A DNA stretch of 64,000 nucleotides from Octopus bimaculoides (taxonomy: Eukaryota). The notes under the pieces are model-generated. The model did not search any database. It had not been told where the DNA came from and saw nothing but the letters and a program-made list of their open reading frames with translations. The position numbers were made by a program, and so were the translations under genes. Below are positions 1-64,000 of the stretch, in pieces. The first letter of the stretch is position 1. Every line of letters begins with the position of its first letter. Location of the stretch: positions 74,057,020 through 74,121,019 of the forward strand of contig NC_068983.1 of assembly GCF_001194135.2 (NCBI RefSeq), given 5' to 3'.

Positions 1-117
1 TGTCTTTTGCCTATGCATGGAAATTCAAAACAATATGAATAAGTTTCCTTCAAATTCATTGGCTTTTGCCTATATTTAAAAACAATTATTAATATTTATT
101 TTTCTTTCAATTTCCAG

Positions 118-143
118 GATTACCCCAGTTGTCATTCTGATAG
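118..143 (+). CDS. TMEM116: TMEM116-like gene, 26-nt coding micro-exon (DYPSCHSD + phase 2)
   Basis: Polypyrimidine tract tttctttcaatttccAG before 118 and GTtggt donor at 144. Phase 2 joins in frame with exon 3751-3811. Confidence 0.55.
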
Positions 144-225
144 GTTGGTTCTCATATTTAAGAAAAGAGTAAGTTAATTTTTTGTTTTTCAAAATGTTTA
201 TAGTATAGAAAGTTTGCTTCTGCAT

Positions 226-700
226 TGAAAAGACCCATCAAGCCAAGTGAAATCAGTCATGATTTCACTTGGCCGATGCTGGTGTCACATAGCTGGCACT
301 TTTGCTGGTGGTATGTAAAAAGCACCTTTTGAGCATTGGCCTTCAGGGAGTCAAGGTGACCAATGCTGGTGGCACGTGGAAAGCATGTTTCTAGTGTTGG
401 GCCTCATGGAGGCAATGATGAATGATTGAGACCTGGCATTATACTGTGCTTGAGAAAACCCATCAAGCCAAGTAAAGTCATAGTTGTGGCAGATAATGTT
501 GTCATGCAAGTGGCACCCATGCAGGTGGCACATAAAAGCACCCATTACACTCTCAAAGTGGTTGGCGTTAATGAAGGGCATCCAGCTGTAGAAACCATGC
601 CAAATCAGACTGGAGTCTGCCTTCCAGCTTGCCAGCCCTGGTCAAACTGTCCAACCCATACCAGCTTGAACAATGGACGTTAAATGACGGTGATGATGAT
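226..700 (+). repeat. Interspersed repeat with an RTE-like tail (...GGACGTTAAATGA(TG)n); two partial units in tandem
   Basis: The gaaaagacccatcaagccaagt / gctggtggcac..aaaaagcac motifs are duplicated, and a related copy lies at ~9660-9930. Confidence 0.65.
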
Positions 701-1559
701 CAATATTTTTCTGGTTATTCAATTATTTATGAAATAGCTTAATCTGGAATTTTTGTAAGTTTCATGACAAAAGAATCAGCAGCTGAAGATAATTTGTAAG
801 GCAATGACATTTTAAAAAGAAAAAAAAATTATCTTTTACATTTTAGCTTGTTTCAGTCATTAGACATGTTGGGGTACCACCTTGAAAATTTTAGTCAAAT
901 GAATTGACCCTAAAACTATTTAAGTCTGTTACTCTATCAGTCTCTTTTGCCAAACTGCTAAGTTATGGGGATATAAATACATCAACATCAGTTGTCAAGT
1001 GGTGTTAGGGGACACACATAGCTATATATTGTGTCTAGGGAGGTTCATTAAGCCAATAAAAATTAAAATGCAAAAATGGGGGAGTGCGCACGCGCACGCG
1101 CACGCGCACGCGCGCACGCACACGCACAGGTGCCATGTGGTGGGGCTGAACCAAAAATCCTGTGATTAGGAAGCAGACATTTTACCATGCAGCCATACTT
1201 CATAATTTTTATTTTATTCCATTTTTGGCTTGGGTAAAATGATAGTAACAATACTCTAAGTACTTCAACTGCAGTTTTTCTCCAGTTTGAAATTTTGATA
1301 GTGGTGGTATTTTGTTTTAGATCAGCTCTGATCAGAGGCATGCTAACTGTGATCATATCCCCTTTTATTTAAACTTAGTGGATCTAAGATTAAACATGCC
1401 TTATTTTCAAGATGGCAGAAGTGATTTAAAAAAAAATTTTTATTGGAAGAGTTATTTGCCATTTCTAGCAGGATAAATGACCACATTGATTCTGATGCTT
1501 AAAGTTGAGAAACATCATTAAAAAGGAAATCTCAAAGGGTCTTTAACTTGCAGAGCCTG

Positions 1560-2130
1560 GATTTCAGGAAGAGCCCAAGGCTTTTGCTGGCACTCTTGGA
1601 TCACTATTGAGATATATATCCTTGAGGCCAACTCCTGCCAGTATTGAAAATAGACATTAAATGATGTTGGTGACATTCCTCTTGAATTTTTTGTAAGTCA
1701 GCTCCTATGAGAAAGAGATGAATAGGGAGGTAATTCCTGTGAACCAATTGTTTGAGAAGGAAGGGAGGGGGAGGGGAGGTTTCACCACAACAGTGGTGAT
1801 GAGGGGAGACAAATGGGTCAGGAGTACTCGAATGTACCTTACTGACTTTGAGGCAGGGACCCTGGGAACATGAGGAGCAAAGGCTTTGGTAGTAAGGAAG
1901 AAAAAGCAGATGCAGGATACAGCATATCTGTGGGCCAGAGGCTGGTGTAGGTTTTTGCATGACTTTATGTCAGTCAGTTTGTCAGGCCCTTTTCTGGGTG
2001 TGGTTTAGGGTGTCTGTGTAGCAGCAGCATCCCAGCACTGGGTATAATACTGTGGGCTTCATCTGAGCTTTGCAATTTCAGCAAAGTGATAAACAGAAGT
2101 GAGATGGGTGAGCTGAATTTACATATTACA
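1560..2130 (-). mobile_element. Degenerate LINE (CR1/L2/Jockey-like) RT C-terminal fragment
   Basis: Broken minus-strand frames give DLQKIQEEC...LMSIFN and KSLGLFLKSR, resembling post-YADD LINE segments; many stops. Confidence 0.4.
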
Positions 2131-2571
2131 TATTACAATCTCTGACTCACACATTTGCTGTTACTGCTCTCTCTCTCTCTTTACTTCATCAGTTACTATG
2201 AATGGCCTTTGTTCCTGGTATCATGTGTGACAAAGCAAATTATATTTATTTTCATTTGTTAACCTTTTGACTAGTATCTGGTTAAATGTGTCTTCTGGTG
2301 ATGGAAAAGAACAGGAGAGATGTAAATTGCATAGTCCAATTTGTTTTTGTATTCATTTCAGTACCATTTTAATTTTAAAAATAACAAAAATAGTAACTAC
2401 TCTGGCAAAATCAGTGAGATGAACATAGTCTAAAATTAACATTAGTTTTAAAATGGTAGAGTATAGCTGGAGGTGAAGTGGGGATTTAGTTATATATCTA
2501 TCTATCTATCAGGTCACATGACAACAGATTTGTTGTCTTATGTAATAAATCTGGGGAGTATACCTGTGGGC

Positions 2572-2949
2572 TGTGGAGGTGCAATGGCCCAGTGGTTTGG
2601 GCAGCGGACTCGCGGTCATAGGATCGCGGTTTCGATTCCCAGACCGGGCGTTGTGAACGTTTATTGAGCGAAAACACCTAAAGCTTCACGAGGCTCCGGC
2701 AGGGGGTGGTGGCGAACCCTGCTGTACTCTTTCACCACAATTTTCTCTTGCTCTTTCTTCCTGTTTCTGTTGTGCCTGTAATTCAAGGGTCAGCCTTGTC
2801 ACACTGTGTCATGCTGAATCTCCCCGAGAACTACGTTAAGGGTACACATGTCTGTGGAGTGCTCAGCCACTTGCACGTTAATATCATGAGCAGGCTGTTC
2901 CGTTGATCGGATCAACTGGAACCCTCGTCGTCATAACCGACGGAGTGCC
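2572..2949 (+). mobile_element. tRNA-derived SINE, full length, 12-bp TSD
   Basis: A/B-box head (GGCCCAGTGGTT...GGTTTCGATTCCC). TSD ATACCTGTGGGC at 2560-2571 and 2950-2961. Near-identical copy at 33150-33538. Confidence 0.9.
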
Positions 2950-3750
2950 ATACCTGTGGGCCATAACTTGCCATATGGCCAACTGTTTACTTGCATGATC
3001 TGACCCAGGACTGCAAACAACAAGAAGCACACATTAAAGAACGAAGTACAACATTCAGTATACCTGATGTTAGATAGTCTAGTCATGGTTGGAATGCATT
3101 TGGTTATATATTTGCTCATTCATGTCATAACAACAATAATTAATACTATATAAAAATGTAATAAAGACAATCTCAATAGCTTAGAGTATTCTCTGGAGTC
3201 ACTCATTTGTAAGGAAGGGTGGTTATTATGATTAATGTACTCAACCCAAATGCCAGTGATTTTGATTCAGCTTGGTTTGGTTGATCACACTCCTCTTTCA
3301 TTTTCCATACTGGCTGAATCTAGAAGAGGCAGTGCCCATGACCTTTTTAGGCCTCACCAAAGCTGGTGAAGTTTATGTTGTTGGTGTTCTGTCTTAATTG
3401 TTGCAATTCAGCAAGTGCAGGAAAGATATGACCAAGAAGCTTCCAGTAACCCTATATTTTTAGGAGAAATGTCTAGGAATAGTAGTTAGTGTAAAATGTG
3501 AGGAGTTGGACAAACAACTGATGAGGGGTGGAGAGATAAATGGATCAGAAGTGTCTGATTAGAGAAGGTTTCAGAATAACCAGATCTGTGGTACAGAGAC
3601 TGTTATTGTAACTATAATAAACACATTTCAACCTCTGCCCCACATTCATGCTGTCTCTGTTATTGATGTAATACTAATCGTTACATATGTGTGACTATGT
3701 ACCATGTACTCTTGGGAAAACAAAACAATCATCACATTATTTTTGAATAG

Positions 3751-3811
3751 TTATATCTACCTTTTGAACTCCTCTTGCAACTGGACAATTCCAAAAGAAT
3801 ATTCTGTGAAG
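3751..3811 (+). CDS. TMEM116: TMEM116-like coding exon (S-YIYLLNSSCNWTIPKEYSVK)
   Basis: ttttgaatAG acceptor and GTAAGT donor at 3812. 61 nt, ends in phase 0, matching the next exon. Confidence 0.7.
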
Positions 3812-4264
3812 GTAAGTTTGATTTCATTATTTTGTGTTACATTTTCCATTTATGGGTGGAATAGATATTTGCAAATATCCATTTTTTGACCAGTTAAATG
3901 TCTCTCAGATCATCTCTCCCAAAATATACACATACAAGAGGTAACTATAGAGGTTGACAAAAAAATGGTATTTGACCATATTGTTCGCACTCCGTCGCTT
4001 ACGACATCGAGGGTTCCAGTTGATCCAATCAACGGAACAGCCTGCTCATGAAATTAATGTGCAAGTGGCTGAGCACTCCACAGACACGTATACCTTTAAT
4101 GTAGTTCTTGGGGATATTCAGCGTGACACAGTGTGACAAGGCTGACCCTTTGAATTACAGGTACAACAGAAACAGGAAGTAAGAATGAGTGAAAGTTGTG
4201 GTGAAAGAGTACAGAAGGGTTCGCCACCATTCCCTGCTGGAGTCTCATGGAGCTTTAGGTGTTT

Positions 4265-4415
4265 TCGCTCAATAAACACTCACAACGCCCGGTCTGGGAA
4301 CCGAAACCGCGATCCTATGACNNNNNNNNNNAAACACTCACAACGCCCGGTCTGGGAACCGAAACCGCGATCCTATGACCGCGCGTCCGCTGCCCTAACC
4401 ACTGGGCCATTGCAC
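4265..4415 (-). mobile_element. 5' part of the same tRNA-derived SINE
   Basis: Reverse complement of the 2572-2700 head, duplicated across a 9-N gap. Confidence 0.8.
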
Positions 4416-5669
4416 CTCCACAATTGTGCATGTATACATATATGTATGTGAATCTTATGCATTTATAAATAACATACAAGTTTAAATTGGTAGATGTTTA
4501 TAAGGCTGGAAGGTATAATATTTCTATATTTGGGGTCCATTGCACAATATATACCCGTTTCCTCTTCTGCTCTCTGTTTATTTGCTACTCTTTCATCTGT
4601 CTATCACTCATCTTTTTTATCAATGTCTCTCTTTCTTCAGCCAAACTGTTTCTATTCACTTATCCACTGCCTGACTAAATAGGGTGTGTGTATGTGTATG
4701 TGTGTGTGTGTAAACTAGATTTTTGGAATGAGCATGAATGTATATATGTATGCATATATATGTATATATATTATATTTATATCCACTAGCACTCATTGTT
4801 GAGTATTCAAGTATGCACACATTTTCCTTACCTATTGAATGGCATAAGGGGCAAACTATATTTGAAAAATATGAATTATTCACGTAACATTGTAATTGTT
4901 GTTATTTGTTCTAGAACTATCCATGGAAATACCATTATCACCAGTATATAAATGTATAACCCCTTAATTTGTAACTAGCTTGAGTGCTAAAATACGAAAC
5001 TCACTGTCCTTGAGTCACTCTTACTTCTGCTAAATATTCTTTCATATAGTTATATTTTGAAAGATAAGGAGGTATCAAATTACTTATTCACTTTAAGGTA
5101 ATATTTAGTCTTCTATGTAACCATGAAATAGACATGTAACCTGTAATCAGATTGTGTCAGATATAAATAAATTTGTAATTTTGGATGAATTCACATGCAG
5201 TGGATAAATATGTTTGAAGCTTAAATTTGCGTAAAAAACTACAAAAATGAAACAAATATATCGTACCTTATGTGCAAGAGAATTACGCAAAGACTGAGTA
5301 AATTAAACGGCGAACTAATTTAATTTCAATTTAGATTAATGCTCAACAATAATAAGATATACGTATTTAAAGGTCATAATGACGTAAGGGAAATAACCCC
5401 GTCCTTAAATGTAAGGGAGGCCACTCTATCAGCACCGAAAATTGACTTGTCAATGAAGAAACTTCCTCGACAACGACCAAACTGGTCTCGCTGTTTATTA
5501 GTCTATCAAAGAAAGGAATATATTATATAAAACCGTCCTAGATACACAATACCCGAGAAAAGAACAGGAGTTTTTTGGATACAGATCTACTTTATTACAG
5601 TTAACCTAGAGTTAAACAATTATTTGAAGAGACCAGTGATCTTTGTCTGCTGATTTCTGTTACTCTTTT

Positions 5670-5861
5670 ATTTGTTTCAGCCATTTGACTGCGACCATGC
5701 TGGAGCACCGCCTTTAGTCGAGCTAATCGACCCCAGGACTTATTCTCTGGAAGCCTAGTACTTATTCTATCGGTCTCTTTTGCCGAACAGCTAAGTTACG
5801 GGGGACGTAAACACACCACCATCGGTTGTCAAGCGTTGGTGGCGGGACAAACACACACACA

Positions 5862-5899
<38 letters not shown>

Positions 5900-6050
5900 T
5901 ATACGACGGGCTTCTTTCAGTTTCCATTTACCAAATCCACTCACAAGGCTTTGGTTGGCCTAAGGCTATAGTAGAAGGTGCCACACAGTGGGACTGAACC
6001 CGGAACCATGTGGTTGGTAAGCAAGCTACTTACCACACAGCCACTTCTGC
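5670..6050 (-). mobile_element. Composite tRNA-head SINE with internal (TA)n/(CA)n
   Basis: Reverse-complement homologue of 60853-61250; tRNA-like head at ~5975-6050. Confidence 0.75.
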
Positions 6051-7166
6051 GCCTAATAAATTTTTTAAAATTGAAGGTGCTGTGGTGTGAAGAGGCAAAT
6101 TCTAAAGGTTGTGAGCTGGAACCTTTGTCAAAAGAAGATTACCAATTATACAAGACACTTATTTCTACACCACTTCAATAATACTGTCTCCCCACTTTTT
6201 TTTTTTCATAATGTTACTCCAGATTATTCCATTGCCTTTCAGGCACATCAAACAGAATAGTCTGTGTGTGCTGTTTAACTCTTTCACTGCAAAATTAAAT
6301 TTCATGGCTATTCTTGTAATCTTAAATATCTACCAACAAAATAGAATTTGTATTTTCTGGAAGCCACATAGCTTCAATAAATTTGACAGATCTTGACAGA
6401 AAATAGTCTCAAATATTAAATTCCTCAACAAAATATAGATTGGTATATAAAATTGTTTCCATAGTGAAGGATAATAAAATTTTGTGGGTACACACCTGCT
6501 TTTTGTAGTGAAAAACTGAGGAAAATGTCTTTCTTAACCATTTTACTGCATACCTGCTGCATGAAGACTTAATAGTAAAGTTGGTGTTAGGCCATTTATA
6601 CTAAGCCAAGAAACCTTAATTATGCCATTAATTATATGGCTTAGTCTGTGGAAGAACATTGAAACTCTAAAATAGTTTGGTGGGTTGGACATGAATGCAA
6701 CTTTCTTCAAGTTAGTAAAAAAATGACATTGAAGAAATGATTTGGAAAACTTAAAGATCTCAAAAACAGACTGGTGTTGAAAGGTTGTCAATGTGTAAGA
6801 TAAAAGCATACTTGTTATGAGCAATTCTGGCCAAACAATACTGAAAGACAAACCCTCAATATTGGGGATTGAATCTGACTTTCAGCAGTTCAGTGACAAA
6901 TGTAGGCATGTTTCTGTATTATCCCATCAAGAAAGTGTAATCTTACCATGACTGCAAAAGGTAGTGAGGGAGAACACTGACTGAGGTAATACCAGTTAAG
7001 AATTATTTCAAGATTGTTTTCACTGCCTTTACTGACTCAAATTAGTTTGTTCTCATCACTGTGGATATAATTTAAAAAAAAAATTAATCTGGATAGTGTG
7101 TATATTATCTTCAATAGATAATGTATGTTTGAAATCTTTACAAACCCATGTTTTATTCTGTTTCAG

Positions 7167-7247
7167 AACAACTCCATGGCATTCCTGTTCTGGTTCAATA
7201 ACAGCTTTCCAGTAGGAATCTACATCATAGTTTTAATTGCTATCCTG
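7167..7247 (+). CDS. TMEM116: TMEM116-like coding exon, TM5 (NNSMAFLFWFNNSFPVGIYIIVLIAIL)
   Basis: ttttattctgtttcAG acceptor and GTtagt donor. 81 nt, only one open frame, hydrophobic helix. Confidence 0.8.
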
Positions 7248-8497
7248 GTTAGTACACTTTATAAAATGAGAATGGCTTGCAATATTTTGTTTGGAGGGGA
7301 AATTTACAGATGGTGTTTACATATCATTGGTGGTTAAAAAAAGGAATAACATCTAAGAGAAAGAAATGAACAGTTTAAGTTGATATTCCTTGTAGAGTCA
7401 AAATTGTTTCTATCACTTGAACATGGTTCTGGTGGGTCTACTTTATGGTAACTCTATGAATCTACCTTTTGTTTAGTTGCCTCCTTTTCTGTAAGAATGA
7501 ACAATTTGTTTAAATTAAAAAATTATTAATTGTTAAAATGTTTATAGTAGGAAGCAAGAAGCACTTTTTAATTCTGTCTCAACTAAGGAGTGGTAACTGT
7601 TTATACCTAAGCATTAGATAATTTTACATTGCAATATATTTCTATAAATACTTGAAATTGATTTTTAAGGTTATAACTCCAGTATGAGTGGCCTGATGGT
7701 TAAGGTGTTGGAATCACTATTGCAAGATCATGATTTTGGTTTCCAGACTGGGTAGGCAGTGCATTCTTTTTGCATTTCTCCAATCCATTCAGCTGAAAAT
7801 TAGCACCAACAACAGCTGAAAGTTAGTCCTGTAACTGACTTGTATCCCATTTTAGGGCTGTGTTGTACTCTGTTGCTTATATACCTCAAAAACTTGGATA
7901 AACCCTTGCCTAATAATTCTGTAGGCTCATGTTAAACCTAACCCTATCCAAAAGGGAATATATGACTTTGGTGAGGTTTCCAATGTTGACCTTCTGCTTC
8001 TGTGTAGTTAGAACCTTGCATATTCAATCATTTAGGTTGTGTCAGGGGATATCTGAAAAAATAATATTTTGGTAAAATAATTTCAGTAATTAGTACTTCA
8101 AGTCTTGTAATACACTATTGAACAGATGATTTAGTCTGAACATTAACATATGAAAAATGGTTAATGCAAGGAGCATTAACCCTTTTAATAACAAACCTGT
8201 CTAATACATTCCCTGGTTTGATGATACAAACTGCTTATTTTAAAATGATTTAATTAAAACCATCCATCAAAATTTCATACTAACTTTTGTTCCAAACACC
8301 AGCTTAATAATGATGAATTTAATTTAAATTCTTTATTATTTTGACAATTAATCAAAATAAAGACTGAAATATTATAAGAGTTAAATAGCTAGCTCAAAAT
8401 AATTGTAAAGCAAGAAAAAATATATTAGTCATTGACTTATTTGATGAAATAATATAACTAATAGGTTTCATATTAATGATTTTATATTTACTGGCAG

Positions 8498-8549
8498 ATA
8501 TTGAGTTGTAAAGTAATTAAAATGTACACCCAAGCAAACAGAAATCGGG
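8498..8549 (+). CDS. TMEM116: TMEM116-like coding exon (ILSCKVIKMYTQANRNR + phase 1)
   Basis: ctggcAG acceptor and GTAAGT donor at 8550. Phase 0 in, phase 1 out, compatible with both neighbours. Confidence 0.8.
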
Positions 8550-9986
8550 GTAAGTTAACATATTGCTCACTTTCTCTTTCATTTTTCCATTTTTTGTTTT
8601 TGTCTTATTTATATGCAAACAGTATCATTCTGACATCCATTCTTGCATGGACTGGATGGAATTTGTGGCAGACTTTCTGCTAGGGTTGAATACCCTCCCT
8701 GTTGCCAACCCTCAGTTTCCAGGCAAGGTAGTATTACCCAATGGCCAGATGTTTTCTTGCAGAATATTGGTAATGAATGATGCTGCTTGTATGACAATGA
8801 CTAGCATTTTATAAGTATTATGCAATGTCACGACAAGGTAACCCATGCACACACACAGACACACACACACAGACACACACACACATACATTGTGATTGTT
8901 TTTCTTCCATTTCTGTCTACCAAATATACTCACAATGCTGTGGATGACCCAAAAGACATTTGCCCAAAGTGCCATGCAGTGGTACTGAATGAACTCCGAT
9001 CCACGTGGTTGGGCAGCAAACTACTTATCACATAATCACGTCTGTGTCTATGTCTTCTGCAAATCTTAGTGATATTTACAAGATAGATTCTGATTTTAAA
9101 GAGATGATAGAGGGATAAAAATGGGTGGACATTTACCGTATCACAGACTTAAGCAACCTGGACCAACATGACAAAGTGGATGCCAAAATATTGATGGTAA
9201 TGATGATACACATACAAAGGGTGTGGTGTGGTGCAATTGAAGAAAGGTTTAACTTCTGAATTTAAGGATACAACTTCAAGAGGGTTACTGACCTATTTTA
9301 TAAACACTTCTGCAGGTTGATACTTAAGATTATAGAGTATTAGCCAGTAAAAGTGGTTATTTAGCTCCAGAAGGGTTGTAATGAAGCACTTATAGGATCA
9401 GAAGTATTCAAACTATGATCATACATGTCTTTGTGCATATAGGATTATATTATCTCCTGTCTATTTTTTGCAAAATGACAGTTTGATGGAAGGTGGTGGT
9501 GGTAATTTGGCTGCTATTTCTAGCAGGTCAGTATCCTGAAGAGAATTGCTTAGATCAGGCAAAGTAAAGATCTAGCAGATAGATTGCCATTTTTTTCTTT
9601 TCTTTTTACTTTTTCTCTTTTTTTACAAAGACATTTGGAATACAGTTTAGAATAAGTGTGGGTCAATGCCAGTGGCACATAAAAAGCACCATCTAAACGT
9701 GGCCAATGCCCCTTGACTGGCTCCCATGCCAGTGCTGCTTGACTGGCTTCCATGCCGGTGGCACATAAAAAGCACTCACTACACTCTTGGAGTGGTTGTC
9801 AATAGGAAGGGCATCCAGCTGTAGAAACCTTGCCAGATTAGATTGGAGCCTGGTGCAGCCCACTGGCTTGCCAGACCTCAGTCAAACTGTCCAACCTATG
9901 CCAGCATGGAAAACGGACGTTAAATGATGAATATTTTAGTGATTAATTGTCTTTTCTTTTGTTTTAATCAATTTGATCCAATTTAG

Positions 9987-10079
9987 GTATAATTGGTTAT
10001 TGCCAGAGACGTCGAGAACATCAGCTGAAAGCTCATCTTGCATTTGATGTTGTCATTTTTATGATTTGTTGGGGACCTT
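9987..10079 (+). CDS. TMEM116: TMEM116-like coding exon, TM6 (GIIGYCQRRREHQLKAHLAFDVVIFMICWGP)
   Basis: caatttAG acceptor and GTAAGT donor at 10080. 93 nt, phase 1-1. ICWGP matches the CCWGP motif I recall from vertebrate TMEM116 TM6. Confidence 0.85.
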
Positions 10080-10555
10080 GTAAGTAACAGTTTTCTTTTA
10101 TCAGCAAACCTTTCTTGTGATATGTAACCAATATCTTTTTACTATCTATCGGTATTTGGCTCTAGATCAGCTTTTATACAGCAAACCAAAGCTCAAAGGT
10201 ATTCCAGCTGTGATTGTCTGACATAGTGTTTTTTTAAAAATTTTTTCAAATGAATTTTTTTTTTATCAGCATAGAGTAGCCAAGACGTTATCATTTCAAG
10301 TACTGTTATAATGCAATATTGGTAAGACTTGCTGGCTATTTCTAAGATTGTTAAATATTGAGCAGCCTCTCTCTGAAGTTCTTATTTATAGTTAAAAGTT
10401 TAAAGATCCATAGTCCTATGAATACACTGTTTCTATTAGTTGGACTGGTATCTTCATCTTGATTGTTGCTTTCATTACAATCAAGATGAAGGCACCAGTC
10501 TAATATAAACAGTATACATAATATAAATTCCTCATCTCAGAAATATAGAATTGTA

Positions 10556-10710
10556 TTGGGTCATCCCATAAATAATGTAGTTTTTTTCAATTGCATGAAC
10601 TAAAAGTTGGAGGGGGACGGGATAAACTTACTATAAAAGCAGGTAGTAATTTTACCTTGTCCTTATTCTTAGTGCGAGTTTTGAAGAGGGCAGTTCGATT
10701 TGAAAGAAAC
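10556..10710 (+). mobile_element. mariner 5' terminal fragment (one TIR) in a TMEM116-like intron
   Basis: TA + TTGGGTCATCCCATAAATAATG matches the TIR and 5' subterminal sequence of the element at 59144-59983. Confidence 0.75.
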
Positions 10711-11150
10711 ACATTTAGCAGGGCTTACATATATTACTATTTATAACAGTTTGATTTGGCCCCATACAACTTTGTGTTTTGTAGGCTTTTTACAAAACCG
10801 TGGCTCATTGGGCTCAAGTAGTAGAATCATTATACACACACTCTTTTACTGATTTCAGCTATTTGATTGTGGTTGTGCTGCAATACTATCTTTTTTAAGG
10901 TATAATGGCTTACATCAATCCCAATAATTACTTAATTTTCAATTGTATGGTTGAAATGATCCAAAACACAGCTGTGGGAAATTTGAACTCAGTGTATTTA
11001 GTACAAAATATTTTGACACTCAACAAATTCTGCCATCACCCCGTCATAATGATTTTTATATAATTCTTATATAACACTCATTTAAAAAAAAATACACTAG
11101 CATTTTTTAAATGTGTTTAATGTAATTATTGTATGTGATATCTTTTTCAG

Positions 11151-11233
11151 CTATTATCATCAATATTACCATGTTGTATAACAGCTGCAACCATACCCCA
11201 ATTTGTATTTCTAGGATAATCTTCTTATTACAG
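11151..11233 (+). CDS. TMEM116: TMEM116-like coding exon (S-IIINITMLYNSCNHTPICISRIIFLLQ)
   Basis: tctttttcAG acceptor and GTAAGT donor at 11234. Phase 1 in, phase 0 out. Confidence 0.85.
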
Positions 11234-11858
11234 GTAAGTGACATGGCTTTTAGCATAACTACAATAACTAAAAACTTAAATATTTTAGTAGTAAGCTTCA
11301 ATAAATTTTGTATTGTCAATGAAACAAGAAAAGATATGAGCTTTGCTTAACTGCTCAATAAAATGGCTATAGGAGTAGTTTAACCATACATGAGCTCTGA
11401 TCGTATAGTCAAAGATGGTATTAGATTAAGACCATGTCACCGTTTTATGTTAGTGATCACATTGCTCAGTGTATCCTATATTTAATAAGACATGTTTTGA
11501 GGGAAATTTGGTTTCTGTTTTAGCAGGTTCTGTGACCATACAGATCAGGCACAGGCAACTTTTTTCAAGAAGCAGGCTGCATGTGACAGGGATCATCAGA
11601 TGGGTTGCATTTCTCAAATTTTGATGATAATTTTTCATTGAGCATACAATTCAGAAATCCTATGGGTCACAGTTTGCCCATGACTTCTTGACTTGAAGTA
11701 GTAGTAAAGTTGGATCCCTCTATTCTATTGTCTGTATTTTAACTAACATAACCTCATAGCAACCTTACAATATTTGCAGACATAACTACATACTTTGTTT
11801 CATTTTGAGGAATCCAAGTTTAACCTTCTATTATTACCATCTTGGTTTTTGTTTACAG

Positions 11859-11984
11859 GCAATATTGGCACCATCACAAGGAATTATCGATTTTGCTGTC
11901 TTCTACTTCAATGTAAACCACTGGTGCTTGTTTTTGGCAGAAGACGACCCAAATATCATGACACCACTTCTACACAGCAGTTAG
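11859..11984 (+). CDS. TMEM116: TMEM116-like terminal coding exon, TM7 and tail (AILAPSQGIIDFAVFYF...MTPLLHSS*)
   Basis: tttttgtttacAG acceptor; TAG stop at 11982-11984. Spliced LQAILAPSQG and TPLL resemble the LQALTATSQG and TPLL motifs I recall from TMEM116. Symbol assigned from memory of motifs, not from a search. Confidence 0.8.
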   Translation, partial: AILAPSQGIIDFAVFYFNVNHWCLFLAEDDPNIMTPLLHSS

Positions 11985-13258
11985 CAGTAATTTTGTTTAT
12001 ATTAAAAGATTGTTTTGATTCAACTTGAAAGTCTAAAAACATTTACCACATCAAGAATGCCAGGTAATAATAGAAATTTGTTGCATCATCCTTGATAATG
12101 AAGAGATGTGAAGTGGAAATAACAAAAAAAAAAAAAAAATTTTTTTTCTTGAAAATCATTATAATTGGAAGAATGTGTTGCTAAATTTTGTAGTTCAAAT
12201 GATTTAACAAGACATTTCAATCTTCCTACTTCTCCACAAGAAAATATAAGAAATAGTTGGGAGAGAGGAGTTGAGTTGGAGAGAGGACAAATGATGAAGC
12301 ATTGTTATTATAATTATTATTTGTTTAATTATAACAGTTATTATTACCCTTATGTTAAACAAAATACTTAGCAGCATTTTGTCTGTCATTGTTCTACGTT
12401 CAAATTCTGTTGAGTTAGACTTTGCCTTTCATCTTTCCAGGGCTGATAAAATAAGTACCAGCTGAGCACTGTGGGGTTTTTGCAGGAGGCCACATAAATG
12501 ACTTACCCTCTCCCCTGAAATTACTTGCCTTATGCCAAAATTTGAAACTATCGTTATTACAATTATTCTTATTTTTATAATAATTATTATTCTCATTAGC
12601 AGACCAAATAAAATTCTTATCAGCATTTCTTCTGGCTTTACATTCTGAGTTCAGATTCCAACATGGCTGACATTGCCTTTCGCACGTTCAAGTTTGATAA
12701 AATAAGTACCAATCAAGCTCTGGTGTGTGTGTGAGTCAGTCAGTCATTGTAATCGAGTAGACCCTCTACCAAAATTTCTATAGTAGAAAGGATTATTATT
12801 ATTATTATTACTACAGCAGTTAGAAAATCCTTAGTGGTACTTGTTCTGGTTCTTCACTTTCAGAGTTCAAATCCATCCTGCTGAGGTTGACTTTCTTGTT
12901 ATCTTTCTGGGACTGATGAATTAAGGTACTGTTAAATGTACTGAGGACAGAATTAGCTTCAGCATAGAAGATTGTAGAAATAAGTATGCTAGCAATTTAC
13001 CATGTTAAAAAAAATAAGACCAGGAACTGCAGGTCTTGAGCAATTGGCTTTCCAAAACTGACATATATATTATGTAAGCAGGCCTGAGAGACTGGATGCT
13101 ATGGGTAGTCTGTGGTTTGTGTTATATCACATGTTCGGATGGCGTGCCTTCACCAATAATGTACCTCTAATCAACTACCGAACTCTCACTTCCGACGACT
13201 CGACTCAACAGAACTCGACGTCTAGACTATCGATGGCTCCAGCTCGCTCTACCAACAC

Positions 13259-14872
13259 TTCTTTTTCTTTATTATAGGCGTAAAGCCTGAAAAAAAAGAG
13301 GGGACATCACAAGGACAGACAATACAAAACATGGGGTACATAGAACGTATCATATGAATATAATAAATAAAAGAATGAAATGGCTTACCTGCTCCCCAAA
13401 GCAAGCAGTTCCATTCTACTATTCTAATTAATCATAATTTCATCATTCTTTTTATACAGTCTTACATATCCTGTATGTATTCCAACAAATCATCGAACAA
13501 AACCACGTTCGGTAATGTGTCATACTGGAAAAAGTCTTGTTAGTTTTACTTCCTTACCAAACAGTGCCACCAGTTTATATGCTCTATCTTCCTCTAATAG
13601 TGCTGCTATCTCATTGCTGTGAAACAAGTCTAAGTCTTTGTCCAATTTTTCTCTTGTTAAATTTTATACTTTCACAATCCTGTTTTCAATCTCTTCTTAT
13701 ACATCACCATCATTCTTAAAGTCTGTCCTCTCGGCTGCCTTGTTTTCCTTGTTTGCACTATTTTTTCTCTTATCCTCTTCCTCCACCTCTCATATCTCTC
13801 TTGACTCCTACTTGTTGTCGGCTCTGGTTCCAGGATTCGAATCACACCCTCTTTCTCTTCTGTTTTTGCCGCCTTTCTTTTTTTTTTCTTTGTTTGGACT
13901 TTTTGGCAGTGACTCTGCACTTGTCCTTTTCTTGTTTGCCACTGTTTCTCCTACCGTTTCTTCCCCCACCACTGCTTTACCATCTCTGCCTGGTTTTTCT
14001 CCAATTCCTCCTGTTTATGGGGACACTGCCTGCATGTGTCCTCTACTTCTACAATTATAACATATAGGAAGTCTTCCCTCTACCACGATTCTCAATTGGG
14101 TCTCATCGGGGAGCATCAGCTCCTCTACTATTTTATGCATGTCTGGTAGGCTTATATGAATCACGACTTCTAGACCATATCCCCATCAGTTTATCTCATC
14201 AAACTTCTCCACCTTAATCACCTCCGCTTCCTTTTCACAATTATAGAGGATGGCTGCCACTAGCCATGCCTCATCTATTTCTGGGGGCACTCTCCCTATC
14301 CTGACTCTTGCAGCTCGTTTTCCGTAGTAGGTTGGCAAGAGTGCCCACTTAGCCATTCTCAAAGGCACCATGGAGCACCTTTTTGCTCCTTCTTCATTCA
14401 TGAAGCGCACTTCCACTGTGCCGTATTTCCTTCCTCTGGCGTAGACTGTGGTCACTCCTTTGACTTCCTGCATACACTCTTCAATGGCTACAATCTCTGC
14501 TACTTCCACACGTTTAATTTCAATAAACTATTATTTTCTTCTCGGCTTTTTGTAAAGCGTCGACAGGTGGCATTAATCGGAGGCAATCCCTCTCCTTTTC
14601 AAACAATCCATTAAACTTAAAAAAATTTTTCCTTCTAACTTCACTTATTTCAGTTGCAGCATGTCGGCTGAAAGGCTCTTGCCTGCTACTGCAGTGTAAC
14701 TGCAAGCTTCCATATCTTCACCCCAAAATGGGGAAGAAATTAATAAATTAAACAATAATTAACAAAATTCCAACAATATAGCAGTTTCAAAAATTCAAGA
14801 TACAACTCCCCACTCGCGACAACAACACTATCGTCCAACCAAATCAACAACGCAACTTGAAAAGCTGCGCGA
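13259..14872 (-). mobile_element. ORF1-only (HAL1-like) Tx1-type retroelement, copy 1; ORF1 disrupted
   Basis: ORF 14186-14509 (RGRKYGTVEVRF, RVRIGRVPPEID) continues past a stop to CYNCRSRGHMQAV. Poly(A)/AATAAA and terminal hairpin at 13259-13310. No ORF2 sequence. Confidence 0.85.
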
Positions 14873-17714
14873 CACTTATTTCTTTATTTGGCGCTACAGC
14901 CACAACACAGAGGGGGACACTACAAAGACAGACACAACACTACAACAGGGACATAAAACGAATGAGAATGAGATGTTATATAAAAATGAAGATATGAAAT
15001 GGCTGCATGGGCTCCACTCTCATGGAGTACCATTTGAACGTTTATATACACTATTTACAATCGTTCTATTTTTCTATTGTTTTTTTTCTTAATCATCTTT
15101 TTTTCTTTTTTTAACATGAAACACTTTTCTTTTTCTTTTTTTTTTACCTTTCAACAAAACAATTTTATTTNNNNNNNNNNNNNNNNNNNNNNNNNNNNNN
15201 NNNNNNNNNNNNNNNNNNNNNNNNNNNNNNNNNNNNNNNNNNNNNNNNNNNNNNNNNNNNNNNNNNNNNNNNNNNNNNNNNNNNNNNNNNNNNNNNNNNN
15301 NNNNNNNNNNNNNNNNNNNNNNNNNNNNNNNNNNNNNNNNNNNNNNNNNNNNNNNNNNNNNNNNNNNNNNNNNNCTTCTTGGTTTTCTCTTTTTCTGTTC
15401 CACTTCCTTTTCTTTCGCCACTCTGAACAGTCTCTCCATTTCACCCTCGTACAGTTGCACTCCTGAATCTTTTTCCTTCGCTGAGATAACCGGTATCTTC
15501 AACACTGTTTCCTCCTTCTATAACTCCTTCTCGAACACTTTTTCAATTTCTTTCTCCACCACCCTTTTGTCTTCCTTCCTTCCGGTCGCAGCTTTCATTT
15601 CCACCTCTTCTTTTTCTGGTTCTCTGGTGGCGGGCTAGCTCTTCCACTTCTCTATTTCATTAAATTGGCTATTAAGGCCTTACAAAGAGGGGACAAACAA
15701 GGAGAGACAAACGTAAAGAAGCTGTGGGCTGGACACGGACATTAATGAGATGAAGGTGATAACAAAAAAGGTTGAAATAAAAATGGGAGGGGCACCGGCG
15801 CCCACTGACCGATAACCCCTCGAAAACATTGTTCAATTTAAATATGCATGAAAAAAAAAAAGAACCCAATCATTTGGGTCCCCAAGCAATTTGACTTGCC
15901 GCCCGCAGACAACTCTGCAGCGACAAGTCAGGGCCCGCAAAAAGGAATGCGAGCTCTTTTTTGTCAAGGGTCATGGAGACCCTTGACAACAATGAATGCT
16001 GTACTATCTCCGCAGCTACCTGCGGAGGCCACAATGGACTGAGTGTGTGCTTNNNNNNNNNNNNNNNNNNNNNNNNNNNNNNNNNNNNNNNNNNNNNNNN
16101 NNNNNNNNNNNNNNNNNNNNNNNNNNNNNNNNNNNNNNNNNNNNNNNNNNNNNNNNNNNNNNNNNNNNNNNNNNNNNNNNNNNNNNNNNNNNNNNNNNNN
16201 NNNNNNNNNNNNNNNNNNNNNNNNNNNNNNNNNNNNNNNNNNNNNNNNNNNNNNNNNNNNNNNNNNNNNNNNNNNNNNNNNNNNNNNNNNNNNNNNNNNN
16301 NNNNNNNNNNNNNNNNNNNNNNNNNNNNNNNNNNNNNNNNNNNNNNNNNNNNNNNNNNNNNNNNNNNNNNNNNNNNNNNNNNNNNNNNNNNNNNNGCGGG
16401 CACTTTATCCTGCTCCATGGCCTTATTACGGCCTTTGGGGCAGTTCTTTTTGATGTGGCCAGCTTCCAGGCACATATGGCACCTCGGTTGCCAACCCTCA
16501 ATATTAACCGGGTACTTTGCTCCGGCCAACTTCAAGAAATCCGGAAAGCACACGTCTCCTACAGCCACTGGGGACCACAAGGTCAATGTCGCCTTGGCGC
16601 CCTGCCAGTTGACTGCAGGTGACATGTGCACATTAAGGAGCCTAGGTCCACTGTCNNNNNNNNNNGCGCCCTGCCAGTTGACTGCAGGTGACATGTGCAC
16701 ATTAAGGAGCCTAGGTCCACTGTCCCCCAAGCCCTGCCGAATGGTATCAGCGATCCACTCGGCCTTGTAAATTGGAGGTAGTCCATGAACCCAGGCTCTA
16801 ATTATTCTTCTTCCGCAGTAAGAGGGGAGGAACAAAATTTCCTCCCCCTGCAGAGTCTGGCTTGCCGCATTAGCAGCTTCCTCAGGGGAGTCAAACAACA
16901 ACCACACCGTTGCATATTTGACCCCCCTGGAGATGTAATATTTCTTTGTTGGCAAACAAATTGCCAACTCTTTTTCAATTACCTCTTTATTGAAGAGAGT
17001 AATGGTATTGCGTGACCTACAATAGGTCCGCATGACCACCGTCCTCTTCTCCATTTCTTTTAACCACTGCTTGGGTGGGCACAGTTCCCACTCGACTTAT
17101 CGTTTTCCTTCCCACCACCGTGAATTCCTCCTCCGTTGTTTTTTCTTCCATCTCCACATGTACTACCTTGTCCGTACTCTCCTGGTTCTCCGTCTGTTAT
17201 CTCTGTGGGCACCTCGCCTTCATGTGGTCTTTTTCCCCACATGTAAAACATACAGGCGGCCTGCCCTCCACCACCACCACTCTCAATCTCAAGTCATCGA
17301 GCAGCACTATCTCCTCAACAATTCGGTTTAAGTCCTCTATTGTTGCTTGGATGGTCAACTCAATCCCGTATCCCCAGTAGTTGATTCTTTGTGTCCTTGT
17401 GGCCTTCAGTATCTTGGCCTCCCCCTTCATGTTAAACATTATCTCTGTCATCAGCCATGTTTCTTTTAGTTGTAGGGGCACTTTGCCAACTCGCACTCTG
17501 GCCACACGTTTGCCACAGTATGATGGCAAAAGCACCCACTCCTCCGATCTTATTGCCTCCGTGGAATGCTTAATTGCCTTTTCCTCTGTTGCAATATCAA
17601 TAACAATATCAACAATTTGAACAGTAATAATCAAACAAACAAATATTTAACGCTCTGACTGACGACAAAAACACTCCGTTATGAATAAATCAAACCACCT
17701 ACACTACGCGACGC
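14873..17714 (-). mobile_element. ORF1-only element, copy 2, split into 14873-15660 (C-terminus and 3' end) and 17094-17714 (RRM/CCHC part) by copy 3
   Basis: Both halves align to consecutive parts of the element at 44732-45800 (EGRPPVCFTCGE..HMKA; QLYEGEMERL). Confidence 0.65.
15661..17093 (-). mobile_element. ORF1-only element, copy 3 (divergent family B, ATVWLLF), 5' truncated, nested in copy 2
   Basis: ORF 15870-17054 with CHMCLEAGHIKKNC knuckle; 3' box gaggggac at ~15687-15694; homologue at 54286-54900. Confidence 0.8.
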
Positions 17715-19260
17715 TCTTTCTTTTTGGCATTACGGCCATAGCATAGAGGGGGACACCACAAGGACAGACAACACAAAACGTCGGGTACATACAAACATAT
17801 AACGAATGAATAATGAAAATGAAATGGCTTTCCTACCCACCAAAGTAGGAAGTTCCATTTTTCAGTTATTTAAAATCAGTAATTATTTTCCAGTTTGTAT
17901 AGTGTTCACACCAAATAGTTTATTAACTCCTCGAATTCTGTCACTGATGGCATTTCGTCATATCTAAATCGTAATGCTGTTATTTGTATCCTGTCTGAAT
18001 ATTTCTCTCAATCTTGTTGCTCTCTCATCTTCCAGCAACACTGCTTTCATATTCCGGTTCTCCACCTTGTCTGCCAGTTTTATCCTTATTACGCCTTCCA
18101 TCTTGGAAATTATTTTTTCTATTTCCACGCTCTTTCCGTACTGAAGCATCACTCTTTCGTATTTCCCTTTCGTAAGTGTGTGCTTTTTCTTTTATGCTAA
18201 GGGCGTATTGCTTCTGCTTGTTGTTGCTGATGGATCTGCTTCCTCCCGTGTTTTATGTTTCTTCTGTTGTAGCTCCATTTTATGTGATGAATTTCTATCT
18301 TTCTTCCTTGTTTTGGCCTCTATGAACTTTGTGTCTTGTTCTACGTCTTCTGTCTTCTTCCCTACTTCCATTCCACCTTCTTGTGCTTCTGTTTCTGTAG
18401 TTTCCTTCGTTAGTTTAGGACACCTTCTTCTGATGTGACTCTTCTCTCCCCACTCATGACAAGTCGGAGGCCTCCCCCCCCCCCAACATTACTTCGAGTT
18501 TATCCTCATTGGGCAGCTCCACTGTTTCTGGAATTGCTCCGTATTCGCTCTGATTTGCCATGAAATAAATCTCAAGTCCGTACCCTTATCAATTTATTTA
18601 TTGGGTTTGGGTTATCCGTATCACTTTCACATCACCGCCTCCCTCCCCTTCTCCTGCAGTAAAAACTGCTGCTATTATCCATTCGGGATCAATTCTAAGT
18701 GAGATACTACCCACCCTGATCATGGTTGTGCGTTTACCCAGGGATGCAGGCAGGAGTGTCCATTTTTTCCCACGTAGCATCTTAGTGGAGTGTCTTCTCG
18801 CCTCCTCTTCAGAGACAAAGGTAACCGCTACTGAGGCGTACCTTCTTCCTCTAGTATAGAATGTTATATTTTCTTTCAACTTTTCCAGACACTCGTCCAC
18901 CTCCTCCTGCGTCACATTCTTGAGTTTCTGACTTCTTTTCGAAAACGTTCTGTAAGTTATTGCTCTACTTTCCATTTTCTCCATTTCTTCTGGGGAGGAG
19001 GGTCAACTTTATGTTCGACCCCTCCCTCTTTATCATCTTTTGCTATTTTTTGAGCAGCTCCGCATTACATTACAATACAATTCACTTTGTTCCAGCATAC
19101 CTGGGACGACAATGCCCTGACTTCCCGTTGCTGCCGCGTAGCTCTTCATTTCGATAAACAGTCACAGGCCGCCAAATAATGATGGCGTCACACTCACAAA
19201 ACTCCCTCTTGATTCAACTCGTAAAACTCCTTTTTTTTTTAATACAATTCGCAAAAAGAC
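17715..19260 (-). mobile_element. ORF1-only element, copy 4
   Basis: ORF 18598-18984 (RGRRYASVAVTF), a disrupted knuckle near 18430-18470, C-terminal ORF 17964-18152, and a terminal hairpin at 17725-17738. Confidence 0.85.
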
Positions 19261-19285
19261 AAGTATAAAGTATACATAGATGTAT

Positions 19286-20925
19286 TTATTACCCACTAGG
19301 GGCCAACAAAGAGGAGACAACACATCACATGCGGGACAAAGAACAAGTAAAAAAAAAAGGAACAAAACAACTTATGAATAATAATGAAAAATGTAAATGG
19401 GACCCACTTACGAGCAGCTCCGTTTTCTACCCTTTACTTCCTTTTGAAACCCGTTCCCTCGATCCCTCGGGAATATCAATCCCAGTTTCTTTCAGAAGCC
19501 TATCGTACATCGTAATTTCCGGCAGTGCTTCCCAATCGAAATCCACCTCGCCGAAACTGTAACCGTGCTTATACTTAAATATTTTTTCCCCTTGTTCCTT
19601 TGTTGGTAGCACGCACCTGTGCCAATCCTTAATGTTATCGAAACACACAGTTCCTACTTCGTTTATATCGTCCCAGGACAACACCTCTTCAATCAAATCG
19701 TCATTAGATCTATATATAAAAATTTTACATTTTTTCTTCCTTCTTGTTGACTGGTAAGAGGGAGTTTGTGAGTCTTTGTGTGTACTTGTCTTTTTTTGTT
19801 TTTGTGTCGGAAGGGAATGGGTAGGCTTGGTGTCTGTGGGCAAGGGTGGGTCTGAGAGGGTGTGGGTATGGTTTGCGGTTTAGAGTTCGAAACACTTGCC
19901 TTCTTTCTCTTTTTCCCACTTGTCTTCTGATATTACTTCCACTTCCTTTCTGGTTTCTTCTTCCCATTTGGTGGTACTCTCCAATCCTATTTCCATTTGC
20001 TCCTCCATATTCTTCAGTCGCTCTTCCTCTACTTTTTTGATCTGTGAAGGGCAGTTCGCTCTAATGTGGCCTTTTGGGCAATATTTAAAACATCGAAGGA
20101 CTCTTCCCTCCACCCTGTCCCTCATTTTCACGTGATTCTGTGATATTTTCCAGTATTTCACTTCAAACTTGGACAGTCATATTCAGTACCTGTCCTTTCC
20201 ATATGGCACTTTATTTTTTTGTGGCCTGGAGAACCACTATGTTGTCCTCGTTTCCTAGAAGGACAGCGGCTGCTACTCAAGCCACATCAATCTCTGGTGG
20301 AATTCCTACGCTAATTCTCGTCGCACGTAGACCACGGTAAGTGGACAGAAGCACCACTTCCTCACTCTTGATGGATGTCGCTGCTTGTTTCCTTGCTGTT
20401 ACCGCGTCCTTAAACCTCGCCTCCACTACTTCAAACATTGAACCTCTTGCGAGGTACACAATATCACTCCATATCGGTCTTAATGCCTTCTCTACCTGGC
20501 CTGTAGTCACAACGTCGATTTTTCCTTTTGAAACTGAAAATGTTCGGTACATAATGGTTCTTTCTTTAATACTATTACGCGTCTCTTGCGGGAGGGACAG
20601 TTTCACTTCAGAATTATTCCGACTCAAAAATTCATTGTACATTCCCAAATTCTCAATATCAATCTTCTTTCCCTGGCATTTTGCCACGTCAGCAAAATTC
20701 CTCTTTTCCTTGTTCAATTTCTGGTCCATCTTCCGGACCGCCTCCAACAATTCCTCCTCCAAAGACGATATGTCTGAGAAGCTGAAGTCTTCTACAGACA
20801 TATTTTCCCAAAGCTAACTCTCCTCTACGAGAAGAGAAAGCATAAACAAGCAAACAAACCGCAGCAAAGCAGCACAAAACGTTCACACACGATAGAAAAA
20901 ACACTATGAAAAACGCTAACAACCA
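19286..20925 (-). mobile_element. ORF1-only element, copy 5, with a 25-bp TSD
   Basis: ORF1 pieces 20277-20801, 19880-20161 and 19427-19843. Flanked by AAGTATAAAGTATACATAGATGTAT at 19261-19285 and 20926-20950. Confidence 0.9.
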
Positions 20926-20950
20926 AAGTATAAAGTATACATAGATGTAT

Positions 20951-22509
20951 TTGTTTATTACCCACAAGGGACCAATGCACAGGGGACAATACATCACATG
21001 TGGGACAAAAAAAAAACAAGAAAGAAAAACAAAACTATGTATGAGTAACCTGTATGATAAAGAAAAATGTAAATGGGACCGCTCACTCCACTTACGAGCA
21101 GCTCTATTTTCTACCCTTTACTTCCTTTTATAATCTGTTCCCTCAAGAATATTAGTCTGTTTCCTCTAGAAGCCTATCGTACGTTGTAAATTCCAGCAGT
21201 GCTTCCCAATCGAAATCCACCTCCCGATAACTGTAACCATGTTTATGACTGAATATTTTCCCCCCTTGTTCTTTCGTTGGTAGCATTACACCTGTGCCAA
21301 TCCTTAATATTATCCCCCCCCCCACCAAGTTCCTACTTTTAGATCACCCCAAGACAAAACTTCTTCGATTATAAAAACTTTACATTCATTCTTTTTTTGA
21401 CTGGGGGGAGGGAGTTTGAGGTTCTTTGTGTGTACATTTTTGTTCTTGTGTCGGAGGGGAATGGGTAGACTTGGTGTCTACGGGAGGAGGGTGGGTCTGA
21501 GAGGGTGTGGTTGGGGTGGGTGTGGGTTTAGAGTTCGAAACACTTGCCTTCTTCTGTCACTTTTTCCAGCTTGCTGTTTCCCACTGGTCTTCTGTTGTTA
21601 TTTCCTCCTTCTGGTTCTCTCCAACTTCTCTTCCATTTGTTCCTCTACATTCTCTTGTCTTTCTTCCGCTGCTTCCTTGGTCTGTGAAGGGCAGTCCGCT
21701 CTGTGGCCCTTTAGGCCACATTTATAACATCGAGGGATTCTGCCCTCCACCCTTACTCTCAGCACTGTACCTTCTATGGTAATCGTTTCTGCTAGTTTTT
21801 CTAGGCTTTCCGTTGAACCCTGAATAATTAGGTCCAGCGTCTGTCCTTTCCAGTTAGTACTTTCTGTCATAGTGGCCTGGAGGACCACTATTTCTTCCTC
21901 GCTGCCGAGAAGTACAGCGGCCACCACCCAGGCCACGTCAGCCTCAGGTGGGATTCCTTCTACCCTCACCCGAGATGCCCGCCTTTCCAGGTATGTAGGT
22001 AGAAGCACTGTACTATCCGTTCTCAGTGTTTCCGCCGAGTATTTCTTCGCTTCAGCGACGTCTTTCAGACGAATCTCTATATCTTGCCAGATTGTTGCCA
22101 AGGCCTTCTCAGTCTTCTCCGCCGGCATAATCCCTTTCTTTTTTTTCAATGGAGTACACCTTGAATACAATCGTTTTTTCGTTTAGTACTTTCAAAACTT
22201 GTTGTGAAGGAGACAACCTAACATCGCCTTCCTCTCTCACTAACATTTTCTCATAACATTTTAAATCCGATACATTTACCCCCTTACTCTGGATTTCAAT
22301 GATTCTACCGAAACCCTTCTAATCTTTTGTCCATCCCCTTTATTCACGCTACCAATCCTTCTTCGGAGGAAGACATGACAGACGCACTAAAACCAACGCA
22401 CAACATTCTTCAGCTGCTCTAAAGCAGAACACACACACACACGCACACGCACACGCACACACATTAAACCGTCTTACCACTGTAAAAATACCAGTAGAAT
22501 ACCGCATCC
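20951..22509 (-). mobile_element. ORF1-only element, copy 6 (close relative of copy 5)
   Basis: ORF 21598-22170 (PRCYKCGLKGH). 3' UTR similar to copy 5. Right flank AAGTATAAAGTATACATAG at 22510-22528. Confidence 0.9.
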
Positions 22510-22533
22510 AAGTATAAAGTATACATAGTTGTT

Positions 22534-23230
22534 GATTTTTTTAATTACCCATAAGGGGCATACACAGACAGGACAATACATGACATGTGGGGACGTATAA
22601 CAATTAAAAAATAATAAAATTATGATAAATATGAATGAAAATGATATATGGAAATGTGCTACTTACCCCACCTCAGCAACATCATTTACTTCCTTTTAGA
22701 TCCAGTTCAAATTAATTCCATATCGTTCTTCCAGTTCCCTTCACACTGCCTCTAGAAGTTCTTCTTCCAAGGTACGTGGGTAAGACAATCATCCCTTTCC
22801 GTCTTCATAGAGTTTACGGAGTATTCCCTGGCCTTTTCCTTATTTTTAAAATGCACATCAATTGTGCCGTATCGGTTTTCTCTGACAAGATATGCTATAT
22901 CTTGCCAGATTGGCTTCAAAGCATTTTCTATTTCTTCCGTAGGTTTGTTTTCTATTCTTTTTTTCCTTAATTGAATATACCTATATACTATTTTCCTTTC
23001 TTCCATGTTTCTTAAAACTTCTTTAGGTGGTAAGTTTTACATCACCACCTTCTCAATTCAACATTTTTTCGAAATTCAAATTTTTTAGGCTTGCCTCCTT
23101 CTTTGGAACCTCCGTCGCCCCCACGAAACTTTTACCCTTTAGGCACTTGTCCATTTTTTTACCGATTTTACAAGCTCCTCCTCGGATGACGACAGTTCTG
23201 AAGACGATACCTCTGATCCGCTCAGGTCCG
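22534..23230 (-). mobile_element. Internally deleted, 5'-truncated ORF1-only element, copy 7 (~0.7 kb)
   Basis: ORF 22752-23006 (LKPIWQDIAYLVRENRYGTIDVHF) joins directly to the 3' UTR. The 5' end breaks inside the DLSGSE motif at 23230. Confidence 0.85.
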
Positions 23231-25426
23231 AAGTATACATAGATGTATATAGTGGTCAAAGTATTGCGCTTTATATTTGTATTTGTAGAACTGGAAGATG
23301 TCAATTTAATTTTTTAAAGTTAATGCAACTGTAAGAATCCATTTATCGTAGATGAGATGTGCACGGATTCGAATTTCAGGAAGAACTATTTAACATTCAT
23401 GTAGTGTATAATTTATGTTGTGTAACTATGCGTATACTCAAATAATTCTAATTAATTTATCTACCAACTCGTTTGTAAATATCCCCTTATTTTGATATCA
23501 CTACTAGAAAGAGCAAAGAATAGTCACAAATGTAAATCCTTGTTAGATCTTTTATAATATTTAAAAGTTTTATAGAACCTATGTATACATGTTGATAGCA
23601 CTTCCGATTGACAATTTTTAAAATTCTTTTGTCTATATAATAATAGATATAGTTTCTATTATATTTGAGGAAAGCTGTAGCGATTCTTTTGTATAGAAAC
23701 GGCAACTAAAAGATTTGTGTGTATGGTGTAGCTGAGTCTATTATTGACCAATCTAATCTGCAGTTAACTTTGTTTTGTTTAAGTTTGTGTATATAAGTAG
23801 CTAATGAGGTAGTATTACTAGTTATACTCAGCTTAAAAGAATGTATGTGTGCTAAAAAATCTTTAAAATTAACAGAACTCTGTTTGTATACCATACTATT
23901 TGAATTATCAGTTAATATAATGATGCATTTGTATATTACATTAAATCTTCTACATTTGCCTTCTAAAGGACATAATTCTTTATTTTTACATGAACAATTT
24001 TTATTTTTATATTTCTGTTCAGAGGTATAATGCCTAATATTATTATGATTATTTGTTAAGGTGCATGGTATTATCATTGAATTTACTGTGGGATCGTTTG
24101 TCGTAGAGTTAGGTATATTTACTATTTGTGAATTATTATTATTAGCTTGTGGTGTTGTTATCTAAGGCATGTTGTATATTTTCAAATGCATGATTTTTAG
24201 AATTTTGCTGGGATTTTGTGACATCTATATTATTGCTAGGTGTTCTCGCATTTTGAGTATTAAATGAAATCCTAGTGCTACTGTTTATTTCGTTACTAAT
24301 ATTGTTATTGTTATTTCTAAAGTAATTTTTATATTTATTAATTTTTCTTCTATTAGAACTGGCGATAATTGATCCTATGTTTGGCGTTGTAGAGAAGGAT
24401 ATTTTAATTGATGATCTGTTAAATATGTGGTGATATTTATGATTACTAGGAAAGCTTTTTTTAAAAACTATATTTAAAAACATTTTTGCCTAACTCTTAA
24501 CGTTTAATGAAAAGGGAGGTGTATACCAAATAATTTCTCTCTTTCCGCTCTTAAGTAATTTATTACATTTATATATTGATTTAGGGATTTGCGTAATTTT
24601 CACTGAGTGTTTTTTTGTTATTACTATATTTAGTAACTTTTTTTATCATCACGTTTTCTAGATTTGTCGTTGTTTTATAGAAGTTTCTTCGTTTCGTATT
24701 GAGTATTATTGTTATAGTTAAGGTTACCTTTATTTCTTGTTTTAGTATAACATGCAGTTTTGATTGATTCCATCTGTGCGATGTAAATCTTTAGTATCCT
24801 TTATATATTTAATGCTTTGTTTTAATCCACTAGCAGCTTAAGCCTGATTGTAATAGCTTGCATGATTATTAAAAAATTCTTCATTATAAGATAGATCAGA
24901 TACTCTACAAGATATACTATTTACGATACTATTAAGTAATGATATATGATGATTTGAGTTAATGTTTATATATTTAAGGTATTCGTTGGGTTTATGGAAA
25001 GGAGAGTAAGTAGAAGTATTAAGATCTAGAGTTACGTCTAAGAAATTTGCTTTAGAGCAGCTTTCCTCAAATATAACAAATAAAAATTTTAATAAAATTT
25101 TTGTAGTTCTTCTCCCATTTTTCCTATTTTTCTTTTGGATCTGCCGTTATATACTAGGAGAGTATCATCTCTCTATAATCCTCCCTTCAGAGACGGGAAG
25201 TAATGCTTGGTCTCGTATAACAAATATAATCTTACTAAGTCGGTAATTTGTGCGGAATTGGACAATCTCATGGTGATATCAAATAAATAAAATAAATTAT
25301 TATTGTCAAAGTGGCACCATAATTTGTCATTGAATTTAATAAGTGTTTTTCTAGCTAATAGAATAATATCGATTTCTAGTGGTGTAATATCAGTGAGACT
25401 TGACTAGAATTATAGTTTTATTTAAT

Positions 25427-26097
25427 ACTAGCAGAAATACCCGGCATTGCCCGGGTGAAAGAGAATAATGAAATCTAAAAACGCCGTCTAGACTACGCAA
25501 CCCTCAACTGTTAGTAGCTACGATACCATATTTCTACATTAATANNNNNNNNNNACTGTTAGTAGCTACGATACCATATTTCTACATTAATAACTCTCCA
25601 ATCCATGCCAGCATGGAACATAGACATTAAGTCGAATGCCAGTCTCTCATCTGGGAAGGTTTGGAATCAATGTTACCAACTGGGGACTGTGTCTCGCAGT
25701 GATAATAAAAAGACTCAAAGGAGGTCTGCAACGAAATAATTTTACTCAACACTTTGCAAGTGAATCAGTCGAGGCAAATATGCGTCTCATTTACTTGACA
25801 ATTTATGCACCACATTGCAGAAATCACAATGTAAGTATATCTGAAAGGGTAGTCTTACACTGTTGTACCGTTGAATTACAAATAATGCTCATCTGTTATG
25901 TTCGGCTTAAAATTTCATTAACATCAAAAATATATGAATTTTCATGGGAGTTATGGCCGTTATACATAGAATATAATTTCCAAATTTCATAAAGATCCAT
26001 TTAGTACTTTTTGACCTAGTTTTGGATAAGAAAACAAATGCCTAATGTGTGTGTTTATGTGTGTGATGGGTGTATATATGTATAGATATCTGTATGC

Positions 26098-26140
<43 letters not shown>

Positions 26141-26640
26141 TATTTCATGTACGTCTATATATATATATATATATATATATACNNNNNNNNNNTATACATC
26201 TACACATATGTATACATATACATGTATGCATATAGATCTATATCTCTATATATATATCTATACATATACGTGTACATATACATCTATATGTATACATATA
26301 CATCTTTCTCTCTCTCTCTCTAAAGGTATCTGTCATTACAGTATCGAAATATGATTGTTTCAGTTAGTGGAATAGTTTCATTTTTAAAGTGAAAGTATTT
26401 GACATGAGTGTTTTTGTTTTACTTTTGACACGTAATACTTAAATAGTGGAGGAGATATTATGTTGCCGTGGGCTCGAACTCTGCAAGAAGTTAAAAATTT
26501 TCTTTGACTAAAACACAACTGGAACCTTAAGTAAGGCATCTGTAAAATTTGAATGAAATTGGTTGCGTAGTTCTCGAGTTTTAGGGATTGACAGACAGAC
26601 AGGCAGACAGACACACATTCTTATTTTTATATATATAGAT
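25427..26640 (+). mobile_element. DINE-1/HINE-like (Helentron-associated) non-autonomous element inserted in the PLE
   Basis: Starts TACTAGCAGAAATACCCGGCATTGCCCGGG (short palindrome), has internal (TA)n/(TC)n, and ends with (ACAG)n...TTTTTATATATATAGAT, the architecture of these elements. Confidence 0.6.
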
Positions 26641-27673
26641 GATCGCTAATATAGATGCATAATAGTTATTAATGTCAAATTGTAAGAATGACAAATTGGT
26701 TTTATTTGGTAGTAAATGGAGCCAAGTTATTACTTCCTCTGTACTGAACCAATGGTTACAATTGAGTTTTTTTTCTTTACTATAGGTATAACTCTGTCTA
26801 AAATATTTTTTCTGATCTTCCTGAGGTCTGATTTAGTCGGACAAATTAATATTATAGTAGGATTAATATTAAAATCCAATTTGTGGCCCTTCACATTAAA
26901 ATGTGTATTTGGAGTGTATATTTCCGCGCGGTTTTAACATCCAATTTATGCACAATTATACATTGTTCTTTGTGTCATTTCTAAATGTGACGGGTTAGTA
27001 ATTTTGCATGATTTACGTATTTCATTATGTATAAAATCTTGGTATTGAGTTGGGGTTATAGAATATAAATTTCCAGTTTTATCAGAGAAGACGTGTATAT
27101 TTGGTGGCTTAATAATTTGACTATTTTAGCTAGATTCTTTTGATATTTGGAAGAAAATGTTGAGAATTTTATGGATTTTGCCATTTCTAATATTGCGTTT
27201 TCAAAGTCAATTAATAGTGGATTATATGGTGGATTTTTATAAGATTTGAGTCTGTAGTTATTATTACTTTGGTCTTTTACAGTTTCTTTGTTAGCATAAA
27301 AGAATGCCTTCCATCTCATTCTTTTTATTAAGTCGTTGGTTTTCTGAAGTGAGGATAATAAGTATGTGTCCTTAGGAGGAATCTGTATATCTTTAAGTGA
27401 TATTCCAAGATATTGCTTTTCCATGCTTAAAAAATCCAGTATTAAGTGCTCTTTATATATAAAGCTCTATATATATATCTTTAATTAAATATTTTCTATG
27501 GGAATATGATATACTGAATTTGAAATGAGTGCTCTTTGTATAGAAGTGTCAAAGTATTAATATTATTAAAGTATTTAGACATTTAATACGAGCGATTATA
27601 TATAATATAGTGAAATAATAGGAAAATCAATATAAAAAAAATTTTCAAAGATATATATGTAAAATAATATTGT

Positions 27674-27712
<39 letters not shown>

Positions 27713-27762
27713 CATATGTAAATATATAAAGTGTGACGGTTTAAAAGTTTAAGTATTTAACG

Positions 27763-27853
27763 CATCCTACGATCGTTTCGCTAATATTGCCTTTATAATG
27801 GAATCCAAGATTGATAGACATTGATAGGCAATAGTTCCGCTCATCAGTGATGG
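27763..27853 (-). ncRNA. Candidate minimal type I hammerhead ribozyme in the PLE terminal repeat
   Basis: Minus strand: CCATCA-CTGATGA-GC..ATTGCCT...AGGCAAT..GC-GAAA-CGATCG-TA|GGATG. It has the core boxes, stem II, a palindromic stem III, a GUA triplet, and a 4-bp stem I with a mismatch next to the core. Confidence 0.6.
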
Positions 27854-28170
27854 AGAGGGCGAAATTTGTATAATTAATCGAATGTTATTTTAAAAATATG
27901 AAAGAATATAGGAAAGGGTGCTTTTTTTTTTTTTTTATAAATTAAAAGTTACTGTCTTTGATTTGCGTAGATACACTTTTGTACAAAAATTATGGAGTCT
28001 GTATATGTATTCTTGGTAAATCTTCCGCAGTAATCCATAATAATTTTGTGCTGTATGTATCCAGTATTTTAACTTGCATTCCATATGTGATTCATAAATG
28101 TAGAAAAGTGTAAAGTATACATAGATGTATAAAGTAGTCAAACTATTGAGTTTTATATTTGTAGAACTGG

Positions 28171-30492
28171 CTAGGGTTTCCTTGCGGATTTGGCTGTAGT
28201 GTCTTTCTGAAGACGTGAGTCTTGGATATATTGGCAATTGGACACTCGCTTCCGTCTGGATAACGATGAAACGAGACCGCTCTAATTCCAACGTTGGACG
28301 TATCGCAAACCAGTCTTAAAGGCTTATCTGGATCGAAATGTACAAGGAGTTGATCTGAGGGTAAGCTTTTCAACTGTTCAGACGCTACTTGTTCCTCATC
28401 TTCCCACTTCCAGTGAGTTGCCTTCTTGGTTAAGAGATAAAATGGTCCGGCCGTAGTGACCAGGTTTGGGATGAACTTCCTGTAGAACTGAACTGAACCC
28501 AAGAAAAACTTTAAGCTTGAGACGTCTGGAGGAAGTGGCATCATCATGACTGCTTCGAGCTAAGATCCCTTCGCAAATCCTTCGGCCGATAAGGTGTGGC
28601 CAAGATATTCCATACTGAGTTGTGGGAATAGGCACTTTTCACGACAGAATTTGTCCTTTGTCGTTCAGACGTGAGAGCAAAAGCCTCAGGTTGCTCAAGT
28701 GGTCATTGGCACCTTGCCTGCTGACAAGCATATCGTCTTGGCAACTCCGGACAGATCACTGGTTAGGATCTCCATGGACTCTTGGACGTTACCAGGCGCT
28801 GAGTTGATTCCAAATGGGAGTCGTTGCTGTAGGAGTATTCCATAGTGACTGCTGAGGGCTAGCCTTCGTTGACTCTCTGGTGCCAGCTTGATCTGGTTGT
28901 AGGCATCAACAAGGTCAATCTTCGTGTAACTTTCCAGCTTCTGCATCACTTCCTCTAGGGGTGGCATTGGATGACGGTGTCCTCTAGTTGATCGTTGATA
29001 CTGCGTAGTCACCACAAATTCAAAATTTGGGCTTCGGGGTGCCCGCACTATGTTCCGGGCGTTCCATATTCGTTGAACTGGACTTACTTCAAGACTCCTT
29101 TGGCGATAACTTATTCGTAACCTTTGATCAGGTTATCACGAAGAGCGATCGGAACCGGTCGTGCTTTGTGAAAAACCGGCTTCGCCTCAGACTTGAACTT
29201 CACTTCCAGTTTGAAATCCTTAAGACATCCCAACTCTTCTTTGAAAAGATCTGGGAACTCGTCACAGAGATTGTGGAAATGTCATTGCAGGGAAGCATAA
29301 GGCTCGTTAGAGGTCTTAGGATGCGATGTTCTTGCACTCTCACTTTTGTCTTGACTCTATGCATCTCAGTCCAAAAGCATTGACCGCAGAGATTCCCAGT
29401 GTTTGGATAGTGTTTCGCCTCAGCAAGTTCAGGTCAGGGATCTTGGTGACTATGTAAGGAACTGAGCTTTGCTTACCAGTCATTGAATCCTTGGTTTAGC
29501 CTGGTCCTGGAACCGTGAACAGTTTCCTTGACAACCTTCACCGCATCTTCGGTATCGATCGCGACTTGGACAGCACGGGCAAAGTCCAGCTCTGTGTCCT
29601 TGATCTTGAAAAGAGCCTTCAAGACAGCTTCATTGTTGACAGAACATATGAATCTCTAAGAACTTCATCTTGAAGGTCTGTGATCGCAGGAAAGTCACAG
29701 GTAGCAGTGTCTTGACGTATACGCGCTGCCAGCTCCTGGGGAATTTCAACTAGCTTCCGTTGCATGTCACTCCAGAACTTGAAACATTCTCGCACAATGA
29801 AGCGTTTTGGGTTGAATTGTTCTTTCTTAAAGTTAATTTCCTCCATCGTCACCTCGTTAATATCCGCGGGCGGACTCTGTTGAGTAGCCAGATTCACCAG
29901 TTGTTTATAAATAGTAGCGGTTTGATTCATCAAGAAAACTTGAGCCTTGTGCTGGTCAGGCATGGCATTAACCACAACAAATGTGCAAAATCTTGACCAG
30001 TAATGAGGCTACAGTTTTGATGTTGAATCAAAATGGTGGGATAGCAGTTGAGGAAGTTGGAAGACGGAAACTTGGACTGAAATCCTTTTTAGAAATTTGA
30101 ACTTGAATCAGCCTTCTCAAAGCTTCCATGTCTTTTCTATGCTGTTGCGCCTGTACCGCCATTTATTCCCTCTGAAGGTGTTGTATGAGCAACTTTATTA
30201 GTTCACTAGTTTGTTCTGCCATTGTTGTCAAGGTAAAAATAGGTTACAGTAAAACTCTATATTACATAAAATAACGTATATTCCGTAAAACTTTTGACAA
30301 AACAATAATTTAACTGATACTAGAAATACAGGAAGACAGAAGCTTATGTGCAAAACTGGTTGTTTACCTTTCAAGGATCGTCTTTCTTATCCTATCGGCG
30401 ACGCCACTTTGCTGTGCTTCTGTCGTTCACTCGCAAAGAAGATAACAGTGATATTCCAGATAGGTTTTGTTATGTTTTAATACAGACTTATG
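28171..30492 (-). mobile_element. Gypsy/Ty3 LTR retrotransposon remnant (partial 5' LTR, PBS, gag, RT, RNase H; integrase absent)
   Basis: RT 28695-29048 (YTKIDLVDAYNQI...QRLPFGINSAPG), RNase H 28143-28547 (LVHFDPDKPLRLVCD), gag 29619-29975, and PBS-like TGGCGTCGCCGATAGGAT at 30389-30406. Confidence 0.85.
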
Positions 30493-30505
30493 CACGTGAA
30501 AACTC

Positions 30506-30772
30506 TTTTTCTTTATTGCCCACAAGGGGCCAACACAAAGACATGTGGGGATACATAACAAATAAAAGAAGCTTCTTTCATTCCTGTTGGCCCACGAAGT
30601 GTCCGACTGCTCAGAATCTGACGAGCTGATTTCTTCCATTTTTCACTTGGCTTACCCTCCTCTATGCGGAGGGAAAGCACAACTAGCCTGCCCCAAGGTA
30701 GCAAAAGCAAAAGCGTTCAAAGAACACAACAATTTAAACAATGATAAACTCAACAGCAACTTTAACAATATC
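30506..30772 (-). mobile_element. 267-bp mini derivative of the ORF1-only family with a 13-bp TSD
   Basis: Poly(A), terminal hairpin 30518-30530, ORF1 N-terminal stub MEEISSSDSEQSD, and an A/C-rich (plus strand) 5' UTR. TSD CACGTGAAAACTC at 30493-30505 and 30773-30785. Confidence 0.8.
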
Positions 30773-30812
30773 CACGTGAAAACTCGTCCAGCAATAAATG
30801 AGTGAACATCGA

Positions 30813-32700
30813 TTTTTTATTACCTATAAAAGGCTAGACTTAGATGCTCTTCGACAAATACAATACAAAACGCGACAAAACATAAACTAGGGGAACTAAA
30901 AATTAACAAAAAGTGGATAAGATTAGAAGAAAAAATTAAAAGAAACGAATGATATAATGAAAGAATGAAAAGAGGCGCAATGCCCACTCAACCCCCGAAG
31001 TTGAGTGGTTACATTTTCACAGTCTTTTCTCTTTTTCTTTTTAAAGTCTACATATATTTTTCAGTCATTTTTTTTCTTTCCCCTTTTTTTTTCCAAGTTC
31101 ATATTAGTATTGAAAATTCTTTTACCTTTATTTTTCCACATCTTTCTTATATATATATATTTATATATATATATATATATATATAAATGTATATATATTT
31201 TCACAGTCACTTTTTCCTTTCCTTTTTTTTTTTCCAAGTTCATATTAGTATTGAAAGTTCTCTTACCCACGCTTTCCAACCTCTCGTATTCCACTACAGA
31301 AAGTGTATCATCATCCAACCAGTACTCCTTTATCCATATACCGCTCTCATCCATCTCAAATCCTTCTCTCGGCAGCTTCACTTTCACCAGTCCCTTCCAT
31401 TTAGCTATCCTTTTCTCTGTGTCCACATTCTTCCTATATATTGCCAGGTAAGCCTTATTTTTGTACTCTTCTATTGTTTTTTTGCGTATTTTTAACTTCG
31501 GTTCGTTCCTTTCCTTTGACTTTTTGTTTTCTGTTGGATACTCTCTTGTCTTTACTTTTTCCCTTCTTTTGGGGCTGATAAAGCCGTAACCCCGCTCTTT
31601 CACATCCTTCTCCTTTACGTCGCTGTCGCGCTCAGCATCACTTCCATCCTCACTCGTTTCAATTTTACTTCCATCTCCTTTTGTTTTTTTTTTTTGTTCC
31701 TCTTTTTCACTCTGGATAAATTCCAGCAAGGGGCACTGAGCCTTCATATGGCTCCGTGATCCGCAGATATAACAGTTAGGGCGTCTTACTTCTACCACTA
31801 TATTCAGCATTCCACCTTCCTTAATCTCAATCTGGTAGGGGATTCGCTCTGTCTTCGAATGTGTGGCCTGTATTATTATTTCGAGGCCTTGGCCCCATCA
31901 ATTTTGTTGCAGCTTCGTGACCTGCAGTGTGGAAACGCTACTTTCCAAATCCAGCAAGACGGCGGTCACGAGCCACACCACGTCAATTTCTGGTGGGACT
32001 GCCTCAATTTTTATTTTAGATGTGCGTTTACCTATATAAGTGGGCAGTAGCATCAGTTCGTTGGTTTTCAAAGGCACTGTGGAGTGTTCTGCTTCTTTTT
32101 CGGAAGCTAACCTTTCGTCCAAAGTGCAGTATTTTTTCCCTCTTACTACGTATTTGGTATTGTCCTAAATGGGTTGCAGGAATTTTTCTATGGTTTCCTT
32201 TGGCATATGTTCAACTTTTTTCGTTATAAGTGAAAGTGTTTTAAATATTATTGTTTTACTGGCGTATTCCCTTCACGCTTTTCTACGCCTTTGTTTTTCG
32301 AGGTCAAGTTGGTTAAATTTTAGGTTTTCTGGTTTATAGTTTACACCGACGCGAACCCGCGTCAGTTTGGTTTGCTCGATTCATTTTCTTTGTCAGTAAA
32401 TTCTTGTTCATTGTACATTTGGGTGTCCTTCTTAGCGTTTACCGTATATATTTGTTTTTTTTTCTGTGTTCACTTCCTCCTGTTCGCGACAGTGAATAGC
32501 TGGAAACATTTCTTGGTACATCTCATTAAGTTTGCTGATATGGGGGGGGGGGGCGCTGTTTGTGTTTTGGCTGGAACCCATAGTTTTAAAAATGTGTAAA
32601 TAAATTACACAAGAAGTTTCAAAAAAGTTCAATTCGCCCATTAATAGGAGAATTTCTAGACTCGATACTTTCCCTGTTAAGCAGTTTCAGAGCTCGATAA
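30813..32700 (-). mobile_element. ORF1-only element, copy 9
   Basis: ORFs 31898-32122 and 31061-31810 (CYICGSRSHMKAQC); terminal hairpin 30822-30834. Confidence 0.85.
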
Positions 32701-32705
32701 TACAT

Positions 32706-33945
32706 ATTTCTTTATTGGCCACTGAGGGTCCAACATAGAAGGGACAGCACAACGTGGAGACATAAAACATAGATAAATAAATGAGGATGAAATGGCTACT
32801 GAACTCCACTTACAGTAGTACCATTTGACTGCTTTTTTCATTGTGCACCCTTTTACTATAAAAACAAATACTTACCATATTCCACCACTGGAGGTAGAGT
32901 GTCAAATTTCACCCCCGGACCTAGTGGGTCTATTTTTTTTCCTAAATGTTTCTTTTAATTTTTTAAAGTTTTCTGTGTCAACAATGACACATTTCATGTC
33001 TGATGGGTACTCCTCTTCTGATACTTTAACTTTTATTGCTGTTTTTATTTTATTTATCAATGGTCGAGCTCTTCATATAGGTCATAATATATGTCCTGTT
33101 TCTATGCTCGGCCAGAGAGGTTTGTCGATTAAGTATGTCTGTTTGTGTGTGGAGGCGCAATGGCCCAGTGGTTAGGGCAGCGGACTCGCGGTCATAGGAT
33201 CATGGTTTCGATTCCCAGACCGGGCGTTGTGAGTATTTATTGAGCGAAAACACCTAAAGCTCCACGAGGCTCCGGCAGGGGATGGTGGCGAACCCTGCTG
33301 TACTCTTTCACCACAACATTCTCTCACTCTTTCTTCCTGTTTCTGTTGTGCCTGTAATTCAAAGGGTCAGCCTTGTTACACTGTGTCACGACGCTGAATA
33401 TCCCCGAGAACTACGTTAAGGGTACACGTGTCTGTGGAGTGCTCAGCTACTTGCACGTTAATTTCACGAGCAGACTGTTCCGTTGATCGGATCAACTGGA
33501 ACCCTCGACGTCGTAAGCGACTGAGTGCCAGCAACATCGTCTGTTTGTGTGCCTGTATACATATTGAGAGAAGCTGGGTTGTTTGCAGTGATGGTTTCTT
33601 TTTCTGGGGTGTCTGCAGAGGTGAGGTGGGTGTGCTGTCTGTCTGTGTTTTCTGCGTGTTGAGTAATGTGTGTTGTTCGATTTCCTCCTTTTTTTTTGTT
33701 TTTGATTTTTTTGGGGGTGGTAGGAGTGGGGGTGAGTTTTCTTACTCCTTCCTCTTCCTGCTTGGAACTTCCTGGAATTCTTCGACTGTGTGTGTTTTGT
33801 TCCTGTGTTTTCGATGTCGTTGTTCTTCTCATTTTGGTTTTCCTCTTCCGGCATTTGGTTATTAATCTCGGGGCAATTCGCTTTTATATGTCCCCTACTC
33901 CTACAGTGGTAGCAGGTGGGACGTCTCCCCTCTATTACCACTCGT
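32706..33945 (-). mobile_element. 5'-truncated ORF1-only element, copy 10, interrupted by a SINE
   Basis: ORF 33492-33941 (CYHCRSRGHIKANC); 3' end at 32706-32750. Confidence 0.8.
33150..33538 (+). mobile_element. tRNA-derived SINE with a 13-bp TSD
   Basis: Same family as 2572-2949; TSD GTCTGTTTGTGTG at 33137-33149 and 33539-33551. Confidence 0.9.
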
Positions 33946-34437
33946 TGATTTACATCTAATAGCTAATGGATGATTTGTTTTTAATCACATGATACAAGTT
34001 AGTTTATGAGTATTGCTTAGATTAGCTATATTTATCAGTCTGCACGGGGATGAATTGCTTAGATCTACTGTGCTATACAGGAGGTTATTCATATTATTCA
34101 TGAATTCAGATTTTTCGCAATGTTTAGGCGCTAACCTGTCTGAGCAAGCTTAAATGTGTTTTCCCTATTAAAACAATGGCGGAAAAAGCTAAAACCGATT
34201 AGATTTCACAACATATGGACAAGTACGAGGCACACGATTTTTATAACATGTGTGCTGTTATAGTTTAATATGAAGGGAAACAACTCAATAAACATGTTTG
34301 CAAGGGAAGTAACTCTTTAAAATGCTTGCATGAGTGACGGCTAAAACCCTCAAGGCAAGGAGACATTAAAATACGCACACACATACATAGGTGTATAGTT
34401 ATATACACATGCATGTATACACACATAGGTACGTCAC

Positions 34438-34463
34438 ATCTGCGCGTGCGTGCGCACACACAC

Positions 34464-34509
<46 letters not shown>

Positions 34510-34600
34510 TATAGTAAAAATAGATACATAAATGTGGAAAACCACAGGAACAATACTATATGTCCAACGCAAGATATATGTGTGTGTGTGTGTGTGTGTG
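34438..34600. repeat. Compound (GC/CA/TA/TG)n microsatellite; one example of many (TA)n tracts in the window
   Basis: Direct reading. Other (TA)n tracts at ~5865, 26100, 27680, 31150, 55530, 57465, 58535, 61020, 62435 and 62860. Confidence 0.9.
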
Positions 34601-34689
34601 CTCAATTCCTTCAAGAGTCAATAAATAAATTTATAGTTTTCAGTCTCTAAAGTGTCTAAAAGGTACGGTAAAAAGACAGGCAAATACAG

Positions 34690-36390
34690 AAAGCAAATAT
34701 TGATTCTGTAAACCACATGTATTGAGTACATAAATTGCGACCAACCTGACTGTCTTACCACGACTGAATGTCAAATCCAGGACGACCAGCTTGCCTCCTG
34801 GATCAATAAAAATAGACTTTACCTCAGGAACCCGGTCTCTTTTTAGTAAGACCAACACCCCACCCCACCTCCCGGCCGACATGGAGAGACGTATCTCTCG
34901 TAGCCGTTCAAGAGGGGGAGCAGATCTCTTGGCCTGCTTATCCGGGCTTCTGTGCTGAGTACGTTAAACATTTTCATAGTTGTTTTATAAACCGCTTTTC
35001 CTTTTTTAAATTCTATTCTTTTCATTTTTTCTTTATCAATAGTTGCTAGATGGTTCATTAGATCTCTATTTGAGGTTCGCACCACCATATAAACACTGTC
35101 TTTTACTTTTGATTCACATTTTTTTTTTCTTTTTGCTTTTCTTTCGTTGGGGAGGGTTGTTTTCTTTTGTTGGACACAATAGTCCAACCCTCTCCAACCT
35201 TTTCCACTGGCACCGGTGTTTGCTCCTGTTTCTCTTCCACCATCTCTGGATTCTTTTCCTCTTCTTCTGTTTCCTTCCTTTTTTTTCTCCATTTTTCTTC
35301 CCTTTTTCTCCAGTTTCCTTCTTTTTTCCTTCTGTATCCTCCTGGTGGTTAGTCTTTCCTTCCTCCGTCTTCTGGTTGCAGTTCGCCCTGAGGTGACCCT
35401 TCTTGCCACACTGGAAGCAACGAGGTTTGCGGCCTTCCACTGATACGACTAGTCGTGTGCCGCCAACCTCAAAGCTTTCAATTATTTCTTTCAGTGTGGC
35501 CTGTTCTGCTTGAATAGTCATTTTTAGGGCCTGGCCGAATCTCAGTTTTGGTTCAATCACAATTGCGTCTAGAATTGTGATCTTGTCCTCCAGGCCCATT
35601 GTCGTTGCAACGACTAACCACTCTGGGTCAACTTCAGGGGGAATGTTTTGAATTGTTATTTGTGATGTTCTCCTACCCATGTACAGTGGTAGGAGAACCA
35701 CATTTTCCGTTTCCAGAGGCTCCACAGCATGGAGTCGGGCAGCTTCCTCTGACTCCATTCTCACCTCTACCGTAGCATAACGCTTGCCTCTAGTTATGTA
35801 TGTAATTTTTTTCAGTAATGTTTTTAGGCACTTTCCGACCTCAGCCTCTGAGACGTATTCTATTTTTTTCCCTTTTTTGCTATAGGTTTTGAATATTGTT
35901 GTTTGTTTCTGTGTTCTTTCTATAAAGCTTTGGGGAGGGGTTCTAACAACACCATGACCTTCCCTCTTCATCATATGTTTATGCCTCTCGGCATTACCGA
36001 CGTTTACCGTTCTTTGCCTGTCGCCAGCGACTGCTGCAAAATCAGACCTTTTCCCTGATTCTTCATTGTCCTTTGCTACTTTCAGACTTCCTGCTTCGTT
36101 ATTATTCCTTTTCGCCAATGCTGGTCAATCTTTTTCAATCAACTGTTCTTCACATATTTTTTCCATTTCATGTGCAGGACTGACTCTTCCTGCTTCGGCC
36201 ATCGTGCAGGCCTCCCTACACGGGGAAACCATTGCTGGTTTCACCAACTGTGACAAAGAGATTTCTTCGCTTTCTTTCAAAATTTAACAATTAAAGTTTT
36301 ACAGCACAAAAACAAACAAAATTCAAAAAATATTCCACTTGTACGTTAAAGATCACACTATCCAAAAAACGTCCACTGCAAACACCTTAC
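34690..36390 (-). mobile_element. Tx1-type element: ORF1 plus the N-terminal stub of the APE endonuclease, 3' part lost
   Basis: ORF1 35114-36118 (CFQCGKKGHLRANC). APE fragments at 34690-34940 (PRDLLPLLNGYE; GVLVLLKR; IDPGGKLVVLDL; RLVAIY). Confidence 0.85.
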
Positions 36391-36397
36391 ATCAAAA

Positions 36398-39300
36398 TTT
36401 TTTATTACCCACAAGGGGCGACATAGAGGGGACNNNNNNNNNNNNNNNNNNNNNNNNNNNNNNNNNNNNNNNNNNNNNNNNNNNNNNNNNNNNNNNNNNN
36501 NNNNNNNNNNNNNNNNNNNNNNNNNNNNNNNNNNNNNNNNNNNNNNNNNNNNNNNNNNNNNNNNNNNNNNNNNNNNNNNNNNNNNNNNNNNNNNNNNNNN
36601 NNNNNNNNNNNNNNNNNNNNNNNNNNNNNNNNNNNNNNNNNNNNNNNNNNNNNNNNNNNNNNNNNNNNNNNNNNNNNNNNNNNNNNNNNNNNNNNNNNNN
36701 NNNNNNNNNNNNNNNNNNNNNNNNNNNNNNNNNNNNNNNNNNNNNNNNNNNNNNNNNNNNNNNNNNNNNNNNNNNNNNNNNNNNNNNNNNNNNNNNNNNN
36801 NNNNNNNNNNNNNNNNNNNNNNNNNNNNNNNNNNNNNNNNNNNNNNNNNNNNNNNNNNNNNNNNNNNNNNNNNNNNNNNNNNNNNNNNNNNNNNNNNNNN
36901 NNNNNNNNNNNNNNNNNNNNNNNNNNNNNNNNNNNNNNNNNNNNNNNNNNNNNNNNNNNNNNNNNNNNNNNNNNNNNNNNNNNNNNNNNNNNNATGTCGG
37001 AGGGACGGCGCAACCATGTCTTGCGAGTTTGTCCCGAACAGGTAAGGCCCCTCGGTAACACTGCCATGCCAGAGACTTCTGAAAATTATCCAGGGTCTTC
37101 GGCCCGAATGTACGTCGGAATAGACTGGGCAGCTGATTTTCGTCGAGACCTGGGGTTTCCCCTAAAGTGTCATCACATTTCGCCTCTACAAGCCCTCTAT
37201 AGAAGAATGCGGTGGAACCCCCACCGCAGGCATTGCACAAGCAACGGAATAGCAGGAGTGCCTTGCGGCACTCCGTGTACCATGTACCCAACTTCGATCT
37301 TCGATTCAACCAGGTTTCCTATCCACTGAAACTATTGAACTTGGGAAACATCTGCTTCGCCAGCGGAGACCACACCTGTTCACCATCCAGGTAGAACCAA
37401 AGATGCCTCAACCTCAGCGCATGTCTGCGCATCAACAGCCAAGGCATCCAAAGTCCACTTTTTAACGGTTCTTGGCAGCAAATAGAGCGTCTCACAAGCG
37501 GTTTCGATCACTTCCACAAAAAGCGGAAAAGCTGTCTTTCCAGCTTGATCAACCACGAATCAGGGCAAGGAACGACGGTTAGGCGGTAGGTGATGACCGA
37601 TGCGATGAACACATTGGTTACCTCCGCCCTCCCTTTCAGGGATAGCCACCGCCAAGACCAGGTCTTGACTATGTGGGTCACCCNNNNNNNNNNGCGATGA
37701 ACACATTGGTTACCTCCGCCCTCCCTTTCAGGGATAGCCACCGCCAAGACCAGGTCTTGACTATGTGGGTCACCCTGCTCGATACCTCGGCCCAGTTCTT
37801 CTCTATTTGGAGGTTTGGTCCAAACCAAACTCCTAGCAACTTAATCGGACCCTCCGTCCAACGTACTACGACGCTATCAGGAGGCATCGACTTGCCTCTC
37901 CAGGTGCCGAGCTGCAAGCCGACTGACTTTTCACGTTTAACTTTTGCTCCTGCCACCGTCTCGTAAACCTCTATGGCCTTTCCTACTATCTGTAGGTGGT
38001 CCATTTCGGTTACGATGATGGTGATGTCATCTGCGTAAGCTGAAACCGATTTTCCACAACCTGGCTGTCTCGGAATGACGCTCAATTTTCGCAGTAATGG
38101 CTCAAGAGCCATTACATACAAAATCGGGGAGAGTGGACACCCTTGACGAACCGAGCGTTTGATGTTGAACGGCTTCGATGAGAAGCCGTTCACCCGAACT
38201 ACCGAGTCGATGTTATTGTAAATCTCGATGATCCACCTGAAAAAACCAAGACCCAGACCGAACTGCGCCAGAACGGACACCAGGTAGCGATGATCAACCC
38301 TATCGAATGCCTTAGATTGGTCTAAATGGACCAGTGCCCCACCCTTGCCAGCATCATTATTAAACTCCTCTAAAGTGTATCGTGTAAGATGGAGATTATC
38401 CTGGATGGTTCTGCCAGGAACGGCACATGTCTGTGCCTCCCCGATCAGACCGTCCGTGACACGCGCCAATATTTTCGATAACACTTTGGCCAAAATTTTC
38501 AACTCTGCGTTTAGCAGAGTGATGGGCCGAAAATTATCAATGGAATCCCCCTTGTTCGGGTCCTTTCTGACAAGCGTCACCACTCCCCGGCGCACAGATC
38601 TGGGAATAAATCCGTTCTGCTGCCAGTTCGCGTAGACATTCGCCAGCATGTGCCCGAACAAGTCTGGCATACTCTTATACAACTCGTAGGGTAAACCACC
38701 CAGTCCTGGCACCTTACCCGCACCGCAGCCCGCCATCGCCTCAATTACTTCCTCAGGTGTGATCGGCCCTTCACCGCGCTCCGCGTCCAGCCCCGATAGG
38801 CGCGGCAGCCCGCCGAGGAAGTCCGTTAGGTCCCTCCTNNNNNNNNNNNNNNNNNNNNNNNNNNNNNNNNNNNNNNNNNNNNNNNNNNNNNNNNNNNNNN
38901 NNNNNNNNNNNNNNNNNNNNNNNNNNTGGGTGAAGTACTCCTGAAAGGTCTCACACATCTCCTCGGGTTCGTTTATCAACTTACCTTGTTGGTTCGTTAA
39001 AGATCGAATTGTAGCATCATTACCACGTTGGGCTTCCACCACTCGGGCTCATCCTGCGGCCTTGATTCCCTCACAACCCATAGCACGAAGTCTAGCCCTG
39101 ACAATGCAACCCATGTGTTTGGCTTCGAGGTCGAGGTGCTGGTTTAATGCCAGTCTCTTGGCCGTCACCTGAGTCGCAGAACCAGTTCTCATTGCTTCTT
39201 CTAATTCCTTAACTAAAACTGATACTCTCCTACTCTCTCTAGCCACTAAACTTATGCTTTCTTTCTATTTACCATCGGGACGTCTGGCATGTTCATTCTT

Positions 39301-42300
39301 CTGATTCGATCTTCTCGTAACTTCGTTCATCAGACATCTCATCTTTCCTTCTACATACCACTGGGGTGACTGGTATGTTCATTCTTGCCCAACCCAGCAT
39401 TCCACAGCCCCCTCCGACAATAGGCAGTGCATCCACCCGATGCCAACAGCTCGTGGAAAGCAAATTCGTGCATCCACCCGATGCCAACAGCTCGTGGAAA
39501 GCAAATTCGTGCATCCACCCCTCCGAAATGGTGAGGTGTCACACACCGTCGAAGCTCGAAACGATATGCGAAAAACCAGTGGTGATCCCCGGTGGTCATC
39601 CACCTGCAGTGGACCAGAGGTCACGACTCACCGGACCTCACCGAGACGAATGGATCATAACGTACCACGCAACCCCGTCCGGAGCGGGTCTTCACTTACA
39701 ATTGACGCGGGTCATAACATACCCTGTGTCGGTCAGTCGATTTTACCAGGAGGCAGGCAATCGGCAGCCCACCAATCACCTCCGGAAGGCCCACGTCTTT
39801 CAATCGGGATCAACCCACACACTACATGGTCCCCACCAGACTCGCTAGAACCGCTACTGGGAAGGGACACATTTAGTTTGTTCATGCGGGGGCATATATT
39901 CGGCATGGTTTTTTCAACCTATCCGACATACCTCCCCACACGGACGTAAGCACTTTCACCACGCCAAGGTAGTGTCCCAAAGAGTAAAGCCTGGCAGTGC
40001 ATCCATCAATCAGGCAAAATTCAGTAGATCACCTCACTCGCCCATCATCCACCGAATCCCGAATGATCATAACATACCAGGCAAACCCGATGGTGCATCC
40101 ACCCACTGACTATTGGCGTCCTAGCTGCCAATATACCTTCACAGGGCAGGCACATAAACCCACCGCCACCAGTCACAGCGACGTATCCGTAGGCCATCGC
40201 AGGTGCAATTACTACTCGACAACCGGCCACCGACCGTCTCTCGACTCCAATGTTCCAATAGGACACTGCAGGTGTTTACCCCAGCCGTAGCAACCCACAC
40301 CGATGTTCCAATAGGACACCGCAGGTGAATCCGCTATCGATAAGAGAGGCCCACTAGCCTAGGGCGGGTGGGCCTCCTGGGGCCCACCCCCTGCAGGGGA
40401 ACGACCGATGCACTCACCCAACGCGGAGAGATCGGTCAGACCACATCTAATCAAGCCCCAGCATATCATAGTGTGGTTGTGACATCGTTCGGTAGAAAGC
40501 ACACCCACCTGTGACGGAGCCATAGGTGCACCCACCCATGCAAGGGACAGTGGGTCATAACACATCAGGCCCCACGAAAACAGACTCAAATTTATTGGCT
40601 CTCTTGAGGACATACCACCATTTATTATTAATAATGGTACCGGTTAATGCCCTCTGAATCAACAACCTAATCCGATCTCTGTACTCCTTAATCGCCAAAA
40701 GGGACGTATTAAGTTTCCAGTAGCCGGAGCCTCTAGTATATCGCTTACTATATCAAGCCTACAGGTGATCATTTTATGATCACTGTAGCTGACTGGGTAA
40801 AACTGTGGACACTTAGCTATATTTCTATCTACTTTTCTAATTAACACTATATATGACCTGGAAGATCCGTCGCTATTTGACCAAGTCCATATTGGAGCGT
40901 TCGGAAATTCCAACCTATAAGGGTCTGCGAGCTCAAAGCGACTTTGCAGTTCCAGGAAGCAAGAATTACCTTTTCTAGTAGTTTTTGAGCTAACATAATA
41001 TACGCGTGCCTCGCAAATTGTGTTAAAGTCACCTGGTACAACTAAAGAATGTGAAGTACCGAGAAAATTCTCCAGATTTCGAAAAAAAATCACTTTTCCC
41101 GGATGGCTGGGGTGCATAATTTGCAACCAGTCTGAAAACTTTACCATGGCTGAGCGTCAAGTCCATGACGACCAGCCTACCTTCTGGATCTGAATAAATT
41201 AACTTTTTCTCAGAAACCCAGTTTCTTTTTAATAGAACCCCACCCCCTAGAAGGACAGCCTGGAGAGAAAAAACTCTCGTAGCCATTCAACAGGGGGAGC
41301 AGATCTCTCGGTTCTCTTAATCGGGTCTCTGTAGCAACAGTAACATCCAAATCCCGCAACCTGATGTCATAAAGGAAGCAACCTTGCTCCCAGCCTAACA
41401 TCAGGCCACGCACATTTAAACAACCTACATGAATGTTTGCCACTACCTACCTCTGCATCAATGGTTCGGGGTTCCTTCTTCCACTTTTTCTTCCTCCTTT
41501 TCCTGGGCTCGTGCCGTATTTGGACGTAGGCCCTCGTAAATATAAGGAGAAAAATCCATTCTGAGAGGGCCCATGTCGTGAAAGAATTCAGACTTGATCC
41601 GTCCGTAATCCTTCCGGCCTATCCTGTAGATTAGAAAGTTTTTTGATGTTGTTTTTTCCACTCGTTTGGCAGATGAAATAGCTGCCAAACGGTTTATTAG
41701 TCTATTGTTGGACGCCTTGATGGCTATGTACGTGTTTTCTTTTTCCTTGTCGTTTTTCTTTTTTAAATTTAGTGTGGTGGGGGCGGTCTGTGTCTTTTCT
41801 TTTGTTTTTTAGAAGCAGTCGACCACCCCTTCTCTCTATCCTTCTCTTCACTCTCTTCTGTCGATCTTGGTGTTATCTCTACTTTCGGTGTTGACGCTGG
41901 TGTTTCGTTTGTTTCTTCTAATCCTTCTTTCTCTTGTTCTTTTTCTTTTTCTTGTTCTTCTTTCGGTTTGCATTCCGACCTGATGTAGCCCTTTAACCCG
42001 CAATTAAAGCACCTTGGTTTTCTTCCTTCCACAAAAACTATTAGTCTTTCTTCTCCGCCTACATTTATGATTTCTGCAATTTCTTCAAGTGTTGTGGCTT
42101 CTGCTTGAATTAACATTATCAAGCATTGTCCCTTCCAGTGCTCCTCTTCTTCCACAGAGGCCTGGAGTATAGTTAGTTTGTCCTCCAGGCCCATCGTAAT
42201 AGCTGCTACTAAACAAGTGGCATCAACTTCTGGGGAGATATTGATTATCCTCATCTTTGACGTTCTTCTTCCCATATATACGGGAAGAAGAACCACCTCC

Positions 42301-43010
42301 TCCGTTCTGAGGGACTCCTAGGAGTAGTTTTTGGCTGCTTTCTCTGACCTAAACCTTACTTCGACCGTTCCAAATCTTTTACCGCGGTTAATGTATGTAA
42401 TCTCTGGCCAAATAGGTTTAAAGCATTTTTCTACGATTTTCTCTTCTGTTTTGTAAATCCTTCCCCCCCCCCCNNNNNNNNNNNNNNNNNNNNNNNNCGC
42501 AATGTTGTACGTTTTGTGTGATTCTTCTCTTGTTGACTGTGTTGGTTGTTTCTTTTGGGGTGACCACTTGAATTTCCGACCCCTCTTTTTTTAATATTGC
42601 CATGAATCTTTGCAGATAACTTCGTTCCGTGTTTAACTGTGTTTCTTTCCTTCCTGCTACCTCGGCGAACTTTTTGGGCGACTACTGCCGGTGAATTTTC
42701 TTCCCCCAAAATATTTAGTTCTCTCGGTGTTACTATCGGTGAAATTATTTCTTCACCTGCTTCAGACACAGGTGAGTACTTACTTGGTGGAAGCAAAGTA
42801 GTTTCCATTTTTTCCCCCACAAAATTGGCTTAAAAGCCACCAGATATAATAACAATAATACCCCCGCAGGGAGGAATTTCAACAAGTAGCTTTCACAAAA
42901 GTAATTAAATTATCTTTAACAAGATAATAGCAACCACCCACAACAGTACTTCAATCGAACAAAACACGGAGGAAAAGCAAAACGTACCAACAGCAGGTGC
43001 TTCCACAAGA
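36398..43010 (-). mobile_element. Near full-length autonomous-type Tx1/L1-clade non-LTR retrotransposon (ORF1 + APE-RT ORF2), frameshifted, with a 1.3-kb insertion
   Basis: ORF1 41458-42830; APE 40659-41443 (GCLNVRGL, ETRL, GDFN, SDH); RT 37678-39246; C-terminal LAWQCYRGALPVRDKL; poly(A) and hairpin at 36398-36433. Confidence 0.92.
37678..39042 (-). CDS. Non-LTR reverse transcriptase domain (Tx1/L1 ORF2)
   Basis: NFRPITLLNAELKILAK, LDQSKAFDRVDH, VRQGCPLSPILY, YADDIT, IKLLGVWF. Confidence 0.95.
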   Translation of the reverse strand: MVEAQRGNDATIRSLTNQQGKLINEPEEMCETFQEYFTXXXXXXXXXXXXXXXXXXXXXXXXXXXXXXRRDLTDFLGGLPRLSGLDAERGEGPITPEEVIEAMAGCGAGKVPGLGGLPYELYKSMPDLFGHMLANVYANWQQNGFIPRSVRRGVVTLVRKDPNKGDSIDNFRPITLLNAELKILAKVLSKILARVTDGLIGEAQTCAVPGRTIQDNLHLTRYTLEEFNNDAGKGGALVHLDQSKAFDRVDHRYLVSVLAQFGLGLGFFRWIIEIYNNIDSVVRVNGFSSKPFNIKRSVRQGCPLSPILYVMALEPLLRKLSVIPRQPGCGKSVSAYADDITIIVTEMDHLQIVGKAIEVYETVAGAKVKREKSVGLQLGTWRGKSMPPDSVVVRWTEGPIKLLGVWFGPNLQIEKNWAEVSSRVTHIVKTWSWRWLSLKGRAEVTNVFIXXXXG

Positions 43011-43031
43011 ATGAGAGTATCAAGACGATGT

Positions 43032-44698
43032 ATATTTTTTTTATTACCCACAAGGGGCCAACAAAGAGGGGTCATACAATTACATTGGGGACGCATAAAA
43101 TGTACAATAAAATAAAATACAAAACAAATGAAACGTATGATATAATGAAAGATGGATAAATGTAAAGATGGAAATGGTGTTACCCGCCCCATCAGGCAAC
43201 ACCACTTGCTTCATTTCCCCTACACTCCATTATGTCCAACTCAAATCTCTCTGTCAGTTCGTCAGACCAAATAAACTGTGGTAGCTTCTCCATATCGAGG
43301 TTGACATTTCATAATCTACATTATGTCTCTGTATGTCCATCCTTTGCTGTGCCGATAATAGTAGCACCACAGCATTCATATCTTCTGCGCTAACATGGAC
43401 CATATTTTCCCATTTGAAAGCTTCTGCAAACAGTTCTTTATCATGAATTATACACGCAAAACTTCTATTGGAGGGGGAATTTTTTGAAACACTGTCTGTA
43501 TGTACTCTCTTCTTTTGTCTTTGTGATGGAGGGGAATGAGAAGGCTTGGTGTCTGCAAGGCGAGGGTGGGACACAGAGGGTATGAGTGGGCCTTGGGTAG
43601 TTGATGTGTGAAGTTCTGAGTGTATTGGACTTGCCTTTTTTCTCTTCTTTCTCTTTCTTCTCTCTTCCCATTCTTCCTCTTTTTCTGAAATCAATTCCTC
43701 CTCCTCCTGTTCTTCTCGAGGCCTCTCCTGCATCTTCTCCTTGCTGCTGTCTTCTTGCACTTTCTCCACTCTTTTGTCTGGTAGAGGGTGCATTTCTTCC
43801 ACTCTTTTATCTGGTAGAGAGTATTTCGCTCTCATGTGGCCCTTCTGACCACATTTGTAACATTGCGGTATCCTGCCCTCCACTCTTACATTCATTACAA
43901 CTTCGTCCAGAGTTATTGTTTCCACCATCTCTTCTAATGCCTCACTTGAACCTTGTACTATCATATTTAGGACCTGGCCTTTCCAGTTTGCACTTTTTAA
44001 CTTAGTTGCCTGGAGCACCACTACTTTGCCGTCAGTCTCGGCCAATACAGCTGCCGCTATCCAGGCAACGTCAATTTCCGGAGGAATTCCTTCTACCCAT
44101 ACCCGAGACGCTCTACGTCCTAGGTACGTGGGTAGAAGTACAGGCTCTTCCTCCTTCAATGAAGTTGCCGCATGCTTCTTCGCCGTGTCTGCGTTTATAA
44201 ATCTCACTTCTATTTCACCAAATTTCGGCCCTCTGGCAAGATATGATATTTCGTGCCAGATTGGCCTCAGCACCTTCTCCACCTGCTCCGTCATCATGTG
44301 GTCTATTTTCCCTTTCTTGATTGAGTACGTTTTATACATTATTGTTCTACTTTTCATCTTTTTTGTGGTTTTGAGCGAAGGGGACACGTTAACGTTGTAA
44401 CCGTTTCGACTCAACAACTTCTTGTATTTCTCCGTATCAATTTCCACATTGTCATCTTTTTCTCGGGCGATATTCGTGAACTTCCTCTTATCTAATTCTA
44501 TATCCATTGCGTCAACAGCCTTCAACAACTCTTCCTCAGATGTCGACAACCCAAACCCGCTAAAGTCTGAGTAAAAGGAATTCCTTCTACTTTTATTAGC
44601 CATGCAAACTCTCAAGGAGAGAAAGCACAGCTACACCGCTGCAAAGCAGCACGCAAAAAACAAAATAATCCTTGCTGAACGATATTTCGGTATCTCGG
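43032..44698 (-). mobile_element. Full-length ORF1-only element, copy 13, with intact ORF and a 21-bp TSD
   Basis: 5' UTR, 453-aa ORF, ~220-nt 3' UTR, hairpins and poly(A). TSD ATGAGA(G/C)TATCAAGACGATGT at 43011-43031 and 44699-44719. Confidence 0.92.
43254..44615 (-). CDS. Uninterrupted 453-aa ORF1/gag-like protein (Ser/acidic N-terminus, RRM-like region, CCHC-type knuckle, charged linker, unknown C-terminal domain)
   Basis: ORF track. RGPKFGEIEVRF, RVWVEGIPPEID, CYKCGQKGHMRAKY (last Cys substituted). Confidence 0.85.
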   Translation of the reverse strand: MRVCMANKSRRNSFYSDFSGFGLSTSEEELLKAVDAMDIELDKRKFTNIAREKDDNVEIDTEKYKKLLSRNGYNVNVSPSLKTTKKMKSRTIMYKTYSIKKGKIDHMMTEQVEKVLRPIWHEISYLARGPKFGEIEVRFINADTAKKHAATSLKEEEPVLLPTYLGRRASRVWVEGIPPEIDVAWIAAAVLAETDGKVVVLQATKLKSANWKGQVLNMIVQGSSEALEEMVETITLDEVVMNVRVEGRIPQCYKCGQKGHMRAKYSLPDKRVEEMHPLPDKRVEKVQEDSSKEKMQERPREEQEEEELISEKEEEWEERRKRKKRKKASPIHSELHTSTTQGPLIPSVSHPRLADTKPSHSPPSQRQKKRVHTDSVSKNSPSNRSFACIIHDKELFAEAFKWENMVHVSAEDMNAVVLLLSAQQRMDIQRHNVDYEMSTSIWRSYHSLFGLTN

Positions 44699-44731
44699 AT
44701 GAGACTATCAAGACGATGTCAAAACATGCGA

Positions 44732-45800
44732 TTTCTTTATTAGGCATAAAGCCCCAAACACAGATGGGGACACCACAAGGACAGACAAGACCACAGTGGG
44801 GGCCAAAGAACATAAAACGAATGTAAATGAAATGAAAGTTATATAAAAATGAGAAAATGAAATGGACGCACGGGCCCCACTCCCATGCATTACCATTTGA
44901 ACTGTTATATGTACATTTTACAATTGTTCTCTTTTTCCTTAATTTCATACTTTTTTCTTGTCTTTAGTAAAACTTCATTAGTGGTTCAATTTCTCTTAAC
45001 TCCACTACTGGTGGTAACTCTTTAAATTCCACCTTTACTCCTGGCGGGTCAACATTATCCCCACACATCTCTTTCAATTTTCTATAGTTTTCTTTTTCGA
45101 TCACTATTGCCTTTATATCCTCCGCGTAGACGTTTGAAGGCACCTTTACTGTTACTATTGAATGTAACTTGATTATTTTTTTCTCTGTTTCAACATTTTT
45201 CGGGTACGTTACATAATACCATACTCCTTCTCCTCCTCGTATCTTCTTTCCTTTCTCTTGGACTTTTGGTTCTCTCTTTTCTTCCTCCCTAACTAGTCTC
45301 TCCATCTCCCCTTCATACAGTTGGGTTTCCGACTCTTTCTCCACTGATAACTCCACTTTCTTTTTACTTTCTTTTTCCTTCCTACTGCCCTCCTTCACAG
45401 TTTCTTTTCTCACCTCTTCTCTCTTCTTTTTCTGCTTCTCTGGCGGAGAACTCATTCCTCCGCTTCTCCTTTTCTTTTTAGCCATAGTGAATCCCTTCTC
45501 CGCTTCTTTTTCTGTTGCCTTGCCCTGCACTACCTGGTCCACACTCTCCCGTCTCTCCACCTGTTCTGTTTGTAGCTTCCTTTGGGTGCACTATGCCTTC
45601 ATGTGGCCCCTTTCTCCACATGTGAAACACACTGGTGGCCTACCCTCCACCACGATCCGTAGTCGAGTGTCATCGGGAAGCACGAACTCCTCTGCAATAT
45701 TATGTAGGTCCGGTAGGGTAATGTGGGTTAGGATTTCTACCCCAAAACCCCACCATTTGATTCCTTTTGACCTTTCCACCTTAATTATTTCTACCTTGTC
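44732..45800 (-). mobile_element. 5'-truncated ORF1-only element, copy 14
   Basis: ORFs 45591-45800 (CFTCGERGHMKA) and 44964-45560; terminal hairpin 44742-44754. Confidence 0.85.
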
Positions 45801-46927
45801 TTTACATTTGTCGGAGGGGATTGGGTAGGTTTGGTGTCTGCATGGGGAGGGTGTGGTGAAGAGGGAGAGGGTGGGCATTGGGTGAGTTGGGGCTCACAGG
45901 CACTTTCTTCCTCTTTCTATTTTTCTTCCTCTTGACCGTTTCCCATTCCTTATCCTCTGGTGTTTCTTTTGTCTCTTCTTCTTCCTCTCTCCTTTCCTGT
46001 GGTGGCGGCTGTCGCCCCTCTACCATTTTGGTTGATGGAGGGCAGTTCGCTCTTATGTGGCCCTTCTGACCACATTTGAAGCAGCGCGGTATCCTGCCCT
46101 CCACTCTTACGTTCATAACCACTTCGTCCAATGTTATCGTTTCCACCATCTCTTCCAACGCCTCGCTCGAACCCTGCACTATCATGTTTAGGACCTGGAC
46201 CTTCCAGTTTGAACTTTTTGACTTCGTTGCCTGGAGCACCACTATTTTGCCGTTAGTCTCAGCCAAAACAGCGGCCGCTATCCAGGCAACGTCAATTTCC
46301 GGCGGAATTCCTTCTACCCATACCCGAGACGCTCTACGTCCCAGGTACGTGGGAAGAAGTACAAGTTCTTCATCCTTCAATGAAGTTGCCGCATACTACT
46401 TCGCCGTGTCTTCGTTTGTGAATCTCACCTCCACTACACCAAATTTCGGCCCTCTGGCAAGATATATTTCTTGCCGGATTGGCCTCAGCACCTTCTCCAC
46501 CTGCGCCGTCAACATGTGGTCTATCTTGCCTTTCTTAATTGAGAATGTTTTGTACATAATAGTTCTGACTTTCATACTTTTTGTTATTTTGAGCGGAGGG
46601 GTCACGTTAACGTTGTAACCGTCACGCTTCACCAACGTCTTATATTTCTGTGTCAATTTCTACATTTTCCTCTTCTTTTCGGGCAACCGCCGCAAACTTC
46701 CTCTTATCGAGTTCCACGTCCATTGCGTCAACCGCTTTCAACAATTCTTCCTCAGATGCCGAATACTCAGACCCGCTAAACTCTGAGTAAAAGGTATTCC
46801 TTTTACTTTTAGCCCTACCAACTCTCAAAGAGAGGACATACGACTACACCGCTGCAAAACAGCACGCAACAAATACAACAATCCATTCTGAACGATATTT
46901 CACAAATAATACAAACCCTTACTGGCG
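45801..46927 (-). mobile_element. ORF1 element, copy 15 (close paralogue of copy 13), 3' end missing
   Basis: ORFs 46640-46828, 46396-46656 and 45802-46380 closely match 43254-44615; similar 5' UTR. Confidence 0.88.
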
Positions 46928-46948
46928 AACTCACACTTTGAACATCGA

Positions 46949-48688
46949 TTTTTTTTTATTGCCTATAAAAGGTAAAACAAAGAATCTTCCATTAACATTA
47001 CAACACATAGAGACAATACCAACGCGACAAACACAAAATCGGGGAAATAAAAATACAAAAAGATGAAATCAGAAGAAATTAAAATAACGAATGGTAATAT
47101 GTAAGAATGAAAAAATAAGAAATGGAAGTGATGTTACCTGCCCCTTCAAGTAACATCACTTACTTGCCTTTATGCCTGTCCTTCATAATATCTATACCGT
47201 ATCTTAATTTCAGTTCTTCGTATTCTATATTTTTCGGTAAATTCTCCATATTGTAATTCACCTTCCATACTATAAAGTCCTCGAATTTTTTGATTTCGTT
47301 CAAATGTCTTTCTGTTATTAGAATTACTGTGATTTCTCCAGACTCATTCATGATCGTCCACGTCCACATGGACTGTGTCTTTCCATCTCTCCACTATCTC
47401 CTGCAGTTCTTTCACTGCCTCATAATACACCAAACATGCATAACATTCAGAGAAAGAGGAAGTTTCTAACACATTGTGTGTGGTGTCCTTCTTTTTCTTT
47501 TGTTTTCGTGTTGGTGAGAAATGGGTAGGTATAGTGTCTGCAGGGGGAGGGTGGNNNNNNNNNNNNNNNNNNNNNNNNNNNNNNNNNNNNNNNNNNNNNN
47601 NNNNNNNNNNNNNNNNNNNNNNNNNNNNNNNNNNNNNNNNNNNNNNNNNNNNNNNNNNNNNNNNNNNNNNNNNNNNNNNNNNNNNNNNNNNNNNNNNNNN
47701 NNNNNNNNNNNNNNNNNNNNNNNNNNNNNNNNNNNNNNNNNNNNNNNNNNNNNNNNNNNNNNNNNCTGTTTGTTTTTTAGTATCTCCTGTGTATTCCGCT
47801 CTTCTGCTTCTTTGTTCGGTTGAGAGCAATTCGCTCTAATGTGGCCCTTCAGACCACATTTATAACAGCGAGGGATTCTGCCCTCCACCCACACTCTCAG
47901 ACTTATGTCGCCTATGGTTATTGTCTCTGCCAATTTTTCTAGTGTTTCTTTATCGCTTTGGATGTTCATTTGTAATGTTTTCCACGTCCCGTCTTCAGTT
48001 GATGTAGCCTGGATAACGGACACCTTTTCCTCACATCCGAGGAGTGCAGCCGCCGCCACCCAAGCCGCTTCCATATCCGGTGGTATTCATTCTACTCTGA
48101 CCCTGGAAGTCCTTCTTCCAAAATACATGGGTAGAAGGACTACATTCTCAGTTTCACCGTTTTTATAGCCATCCTTTGTGCTGCCTCTTCCGACTTGAAC
48201 TGTACTACTATTGAACCGAATTTATTGCCTCGTGAAAGGAATATTACGTCTTTCGTTACAGTTCGTAACGCCTTTTCTATGGTTTCAATTTCAATAATTT
48301 CCACTTTATTTTTTTCTGCTGCAATTAATTTATACGTAATGGTTCTTCTTTCCATACTTTCCTGCGGTGGCGACAGTTTCACTTCTCCACCCACTTTCGT
48401 TGCCATTTTCTGATATTTCAACATTTTCGTGAGGTCCACTTCACATGATTTAACCTCTGCTATTTCTGCAAAGCTTTTCTTCTCCTTCAAAACTTCATCC
48501 ATTTTGTCGAGAGCCCTAACCAGTTCATCTTCCGAGGATGACAATTCTGACCCACTCAGGTCAGAACAGAACATATTTTTTGCCATTTGGTCCAGTTAAT
48601 TCTCCTCAACACGGAGAAAAAGCACCGCCGTCAAAAGCTTCACACAAAAATTCAAACAGACAGCAAATCACCAATAGCACGCACTGCC
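46949..48688 (-). mobile_element. Full-length ORF1-only element, copy 16, with a 19-bp TSD
   Basis: ORFs 48140-48586, 47466-48074 and 47160-47460. TSD AACTCACACTTTGAACATC at 46928-46946 and 48689-48707. Confidence 0.9.
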
Positions 48689-48709
48689 AACTCACACTTT
48701 GAACATCTG

Positions 48710-49145
48710 TTTTTTTTTTTATTACCCATGCAGGCTAACATAGAGGGGACAGAACAAAACATGTGGGACGTAAAACATATATAAAAAAACAGAAATGAAT
48801 GTTATAACGTATGAAGACATGAATATGATAAAATGGAAATGGAACCACTNNNNNNNNNNNNNNNNNNNNNNNNNNNNNNNNNNNNNNNNNNNNNNNNNNN
48901 NNNNNNNNNNNNNNNNNNNNNNNNNNNNNNNNNNNNNNNNNNNNNNNNNNNNNNNNNNNNNTCGAACCATATATTCATGTATTTATTTCTCTTGCTTCTT
49001 ATTTGGTATTACACACTTGTGATGCCCCTCCACGTTATCAAACCCCACAGTTCCAATGCACTTTATGTCCCATTCCACCGAATCCCTCAACAGTTCGTCA
49101 CTATGCAACATGTAAATCCTACACTTTTTCCTTCTCTTTTTTGAC
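48710..49145 (-). mobile_element. 3' portion of an ORF1-only element, copy 17 (same family as copy 19)
   Basis: C-terminal domain KCRIYMLHSDELLRDSVEW; 3' UTR near-identical to 51986-52110. Confidence 0.85.
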
Positions 49146-51975
49146 TCGTGATTGGCCCTTCGCAAGACTCCGCATCCGACCCCGAGAGACACTGCAGACC
49201 GGCAAGAAAGTCCTCGAGGGCTCTCCCACCACCAGGACCGCCGTCACCACCGAACAGCTGGGTGCAGTACTTCCGAAAGGCCTCACACATTTTCTCGGGT
49301 TCGTTTACCAAAACGCCATTTTGATTCGTCAAAGATCGTATAGTGGAACGATTTCCTTGCCGAGCTTCCACCACTCGGGCCCATCTAGCGGCCTTGATTC
49401 CTTCATTTCCCATCGCACGTAACTTAGCTCTGGCAATACTTCCCATGTGTTGGGCTTCAAGATGCTGGTTTAACTCCAATCTTTTCACTTTTGCTTGGTC
49501 CGTATTACCAGTCCTCCAGGCTTCTTCTAGTCCTTTAACTAAACCATCTCCTATTCTACATCCCTTCTTAACTAAACTTATGCTAAACCTAATAGACTCA
49601 TATTTGATGGCTCTTTTTAGGGCGTACCACTATTTGTTATTAATGATGGTACCTGTCAATGCCCTCTGTATTAATATATTGATTCGCTTTCTGTATTCCT
49701 CAATCACCAAAAGGGACGTATTGAGTTTCCAGTAGCCAGATCCCTGACTATGTAACTTATCTATTGTCAGTTTACAGGTAACCAACTTGTGGTCACTGTA
49801 GCTGAGTAGAAAAAACTGTGGACACTTAGCTATGGACTTATCTGTTTCTCTAATTAAAATCATATCTAGATATGTTCTGGAACACCCGTCACTATTTGAC
49901 CACGTCCATTGTGGATTGTTCGGGTGTTCCAACCTATATGGATCTGCTAGCTGAAAGTGACTTAGCAGATCCCGTAAGCCTGGGTTACATTTTCTGTTCA
50001 TGATCGAGCCAACACAATCTGTGTGTGCCTCACATATTGTGTTAAAGTCTCCTAACAATACTTGCGAATGCGACATGGCCAGGAACTTGCCCAGGTCACG
50101 AAAATATTCACATTGCGGGTCCATAATGTTGGGTGTATAAATAGCAACTAGCCTGATTATCTTGCCACAACTGAATGTCAGGTCGAGAACGATCAGCCTG
50201 CCTTCTGGATCAGAAAAAAAACAACTTTTTCTCGGCTNNNNNNNNNNNNNNNNNNNNNNNNNNNNNNNNNNNNNNNNNNNNNNNNNNNNNNNNNNNNNNN
50301 NNNNNNNNNNNNNNNNNNNNNNNNNNNNNNNNNNNNNNNNNNNNNGGGGGGGGGGAAGATCTCTTGGCTCCTTTACCCGGGTTCCGTTGCAACAATCACA
50401 TCCAATTTTCTTGACAAACGAAGCGTCCTTGCTTCCAGCTAGACATCAGGCCACGAACATTTACACAACCAATGTGAATAGACATGACTTACCTGTTAAT
50501 CAGGGCTGTCCGGTGGAGAGGGACCCTCCACCTTTTCTTGATACAGGGTCGGAGGTGGCAGGTCTTGGGAAATAGATTGGTTAAAATCCAGTCTCATTAC
50601 TGACACAGACTTTCTATACGTATTTAATAAAATATTATGAGTCTTTTTGTCCATTTCATATAGTTCATAATTTTTGTATTTGTCCGACAGTTTTGCTACC
50701 CTGGTGGCTGATTTTTTTGTTTTTATCTCTCATTAAATCCTCATTGTTACTAAGTAGTGCCACAATCCCTCTGTCTGCTATTTCTTTCCTTGTTGTTTTT
50801 GGTTGGACTCTTTTTGCTATCTTTTTTGGTCGTGGTTCTGCTTGTTTTGGTTGGTTTGCATTTTCTTTTTGCTAGTAACTTTATTTTCTTTTTTTCTTTT
50901 TCTTCCTCCTCATCTTCAGATTCCTCCTCGCCTTCCTTACAGTATTTTTTTATATGGCCTAGCTGGCCACACAGAAAACATCGGGGTTTATACCCCTCGA
51001 CAAAAACGTTGAGGAACTCCTCCCCAACTTCTATTTTTTCCGAAAGCTTTTCTAATACAGCTTGTTCAGTTTGAATAATGAGGTGGACCGTGTGGCCAGT
51101 CCAATTTGCCTTTTCAGAGACGGTAGCCTGAAGTAGTTTTATCTCATCTACTCTTTCTGACAGGACTGTCGCCATCAACCACATAGGGTCGACTTGAGGT
51201 GGAACCTTTGGTATCCGTATTTTGGCTGTCTTCATACCCATGTATATTGGTTTTAAAATTACGTCTTCTGTTGCCAAGGATTTCACTGAGTGCAATTGTG
51301 CAGTTTCGATATTTTTTAGGTGTACCTCGATGGTACCGAACTTTTTTCCTCTGGCTAGATATGTGATATCCTGCCAGATGGGTTTTAAAGATTTTTCTAC
51401 CTTATCCTCGCTTACTCGCTCGATTTTTCTTTCTTTTTGGCAGTATGCCTTGAATATAATAGTTTTTATCTTCTCTGACAATAAAAACTCCTCTGGGGGT
51501 TGAACCTTGACAACGCCATCTTGAACTGTAATCATGTCCTTGTACATCAACAAATCATTTTTATTCGTCGACAGTTGGCGAGTTCTATCTCCAGCTGCAG
51601 ACGCAAAACTTATTTTCTGTTTGCCTTCCTCCTTTGAAGGCTTTTCACCTCGATGTTCCTCTTTGCAACGGGAGTCTTCGACAATAGTGGGAATTCATTT
51701 TCAGACGAATCTGAAACATCTTTCAACAATATTTTTTCAACTTTTTTTGCCTCTAAATCTGTCGAATCCTCGTTAGACGAAGACAAACTTCTTGGCATTT
51801 TGCCGGCAATTAATGTTTTCCCCCACGGGGGAAAACACAATAGTTTTCGAACGAAAACTGTAAAACAAATTTAAACAGCAAATACAACAGGAAATAACAC
51901 GGAAACAGTCCACAGAAACTACACTTAAGGTACAGACGCACTTCAGCAATAATACTTCCAGCTCACAGAGACGAA
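49146..51975 (-). mobile_element. Second autonomous-type Tx1 element (ORF1 + APE + linker), RT missing
   Basis: ORF1 50750-51840; ORF2 starts MSIHIGCVNVRGLM at 50485; APE 49630-50124 (LLGDFN, SYSDHKLV, GYWKLN); linker 49146-49488 breaks at GPIT. Confidence 0.88.
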
Positions 51976-51985
51976 ATACCAATTG

Positions 51986-52970
51986 CTTTATTGCCCACCG
52001 GGGGCTAAACATAGAGGTCACAAACAAAACATGTGGGATATAAAACATATATGAAAAATAAAATGGATGTTATAACGTATGAAGACATGAAAATGATAAA
52101 ATGGAAATGGAACCACTCGCCCCACTTACGAGTGGCCTCATTTTCTACTTTTAAAATCCTGAACCTTCTAACACATCGATACCTGTTTCCTCCAACCACC
52201 AATCATATGTAGTAAATCCTAGGAATGAGCTCCAGCTGAGAGCTGCAGTCCACCTCCCAAAAATAAAATCCAACCATATACTCATGTATTTTTTCCTCCT
52301 GCCTCTTGTCTGGTATTACACACAAGTGATTTTCCTCCACATTATTATACCCTACAGTTCCAATACACTTTATATTCCATTCCGCCGTATTCCTTAACAG
52401 TTCGTCGCTAAGCAACATATAAATCCTACATTTTTTCCTTCTCTTTTTTGACTTGGGGGAGGGGTTTTGGGCTTCTTCTGTATTTTCTGGTTGCTTTTTT
52501 CTTGGCTTTGATGTACATTCTACTCTTATGTGTCCCTTCAGGCCACATTTAAAGCTGCGTGGAACTCTTCCTTCCACCCTGACAGTCATAATTGTTTCTT
52601 CCATGGTTATTGTTTCTGTAATCTTTTTCATCGTTTCTTTTGACCCTTGGACTATCATCTCCAGTTGTTGACCTCTCCAGTTGACACACTCTTTTCTTCG
52701 CCTGGAGCACAACCATGTTATCCTCATTACCACAGAGGACCGCATCTGCCACCCTGGTCACATCAATCTCCGGTGGGATTCCTTCAACCGTGACCCTTGT
52801 TGCTCTCATGCCTCTATACGTGGGCAACAGCACCACTTCTTCGCTCCTAATTGTCGACCCTGCATGTTTCCTTGCTGCTGCTGCATTACGAAACCTCACT
52901 TCTACTGTTCCAAATGTTGGACCTCTAGTCAGGTATATTATGTCTTCCCAAAATCTGCTTTAACGCCTTT
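51986..52970 (-). mobile_element. 5'-truncated ORF1-only element, copy 19
   Basis: ORFs 52549-52899 and 52203-52745; terminal hairpin 51993-52005. Confidence 0.85.
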
Positions 52971-53880
52971 TCCTCACGTATCAAAATGCATTTCTCAGCA
53001 CATTTCTCTGGCATTTTCACTCTTATTATTTCCTCCAGCCTCTCGACATTTCTCTCCATCTGCTCGCAATTCTCGTACTTTATCAAAACCCCATTGTATT
53101 TCACATCTTTATCTGTTCTCTCCTCCTCTTCTTGTACATTATTAGTTTCTGGCTTTTTAATCTCTCTTTTGTTTTCTGTTGACCGTTCCTTTGACTTATT
53201 TTTCCTTTGCTTTTTAGGGTTAGTAGCTCCATTTTCGTTCTTCACCTTTGTTTTCTCTGTTTCACACTTCTGTCTCTCTTCTATTTCCTCAGTGTGGTCT
53301 ACAATGTTTTCCTCCTCTGCTTGTGCTTTCTCTTGCTGTGGCTGTGTGAACTCATATGGGGGCATTTGGTCTTTATATGACCGCTTTCCCCGCATATGTA
53401 ACAATTTGGTTTCCTTCCCTCGACTACAACATTTAACGTTCTCTCATCCTCCACTTCTATCTGGTAGGGAATTCTTTCTATGTTCTCGAATGTAGCAAAA
53501 TGCCACATTTTGAGTCCAAATCCCCACCATTTGCGCACTTTTGATTTCGCCACTGGTCCCAATTCCGGCTCCTCCTTGGTTGCAGCCAGCACTTTTGCAA
53601 CCAACCATTCTGGTTTAATTTCTGGTGTAACTCTGGGTATACGTATTCTCACACTTCTTCTTCCTCTATAACTTGGTAGTAATGCTATTTTTTCACTTCT
53701 TAAAATGTTGGTTGCATGCTTGGTTGCCTCTTCTATAGTGGCGAACCTCACCTCTACCGTACCGAACTTTCTTCCTCTGTTGATGTACGTGGCTTCATTG
53801 ACAATTTCACCCAGGCATTCCTCGATTTCCTCTTCCGTCACCATTTCAATTTTACCGGTTTCGACAGCCTGTGTACGATG
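52971..53880 (-). mobile_element. ORF1 element, copy 20; 3' UTR missing, 5' end in N-gap
   Basis: ORFs 53299-53844 (CYICGESGHIKTKC) and 52925-53404. Confidence 0.85.
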
Positions 53881-54285
53881 NNNNNNNNNNNNNNNNNNNN
53901 NNNNNNNNNNNNNNNNNNNNNNNNNNNNNNNNNNNNNNNNNNNNNNNNNNNNNNNNNNNNNNNNNNNNNNNNNNNNNNNNNNNNNNNNNNNNNNNNNNNN
54001 NNNNNNNNNNNNNNNNNNNNNNNNNNNNNNNNNNNNNNNNNNNNNNNNNNNNNNNNNNNNNNNNNNNNNNNNNNNNNNNNNNNNNNNNNNNNNNNNNNNN
54101 NNNNNNNNNNNNNNNNNNNNNNNNNNNNNNNNNNNNNNNNNNNNNNNNNNNNNNNNNNNNNNNNNNNNNNNNNNNNNNNNNNNNNNNNNNNNNNNNNNNN
54201 NNNNNNNNNNNNNNNNNNNNNNNNNNNNNNNNNNNNNNNNNNNNNNNNNNNNNNNNNNNNNNNNNNNNNNNNNNNNNNNNNNNNT

Positions 54286-54900
54286 TCGTTCTTGGGGGTA
54301 GCCCGTAGACCCAGGCTCTTCTTATTTTCTTCCCACAATAAGTGGGAAGGAACAATATTTTATCCCCTTCAAGGGGCCTGCTGGCAAATATACCAGCCTC
54401 CTCGGGGGTACCAAACAGCAACCATACCGTCGCAAATTTGGTCCCCCGAGAAATAAATTTTATAGTTGGCAGGTGGTCTGCCAACTCCTCCTCTATCACA
54501 TTCTTGTCGAAGAGGGCGATGGCACCACGTGACCTGGAAAAGGTCTGTAGTACCACCGTCCTCTTAAGATCTTTAATCTAATGTTTGGGTGGGACCACCT
54601 CCCACTCCAAAGCAGCGGCACTGTCTATAAATTTCTGCTTCTGGTCACCTCCTCCGTATCCAACTTGATTAACTTGGTTTCTCGCGGCACTGGCTTCCTC
54701 ACGGCAGTGGCCTTGGCATAGCTCTCCATACTAGAGACACTACCACTTGCCATAGCTGGGAAAAAAACGCAGCAGCTCGCGTGAAACGTAACCGTAATAG
54801 TTCCACAAAAATCACAATTATTTACCGAGACAGTTTTCACAAAGTAACACAACAGTATTCACAATAATTCACAGAGCCGTTATACCGCCAAGCACTTCGT
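54286..54900 (-). mobile_element. 5' part of a family-B ORF1 element, copy 21 (right end of the array)
   Basis: RGTKFATVWLLF...AWVYGLPP, homologous to 15870-17054; rest lies in the N-gap. Confidence 0.8.
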
Positions 54901-55528
54901 CCAGCGTGCTAATGATTCTGTCGGCTCATTGTCTTAATAATAATAGTAATGATGATGATTTCAAATTTAGGCACAAGGCAAACAATTTCAGGGAAAGAGA
55001 ACTAGTCGATTTCATCGACACTAGTGTTCAACTGGTACTTATTTTTATCGACTTCAAAAGGATGAAAAGTAAAGTCGACCTCGGCGAAATTTGAACTCCG
55101 AACGTATAGACAGAAGAAATGCTGCTTAATATTGTGTCCGGTGTGCTGAAGATTCTGCCAGCTCTTCTTGAAAACGTTATGTTAACATGTATTTTCGGAT
55201 ATATTAATTTGAATGATATTTTTTATATCTAAATATGGTAATACAACAGAAATGAACGTTGGCCTTGCAACATGAATTCTACAAATAGAGATATAATTTT
55301 CTCGATCTGTATTTTTGTCGTCTAATACTCCGAATTCCTTAAAATTCTTTTAAATGATATTTCTGCTTGTATTACACGAGGAAATACTTTGGATGTGTAT
55401 TCTACTTGCATTTATTGGAGTCTGATTGTTTGATATAGGTAACCAAATTCGTTTAAAATTGAGTGCTTTATTGATATCTGCCTGGAGTTTTTAATCCCAT
55501 TTCTCCGTCTCTCTTTCTTTCTCTCTTA

Positions 55529-55569
<41 letters not shown>

Positions 55570-57458
55570 GTATCAATTAGAGTATTGAATATCATTATAC
55601 ATCGCTGGTCACACTGCGAAGAAGCGCATTGTTGTAGCATTCGAATAATGAATCCCGCTGGTAGTCGGGTAGGTCAACGTTCCCCTTGGGCAGAACGCTA
55701 GTCTGTCACAGACTTTCTCATTTATAGCTGAGTGGAATGGAGCAAAGTGAAATGAAGTGTTTTGGTCAAGAACACAATGCACTGCCAGTCTGAGGATTGC
55801 TAGTTTATATGATCTAGAGCATTTGCATACTTTTGAAGCTCTATTGCTTTCTGTTGCTACTAGTTTTCATATATTCCGAGTTTAGTTTTGACAGCAGTGT
55901 TTGAATGTTTGATAGCGATTCTTTTAAAAGTATTAATCTGAAGAGTTTCTGTGACATCTGAGTCTTTTGCATATCATCGATGTGATGATTGAGCTTGATA
56001 TTGTCGTACAAATCTTGGCACTTTTTTATTTTGTTTTGAAGAAGTCAATGATATCCTTCGTTATCTTAGTGATGCTCCTTCGAATTATGATCGACGGCTG
56101 TGGGTGGACAGTTTGAACTCTAGTCATTTGAAAGCTGCCTCTGATGACAGGGTTTTGAAACTCCGAAGTGTCTTATGCATAAACATCACCATTCGAGGGC
56201 AAACCAATTCATTACCGTTTCAAGCATGTGATGACAAAACGGCGGTCTGCTCAACAGGATTCGGCTCTGGGAGCTATCCTGGTGATGAGAACATTATTTT
56301 TTTACCAAGTTGTAGGATGAGAGCACAGTTCAGAATATGTCTGTGTTTTGAGCAAGTACGCATCCACGTGGACTTAATTCAGTTAAAGAGTCGGAACTGA
56401 GTGTTGATGGAGGAATGTTCCGAAGAGGTCAAGTTGTTAGTTGGGGTTTCAATTGTTAGTACCTTCCTTATTAATAGTATCTTTTTATAACTAATTGTCT
56501 CTATTTCTGTTTCTGCATTAAATTTAAGTATCGACGTTTTTTTTTTAATTGGTACTTTCAAAAAGGTGTTACTCAGCTATTTGTAAAATTAATTTTAAAA
56601 ATCTTAGACGCATTACACTTTACTCACTAAAATTCGTTGACGTTGTTCGTTAATGCCAGTTAAACTTAGATGATAGGCGTGAAGATGCTGGTCTTATCAG
56701 TAAACCGAATTCCTTGGATTATTCTCTGTGGTTTATCCTTTCTTTTGCGAAAGATACTAAAAACAGAAACTGATTCTTCAAGTTTTCTTTTCTCTGAGAG
56801 TTGTGCTCCACACTGAGCAGCGATACCGATGTTGAATTGAGAAAGTTCTTTCGAGAAAACGCTGTAGTACGATTATCTGGTCTTCCTCCGGCTTTGTTAA
56901 GCTCAAGAAATGTTCTTATGCTCTGGATTCCAAATATCAGGTTTCCAGATTCTGTTTTTCTTATTTTCTTAACCACACGGATGGTGACCCACTGGGGGTA
57001 GTTGTCTAGCCAGATACGTAAAGGGACTTCCTATTTTAACACGCATTTCTTCATAGCTTTTCTGTTTAAGGCTGACAGAGGTGTTCCCGAATAGCCCTGC
57101 CCACTTCAAATGTAGAAACAAATTCAAAAGTAACCACTGAATTTGAGAAGGCGACTATCACATTTCTACCGCTAAAAAACAGGTCCACACTAGAAGGTTC
57201 AAGTAACAGCAAACCTATTCCGACTGTCCCTTTCTTATCGCTTTAAGGTTTTTCAAGTAAAATAAAAATTATATAAAAAGAAATAATGCTTATTCCTTGT
57301 TCTCTCTCTCTCTTTAAGATATATTGCTTTTTTTGATGTTCAGTTATAAAAAAAGAAATTTTTTTGATAAAAACAATTTTTATTATAACTGAACATAAAA
57401 AAAAATTACATTAATCAGATGGGTTACTCTATATTTTTCTGGAGTAAAAATTATTTTT

Positions 57459-57493
<35 letters not shown>

Positions 57494-58531
57494 CCCGACA
57501 CATCCAATCTAATCTGGATCTGTTGTTTATAAGCTGCGGTGAACGTCCCGACAAATCATTTCTTGTAGACAAATGATAAAAATCATTGTAATTCTATATC
57601 AGCTGACTAAATTTCGCCAGCAACGACGGATAGCAATACCGTATCACGTGATTTCACCGTATTGCGGATCGTCAGCGATAACCAGCCTCGTACCTAATAA
57701 TGCCAGAACGGAAATCAGTCAAACCGATATAGTATAATGTTGGCTGGATCGACAGAGATCTACCTTCATCACTATATTCGTACATGTCTGTGTTATATAT
57801 ATATACTCAATTCAAATAAGCGAATAAAAATATGAACGTGAGGAGGTGCACAAGAAATGTATTAGCTTGATGGTATATAGGAAAACCTGTCGGATATCGC
57901 TAAATAAACAACTGAGAAAACAATTTTGACTGTGACCCATTTCCTGAGTTGTTTACTTAGTGACATCCGACAAGTTTTCTCATGCTCTCACTTTCTCTCA
58001 CACCCGCACATTCTCAAACTTTTTCATTTGTGTATATGAAACTGCATGCAGGAAGTAGCAACACTATTTTCTTGATTTGAAAGAAAGGAAAAAAAAAAAA
58101 AAATGAAAGCTACATAAAACAAATACTAGAAAAATCAATGTTTACTTTAAAGTGCTGCCAGTTTTACTTTAATCAGTCAGATATATTATTGATACTTACT
58201 TTATCAGCCACAGGGAAGAAGACCAGCGAAGTAGAATCCTATCCTCTCAGAATTTCTAACATCGAAATTTACAAAGCTCAGTGACGTCACTAAATGCTGT
58301 CTGATAATGTTACAACTAAAACATTTTGCAAGTTTGTCATCTTGTAATTTCTCAATAATTAATAGAAAAATATGTTATGAAGAGCTGCATTGCACGCGTA
58401 TATATTATTCATGTATGCTATATCTGTTATACTAGTATATTAGTAAAATTTTCAATAATCTTAGATATGTTGAAATGATTTACATGAAAAATTCATAAAT
58501 TTGAAATAATTTATATTCATTGGAGAGCGAA

Positions 58532-58573
<42 letters not shown>

Positions 58574-59143
58574 TATGTGTGAGTATATGATTGCATATGC
58601 GTGTATCTATGTATATGCAAATGTATGAATATGTGTGTGTGTACTCACATATAGTCTAACGAAGTATTGAAAGGACAATTTATTTAACGAGGTGTTACCA
58701 GCGAATAACTGACCTATCAGTAAAATGTCCGCTTGATGTTGTGGAAGATATGAATTTTGAATTACATATTTTAAATCGACCTTACGATCGAAATCTCATT
58801 AATATTGTATTTATCTGGTAGGATGGCTGCAATAAAAATGCCCCTTTTCCTTTGAAAACTTTACTAAATTTTGAATTACTAAAAACTTACAATTATGATA
58901 AAACATTCAACAGTGTTAAAATATCACTATTTTGGTTGGTTGACTCAATGGTTTGACACTCTTTGCTGGTGTAGTTGTTAGTTAACTCCATGTCTGTCAC
59001 CGTCGAAGAGACTTATAAGAAAAAGCCTTGAAACTATGAAAATACGAGTATTTTTTTTCTTACATTGTAAATATATGAGTACATTATTTGCATACATGAA
59101 TGCATAGGCAGCGCTTTCTTTCTAAGAAGAATTCCAATAAATA

Positions 59144-59983
59144 TTGGGTCATCCCATGAATAATGCGGTTTTTCCAATATTAAGATAAACAAAGTTCTTT
59201 TTAAATCTAAAACATACTCTCTTTCATTTTCTACAGTGTTCTTCCATCTATCTGGAAGGCCTCTCTCCCAAACTTCACTTGACGGTGAAGAAAAATACTC
59301 CTCCAGTACTGCTCTGACTTCGTCTACTGAATTTATCTTTTTTTCCGTCCAAATGTGGAATAAATGATAGTCAGATGGGGCAATATCAGGTGAATATGGA
59401 GGATAGGGCATCGTCTCCCATTCAAAATTCTCCAGCCTTTGGAATGTCATCCTCGCTGTATGTGTCCGAGCACTATTGTGATTGAAGAACATCTTTTGTT
59501 TGTAACCAAAGATGGTCGTTTTTCTTCTAGCACTAACTTGAATGACTGGTTAAATGACCAAATCCAAGCTTTTCTGATAGTTTCTCAAGAGTTACGATGG
59601 GATTTAGTTCCCACAGGGTTTGCAGGACGTATTTGTCTAGCTCTACAGATCTTCCAGGACGAAGCTCGTCTTCTAGGCTGTACTTTCCGGCTCGGAATTT
59701 CTGGAACCACTGTTGACACTGGCTTACGCTTATTGTCCGATCCCTATATACTGCATTAATATTCCTCGCACTTTCCGTTGTGTTGTTGCCTTTATTGAAC
59801 TTATAAATCAAAATATGCCGAGTATTCTCCTTTGTGACTTATAACTTTGAAAAAATAACTGTTAAAATTGAACTTCACTCTTCAAAACTTGCACTTAGTA
59901 ACTTTACCTTGTCCATATTCTACCTGCTTTTATAGCAAGTTGATACAATTGAAAAAAAACGCATCATTTATGGGATGACCCAA
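59144..59983 (-). mobile_element. mariner (Tc1/mariner) internally deleted transposon with both TIRs and TA flanks
   Basis: TIRs TTGGGTCATCCCAT at both ends. HTH part 59533-59811 (WFQKFRAG...RPGR) and catalytic part 59034-59492 (YPPYSPDIAPSDYHLF). Confidence 0.92.
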
Positions 59984-60852
59984 TATACATTGATGCGTGT
60001 GTGTGCGTGGTTGGGTTACTAGATGTATAAACCATACATAGAACATATTAATTCATGTAAATGAAGCATTTCTTCACTGAGAGAGCTCTGCAACTCATTT
60101 AGTCGGGGCTGCAACAAATATTCAAATGAATGAAATGAACAGGAAAAAATAAATTTTAAATACGCATGCAAGCACTCGTATTGTAATATTTTGGGACGGT
60201 CATTTGTTTTTGCCAGATATACACAGGCACTATATATTCGTTCTTCACTTCATCTTTATTATTGTTCATATTTTACTGTCCTATGTCTTAAACTTTACAT
60301 CACTCATCGTGTGACCTCTTCAGCGTCTCTCCATCCCACACGTCTACTTCTGTTTAATCCATCTTATTTAAGTTTTATTTTCTAAGATGCCATGATTTTT
60401 CGACAACTTTTTATCTCTCCAGCTGGTGGTAATACAAATAGTAGTCAGCTACGAAGGGTTAATATATAATGCGATATGGAATTGGGGGGAAAAAAAGGAA
60501 CAAAGCGAACGCTTTTATATAGTATAGAAGAATAATTCTGTTTTGTGAGAAAGCAAAAATAACAGTCAGTCCTACTGGGAAATATATTAAGTCAGAACGA
60601 ATATAATATCCGGGAGCTAACAGCACACGTGCATACACAATCACTTTCGTGTGTTTGTGTGTCTATGCTCACGTAATGTTTGCAGAGTTTTCATGCTAGA
60701 ACGCAAAGTGATCAATATACAGTAAACTCTGTTGGACAGATTGGATTAACTCTTCATACTTTTGGCGAATCTTACTTCTCAGTCTCACGGATGACGTCGA
60801 TGAGCCTCAAAAGAATACATAATTAACCGAAAAGTATATATACATAGGCACA

Positions 60853-61016
60853 GGGGCGGCTGTGTGGTAAGAAGCTTGCTTCCCAAACACATAGTCCTGG
60901 GTTCAGTCCCACTGCATGGTATCTTGGGAAAGTGACATCTACTATAACCTCGGGCCGACCAAAGCCATGTGCATGGATTTGGTAGACAGAAACTGAAAGA
61001 AGCCCATAGCATATAC

Positions 61017-61061
<45 letters not shown>

Positions 61062-61250
61062 CATGTGTTTGTGTTTGTCCCTCCCACCGTCGCTTGACAG
61101 CCGATGTAGGTGTGTTTACGTCCCTGTAAATTAGCGGTTCGGTAAAAGAAACTGATAGAATAAGTACTAGGTTTACAAAGAAGAGGTCCTGGGGTCGAAT
61201 TTTTTCGACTAAAGGCAGTGCTCCTGCAAGACTGAAACGAATAAAAGAAT
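60853..61250 (+). mobile_element. Composite tRNA-head SINE with internal (TA)n
   Basis: GGCTGTGTGGTAAGAAGCTT...GGGTTCAGTCCC head; same family as 5670-6050. Confidence 0.75.
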
Positions 61251-62856
61251 GTACTTGATTTCTGNNNNNNNNNNNNNNNNNNNNNNNNNNNNNNNNNNNN
61301 NNNNNNNNNNNNNNNNNNNNNNNNNNNNNNNNNNNNNNNNNNNNNNNNNNNNNNNNACTTCGAAGTTACTGTCAATAACATTCTTGTATATGAATAATAT
61401 ATAAAATACCCCCCCCCCCCACACCTCTATATGTATATATATATTATATAATGGCATTAATTGCAATTAAACCACTGAAATATCAAAAGTATAGAGCAGC
61501 ATTGACTGTATTGGATCAATATAACTTATTTCTTTTGGGTGTCTTCTATTATTCCGGTCTCAATTGACTCGAAGTGCAGATTCTTGTATGAACGCTTGGC
61601 TGATGCTAAGCAGTATTCACTAGTAACCTCTCAAAAATAGTGTATTGTAATAAATGATCTTTTACCAAACTTGTGATATACTACGCTTTAGGTCTCTGCT
61701 TTAAAAATAATGTACGATTCATCTAAAATGTGAAGGGATACTTACATTCAATAGTGGCTTTCATGTTGGATAAATTTTTCATAGACATAATCCGAAAAAC
61801 CTATATAATGGTATGTAAGAAAATTACATTTAAAACACTCTAGCTAGAATTTCCCTTAAGCTCAGTAGAAATGAAAGATAGAGATAGAGATCTGCAAAGT
61901 ATTCCTTGTCCAAAATACTCTTTATACACGATTACGACATAAAACTGAAGCTATGAATGTCATCAAGGCAAGCAATAAATATGAAATATTTCAGAAATGA
62001 AGACCATGGCTGGAAAAAAAAAAGAAAAGAAATTTGAAAAGTAGAAAATACAATAGTAAGAAAGAATATCTCACGTTGCTTAACTAGATAAATCACTGAC
62101 AAAAGAAAAAAAACTTTAAGATAGTGAAGCAAAATCAATTATCTCATGAAATTGGGAGCAATGTGAACAATAAAGGAAGTAAAAAGATAATTAAAAAATC
62201 TTAAATCTTGTACGGATTTACCAAAGAAACAAATTTAGGTCTTTACAAATTAGGCCAGTGTTTATGAAAAGTAGTTCACTTATTGCAGATTGTCAAAAAG
62301 ACAGAAATTGTGAATAAACAAACAAAATTCTAACAACCTTACTAGTATGTGCATAGAAATGAACTAGATGAGTTATTGAACAGTATATTTATATAAGTAT
62401 AATCGACAGACAACAATTAAATATATGATATGTGTTATATATATATATATATATATATGTAAAATTAGCGTACATTCTAAAACTGCGCTTGCGCTGTGGA
62501 TTTGAAAAACAATGTATAAAGATGAGACATGTGCTCCCTATTTGTCCCATAATTATACATTAATTATTAGCGCCCTTGCTGCTGAAGAACACGCGTAACA
62601 AATTATCTTATTTGTTCATTAATGTTCGAAACCTAGGTACAAGTGGTAACTATTGAACATGTTTCTATGTTTCAACCCCTTCGAAATTACTCTTAACCGT
62701 GGTTTGGACTTTGACTGTTCATTTTAGCATGTAAGGTGTCCTGTTAGGATCACCTCTTTTGTGTATGAATGTACACTGATTTTATATGAAAAATATGTTG
62801 GTTGTCTATCGACTATTTTATGCATGCTAGCCACTGGTAGAAAATTTCTCTACCCA

Positions 62857-62902
<46 letters not shown>

Positions 62903-63109
62903 CCTCCAGTTTCAGCTCAGAGCTGCGGCCATGCTGATGCACCGCCGTTTTGCTACACTGTTATTACTCAGAGCCTCCTCCAATATGTGGCGCTTGATGA
63001 AGAATGGAGTTTGATGTAGCTACCCTCATTTGCACCTCTTGCTGTGAGGTAGGTTCATCTGGGACTCTCGACAGGAAGAAGTCCAGCTTTGATTTAAAAA
63101 CGCCTGCAT

Positions 63110-64000
63110 CTACTTTGTTCTGGCATTAGTGTAACTTTCATTGCCAAAATTTGGCACAATTCCTTCCAGGATCTTCCAGATGTATATTACTGCATACCTT
63201 TCCCGCCTTCTCTCCAGGGAGTAGAGTCTTAGCTGTTTCAGCCTTTCCCAGTAGCTGAGCAGTTGCAAAGAGACGATCTTCTTTGTGAATCTTCTCTGGA
63301 TTGCTTCAAGGTCCGCTGTTAACTTCACACAGGTGGGTTACCATAGCTGTGAGCAGTAATCCAGGCAGCTGAGGACGAATGTCCTCCAGAAGACCATCAT
63401 GGTTTCCTTATCTCTGGTTCTGAATGTTCTCAGGATCCAGCCAGTCAGTCGTCTGCACTTTGTCGCCATCCCGGTAATGTGCACTTGGAAAGAGGTATCA
63501 TCACTCATGTCCATACCCAGGTCCCTCATTGATTTAGGCTCTGGGATTGAAATTCCCTGCAGACTAGTGTACTCTGTAAGTTTCATATTCAGTTTTGGAC
63601 GCTGGTAGCGCAGGACTTAGAATTTTTCAGCATTAAATATATATATATATATTCTTTCAGAGGGTCTTGATTGCATGCAGCAAGGTCTCTTAGGAAAGAA
63701 ATTTGGCTTTTATTATGATGCAACAGGCCCCCAATATTTAGTAAAAATATTGGCGTGACGACTGTGCAGGCGTTAGGGGAGGCCATCCCGTGTCTGTTGA
63801 CTGTAGTGTTCTTGCGCAGTGGTGGGAAAGGTTCCTTGTTTGCGCTTGGTGCAGCCAGGTCAGCTGCTGCACAATCTTTTGCGCCATGTACAAAAAAAGA
63901 CTCTTTCTCAGCTGCTGCCTTGCGCATAACCTCTGAAGAGCGCACTTCTTTTGTAAATTTTTTCCGGGGAGACATTTGTTGTCATTCCTCAGGGAAATTT
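63110..64000 (-). mobile_element. CR1/L2-type LINE deletion fragment (ORF2 C-terminus joined to an ORF1/APE start)
   Basis: 63110-63586: RDLG, ILRTFRTRD, LDYCSQLW, YSLERRRERY. 63589-63975 ends in LLNIGGL...ISFLRDL, which is APE-start-like. Confidence 0.75.

Follow-up and report, generated by a model that had tools for sequence, protein, structure and literature searches.

The window analyzed here, a 64-kb stretch of the Octopus bimaculoides genome, contains 19 ORF1-bearing copies and two tail fragments of L1/Tx1-type non-LTR retrotransposons between 13.26 and 54.9 kb (Table 1). With eight ORF1 queries, all 132 tblastn HSPs fell on the minus strand, as did all 35 significant ORF1-profile domain matches. 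The matches from both searches were confined to 14018-54595, and neither search found a copy outside the array in the 64-kb window. Co-orientation of the 19 ORF1-bearing copies by chance has a probability of approximately 2^-18. Approximately 13 copies are ORF1-only units of 1.5 to 1.8 kb each, where ORF1 leads straight into a 150- to 215-nt 3' UTR and no APE or RT was found. Pairwise ORF1 amino acid identity across the array is 25 to 85%, and grouping with a cut at 50% identity gave approximately 8 to 9 families. The initial annotation had described some 21 copies, all on the minus strand, about 14 of them ORF1-only, with clearly diverged ORF1 families, and our searches agree with it on each of these points.

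Table 1. Retroelement copies and related features of the array, from its upstream to its downstream end (window positions).
Feature	Position	Strand	Content	Basis
Most upstream copy, family G	54290-54900	-	ORF1 residues ~62-184 at 54290-54607, presumed 5' UTR above; 70.6% nt identity to 16772-17093; remainder lost in gap 53881-54284	tblastn, ORF1 profile
Copy H	53308-53880	-	ORF1 residues ~87-270 including CCHC knuckle; 5' part inside gap; no recognizable 3' end found	tblastn, ORF1 profile
ORF1-only copy, A-like, 5'-truncated	51986-52953	-	ORF1 frameshifted; 3' UTR ends in stem-loop and AATAAAG at 51986	3' UTR profile
ORF2-bearing copy B51694	49138-51985	-	5' UTR; open 314-aa ORF1 (50753-51694); APE and N-terminal part of RT (50223-49138), then breaks off	Pfam zf-CCHC; tblastn with ORF2 homologs; stops
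A-like ORF1-only element, 3' fragment	48710-49146	-	85-87% identical to 52453-51985; tail A11; joined to broken ORF2 of B51694	self-BLAST; 3' UTR profile (E=1e-27)
ORF1-only unit A'48520	46949-48688	-	~1.7 kb including 211-N gap; flanked by identical 19-mers (48689-48707, 46928-46946)	
Copy A46861	45805-46948	-	5' UTR and ORF1; truncated within lysine-rich (A-rich) tract	82-86% identical to copy 44630
ORF1-only copy, C/D family, 5'-truncated	44734-45803	-	CCHC knuckle, K/E linker, ~90-aa C-terminal domain, 3' UTR; one in-frame stop	3' UTR profile, tblastn
Best-preserved ORF1-only unit (44630), 1.66 kb	43034-44698	-	Open 458-codon frame (449 aa from ATG) at 43257-44630; 215-nt 3' UTR; no APE or RT; 21-nt target-site duplication (44699-44719, 43011-43031; 20/21 identical)	
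ORF2-bearing copy B42808, near full-length	36398-43010	-	First 33 nt at 44733-44699, separated by insertion of unit 44630; ORF1 42808-41976; APE 41434-40603; RT 39120-37696; C-terminus 37681-36995; foreign 1.3-kb insertion 39259-40578; 560-N gap; 3' end 36398	Pfam RVT_1 4e-31; tblastn; many stops
Copy B36124	34700-36397	-	5' UTR, open 336-aa ORF1 (35117-36124), ~80 aa of APE; breaks off beside microsatellites	
Degraded ORF1-only copy	32709-33941	-	CCHC knuckle 33867-33941; C-terminal-domain trace 32950-33057; 3' end 32709; split by ~390-bp SINE/MITE-like repeat (33148-33541)	3' UTR profile, tblastn
ORF1-only copy, C/D family	30813-32272	-	One 278-aa frame (31064-31897) with knuckle, linker and C-terminal domain	tblastn, ORF1 profile
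Short copy, 3' end only	30505-30785	-	Flanked by GAGTTTTCACGTG repeats	3' UTR profile
Fourth copy of 23-nt module	28106-28128	-	22/23 identical; adjoins LTR-retrotransposon fragment, no element tail in front	
Remnant copy X	22536-23036	-	ORF1 residues ~66-181; 3' UTR ends 22536	
ORF1-only unit U22324, 1.56 kb	20949-22509	-	23-nt module at 22510-22530 and 20926-20948	
ORF1-only unit U20789, 1.64 kb	19284-20925	-	23/23 identical module at 20926-20948 and 19261-19283	
ORF1-only copy E18984	17704-19260	-		3' UTR profile, tblastn
ORF1-only copy, D family, two pieces (17742-17096, 15661-14881)	14881-17742	-	Interrupted by co-oriented nested insertion; colinear with uninterrupted O. sinensis copy (L005, 9924-11299)	BLAST colinearity, junction sequences
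Nested ORF1-only copy, family G	15648-17093	-	In A-rich lysine-codon tract of D copy; degenerate ~19-nt duplication at flanks; artefactual 59-bp duplication at 10-N gap; 343-N gap	
Most downstream ORF1-only copy F14527	13262-14880	-	ORF1 14018-14527; 3' end 13262	ORF1 profile

The interval 23.0-30.5 kb, upstream of copy X, is occupied by other repeats, one of them an LTR-retrotransposon pol fragment. The window also contains 15 N-runs, exceeding the number in the program-made list. At the four 10-N gaps (4322, 16656, 25545 and 37684), the flanking ends overlap exactly by 48, 59, 38 and 82 bp, so the sequence is continuous there with small artefactual duplications. Seven larger gaps (15171, 36434, 38839, 42474, 47555, 48850 and 50238) line up with homologous copies or protein HSPs, with order, orientation and approximate length all preserved; the gap at 53881-54284 falls between two different copies. 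The number of N-runs and the duplications at the 10-N joins could suggest that scaffolding piled up unlinked repeat contigs. However, contigs 16666-25544, 26193-36433 and 42498-47554 each contain three to five co-oriented copies, junctions included, so the array is independent of scaffolding. Together with the colinear gaps, similar arrays at two other loci (L003 and L004, see below) and the placement of all 19 copies on one strand, which is not expected of random scaffolding, this makes an assembly artefact extremely improbable.

The encoded ORF1 proteins have two RRM-like domains, a CCHC knuckle (identified by Pfam) and a K/E-rich linker, with an extra C-terminal domain in some families; a structure model of the core (pLDDT 77) matches tandem-RRM proteins. 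ORF2 sequence is limited to three copies (36124 to approximately 34700, 42808 to 36398 and 51694 to 49138), the same three named by the initial annotation (at 34690, 36398 and 49146) and recovered here using tblastn and Pfam. In all three, ORF2 is full of stops, and none is intact in the window. The ORF2 homologs contain RVT_1, APE and zf-RVT domains and match human L1 ORF2p (1e-47) better than R2 (1e-19). Type I ORF1p, the combination of RRM and CCHC, has been described for the Tx1 clade (PMC5203782), and L1-Tx1 families have been annotated in octopus and are recently active there (PMC13282606). From these sequence comparisons, assignment to Tx1 is plausible. The dN/dS ratio was 0.24 for the A family (A46861 versus 44630), 0.20 to 0.23 for D-family ORF1 and 0.10 to 0.14 for the D-family C-terminal domain; ORF1 and the extra domain are thus under purifying selection (0.1 to 0.25).

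A search with the 3' UTR profile found ends on the minus strand only, 16 in total including two diverged ones (13262, 14881, 15648, 17704, 19284, 20949, 22536, 30505, 30813, 32709, 36398, 43034, 44734, 46949, 48710 and 51986). The initial annotation had reported sixteen 3' poly(A) ends; the count matched, but the ends consist of an AATAAA(R)AAA motif in which the A-runs span only 3 to 11 nt, not of long poly(A). ORF1-only and ORF2-bearing copies have a common 3' terminal module, composed of a GTCCCCTCTnTGT box, a 3- to 4-bp stem-loop and AAUAAA(R)AAA, and an identical 21-mer is found in the ORF1-only copy at 43037 and the ORF2-bearing copy at 36398. Of 23 3' ends, 21 (5.5 expected), both ORF2-bearing ones included, had a position-locked stem of 3 bp or more, with stems alternating among CCC/GGG, GGC/GCC, CCT/AGG and CCTA/TAGG. 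Since they carry the same module as their ORF2-bearing relatives, the ORF1-only elements most likely depended for their copying on the ORF2 protein of those relatives, which would act in trans and recognize this 3' end. The common end, the direct-repeat flanks, the selection and the recurrence at other loci argue against one-off deletion products and support the short copies as genuine ORF1-only retroelements.

Junctions were compared as post-tail 70-mers in 120 pairs. Neighboring junctions gave the best matches, 23/23, 20/23, 19/19 and 20/21 (median score 6). Clear 21- to 23-nt target-site duplications surround at least three units, with weaker ones around two more, and these duplications point to endonuclease-dependent internal insertion. 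Unit 44630 is flanked by a 21-mer located 12 nt into the next copy's 5' UTR. The 23-mer recurs in a non-element context at 28106 with no element tail in front of it, which indicates that this module is target DNA; neither module was found in seven other loci. The 19-mers around A'48520 are probably a target-site duplication, though this pair (48689/46928) and the GAGTTTTCACGTG pair at 30785/30505 could instead be conserved 5' termini, the GAGTTTTCACGTG pair being ambiguous between a duplication and a common 5' end. Satellite-like amplification of one or a few ORF1 units by unequal crossing-over, with divergence in place, could also produce short modules common to neighboring junctions. The neighbors 19261-20307 and 20926-21958 are mutual closest relatives in the window (73% nucleotide identity), and the D-D junctions of L003 and L004 are 90.7% identical across 804 bp, as such amplification would predict. 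However, the junction repeats are 95 to 100% identical, whereas the units that they flank are only 40 to 73% alike or come from separate families (A versus B, 40% amino acid identity), and the 8 to 9 families have 25 to 50% amino acid identity. The between-copy dN/dS further indicates that divergence built up while selection still acted on the copies, prior to their death, rather than neutrally in place. In-situ tandem duplication, which the initial annotation had also discounted, is largely refuted for this window and on the whole distinctly unlikely.

The seven other loci, every one picked via ORF1 gene models, revealed both dispersed and arrayed copies. L004 has at least five co-oriented copies, one of them ORF2-bearing, and L003 has two head-to-tail, so stacking is not restricted to one internal locus as had first been proposed. 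L001, L002 and L005 hold solitary copies, and one family was found again elsewhere in O. bimaculoides and also in O. sinensis. At L001, 3' ends occur in both orientations; co-orientation is therefore not universal. In L003 and L004, the D-D and D-F junctions have no duplication at all (AATAAAGAAAAC followed by GTTGAGCAGCAG), suggesting that a second route may contribute, for example template jumping or unequal exchange.

These precise junctions, with 0 to 3 extra nucleotides, are what would be expected if a reverse transcriptase that had reached the 5' end of one template RNA jumped to the 3' end of a second, laying down several families head-to-tail in a single event. Chimeras (46861/45800 and 51694/49146), each with the 5' part of one family and the 3' part of a second, fit such concatemers, and R2-type enzymes are known to jump end to end between templates (mentioned in PMC11371274). 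In the window, several units are singly bounded by duplications of approximately 20 nt and one unit is nested within another, which argues for separate insertion events, and preservation is very uneven among neighbors, from the 458-codon frame that is open throughout to copies with many breaks. We regard single-event concatemers as unlikely. The 3'-truncated copies 46861, 51694 and 36124, with no remainder downstream, are not accounted for by simple nesting.

The reading that we consider likely is that L1/Tx1-type non-LTR retrotransposons form a nest at the locus, in which short HAL1-like copies, mobilized in trans, integrated again and again at or beside resident 3' ends, keeping the same orientation. 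The inserting element would be a 1.5- to 1.8-kb non-autonomous unit with one ORF between a short 5' UTR and a 150- to 215-nt 3' UTR, its RNA presumably copied by the ORF2 protein of relatives via the 3' terminal module. New copies would enter by target-primed reverse transcription with target-site duplications of approximately 20 nt, as seen for several units, preferably at a resident copy's 3' end, a few nucleotides downstream of it or in an A-rich lysine-codon tract. The orientation would always be that of the resident, probably because the A-rich 3' end of the incoming RNA anneals to the nicked T-rich strand. Every insertion would make a further such site, and the locus would have grown head-to-tail. 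The present mosaic would then have resulted from subsequent decay, from truncations or template switches, and from unrelated elements that inserted later.

Like the HeT-A/TART/TAHRE arrays of Drosophila telomeres, to which the initial annotation had likened it, the octopus array combines gag-only elements with RT-encoding relatives, head-to-tail and in one orientation. The analogy fails in that HeT-A/TART/TAHRE elements are added at chromosome ends without target-site duplications, whereas the octopus insertions have them, no telomeric repeat was found in the window and the L003 and L004 arrays lie deep within chromosomes. The octopus array also showed no sign of a host function. A domesticated gag-like gene cluster, a uni-strand piRNA cluster or a telomere-like system would be in keeping with the purifying selection on ORF1, the NCBI and UniProt gene models for several copies and the strict co-orientation, which recalls uni-strand piRNA clusters and extends to the minus-strand LTR-retrotransposon fragment. 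Yet only 3 of the 19 ORF1s are open, the copies have retroelement termini and target-site duplications, and gene model A0A0L8G4Z0 fuses two adjacent copies into a chimera. Together with the chromosomal evidence, this makes a host function very improbable.

The closest counterpart of the short copies is mammalian HAL1 (half-L1), which has arisen repeatedly, keeps the 5' UTR, ORF1 and the partner's 3' end, lacks ORF2 and presumably relies on the ORF2 protein of its partner (PMC5753468). The octopus units are likewise ORF1-only, non-autonomous LINE derivatives with the 3' end of a partner. They differ in a mollusc L1/Tx1-type parent with a type I rather than a coiled-coil/Transposase_22 ORF1, in the selected C-terminal domain of several families, in a specific stem-loop and short AATAAA motif in place of long poly(A) and in head-to-tail stacking. 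Tandems of R1, jockey and P elements arise by multiple insertion at one site with the duplicated target in between (McGurk and Barbash 2018, PMC5932611), exactly the pattern of the 23-nt module, three to four in a row. Those tandems comprise two copies of one family, whereas the octopus pile reaches approximately 20 copies of several diverged families, and its reused site is made by the elements' own ends. Tx1-clade elements of the same superfamily (Tx1L and relatives) tend to insert at defined sequences such as repeats and RNA genes and hence form co-oriented clusters (PMC3747384, PMC5753468). For the octopus insertions, an RNA gene, microsatellite or DNA-transposon target was looked for and not found; insertion appears to favor the 3'/5' boundary of the elements themselves, and specificity is loose, because solitary copies sit in unrelated contexts. 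Rather than a new kind of system, the locus is a mollusc example of element and stacking types that are already known.

The array is co-oriented throughout. All 132 tblastn HSPs obtained in the window with eight ORF1 queries lie on the minus strand, as do all 35 significant domain hits of an ORF1 profile (span 14018-54577) and every 3' end located with a 3' UTR profile, which bears out the minus-strand orientation of the ORF1- and ORF2-bearing copies described in the initial annotation. Taken together, the tblastn HSPs and profile hits give a tally of 19 ORF1-bearing copies and two further 3' fragments; about 13 units in the window are ORF1-only, lacking APE and RT. ORF1 identity among the copies ranges from 25 to 85% and a 50% threshold yields about 8-9 families, in agreement with the several clearly diverged families first noted, and ORF2 sequence is confined, as had been reported, to three copies (36124, 42808 and 51694, named by ORF1 start). 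Of the earlier claim of 16 3' poly(A) ends, the number stands, two diverged ends included, but the poly(A) nature does not, the tails being AATAAA(R)AAA motifs in which the A-run spans 3-11 nt and long poly(A) being absent. The ORF1 is fully open in only three copies (43257-44630, 35117-36124 and 50753-51694). No ORF1 was found across 23.0-30.5 kb, where a fragment of LTR-retrotransposon pol is located, and the array therefore consists of two blocks. Apart from this fragment, the ORFs of both flanks and of 23-30 kb matched no Pfam family.

Coordinates of features in the window
Feature	Coordinates	Strand	Content
LTR-retrotransposon pol fragment	28146-29132	minus, as array	Pfam RVT_1 and RT_RNaseH_2; between the two array blocks
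ORF2-bearing copy	36124->~34700	minus	ORF1 and about 80 aa of APE
ORF2-bearing copy	42808->36398	minus	APE, RT and C-terminus; foreign 1.3-kb insertion
ORF2-bearing copy	51694->49138	minus	APE and N-terminal part of RT
~90-aa C-terminal domain	44967-45260, 31253-31450	minus	C/D-family ORF1; also at L002, L004 and L005

Dispersed repeats are also present. A repeat of ~385 bp, which looks like a young SINE or MITE, occurs at 2572-2950 (plus), 3974-4422 (minus) and 33148-33541, as well as at 8036-8427 and 8863-9252 of L001, another O. bimaculoides locus (90-92% identical); the two copies of the left flank are inverted relative to each other, and a further copy is inserted in one array member. A second repeat of ~400 bp lies in both array flanks in opposite orientation (5658-6055 and 60845-61228) and recurs at L001, L002 and the O. 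sinensis locus L005 with 72-91% identity.

The array is independent of scaffolding. The window has 15 N-runs, and at the 10-N runs at 4322-4331, 16656-16665, 25545-25554 and 37684-37693 the ends on either side overlap exactly, by 48, 59, 38 and 82 bp, respectively. The contigs thus run into one another at these points, no sequence is missing, and the sole artefact is a short duplication, in one case within an ORF1 and in another within the RT; the scaffolder placed overlapping contigs end to end and left the overlap unmerged. The gaps at 38839 and 42474 are spanned in frame by protein HSPs; at 15171, 36434, 47555, 48850 and 50238, order, orientation and approximate length match homologous copies; and two different copies stand on either side of the gap at 53881-54284. 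The mis-scaffolding of unlinked contigs against which the initial annotation had cautioned is answered by three uninterrupted contigs (16666-25544, 26193-36433 and 42498-47554), each of which holds three to five copies with their junctions. Two of the gaps are directly adjoined by C/G homopolymer runs of 10-11 nt (42464-42473 and 50346-50355), probably a sequencing or assembly breakpoint and not biology.

The ORF1-only units are real elements. In the unit 44698->43034 a 458-codon open frame stands between a 5' UTR and a 3' UTR of 215 nt, APE and RT are absent, and a 21-nt duplication bounds the whole on both sides; the unit is complete, with defined 5' and 3' termini. Its 3' UTR terminates in CCCCTTGTGGGTAATAAAAAA, and the identical 21-mer closes the ORF2-bearing copy at 36398, so that together with the box and stem-loop described below the unit has its 3' end in common with an autonomous partner. 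One-off deletion products, the other reading raised at first, are contradicted by dispersed multi-copy families in a small sample of loci: copies of the D family, ORF1-only elements with an extra C-terminal domain, recur at three other O. bimaculoides loci (L002, L003 and L004, at 85-93% identity) and in O. sinensis (L005, at 75-80%). In the search for ORF1 homologues the K/E-rich tail swamped the first query (2 matches) and a trimmed core alignment did better; the ORF1 profile search gave, at E<=1e-10, 435 clusters formed at the 50% identity level. For a pair of A-family copies dN/dS is 0.24, and ORF1 of the D family gives 0.20-0.23 when copies of O. sinensis are compared with those of O. bimaculoides. 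With such low values, the divergence arose in functional lineages and not in dead DNA.

A Logan contig (L006 1-1826, SRR11869385) carries an ORF1 that ends just before the zinc knuckle and is joined at nt ~1245 to post-RT ORF2 corresponding to residues 186-365 of the ORF2 homologue P0089; this internal-deletion derivative shows one route to ORF2-less elements. The proteins that best match the longest ORF are O. bimaculoides entries, which assigns the window to that species. One of these, UniProt A0A0L8G4Z0 ('CCHC-type domain-containing protein'), has its exons at 46395-45805 and 45590-44967 (minus strand), a spliced model that joins the ORF1 of one copy to the C-terminal domain of an adjacent copy from a different family; the fusion is an annotation artefact.

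The comparison of 3' ends took in 23, drawn from the window and from five further loci. They have a common structure, the box GTCCCCTCTnTGT, then a 3-4-bp stem with a 4-7-nt loop, then AATAAA. The stem was found at the locked position in 21 of the 23 ends, against 5.5 expected, and in both ORF2-bearing copies compared (window 36398 and L004 18068). Hairpins were counted by script, the MAFFT alignment having shifted the stems by one column between families. Stem sequences switch among CCC/GGG, GGC/GCC, CCT/AGG and CCTA/TAGG, and this switching is compensatory change.

How the array formed was approached through its junctions. The 70 nt after each tail were compared in 120 pairs (median score 6), and the top matches were all between neighbours: 20951/19283 (23/23), 22538/20951 (20/23), 48715/46949 (19/19) and 44733/43037 (20/21). 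The units that these repeats flank either share no more than 40-73% identity with the adjacent units or come from other families. Near-identical repeats around diverged units imply that the repeats are younger than the units, and they behave as target-site duplications. In-situ tandem duplication as the origin of the array is disfavoured by this contrast between repeat and unit identity and by the dN/dS values, both of which uphold the initial view that the array is not one tandem duplication. Elements in tandem with copies of the duplicated target between them are the established mark of repeated insertion into a single site (PMC5932611).

Three observations mark the flanking modules as target DNA. 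The 21-mer that brackets unit 44630 is situated 12 nt into the 5' UTR of the next, ORF2-bearing copy below. Of the 23-mer there are three consecutive occurrences and a fourth at 28106 beside the LTR fragment, the last with no tail ahead of it, and both modules are absent from all seven other loci. Right after the fourth 23-nt module starts a ~185-bp sequence with an A15 tail at 27922-27936 (minus), probably an unrelated short retroposon. Two independent target-site duplications (43011-43031/44699-44719 and 19261-19283/20926-20948) start with ACATC after a T-rich stretch, the junctions being TTTTG|ACATCG and TTTAT|ACATCT, which hints at a nicking-site preference (n=2). Candidate targets of the kind used by site-specific Tx1 elements were sought between the copies and rejected, since the junctions held no Rfam family, no tRNA and no common microsatellite.

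Insertion into a resident copy is visible in a D-family copy whose two pieces (17742-17096 and 15661-14881), both colinear with an intact O. sinensis copy, are split by a co-oriented copy (17093-15648) at an A-rich lysine tract. Of about six insertions that can be resolved, four fall no more than 15 nt from the 3' end of a resident copy, a placement for which about 2% would be expected by length with a unit of ~1.7 kb. Target-site insertion leaves unexplained the D-D and D-F junctions of L003 and L004, which are precise and without duplication, and the 3'-truncated or chimeric copies (46861/45800, 51694/49146 and 36124). A contribution from template jumping or switching, or from recombination among the co-oriented copies, is probable.

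ORF2 has the N-terminal APE followed by RT of the L1/Tx1 superfamily, and in all three ORF2-bearing copies it is full of stops. In copy 42808, Pfam RVT_1 was detected at 37678-39042 (4e-31), and tblastn with homologues carrying PF03372 and PF00078 placed the APE at 41434-40603 and the RT at 39120-37696. The ORF2 homologues have RVT_1, some also APE or zf-RVT; the nearest, P0057 and P0089 (59-65% identity), carry PF13966 (zf-RVT type), a stretch that in the window ORF2 is degraded and partly inside a 560-N gap. The best solved relative is human L1 ORF2p (1e-47, versus 1e-19 for R2). The foreign insertion in this near full-length copy (39259-40578) splits ORF2 between APE and RT and includes a tandem repeat of 2.3 exact 41-bp copies (39427-39520); its plus-strand ORFs had no Pfam match.

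The ORF1 core was modelled (pLDDT 77) as two RRM-like domains, with hnRNP A1 UP1 as the best Foldseek match (probability 1.0), followed by a CCHC knuckle (Pfam zf-CCHC); this makes it a type I ORF1p (RRM and CCHC), which is reported to be typical of animal Tx1-clade elements (PMC5203782). L1-Tx1 is the sole L1-like group in octopus repeat annotations (PMC13282606), and recently active octopus LINEs include it (PMC13282606, PMC8967140). Support for the Tx1 clade as opposed to L1 proper is indirect, the placement coming from the ORF1 type and these octopus annotations.

The extra C-terminal domain of the C/D families bears the motif YxKNVxTEKxI...VKxP and is under strong purifying selection (dN/dS 0.10-0.14 for D-family copies compared across O. 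sinensis and O. bimaculoides). It had no Pfam match, and its structure prediction (pLDDT 42 from a two-sequence alignment) was unusable. There is a marginal resemblance to RT motif C (YAEDIKAIV versus FADDITVFV); an ORF2 origin was considered and found no support, BLAST to the motif-C region being consistent but marginal and the profile-profile probability 0.9%.

The likeness to HAL1 proposed at the outset fits, since the octopus elements are ORF1-only, carry a partner's 3' end and are multi-copy (PMC5753468). Mammalian HAL1 proper, however, has an ORF1p of the coiled-coil/Transposase_22 type and derives from mammalian L1, whereas the octopus ORF1 is RRM and CCHC in a cephalopod host and gave no match to Transposase_22; the elements are a HAL1 analogue, not a HAL1 member. 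The suggested likeness to HeT-A failed. HeT-A/TART arrays lie at chromosome ends and are added without target-site duplication, whereas the octopus units are flanked by duplications of about 20 nt, the window contains no telomeric repeats, and related arrays are chromosome-internal (one at 51.45 Mb on a chromosome of 94.6 Mb, the other at 28.1 Mb on one of 58.2 Mb). Nor is stacking restricted to one locus, as had been supposed: L004 carries five or more co-oriented copies, among them one with ORF2, and two lie at L003. At L001, 3' ends occur in both orientations (9531 minus, 10666 plus and 12165 minus, with an ORF2 fragment at 20149-20840, minus, all within 11 kb), which is clustering without strict co-orientation. 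The likeness to a uni-strand piRNA cluster consists in the co-orientation of the array copies alone.

The locus is a real TE nest, in which a new, diversified mollusc analogue of HAL1 with an extra selected domain is combined with end-directed multiple insertion; nothing in it amounts to a new class of genetic system. A broader reading, which we regard as possible though rather doubtful, is that octopus genomes harbor a long-lived, diversified guild of gag-only Tx1-type LINE parasites that are under selection and home to resident 3' ends. If so, some lineages would have gained a new C-terminal domain, possibly for capture of their partner's ORF2 protein, the co-oriented arrays would be self-propagating and potential seeds of satellites or piRNA clusters, and a mollusc would host a second, independent and far more elaborate HAL1/HeT-A-like radiation.

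Octopus genomes are repeat-rich. Two published octopus repeat surveys (PMC13282606, PMC8967140) treat L1-Tx1 only as a class. A large part of the "L1-Tx1" copies may be hitch-hikers that encode ORF1 alone, a selected protein of their own. These elements pile up beside one another's ends, and the covarying 3' stem-loop common to them and their partners is a concrete candidate recognition element. Repeat annotation is affected, since two elements have been fused in gene models such as A0A0L8G4Z0. The findings bear on the origin of LINE parasites and on the formation of transposon tandems, which can go on to become satellites or small-RNA source loci.

Follow-up and report, generated by a model that had tools for sequence, protein, structure and literature searches.

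Organization of the locus

The window, a 64,000-nucleotide stretch of Octopus bimaculoides DNA to which all positions below refer, contains non-LTR retrotransposons of the L1 superfamily (Tx1-like) piled up head to tail, most of them ORF1-only derivatives. An unfiltered covariance-model scan of the whole window found 16 3′ tails, all of them on the minus strand (16/16), with a clean gap in score between 33.9 and 11.2 bits. The units (U1 to U16) are as follows, with hairpins in transcript sense.

13260..13318 (-): tail of U1, ORF1-only; AGGC-TTTAC-GCCT at 13276-13288, then ATAATAAA
14875..14931 (-): tail of U2; TGGC-TGTAGC-GCCA at 14889-14902, then AATAAAGAAATA
15653..15706 (-): degenerate tail of U3; GGCC-TTAAT-AGCC at 15667-15679, 3/4 pairs, then AATTTAA
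17711..17767 (-): tail of U4; TGGC-CGTAAT-GCCA at 17725-17738, then AAAAAG, not AATAAA
19268..23242 (-): cluster of three units (U7, U6, U5), successive insertions at a single host site
19268, 20933, 22517 and 23231: core of the ~21-bp target of this cluster, ATCTATGTATACTTTATACTT, a copy at each junction
19277..19336 (-): tail of U5, ORF1-only; GCCC-CTAGT-GGGT at 19291-19303, then AATAAA
20946..21005 (-): tail of U6, ORF1-only; GTCC-CTTGT-GGGT at 20960-20972, with a U·G wobble
22533..22592 (-): tail of U7, a 5′-truncated unit; GCCC-CTTAT-GGGT at 22547-22559, then AATTAA
28113-28124: empty paralogue of the U5-U7 target site
30493-30505 and 30773-30785: 13-bp target duplication of U8, GAGTTTTCACGTG
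30504..30567 (-): tail of U8, an internally deleted mini-element of ~260 bp; GCCC-CTTGT-GGGC at 30518-30530
30808..30875 (-): tail of U9, ORF1-only; GCCT-TTTAT-AGGT at 30822-30834
32703..32761 (-): tail of U10; bulged GG(A)CC-CTCAGT-GGCC at 32717-32731
36393..36433 (-): tail assigned to U11; GCCC-CTTGT-GGGT at 36407-36419; 41 readable bases, then a 560-N gap (36434-36993)
36998..42518 (-): remainder of the 'autonomous' copy U11; remnant of ORF1 at 41976-42518, ORF2 at 41096-36998
43032..44698 (-): U12, a complete ORF1-only unit with 5′ UTR, ORF1 and 214-nt 3′ UTR
43254-44615 (-): ORF1 of U12, open, 453 aa, with CCHC knuckle
43046-43058 (-): hairpin of U12, GCCC-CTTGT-GGGT
43011-43031 and 44699-44719: 21-bp duplication flanking U12, ACATCGTCTTGATA(C/G)TCTCAT
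44728..44784 (-): tail of U13, ORF1-only (ORF1 46828-46018); GGGC-TTTAT-GCCT at 44742-44754, then AATAAAGAAATC
46947..48688 (-): U14, ORF1-only (ORF1 48520-47799); ACCT-TTTAT-AGGC at 46961-46973, 3/4 pairs
46928-46946 and 48689-48707: perfect 19-bp duplication flanking U14, GATGTTCAAAGTGTGAGTT
48710..51970 (-): U15; ORF1 51556-50939, ORF2 fragment 50217-49147 (APE to mid-RT), remaining ORF2 missing
48724-48736 (-): tail hairpin of U15, AGCC-TGCAT-GGGT, 3/4 pairs
48850-48961 and 50238-50345: gaps in U15
51979..52038 (-): tail of U16; GCCC-CCGGT-GGGC at 51993-52005

All nine hairpins listed in a preliminary description of this DNA were recovered as written, in minus-strand sense, and those of U3, U6, U7, U10, U12, U14 and U15 are further copies. 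The 4-bp stem is perfect in 12/16 window tails, keeps three of its four pairs in 3/16 and is bulged in 1/16. No assembly gap touches any of the 16 hairpins, and no Rfam 15 match was found anywhere in the window.

Every unit is closed by a conserved tail of ~60 nt, in which a pyrimidine-rich box (consensus TGTCCCCTCTaTGTT, also seen earlier and confirmed here) is followed by the G/C hairpin (4-bp stem, loop of 5-6 nt), AATAAA and a short GAAATC-like end. The loop is a YUURY pentaloop, CUUGU in most copies. The hairpin had been described as abutting AATAAA and poly(A); the hexamer does adjoin it, the copy at 17725 being an exception, but poly(A) is absent, and 0-12 A-rich bases precede the flank. 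Where target duplications delimit the copies, the 3′ end is AATAAA plus 0-12 nt, with GAAATC/A recurring in Octopus, Argonauta and the LINE locus L001, so that a defined terminus is observed in place of poly(A). Tails may have been shortened after insertion.

Covariation of the stem and the strand under constraint

The window tails were aligned with 23 others, which come from Octopus sinensis, Argonauta hians and a JGI metagenome contig. In this alignment, 86.8% of stem cells are paired, compared with 13-47% when the 3′ partner is slid by 1-2 columns either way and 9% when it is slid by +3. The covariation score is 0.425 vs. 0.226 ± 0.032 after shuffling, with 0/500 shuffles as high, although these shuffle statistics overstate independence because many of the sequences are related copies; pair-type switches that require a two-sided change number about five. 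Compensatory double changes occur at 3/4 pairs (GC/CG/AU, CG/GC/UA and CG/UA), and RNAalifold predicts the same helix and no other. The covariation proposed in the preliminary description is thus upheld by the paired cells, the double changes, the shuffle test and the predicted helix. At the outermost position of the stem, 24/38 sequences have G·U, which on the opposite strand would give a C·A mismatch, and therefore the sense RNA strand is the one under constraint. The helix has only 4 bp and a stability of about -3 to -6 kcal/mol at 37 °C. Distant elements with 49% RT identity (ENA ERZ21867824) retain a GGC-CTYGT-GCCT hairpin in flanks that can no longer be aligned, and this lineage carries a second hairpin between the first and AATAAA.

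A stem this short, found in related copies, might be a functionless inverted repeat passed on by descent within one repeat family, and some 4-bp stem does lie at the same place at 15/113 (13%) of the unrelated control AATAAA sites in the window. However, a G/C-rich stem is found at 1/113 of these sites, the slid controls reach at most 47% pairing, both arms have changed jointly at three of the four pairs, and pairing persists across Octopus, Argonauta and the distant lineage, all of which makes an absence of function very unlikely.

Lineage and autonomous copies

Pfam detects RVT_1 in the window and Exo_endo_phos, RVT_1 and zf-RVT in related loci. The resulting ORF2 architecture, APE and RT with a C-terminal zf-RVT, placed after ORF1, is that of the L1 superfamily. 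When the RT was compared with solved structures, human L1 ORF2p was the nearest match (E about 1e-31, vs. about 1e-20 for R2); at this scope, the comparison points to affinity with the L1 superfamily only. ORF1 contains a conserved CCHC knuckle, and its sequence matches are confined to O. bimaculoides.

The preliminary description held that ORF1-only and autonomous copies share the hairpin. This is sustained by gap-free autonomous copies elsewhere (O. sinensis, Argonauta hians and the JGI contig), in which the hairpin lies 200-250 nt past the ORF2 stop. The gap-free loci with a hairpin downstream of ORF2 are L001, L006 and L007, the last with ORF1 plus an ORF2 on the 1140-aa scale. Autonomous 3′ ends, which might have proved to lack the hairpin, therefore carry it. 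Within the window, however, the link spans the 560-N gap, and the copy itself (U11) is broken: its ORF2 contains APE, RT and the start of the zf-RVT region but has frameshifts and small gaps, and ~1.3-1.45 kb of additional sequence interrupts it near 39130-40580. The spacing from the U11 hairpin to the ORF2 remnant, ~585 nt vs. roughly 625-675 nt expected from L001, L006 and L007, fits a single element on either side of the gap. Two hairpin types of the window, GGC/GCC and CCT/AGG, with UUUAY-type loops, have no autonomous partner among the sequences compared; should recognition be specific for the loop, these types would need another RT.

Transposition of units that lack ORF2

No ORF2 similarity was detected in U1, U5, U6, U12, U13 and U14, and the gaps (≤560 nt) are too small to hide a 3.5-kb ORF2. 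Target duplications of 13-21 bp surround ORF1-only and mini units in the window, and ORF1-only units have therefore transposed in that form. ORF1-only units do end in the hairpin, as described earlier, and the duplications flanking U12 (21 bp) and U14 (19 bp) show that such units have moved. As for insertion sites, a small sample, the L001 and L007 LINEs lie in (ATT)n and U5-U7 share one 21-bp site, while the remaining target duplications differ in sequence from one another.

New units landed 0-45 bp beyond the 3′ end of a resident one, and the orientation is the same in 16/16 cases. This arrangement would be expected if the inverted repeat acted as DNA, the palindrome in resident copies drawing the endonuclease and building head-to-tail arrays. 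We regard such a role as highly improbable. As duplex DNA the repeat is imperfect because of its G·U pairs, the first U5-U7 insertion hit a host site free of hairpins, an empty paralogue of which exists, and the L001 and L007 LINEs are found in (ATT)n. The tandem insertions are also explained by re-use of a duplicated target, as in the Tx1-linked SINEU-3 (PMC4494074).

Short elements with the same tail

One model matches the tails of ORF2-bearing copies, ORF1-only units, the mini-element and short non-coding elements of Argonauta, and the last of these have only the tail in common with the LINEs. A LINE and short partners with a common tail form a classical signature, which supports recognition of the tail. 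Rfam tRNA matches fall exactly at three Argonauta heads with 21.8, 19.2 and 18.2 bits (gathering score 29), whereas ARAGORN reports zero tRNAs in these short elements; box-like GCTCAATTGGTAGAGCG and GGTTCAATCCC are visible in the heads. These weak tRNA-like heads suggest Pol III transcripts.

The short elements bear on two other roles for the hairpin. In Octopus copies it adjoins AATAAA, and the upstream box pairs with the AAUAAAGA tail in 82.7% of cells, as might be expected of a 3′-end-processing or stability element that presents or masks AAUAAA for Pol II cleavage and polyadenylation. However, the box-tail pairing lacks covariation (0.076 vs. 0.077 shuffled), the Argonauta short elements have AATAGA instead of AATAAA yet an intact hairpin, their heads suggest Pol III, the ENA lineage interposes its second hairpin before AATAAA, and the copies carry neither a poly(A) tail nor a transduced flank. 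We therefore consider a processing role improbable. Slightly less so, though still unlikely, is that the hairpin is used by the ORF1 protein, a gag-like CCHC zinc-knuckle protein that would bind or package its own RNA at this site and so coat it. Retroelement zinc-knuckle proteins bind small G-containing loops, the knuckle is conserved in ORF1, and ORF1 lineage and hairpin type go together in the window. This association is accounted for by co-inheritance, however, and the tail is kept by the Argonauta short elements and the 260-bp mini-element, both of which lack ORF1; its extreme 3′ position, beside the start of the cDNA, also suits a polymerase better.

Proposed recognition by the reverse transcriptase

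We favor, with a probability of roughly 0.6, a reading in which the hairpin tail is a stringent-type LINE 3′ tail recognized by the reverse transcriptase. The hairpin would fold in the sense RNA and be gripped by ORF2p, the putative reader already proposed in the preliminary description, which would thereby choose its template. The hairpin would also set the initiation site, so that target-primed reverse transcription would begin a few bases downstream of it and poly(A) would not be needed. Any RNA with the tail could then be copied in trans, whether ORF1-only, an internally deleted mini-element or a short tRNA-headed non-coding element.

Comparison with known systems

Signals of this type are already known from UnaL2, ZfL2 and plant L1, and a probable further one is described here in a new group, the cephalopods (octopus and argonaut). 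In eel UnaL2/UnaSINE1-2 and zebrafish ZfL2-1/ZfL2-2, as in the cephalopod elements, a ~60-nt tail is common to a LINE and its non-autonomous partners, with a pentaloop stem-loop, then a short defined terminus and no poly(A). The UnaL2 and ZfL2 tails, including their stem-loops, are required for retrotransposition, and the stem-loop is bound by ORF2p (PMC1636434, PMC4176376). These LINEs belong to the L2 clade, whereas the cephalopod elements belong to the L1 superfamily. UnaL2 has a much longer stem with a hinge, a GGAUA loop and a (UGUAA)n end with template slippage; the cephalopod tail has a 4-bp helix, a CUUGU loop and the end AAUAAAGAAAUC, and its function is predicted from sequence.

Plants and green algae have stringent LINEs of the L1 clade (LINE1-1_ZM, L1-1_CR), which likewise belong to the L1 superfamily. 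They have a 3′ end in common with SINEs, and their stem-loop combines compensatory mutations in the stem with conserved loop and flank nucleotides (PMC3472496). They differ in being plant lineages with poly(A) repeat ends and another stem and loop, whereas the cephalopod tail is free of poly(A) and is also found on partner elements that encode ORF1.

Mammalian HAL1 (half-L1) keeps ORF1 alone, with ORF2p supplied by an autonomous relative (PMC5753468). The octopus units likewise contain only ORF1 and have transposed in that form; however, HAL1 exploits the relaxed recognition of L1, which is based on poly(A), in contrast to the specific structured tail here. We rejected an assignment to HAL1 proper, which is derived from mammalian L1: the octopus units, of a cephalopod lineage and with ORF1 matches only in O. 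bimaculoides, are an analogue.

Tx1-linked crocodilian SINEUs form tandem copies 'sandwiching a TSD' through sequential insertion (PMC4494074). Tx1, Keno, Kibi and Koshi, of the Tx1 clade, are L1-related and target microsatellites or specific sites within other transposons; among the elements studied here, two LINE copies in (ATT)n and three units at one 21-bp site may be comparable. SINEUs have poly(A), and for SINEU-1 no LINE family with the same 3′ end was found, whereas the cephalopod tail is shared and structured. The telomeres of Drosophila carry head-to-tail, one-orientation arrays of HeT-A and TART, in which gag-only and RT-encoding non-LTR elements are combined. The octopus array resembles these in being head-to-tail and of one orientation, with ORF1-only units mixed among RT-encoding ones. 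However, target-site duplications, intact 5′ ends and the existence of an unfilled paralogous site set the octopus units apart from HeT-A/TART and mark them as internal insertions rather than additions to a chromosome end.

The 3′ tail and its hairpin

The nine terminal hairpins listed in the preliminary description are all present exactly as written, and seven further ones were found. A covariance model built from 17 tails, with which the whole window was scanned without filters, gave 16 matches, all on the minus strand, after which the score drops from 33.9 to 11.2 bits. The tail runs from a pyrimidine box (consensus TGTCCCCTCTaTGTT, which bears out the upstream box proposed earlier) through 0–3 nt and a 4-bp stem with a 5–6 nt loop to AATAAA, the hexamer being replaced by AAAAAG in the copy at 17725 and by AATTTAA in the copy at 15667. 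The stem is perfect in 12 of the 16 copies, retains 3/4 pairs in three and is bulged in one. At control AATAAA sites elsewhere in the window, some 4-bp stem lies in the equivalent place in 15/113 cases, and a G/C-rich one in 1/113. No Rfam family matched in the window, and a 130-nt nhmmer profile of the window tails found no match in the other loci; only the 61-nt covariance model reached across species.

Pairing was counted in 39 tails (38 distinct). In total, 86.8% of stem cells are paired, falling to 13–47% if the 3′ partner is displaced by 1–2 columns in either direction and to 9% at +3. These counts are conservative, since the alignment does not keep the copies with 6-nt loops in register. 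From the outside inward, the pairs are GU 24, GC 5 and AU 4; GC 21, CG 8 and AU 1; CG 29, GC 2 and UA 2; and CG 29 and UA 2. The covariation score is 0.425 vs. 0.226 ± 0.032 for shuffles, 0 of 500 of which equal it, figures that overstate independence because the copies are related. More safely, about five pair-type switches can be said to need changes on both sides (CCC/GGG, GCC/GGC, ACC/GGU, GGC/GCC and CCU/AGG), so that the stem does covary with pairing kept, as had been proposed. Such double changes contradict the alternative that the hairpin is shared through pure descent. Without guidance, RNAalifold recovers just this one helix, which is weak by itself (−3 to −6 kcal/mol at 37 °C).

Because the abundant G·U pairs would be C·A mismatches on the other strand, the constraint acts on the sense strand, i.e., on RNA. 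This asymmetry weakens the reading of the hairpin as a DNA palindrome or target, as do insertions at sites that contained no hairpin beforehand. A longer helix between the box and the AAUAAAGA tail was also considered; 82.7% of it is paired, but it does not covary (0.076 vs. 0.077 for shuffles), and much of the pairing is explained by U-rich/A-rich composition, so it is not claimed.

Coding content of the units

A tblastn search with a 453-aa ORF1 query located ~20 ORF1 copies at 14,000–54,600, all on the minus strand and with 25–82% identity, whereas similarity to ORF2 was confined by search to two units. The principal coding features are as follows.

Coding features of the retrotransposon units
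43254–44615, minus strand: ORF1, the sole long open copy, 453 aa, with a CCHC zinc knuckle
41096–36998, minus strand: ORF2 of U11, the "autonomous" copy, comprising APE, RT and the start of the zinc-binding C-terminus, broken by frameshifts, small gaps and extra DNA
50217–49147, minus strand: ORF2 fragment of unit U15

The C-terminal 170 residues of the 453-aa ORF1 have no counterpart among the other window copies or in the database. The only two ORF1 relatives in UniRef are both from O. bimaculoides and essentially identical to window ORF1 pieces, which marks the window as DNA of that species, and no relative was found among solved structures. The nearest solved structure to the RT is human L1 ORF2p (E ~1e-31; R2, E ~1e-20), and related loci carry the domains Exo_endo_phos, RVT_1 and zf-RVT, which together show by sequence similarity that the elements belong to the L1 superfamily; "Tx1" is here a provisional label. 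By eye, a short stretch of the APE N-terminus is also visible at ~34700–35100, in the unit downstream of U11. Relative to the U15 fragment, U11 ORF2 is split by ~1.3–1.45 kb of extra G+C-rich DNA (GC ~0.49) at ~39130–40580.

None of the hairpins touches an assembly gap. However, between the "autonomous" tail, of which 41 bases can be read, and the ORF2 remnant lies a 560-N gap (36434–36993). Gap-free relatives predict a spacing of ~625–675 nt (the missing 141 codons plus a 200–250 nt 3′ UTR), near the ~585 nt observed, so it is plausible that the tail and the remnant are one element, linked across the gap. The assignment of units as ORF1-only is robust, because gaps of ≤560 nt are too small to hold a 3.5-kb ORF2 and five of the units (U1, U5, U6, U12 and U13) are gap-free. 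The window itself is ordinary in this respect, being a cluster of retrotransposons most of which are dead.

Tails in other genomes

The claim that autonomous copies share the hairpin holds at three ORF2-bearing loci elsewhere, to which protein look-ups led. In L001, a JGI contig, the ORF2 C-terminus and 3′ UTR are followed by GGCC-CTTGT-GGCC, AATAAAAGAAATC and then (ATT)n; in L006, an O. sinensis chromosome segment, GGCC-CTTGT-GGCT lies ~210 nt past the ORF2 stop; and L007, from Argonauta hians, holds a near-complete element in (ATT)n with ORF1 at 6155–6940, ORF2 at 7537–10966 and the hairpin UGCC-CUUGU-GGCU. The L009 locus has a degenerate tail copy, GTCC-TCTTGT-GGCC, adjoining (CA)n. The contigs of L005, L008 and L010 stop before the tail and are uninformative.

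About 20 further tails occur in 21 kb of L007, on short non-coding elements. Those with weak tRNA-like heads lie at 4900–5362 and ~17 other places, some of them in tandem at a spacing of ~157 bp. Three adjacent units of ~150 bp end in GGCC-CTTGT-GGCT-AATAGAGAAATCTA, in which AATAGAGAAATCTA replaces AATAAA, and their heads give weak tRNA matches of 21.8, 19.2 and 18.2 bits that do not reach the gathering score of 29. These short Argonauta elements keep the hairpin while encoding no ORF1 and carrying an AATAGA hexamer, which weakens two further readings, i.e., that the hairpin is an ORF1p packaging site or a polyadenylation element; against the latter, the tRNA-like heads also suggest Pol III transcription. 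A second short family in L007, with a different head (4560–4730 and 11900–12163), ends in this tail too.

In a more distant lineage from ENA ERZ21867824 (L002–L004; 49% RT identity), (A)GGC-CTYGT-GCC(T) is kept though the flanks no longer align. Covariance model R1 did not detect these tails, which were found by pattern search and eye and were therefore left out of the pair counts. There the conserved hairpin is followed by a second, variable one, e.g., CTTGTA-Tn-TACAAG or CATTGTAA-TCT-TACAATG, and then usually by an AATAAA-like hexamer, which is absent in L004 at ~4250.

Second hairpins in the ERZ21867824 lineage
L002, 4690–4715: second hairpin
L002, 11490–11515: second hairpin
L003, 6240–6285: second hairpin
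L003, 13215–13245: second hairpin
L004, 4275–4295: second hairpin
L004, 19595–19620: second hairpin

The arms of this second hairpin vary yet stay complementary (CTTGTA/TACAAG, CATTGTAA/TTACAATG, TTGTATA/TATACAA and CCTGTAA/TTACAGG).

Scanning metagenomes for the ORF2 C-terminus gave no confirmed locus. The C-terminus of the cephalopod LINE ORF2 shares 72% identity with P0124, which NCBI lists as [quoted passage not shown]; this protein probably stems from host DNA that contaminates a bacterial metagenome bin, and fragments similar to it occur in the JGI "metagenome" contigs L001, L005 and L008.

Insertion and arrays

Several units are bounded by target-site duplications: U8, an internally deleted element of 260 bp, by GAGTTTTCACGTG; U14, ORF1-only, by a perfect 19-bp GATGTTCAAAGTGTGAGTT; and U12, ORF1-only with an intact ORF, by ACATCGTCTTGATA(C/G)TCTCAT. 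U7, U6 and U5 lie successively in one host site with a copy of ATCTATGTATACTTTATACTT (21-bp site) at each junction, and an empty paralogue of this site is found at 28113–28124. Since the duplications delimit the elements, the ends can be placed 0–12 nt past AATAAA, and the poly(A) that the preliminary description set beside the hairpin is not there. Neither poly(A) nor transduced flank is present at the duplication-delimited ends, and a terminus GAAATC/A recurs across Octopus, Argonauta and L001. These ends suggest that cDNA synthesis would begin immediately downstream of the hairpin, irrespective of the transcript's own end, although the terminus may reflect tail shortening after insertion.

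All 16 tails and the ~20 ORF1 copies in 13260–54600 share one orientation (minus), head to tail, and similar arrays occur in L002–L004 and L007. Such an array is accounted for if successive elements enter a target that is duplicated each time, or land within a few tens of bases past a resident copy. The window array agrees with one insertion after another into a target that is regenerated, as in the Tx1-linked SINEU-3, for which "tandem insertions sandwiching a TSD" were reported (PMC4494074). A tandem host gene cluster and HeT-A-like telomeric terminal addition are both ruled out by the target-site duplications, the empty paralogous site and the many broken ORFs.

Autonomous copies of one sub-lineage sit in (ATT)n at two independent loci (L001, 2020–2105; L007, 11190–11215), which, with the degenerate L009 copy by (CA)n, hints in this small sample at microsatellite targeting like that of Kibi and Koshi of the Tx1 clade.

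A putative tail code

The preliminary description read the hairpin as the recognition signal of ORF2, and a stringent-type tail with predicted RT recognition is the best fit to the sequence evidence. The RT would bind the hairpin in the sense RNA and initiate on the short terminal sequence, and any RNA bearing the tail could then be copied in trans. This logic matches that of UnaL2/UnaSINE, with a 60-nt tail, pentaloop hairpin and terminal repeat (PMC1636434); of ZfL2, whose ORF2p binds its own stem-loop (PMC4176376); and of plant stringent L1-clade LINEs, with compensatory stem changes and SINE partners (PMC3472496). The mammalian HAL1 elements are also ORF1-only derivatives (PMC5753468); however, HAL1 uses poly(A), unlike the octopus ORF1-only units.

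A broader reading, to which we give a probability of roughly one in four, is that cephalopod L1/Tx1-like LINEs use a strict tail code, made up of the hairpin and AAUAAAGAAAUC, that does without poly(A) and supports layered parasites, i.e., ORF1-only "half" elements, mini-elements and tRNA-headed SINEs, and that the hairpin types within one genome (CCC/GGG with a CUUGU loop, and GGC/GCC and CCU/AGG with loops of the UUUAY type) mark separate, co-evolving RT–tail specificities. If true, ORF1-only elements would each pair with specific reverse transcriptases, and an arbitrary L1-like enzyme would not serve them. Among the sampled loci, no autonomous partner was seen for the window types with UUUAY-type loops (GGC/GCC and CCU/AGG); U14, of the CCU/AGG type, moved fairly recently, as its 19-bp duplication is perfect.

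Cephalopod genomes are very repeat-rich, and the tail links three classes of non-autonomous elements in them, and the covariance model offers a practical marker for their annotation. With this tail, an animal lineage of the L1 superfamily joins the LINEs apparently reading a structured 3′ tail instead of poly(A), which favours the idea that the group was ancestrally strict in recognising its tail and that this was relaxed in mammals. The signal is compact (13 nt plus a short tail) and testable by mutation. No description of the cephalopod tail was found in the mainly open-access literature covered, and an earlier one may exist, for instance in Repbase or a subscription paper.

Other features of the window

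Two stretches at 2572–2950 and 33148–33530 (218 and 138 nt) are 93–94% identical and belong to an unrelated repeat that has one of these copies within U10. The end of another abundant repeat (CGACGGGCTTCTTTCAGTTTCC...) directly adjoins a (TA)n microsatellite at ~5890–5935 (plus strand), and resembles a SINE of another family that integrated at a microsatellite.

A second, stronger hairpin (−7 to −19 kcal/mol) lies in the 5′ UTR, 10–25 nt upstream of the ORF1 start codon on the minus strand.

Hairpins of the 5′ UTR
44600–44625, minus strand: 5′ UTR hairpin
46818–46837, minus strand: 5′ UTR hairpin
30651–30677, minus strand: 5′ UTR hairpin
48595–48622, minus strand: 5′ UTR hairpin
51812–51836, minus strand: 5′ UTR hairpin
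20813–20840, minus strand: 5′ UTR hairpin
14710–14739, minus strand: 5′ UTR hairpin
42853–42879, minus strand: 5′ UTR hairpin

In each, a short loop separates the pyrimidine arm from the purine arm that follows it, e.g., CCCTCC-GCATAGA-GGAGGG, TTTTCCCCC-GTG-GGGGAAAA and CTCTTCTC-GTA-GAGGAGAG. The arms vary from unit to unit with pairing preserved, and this hairpin may be a translation or promoter-proximal element.
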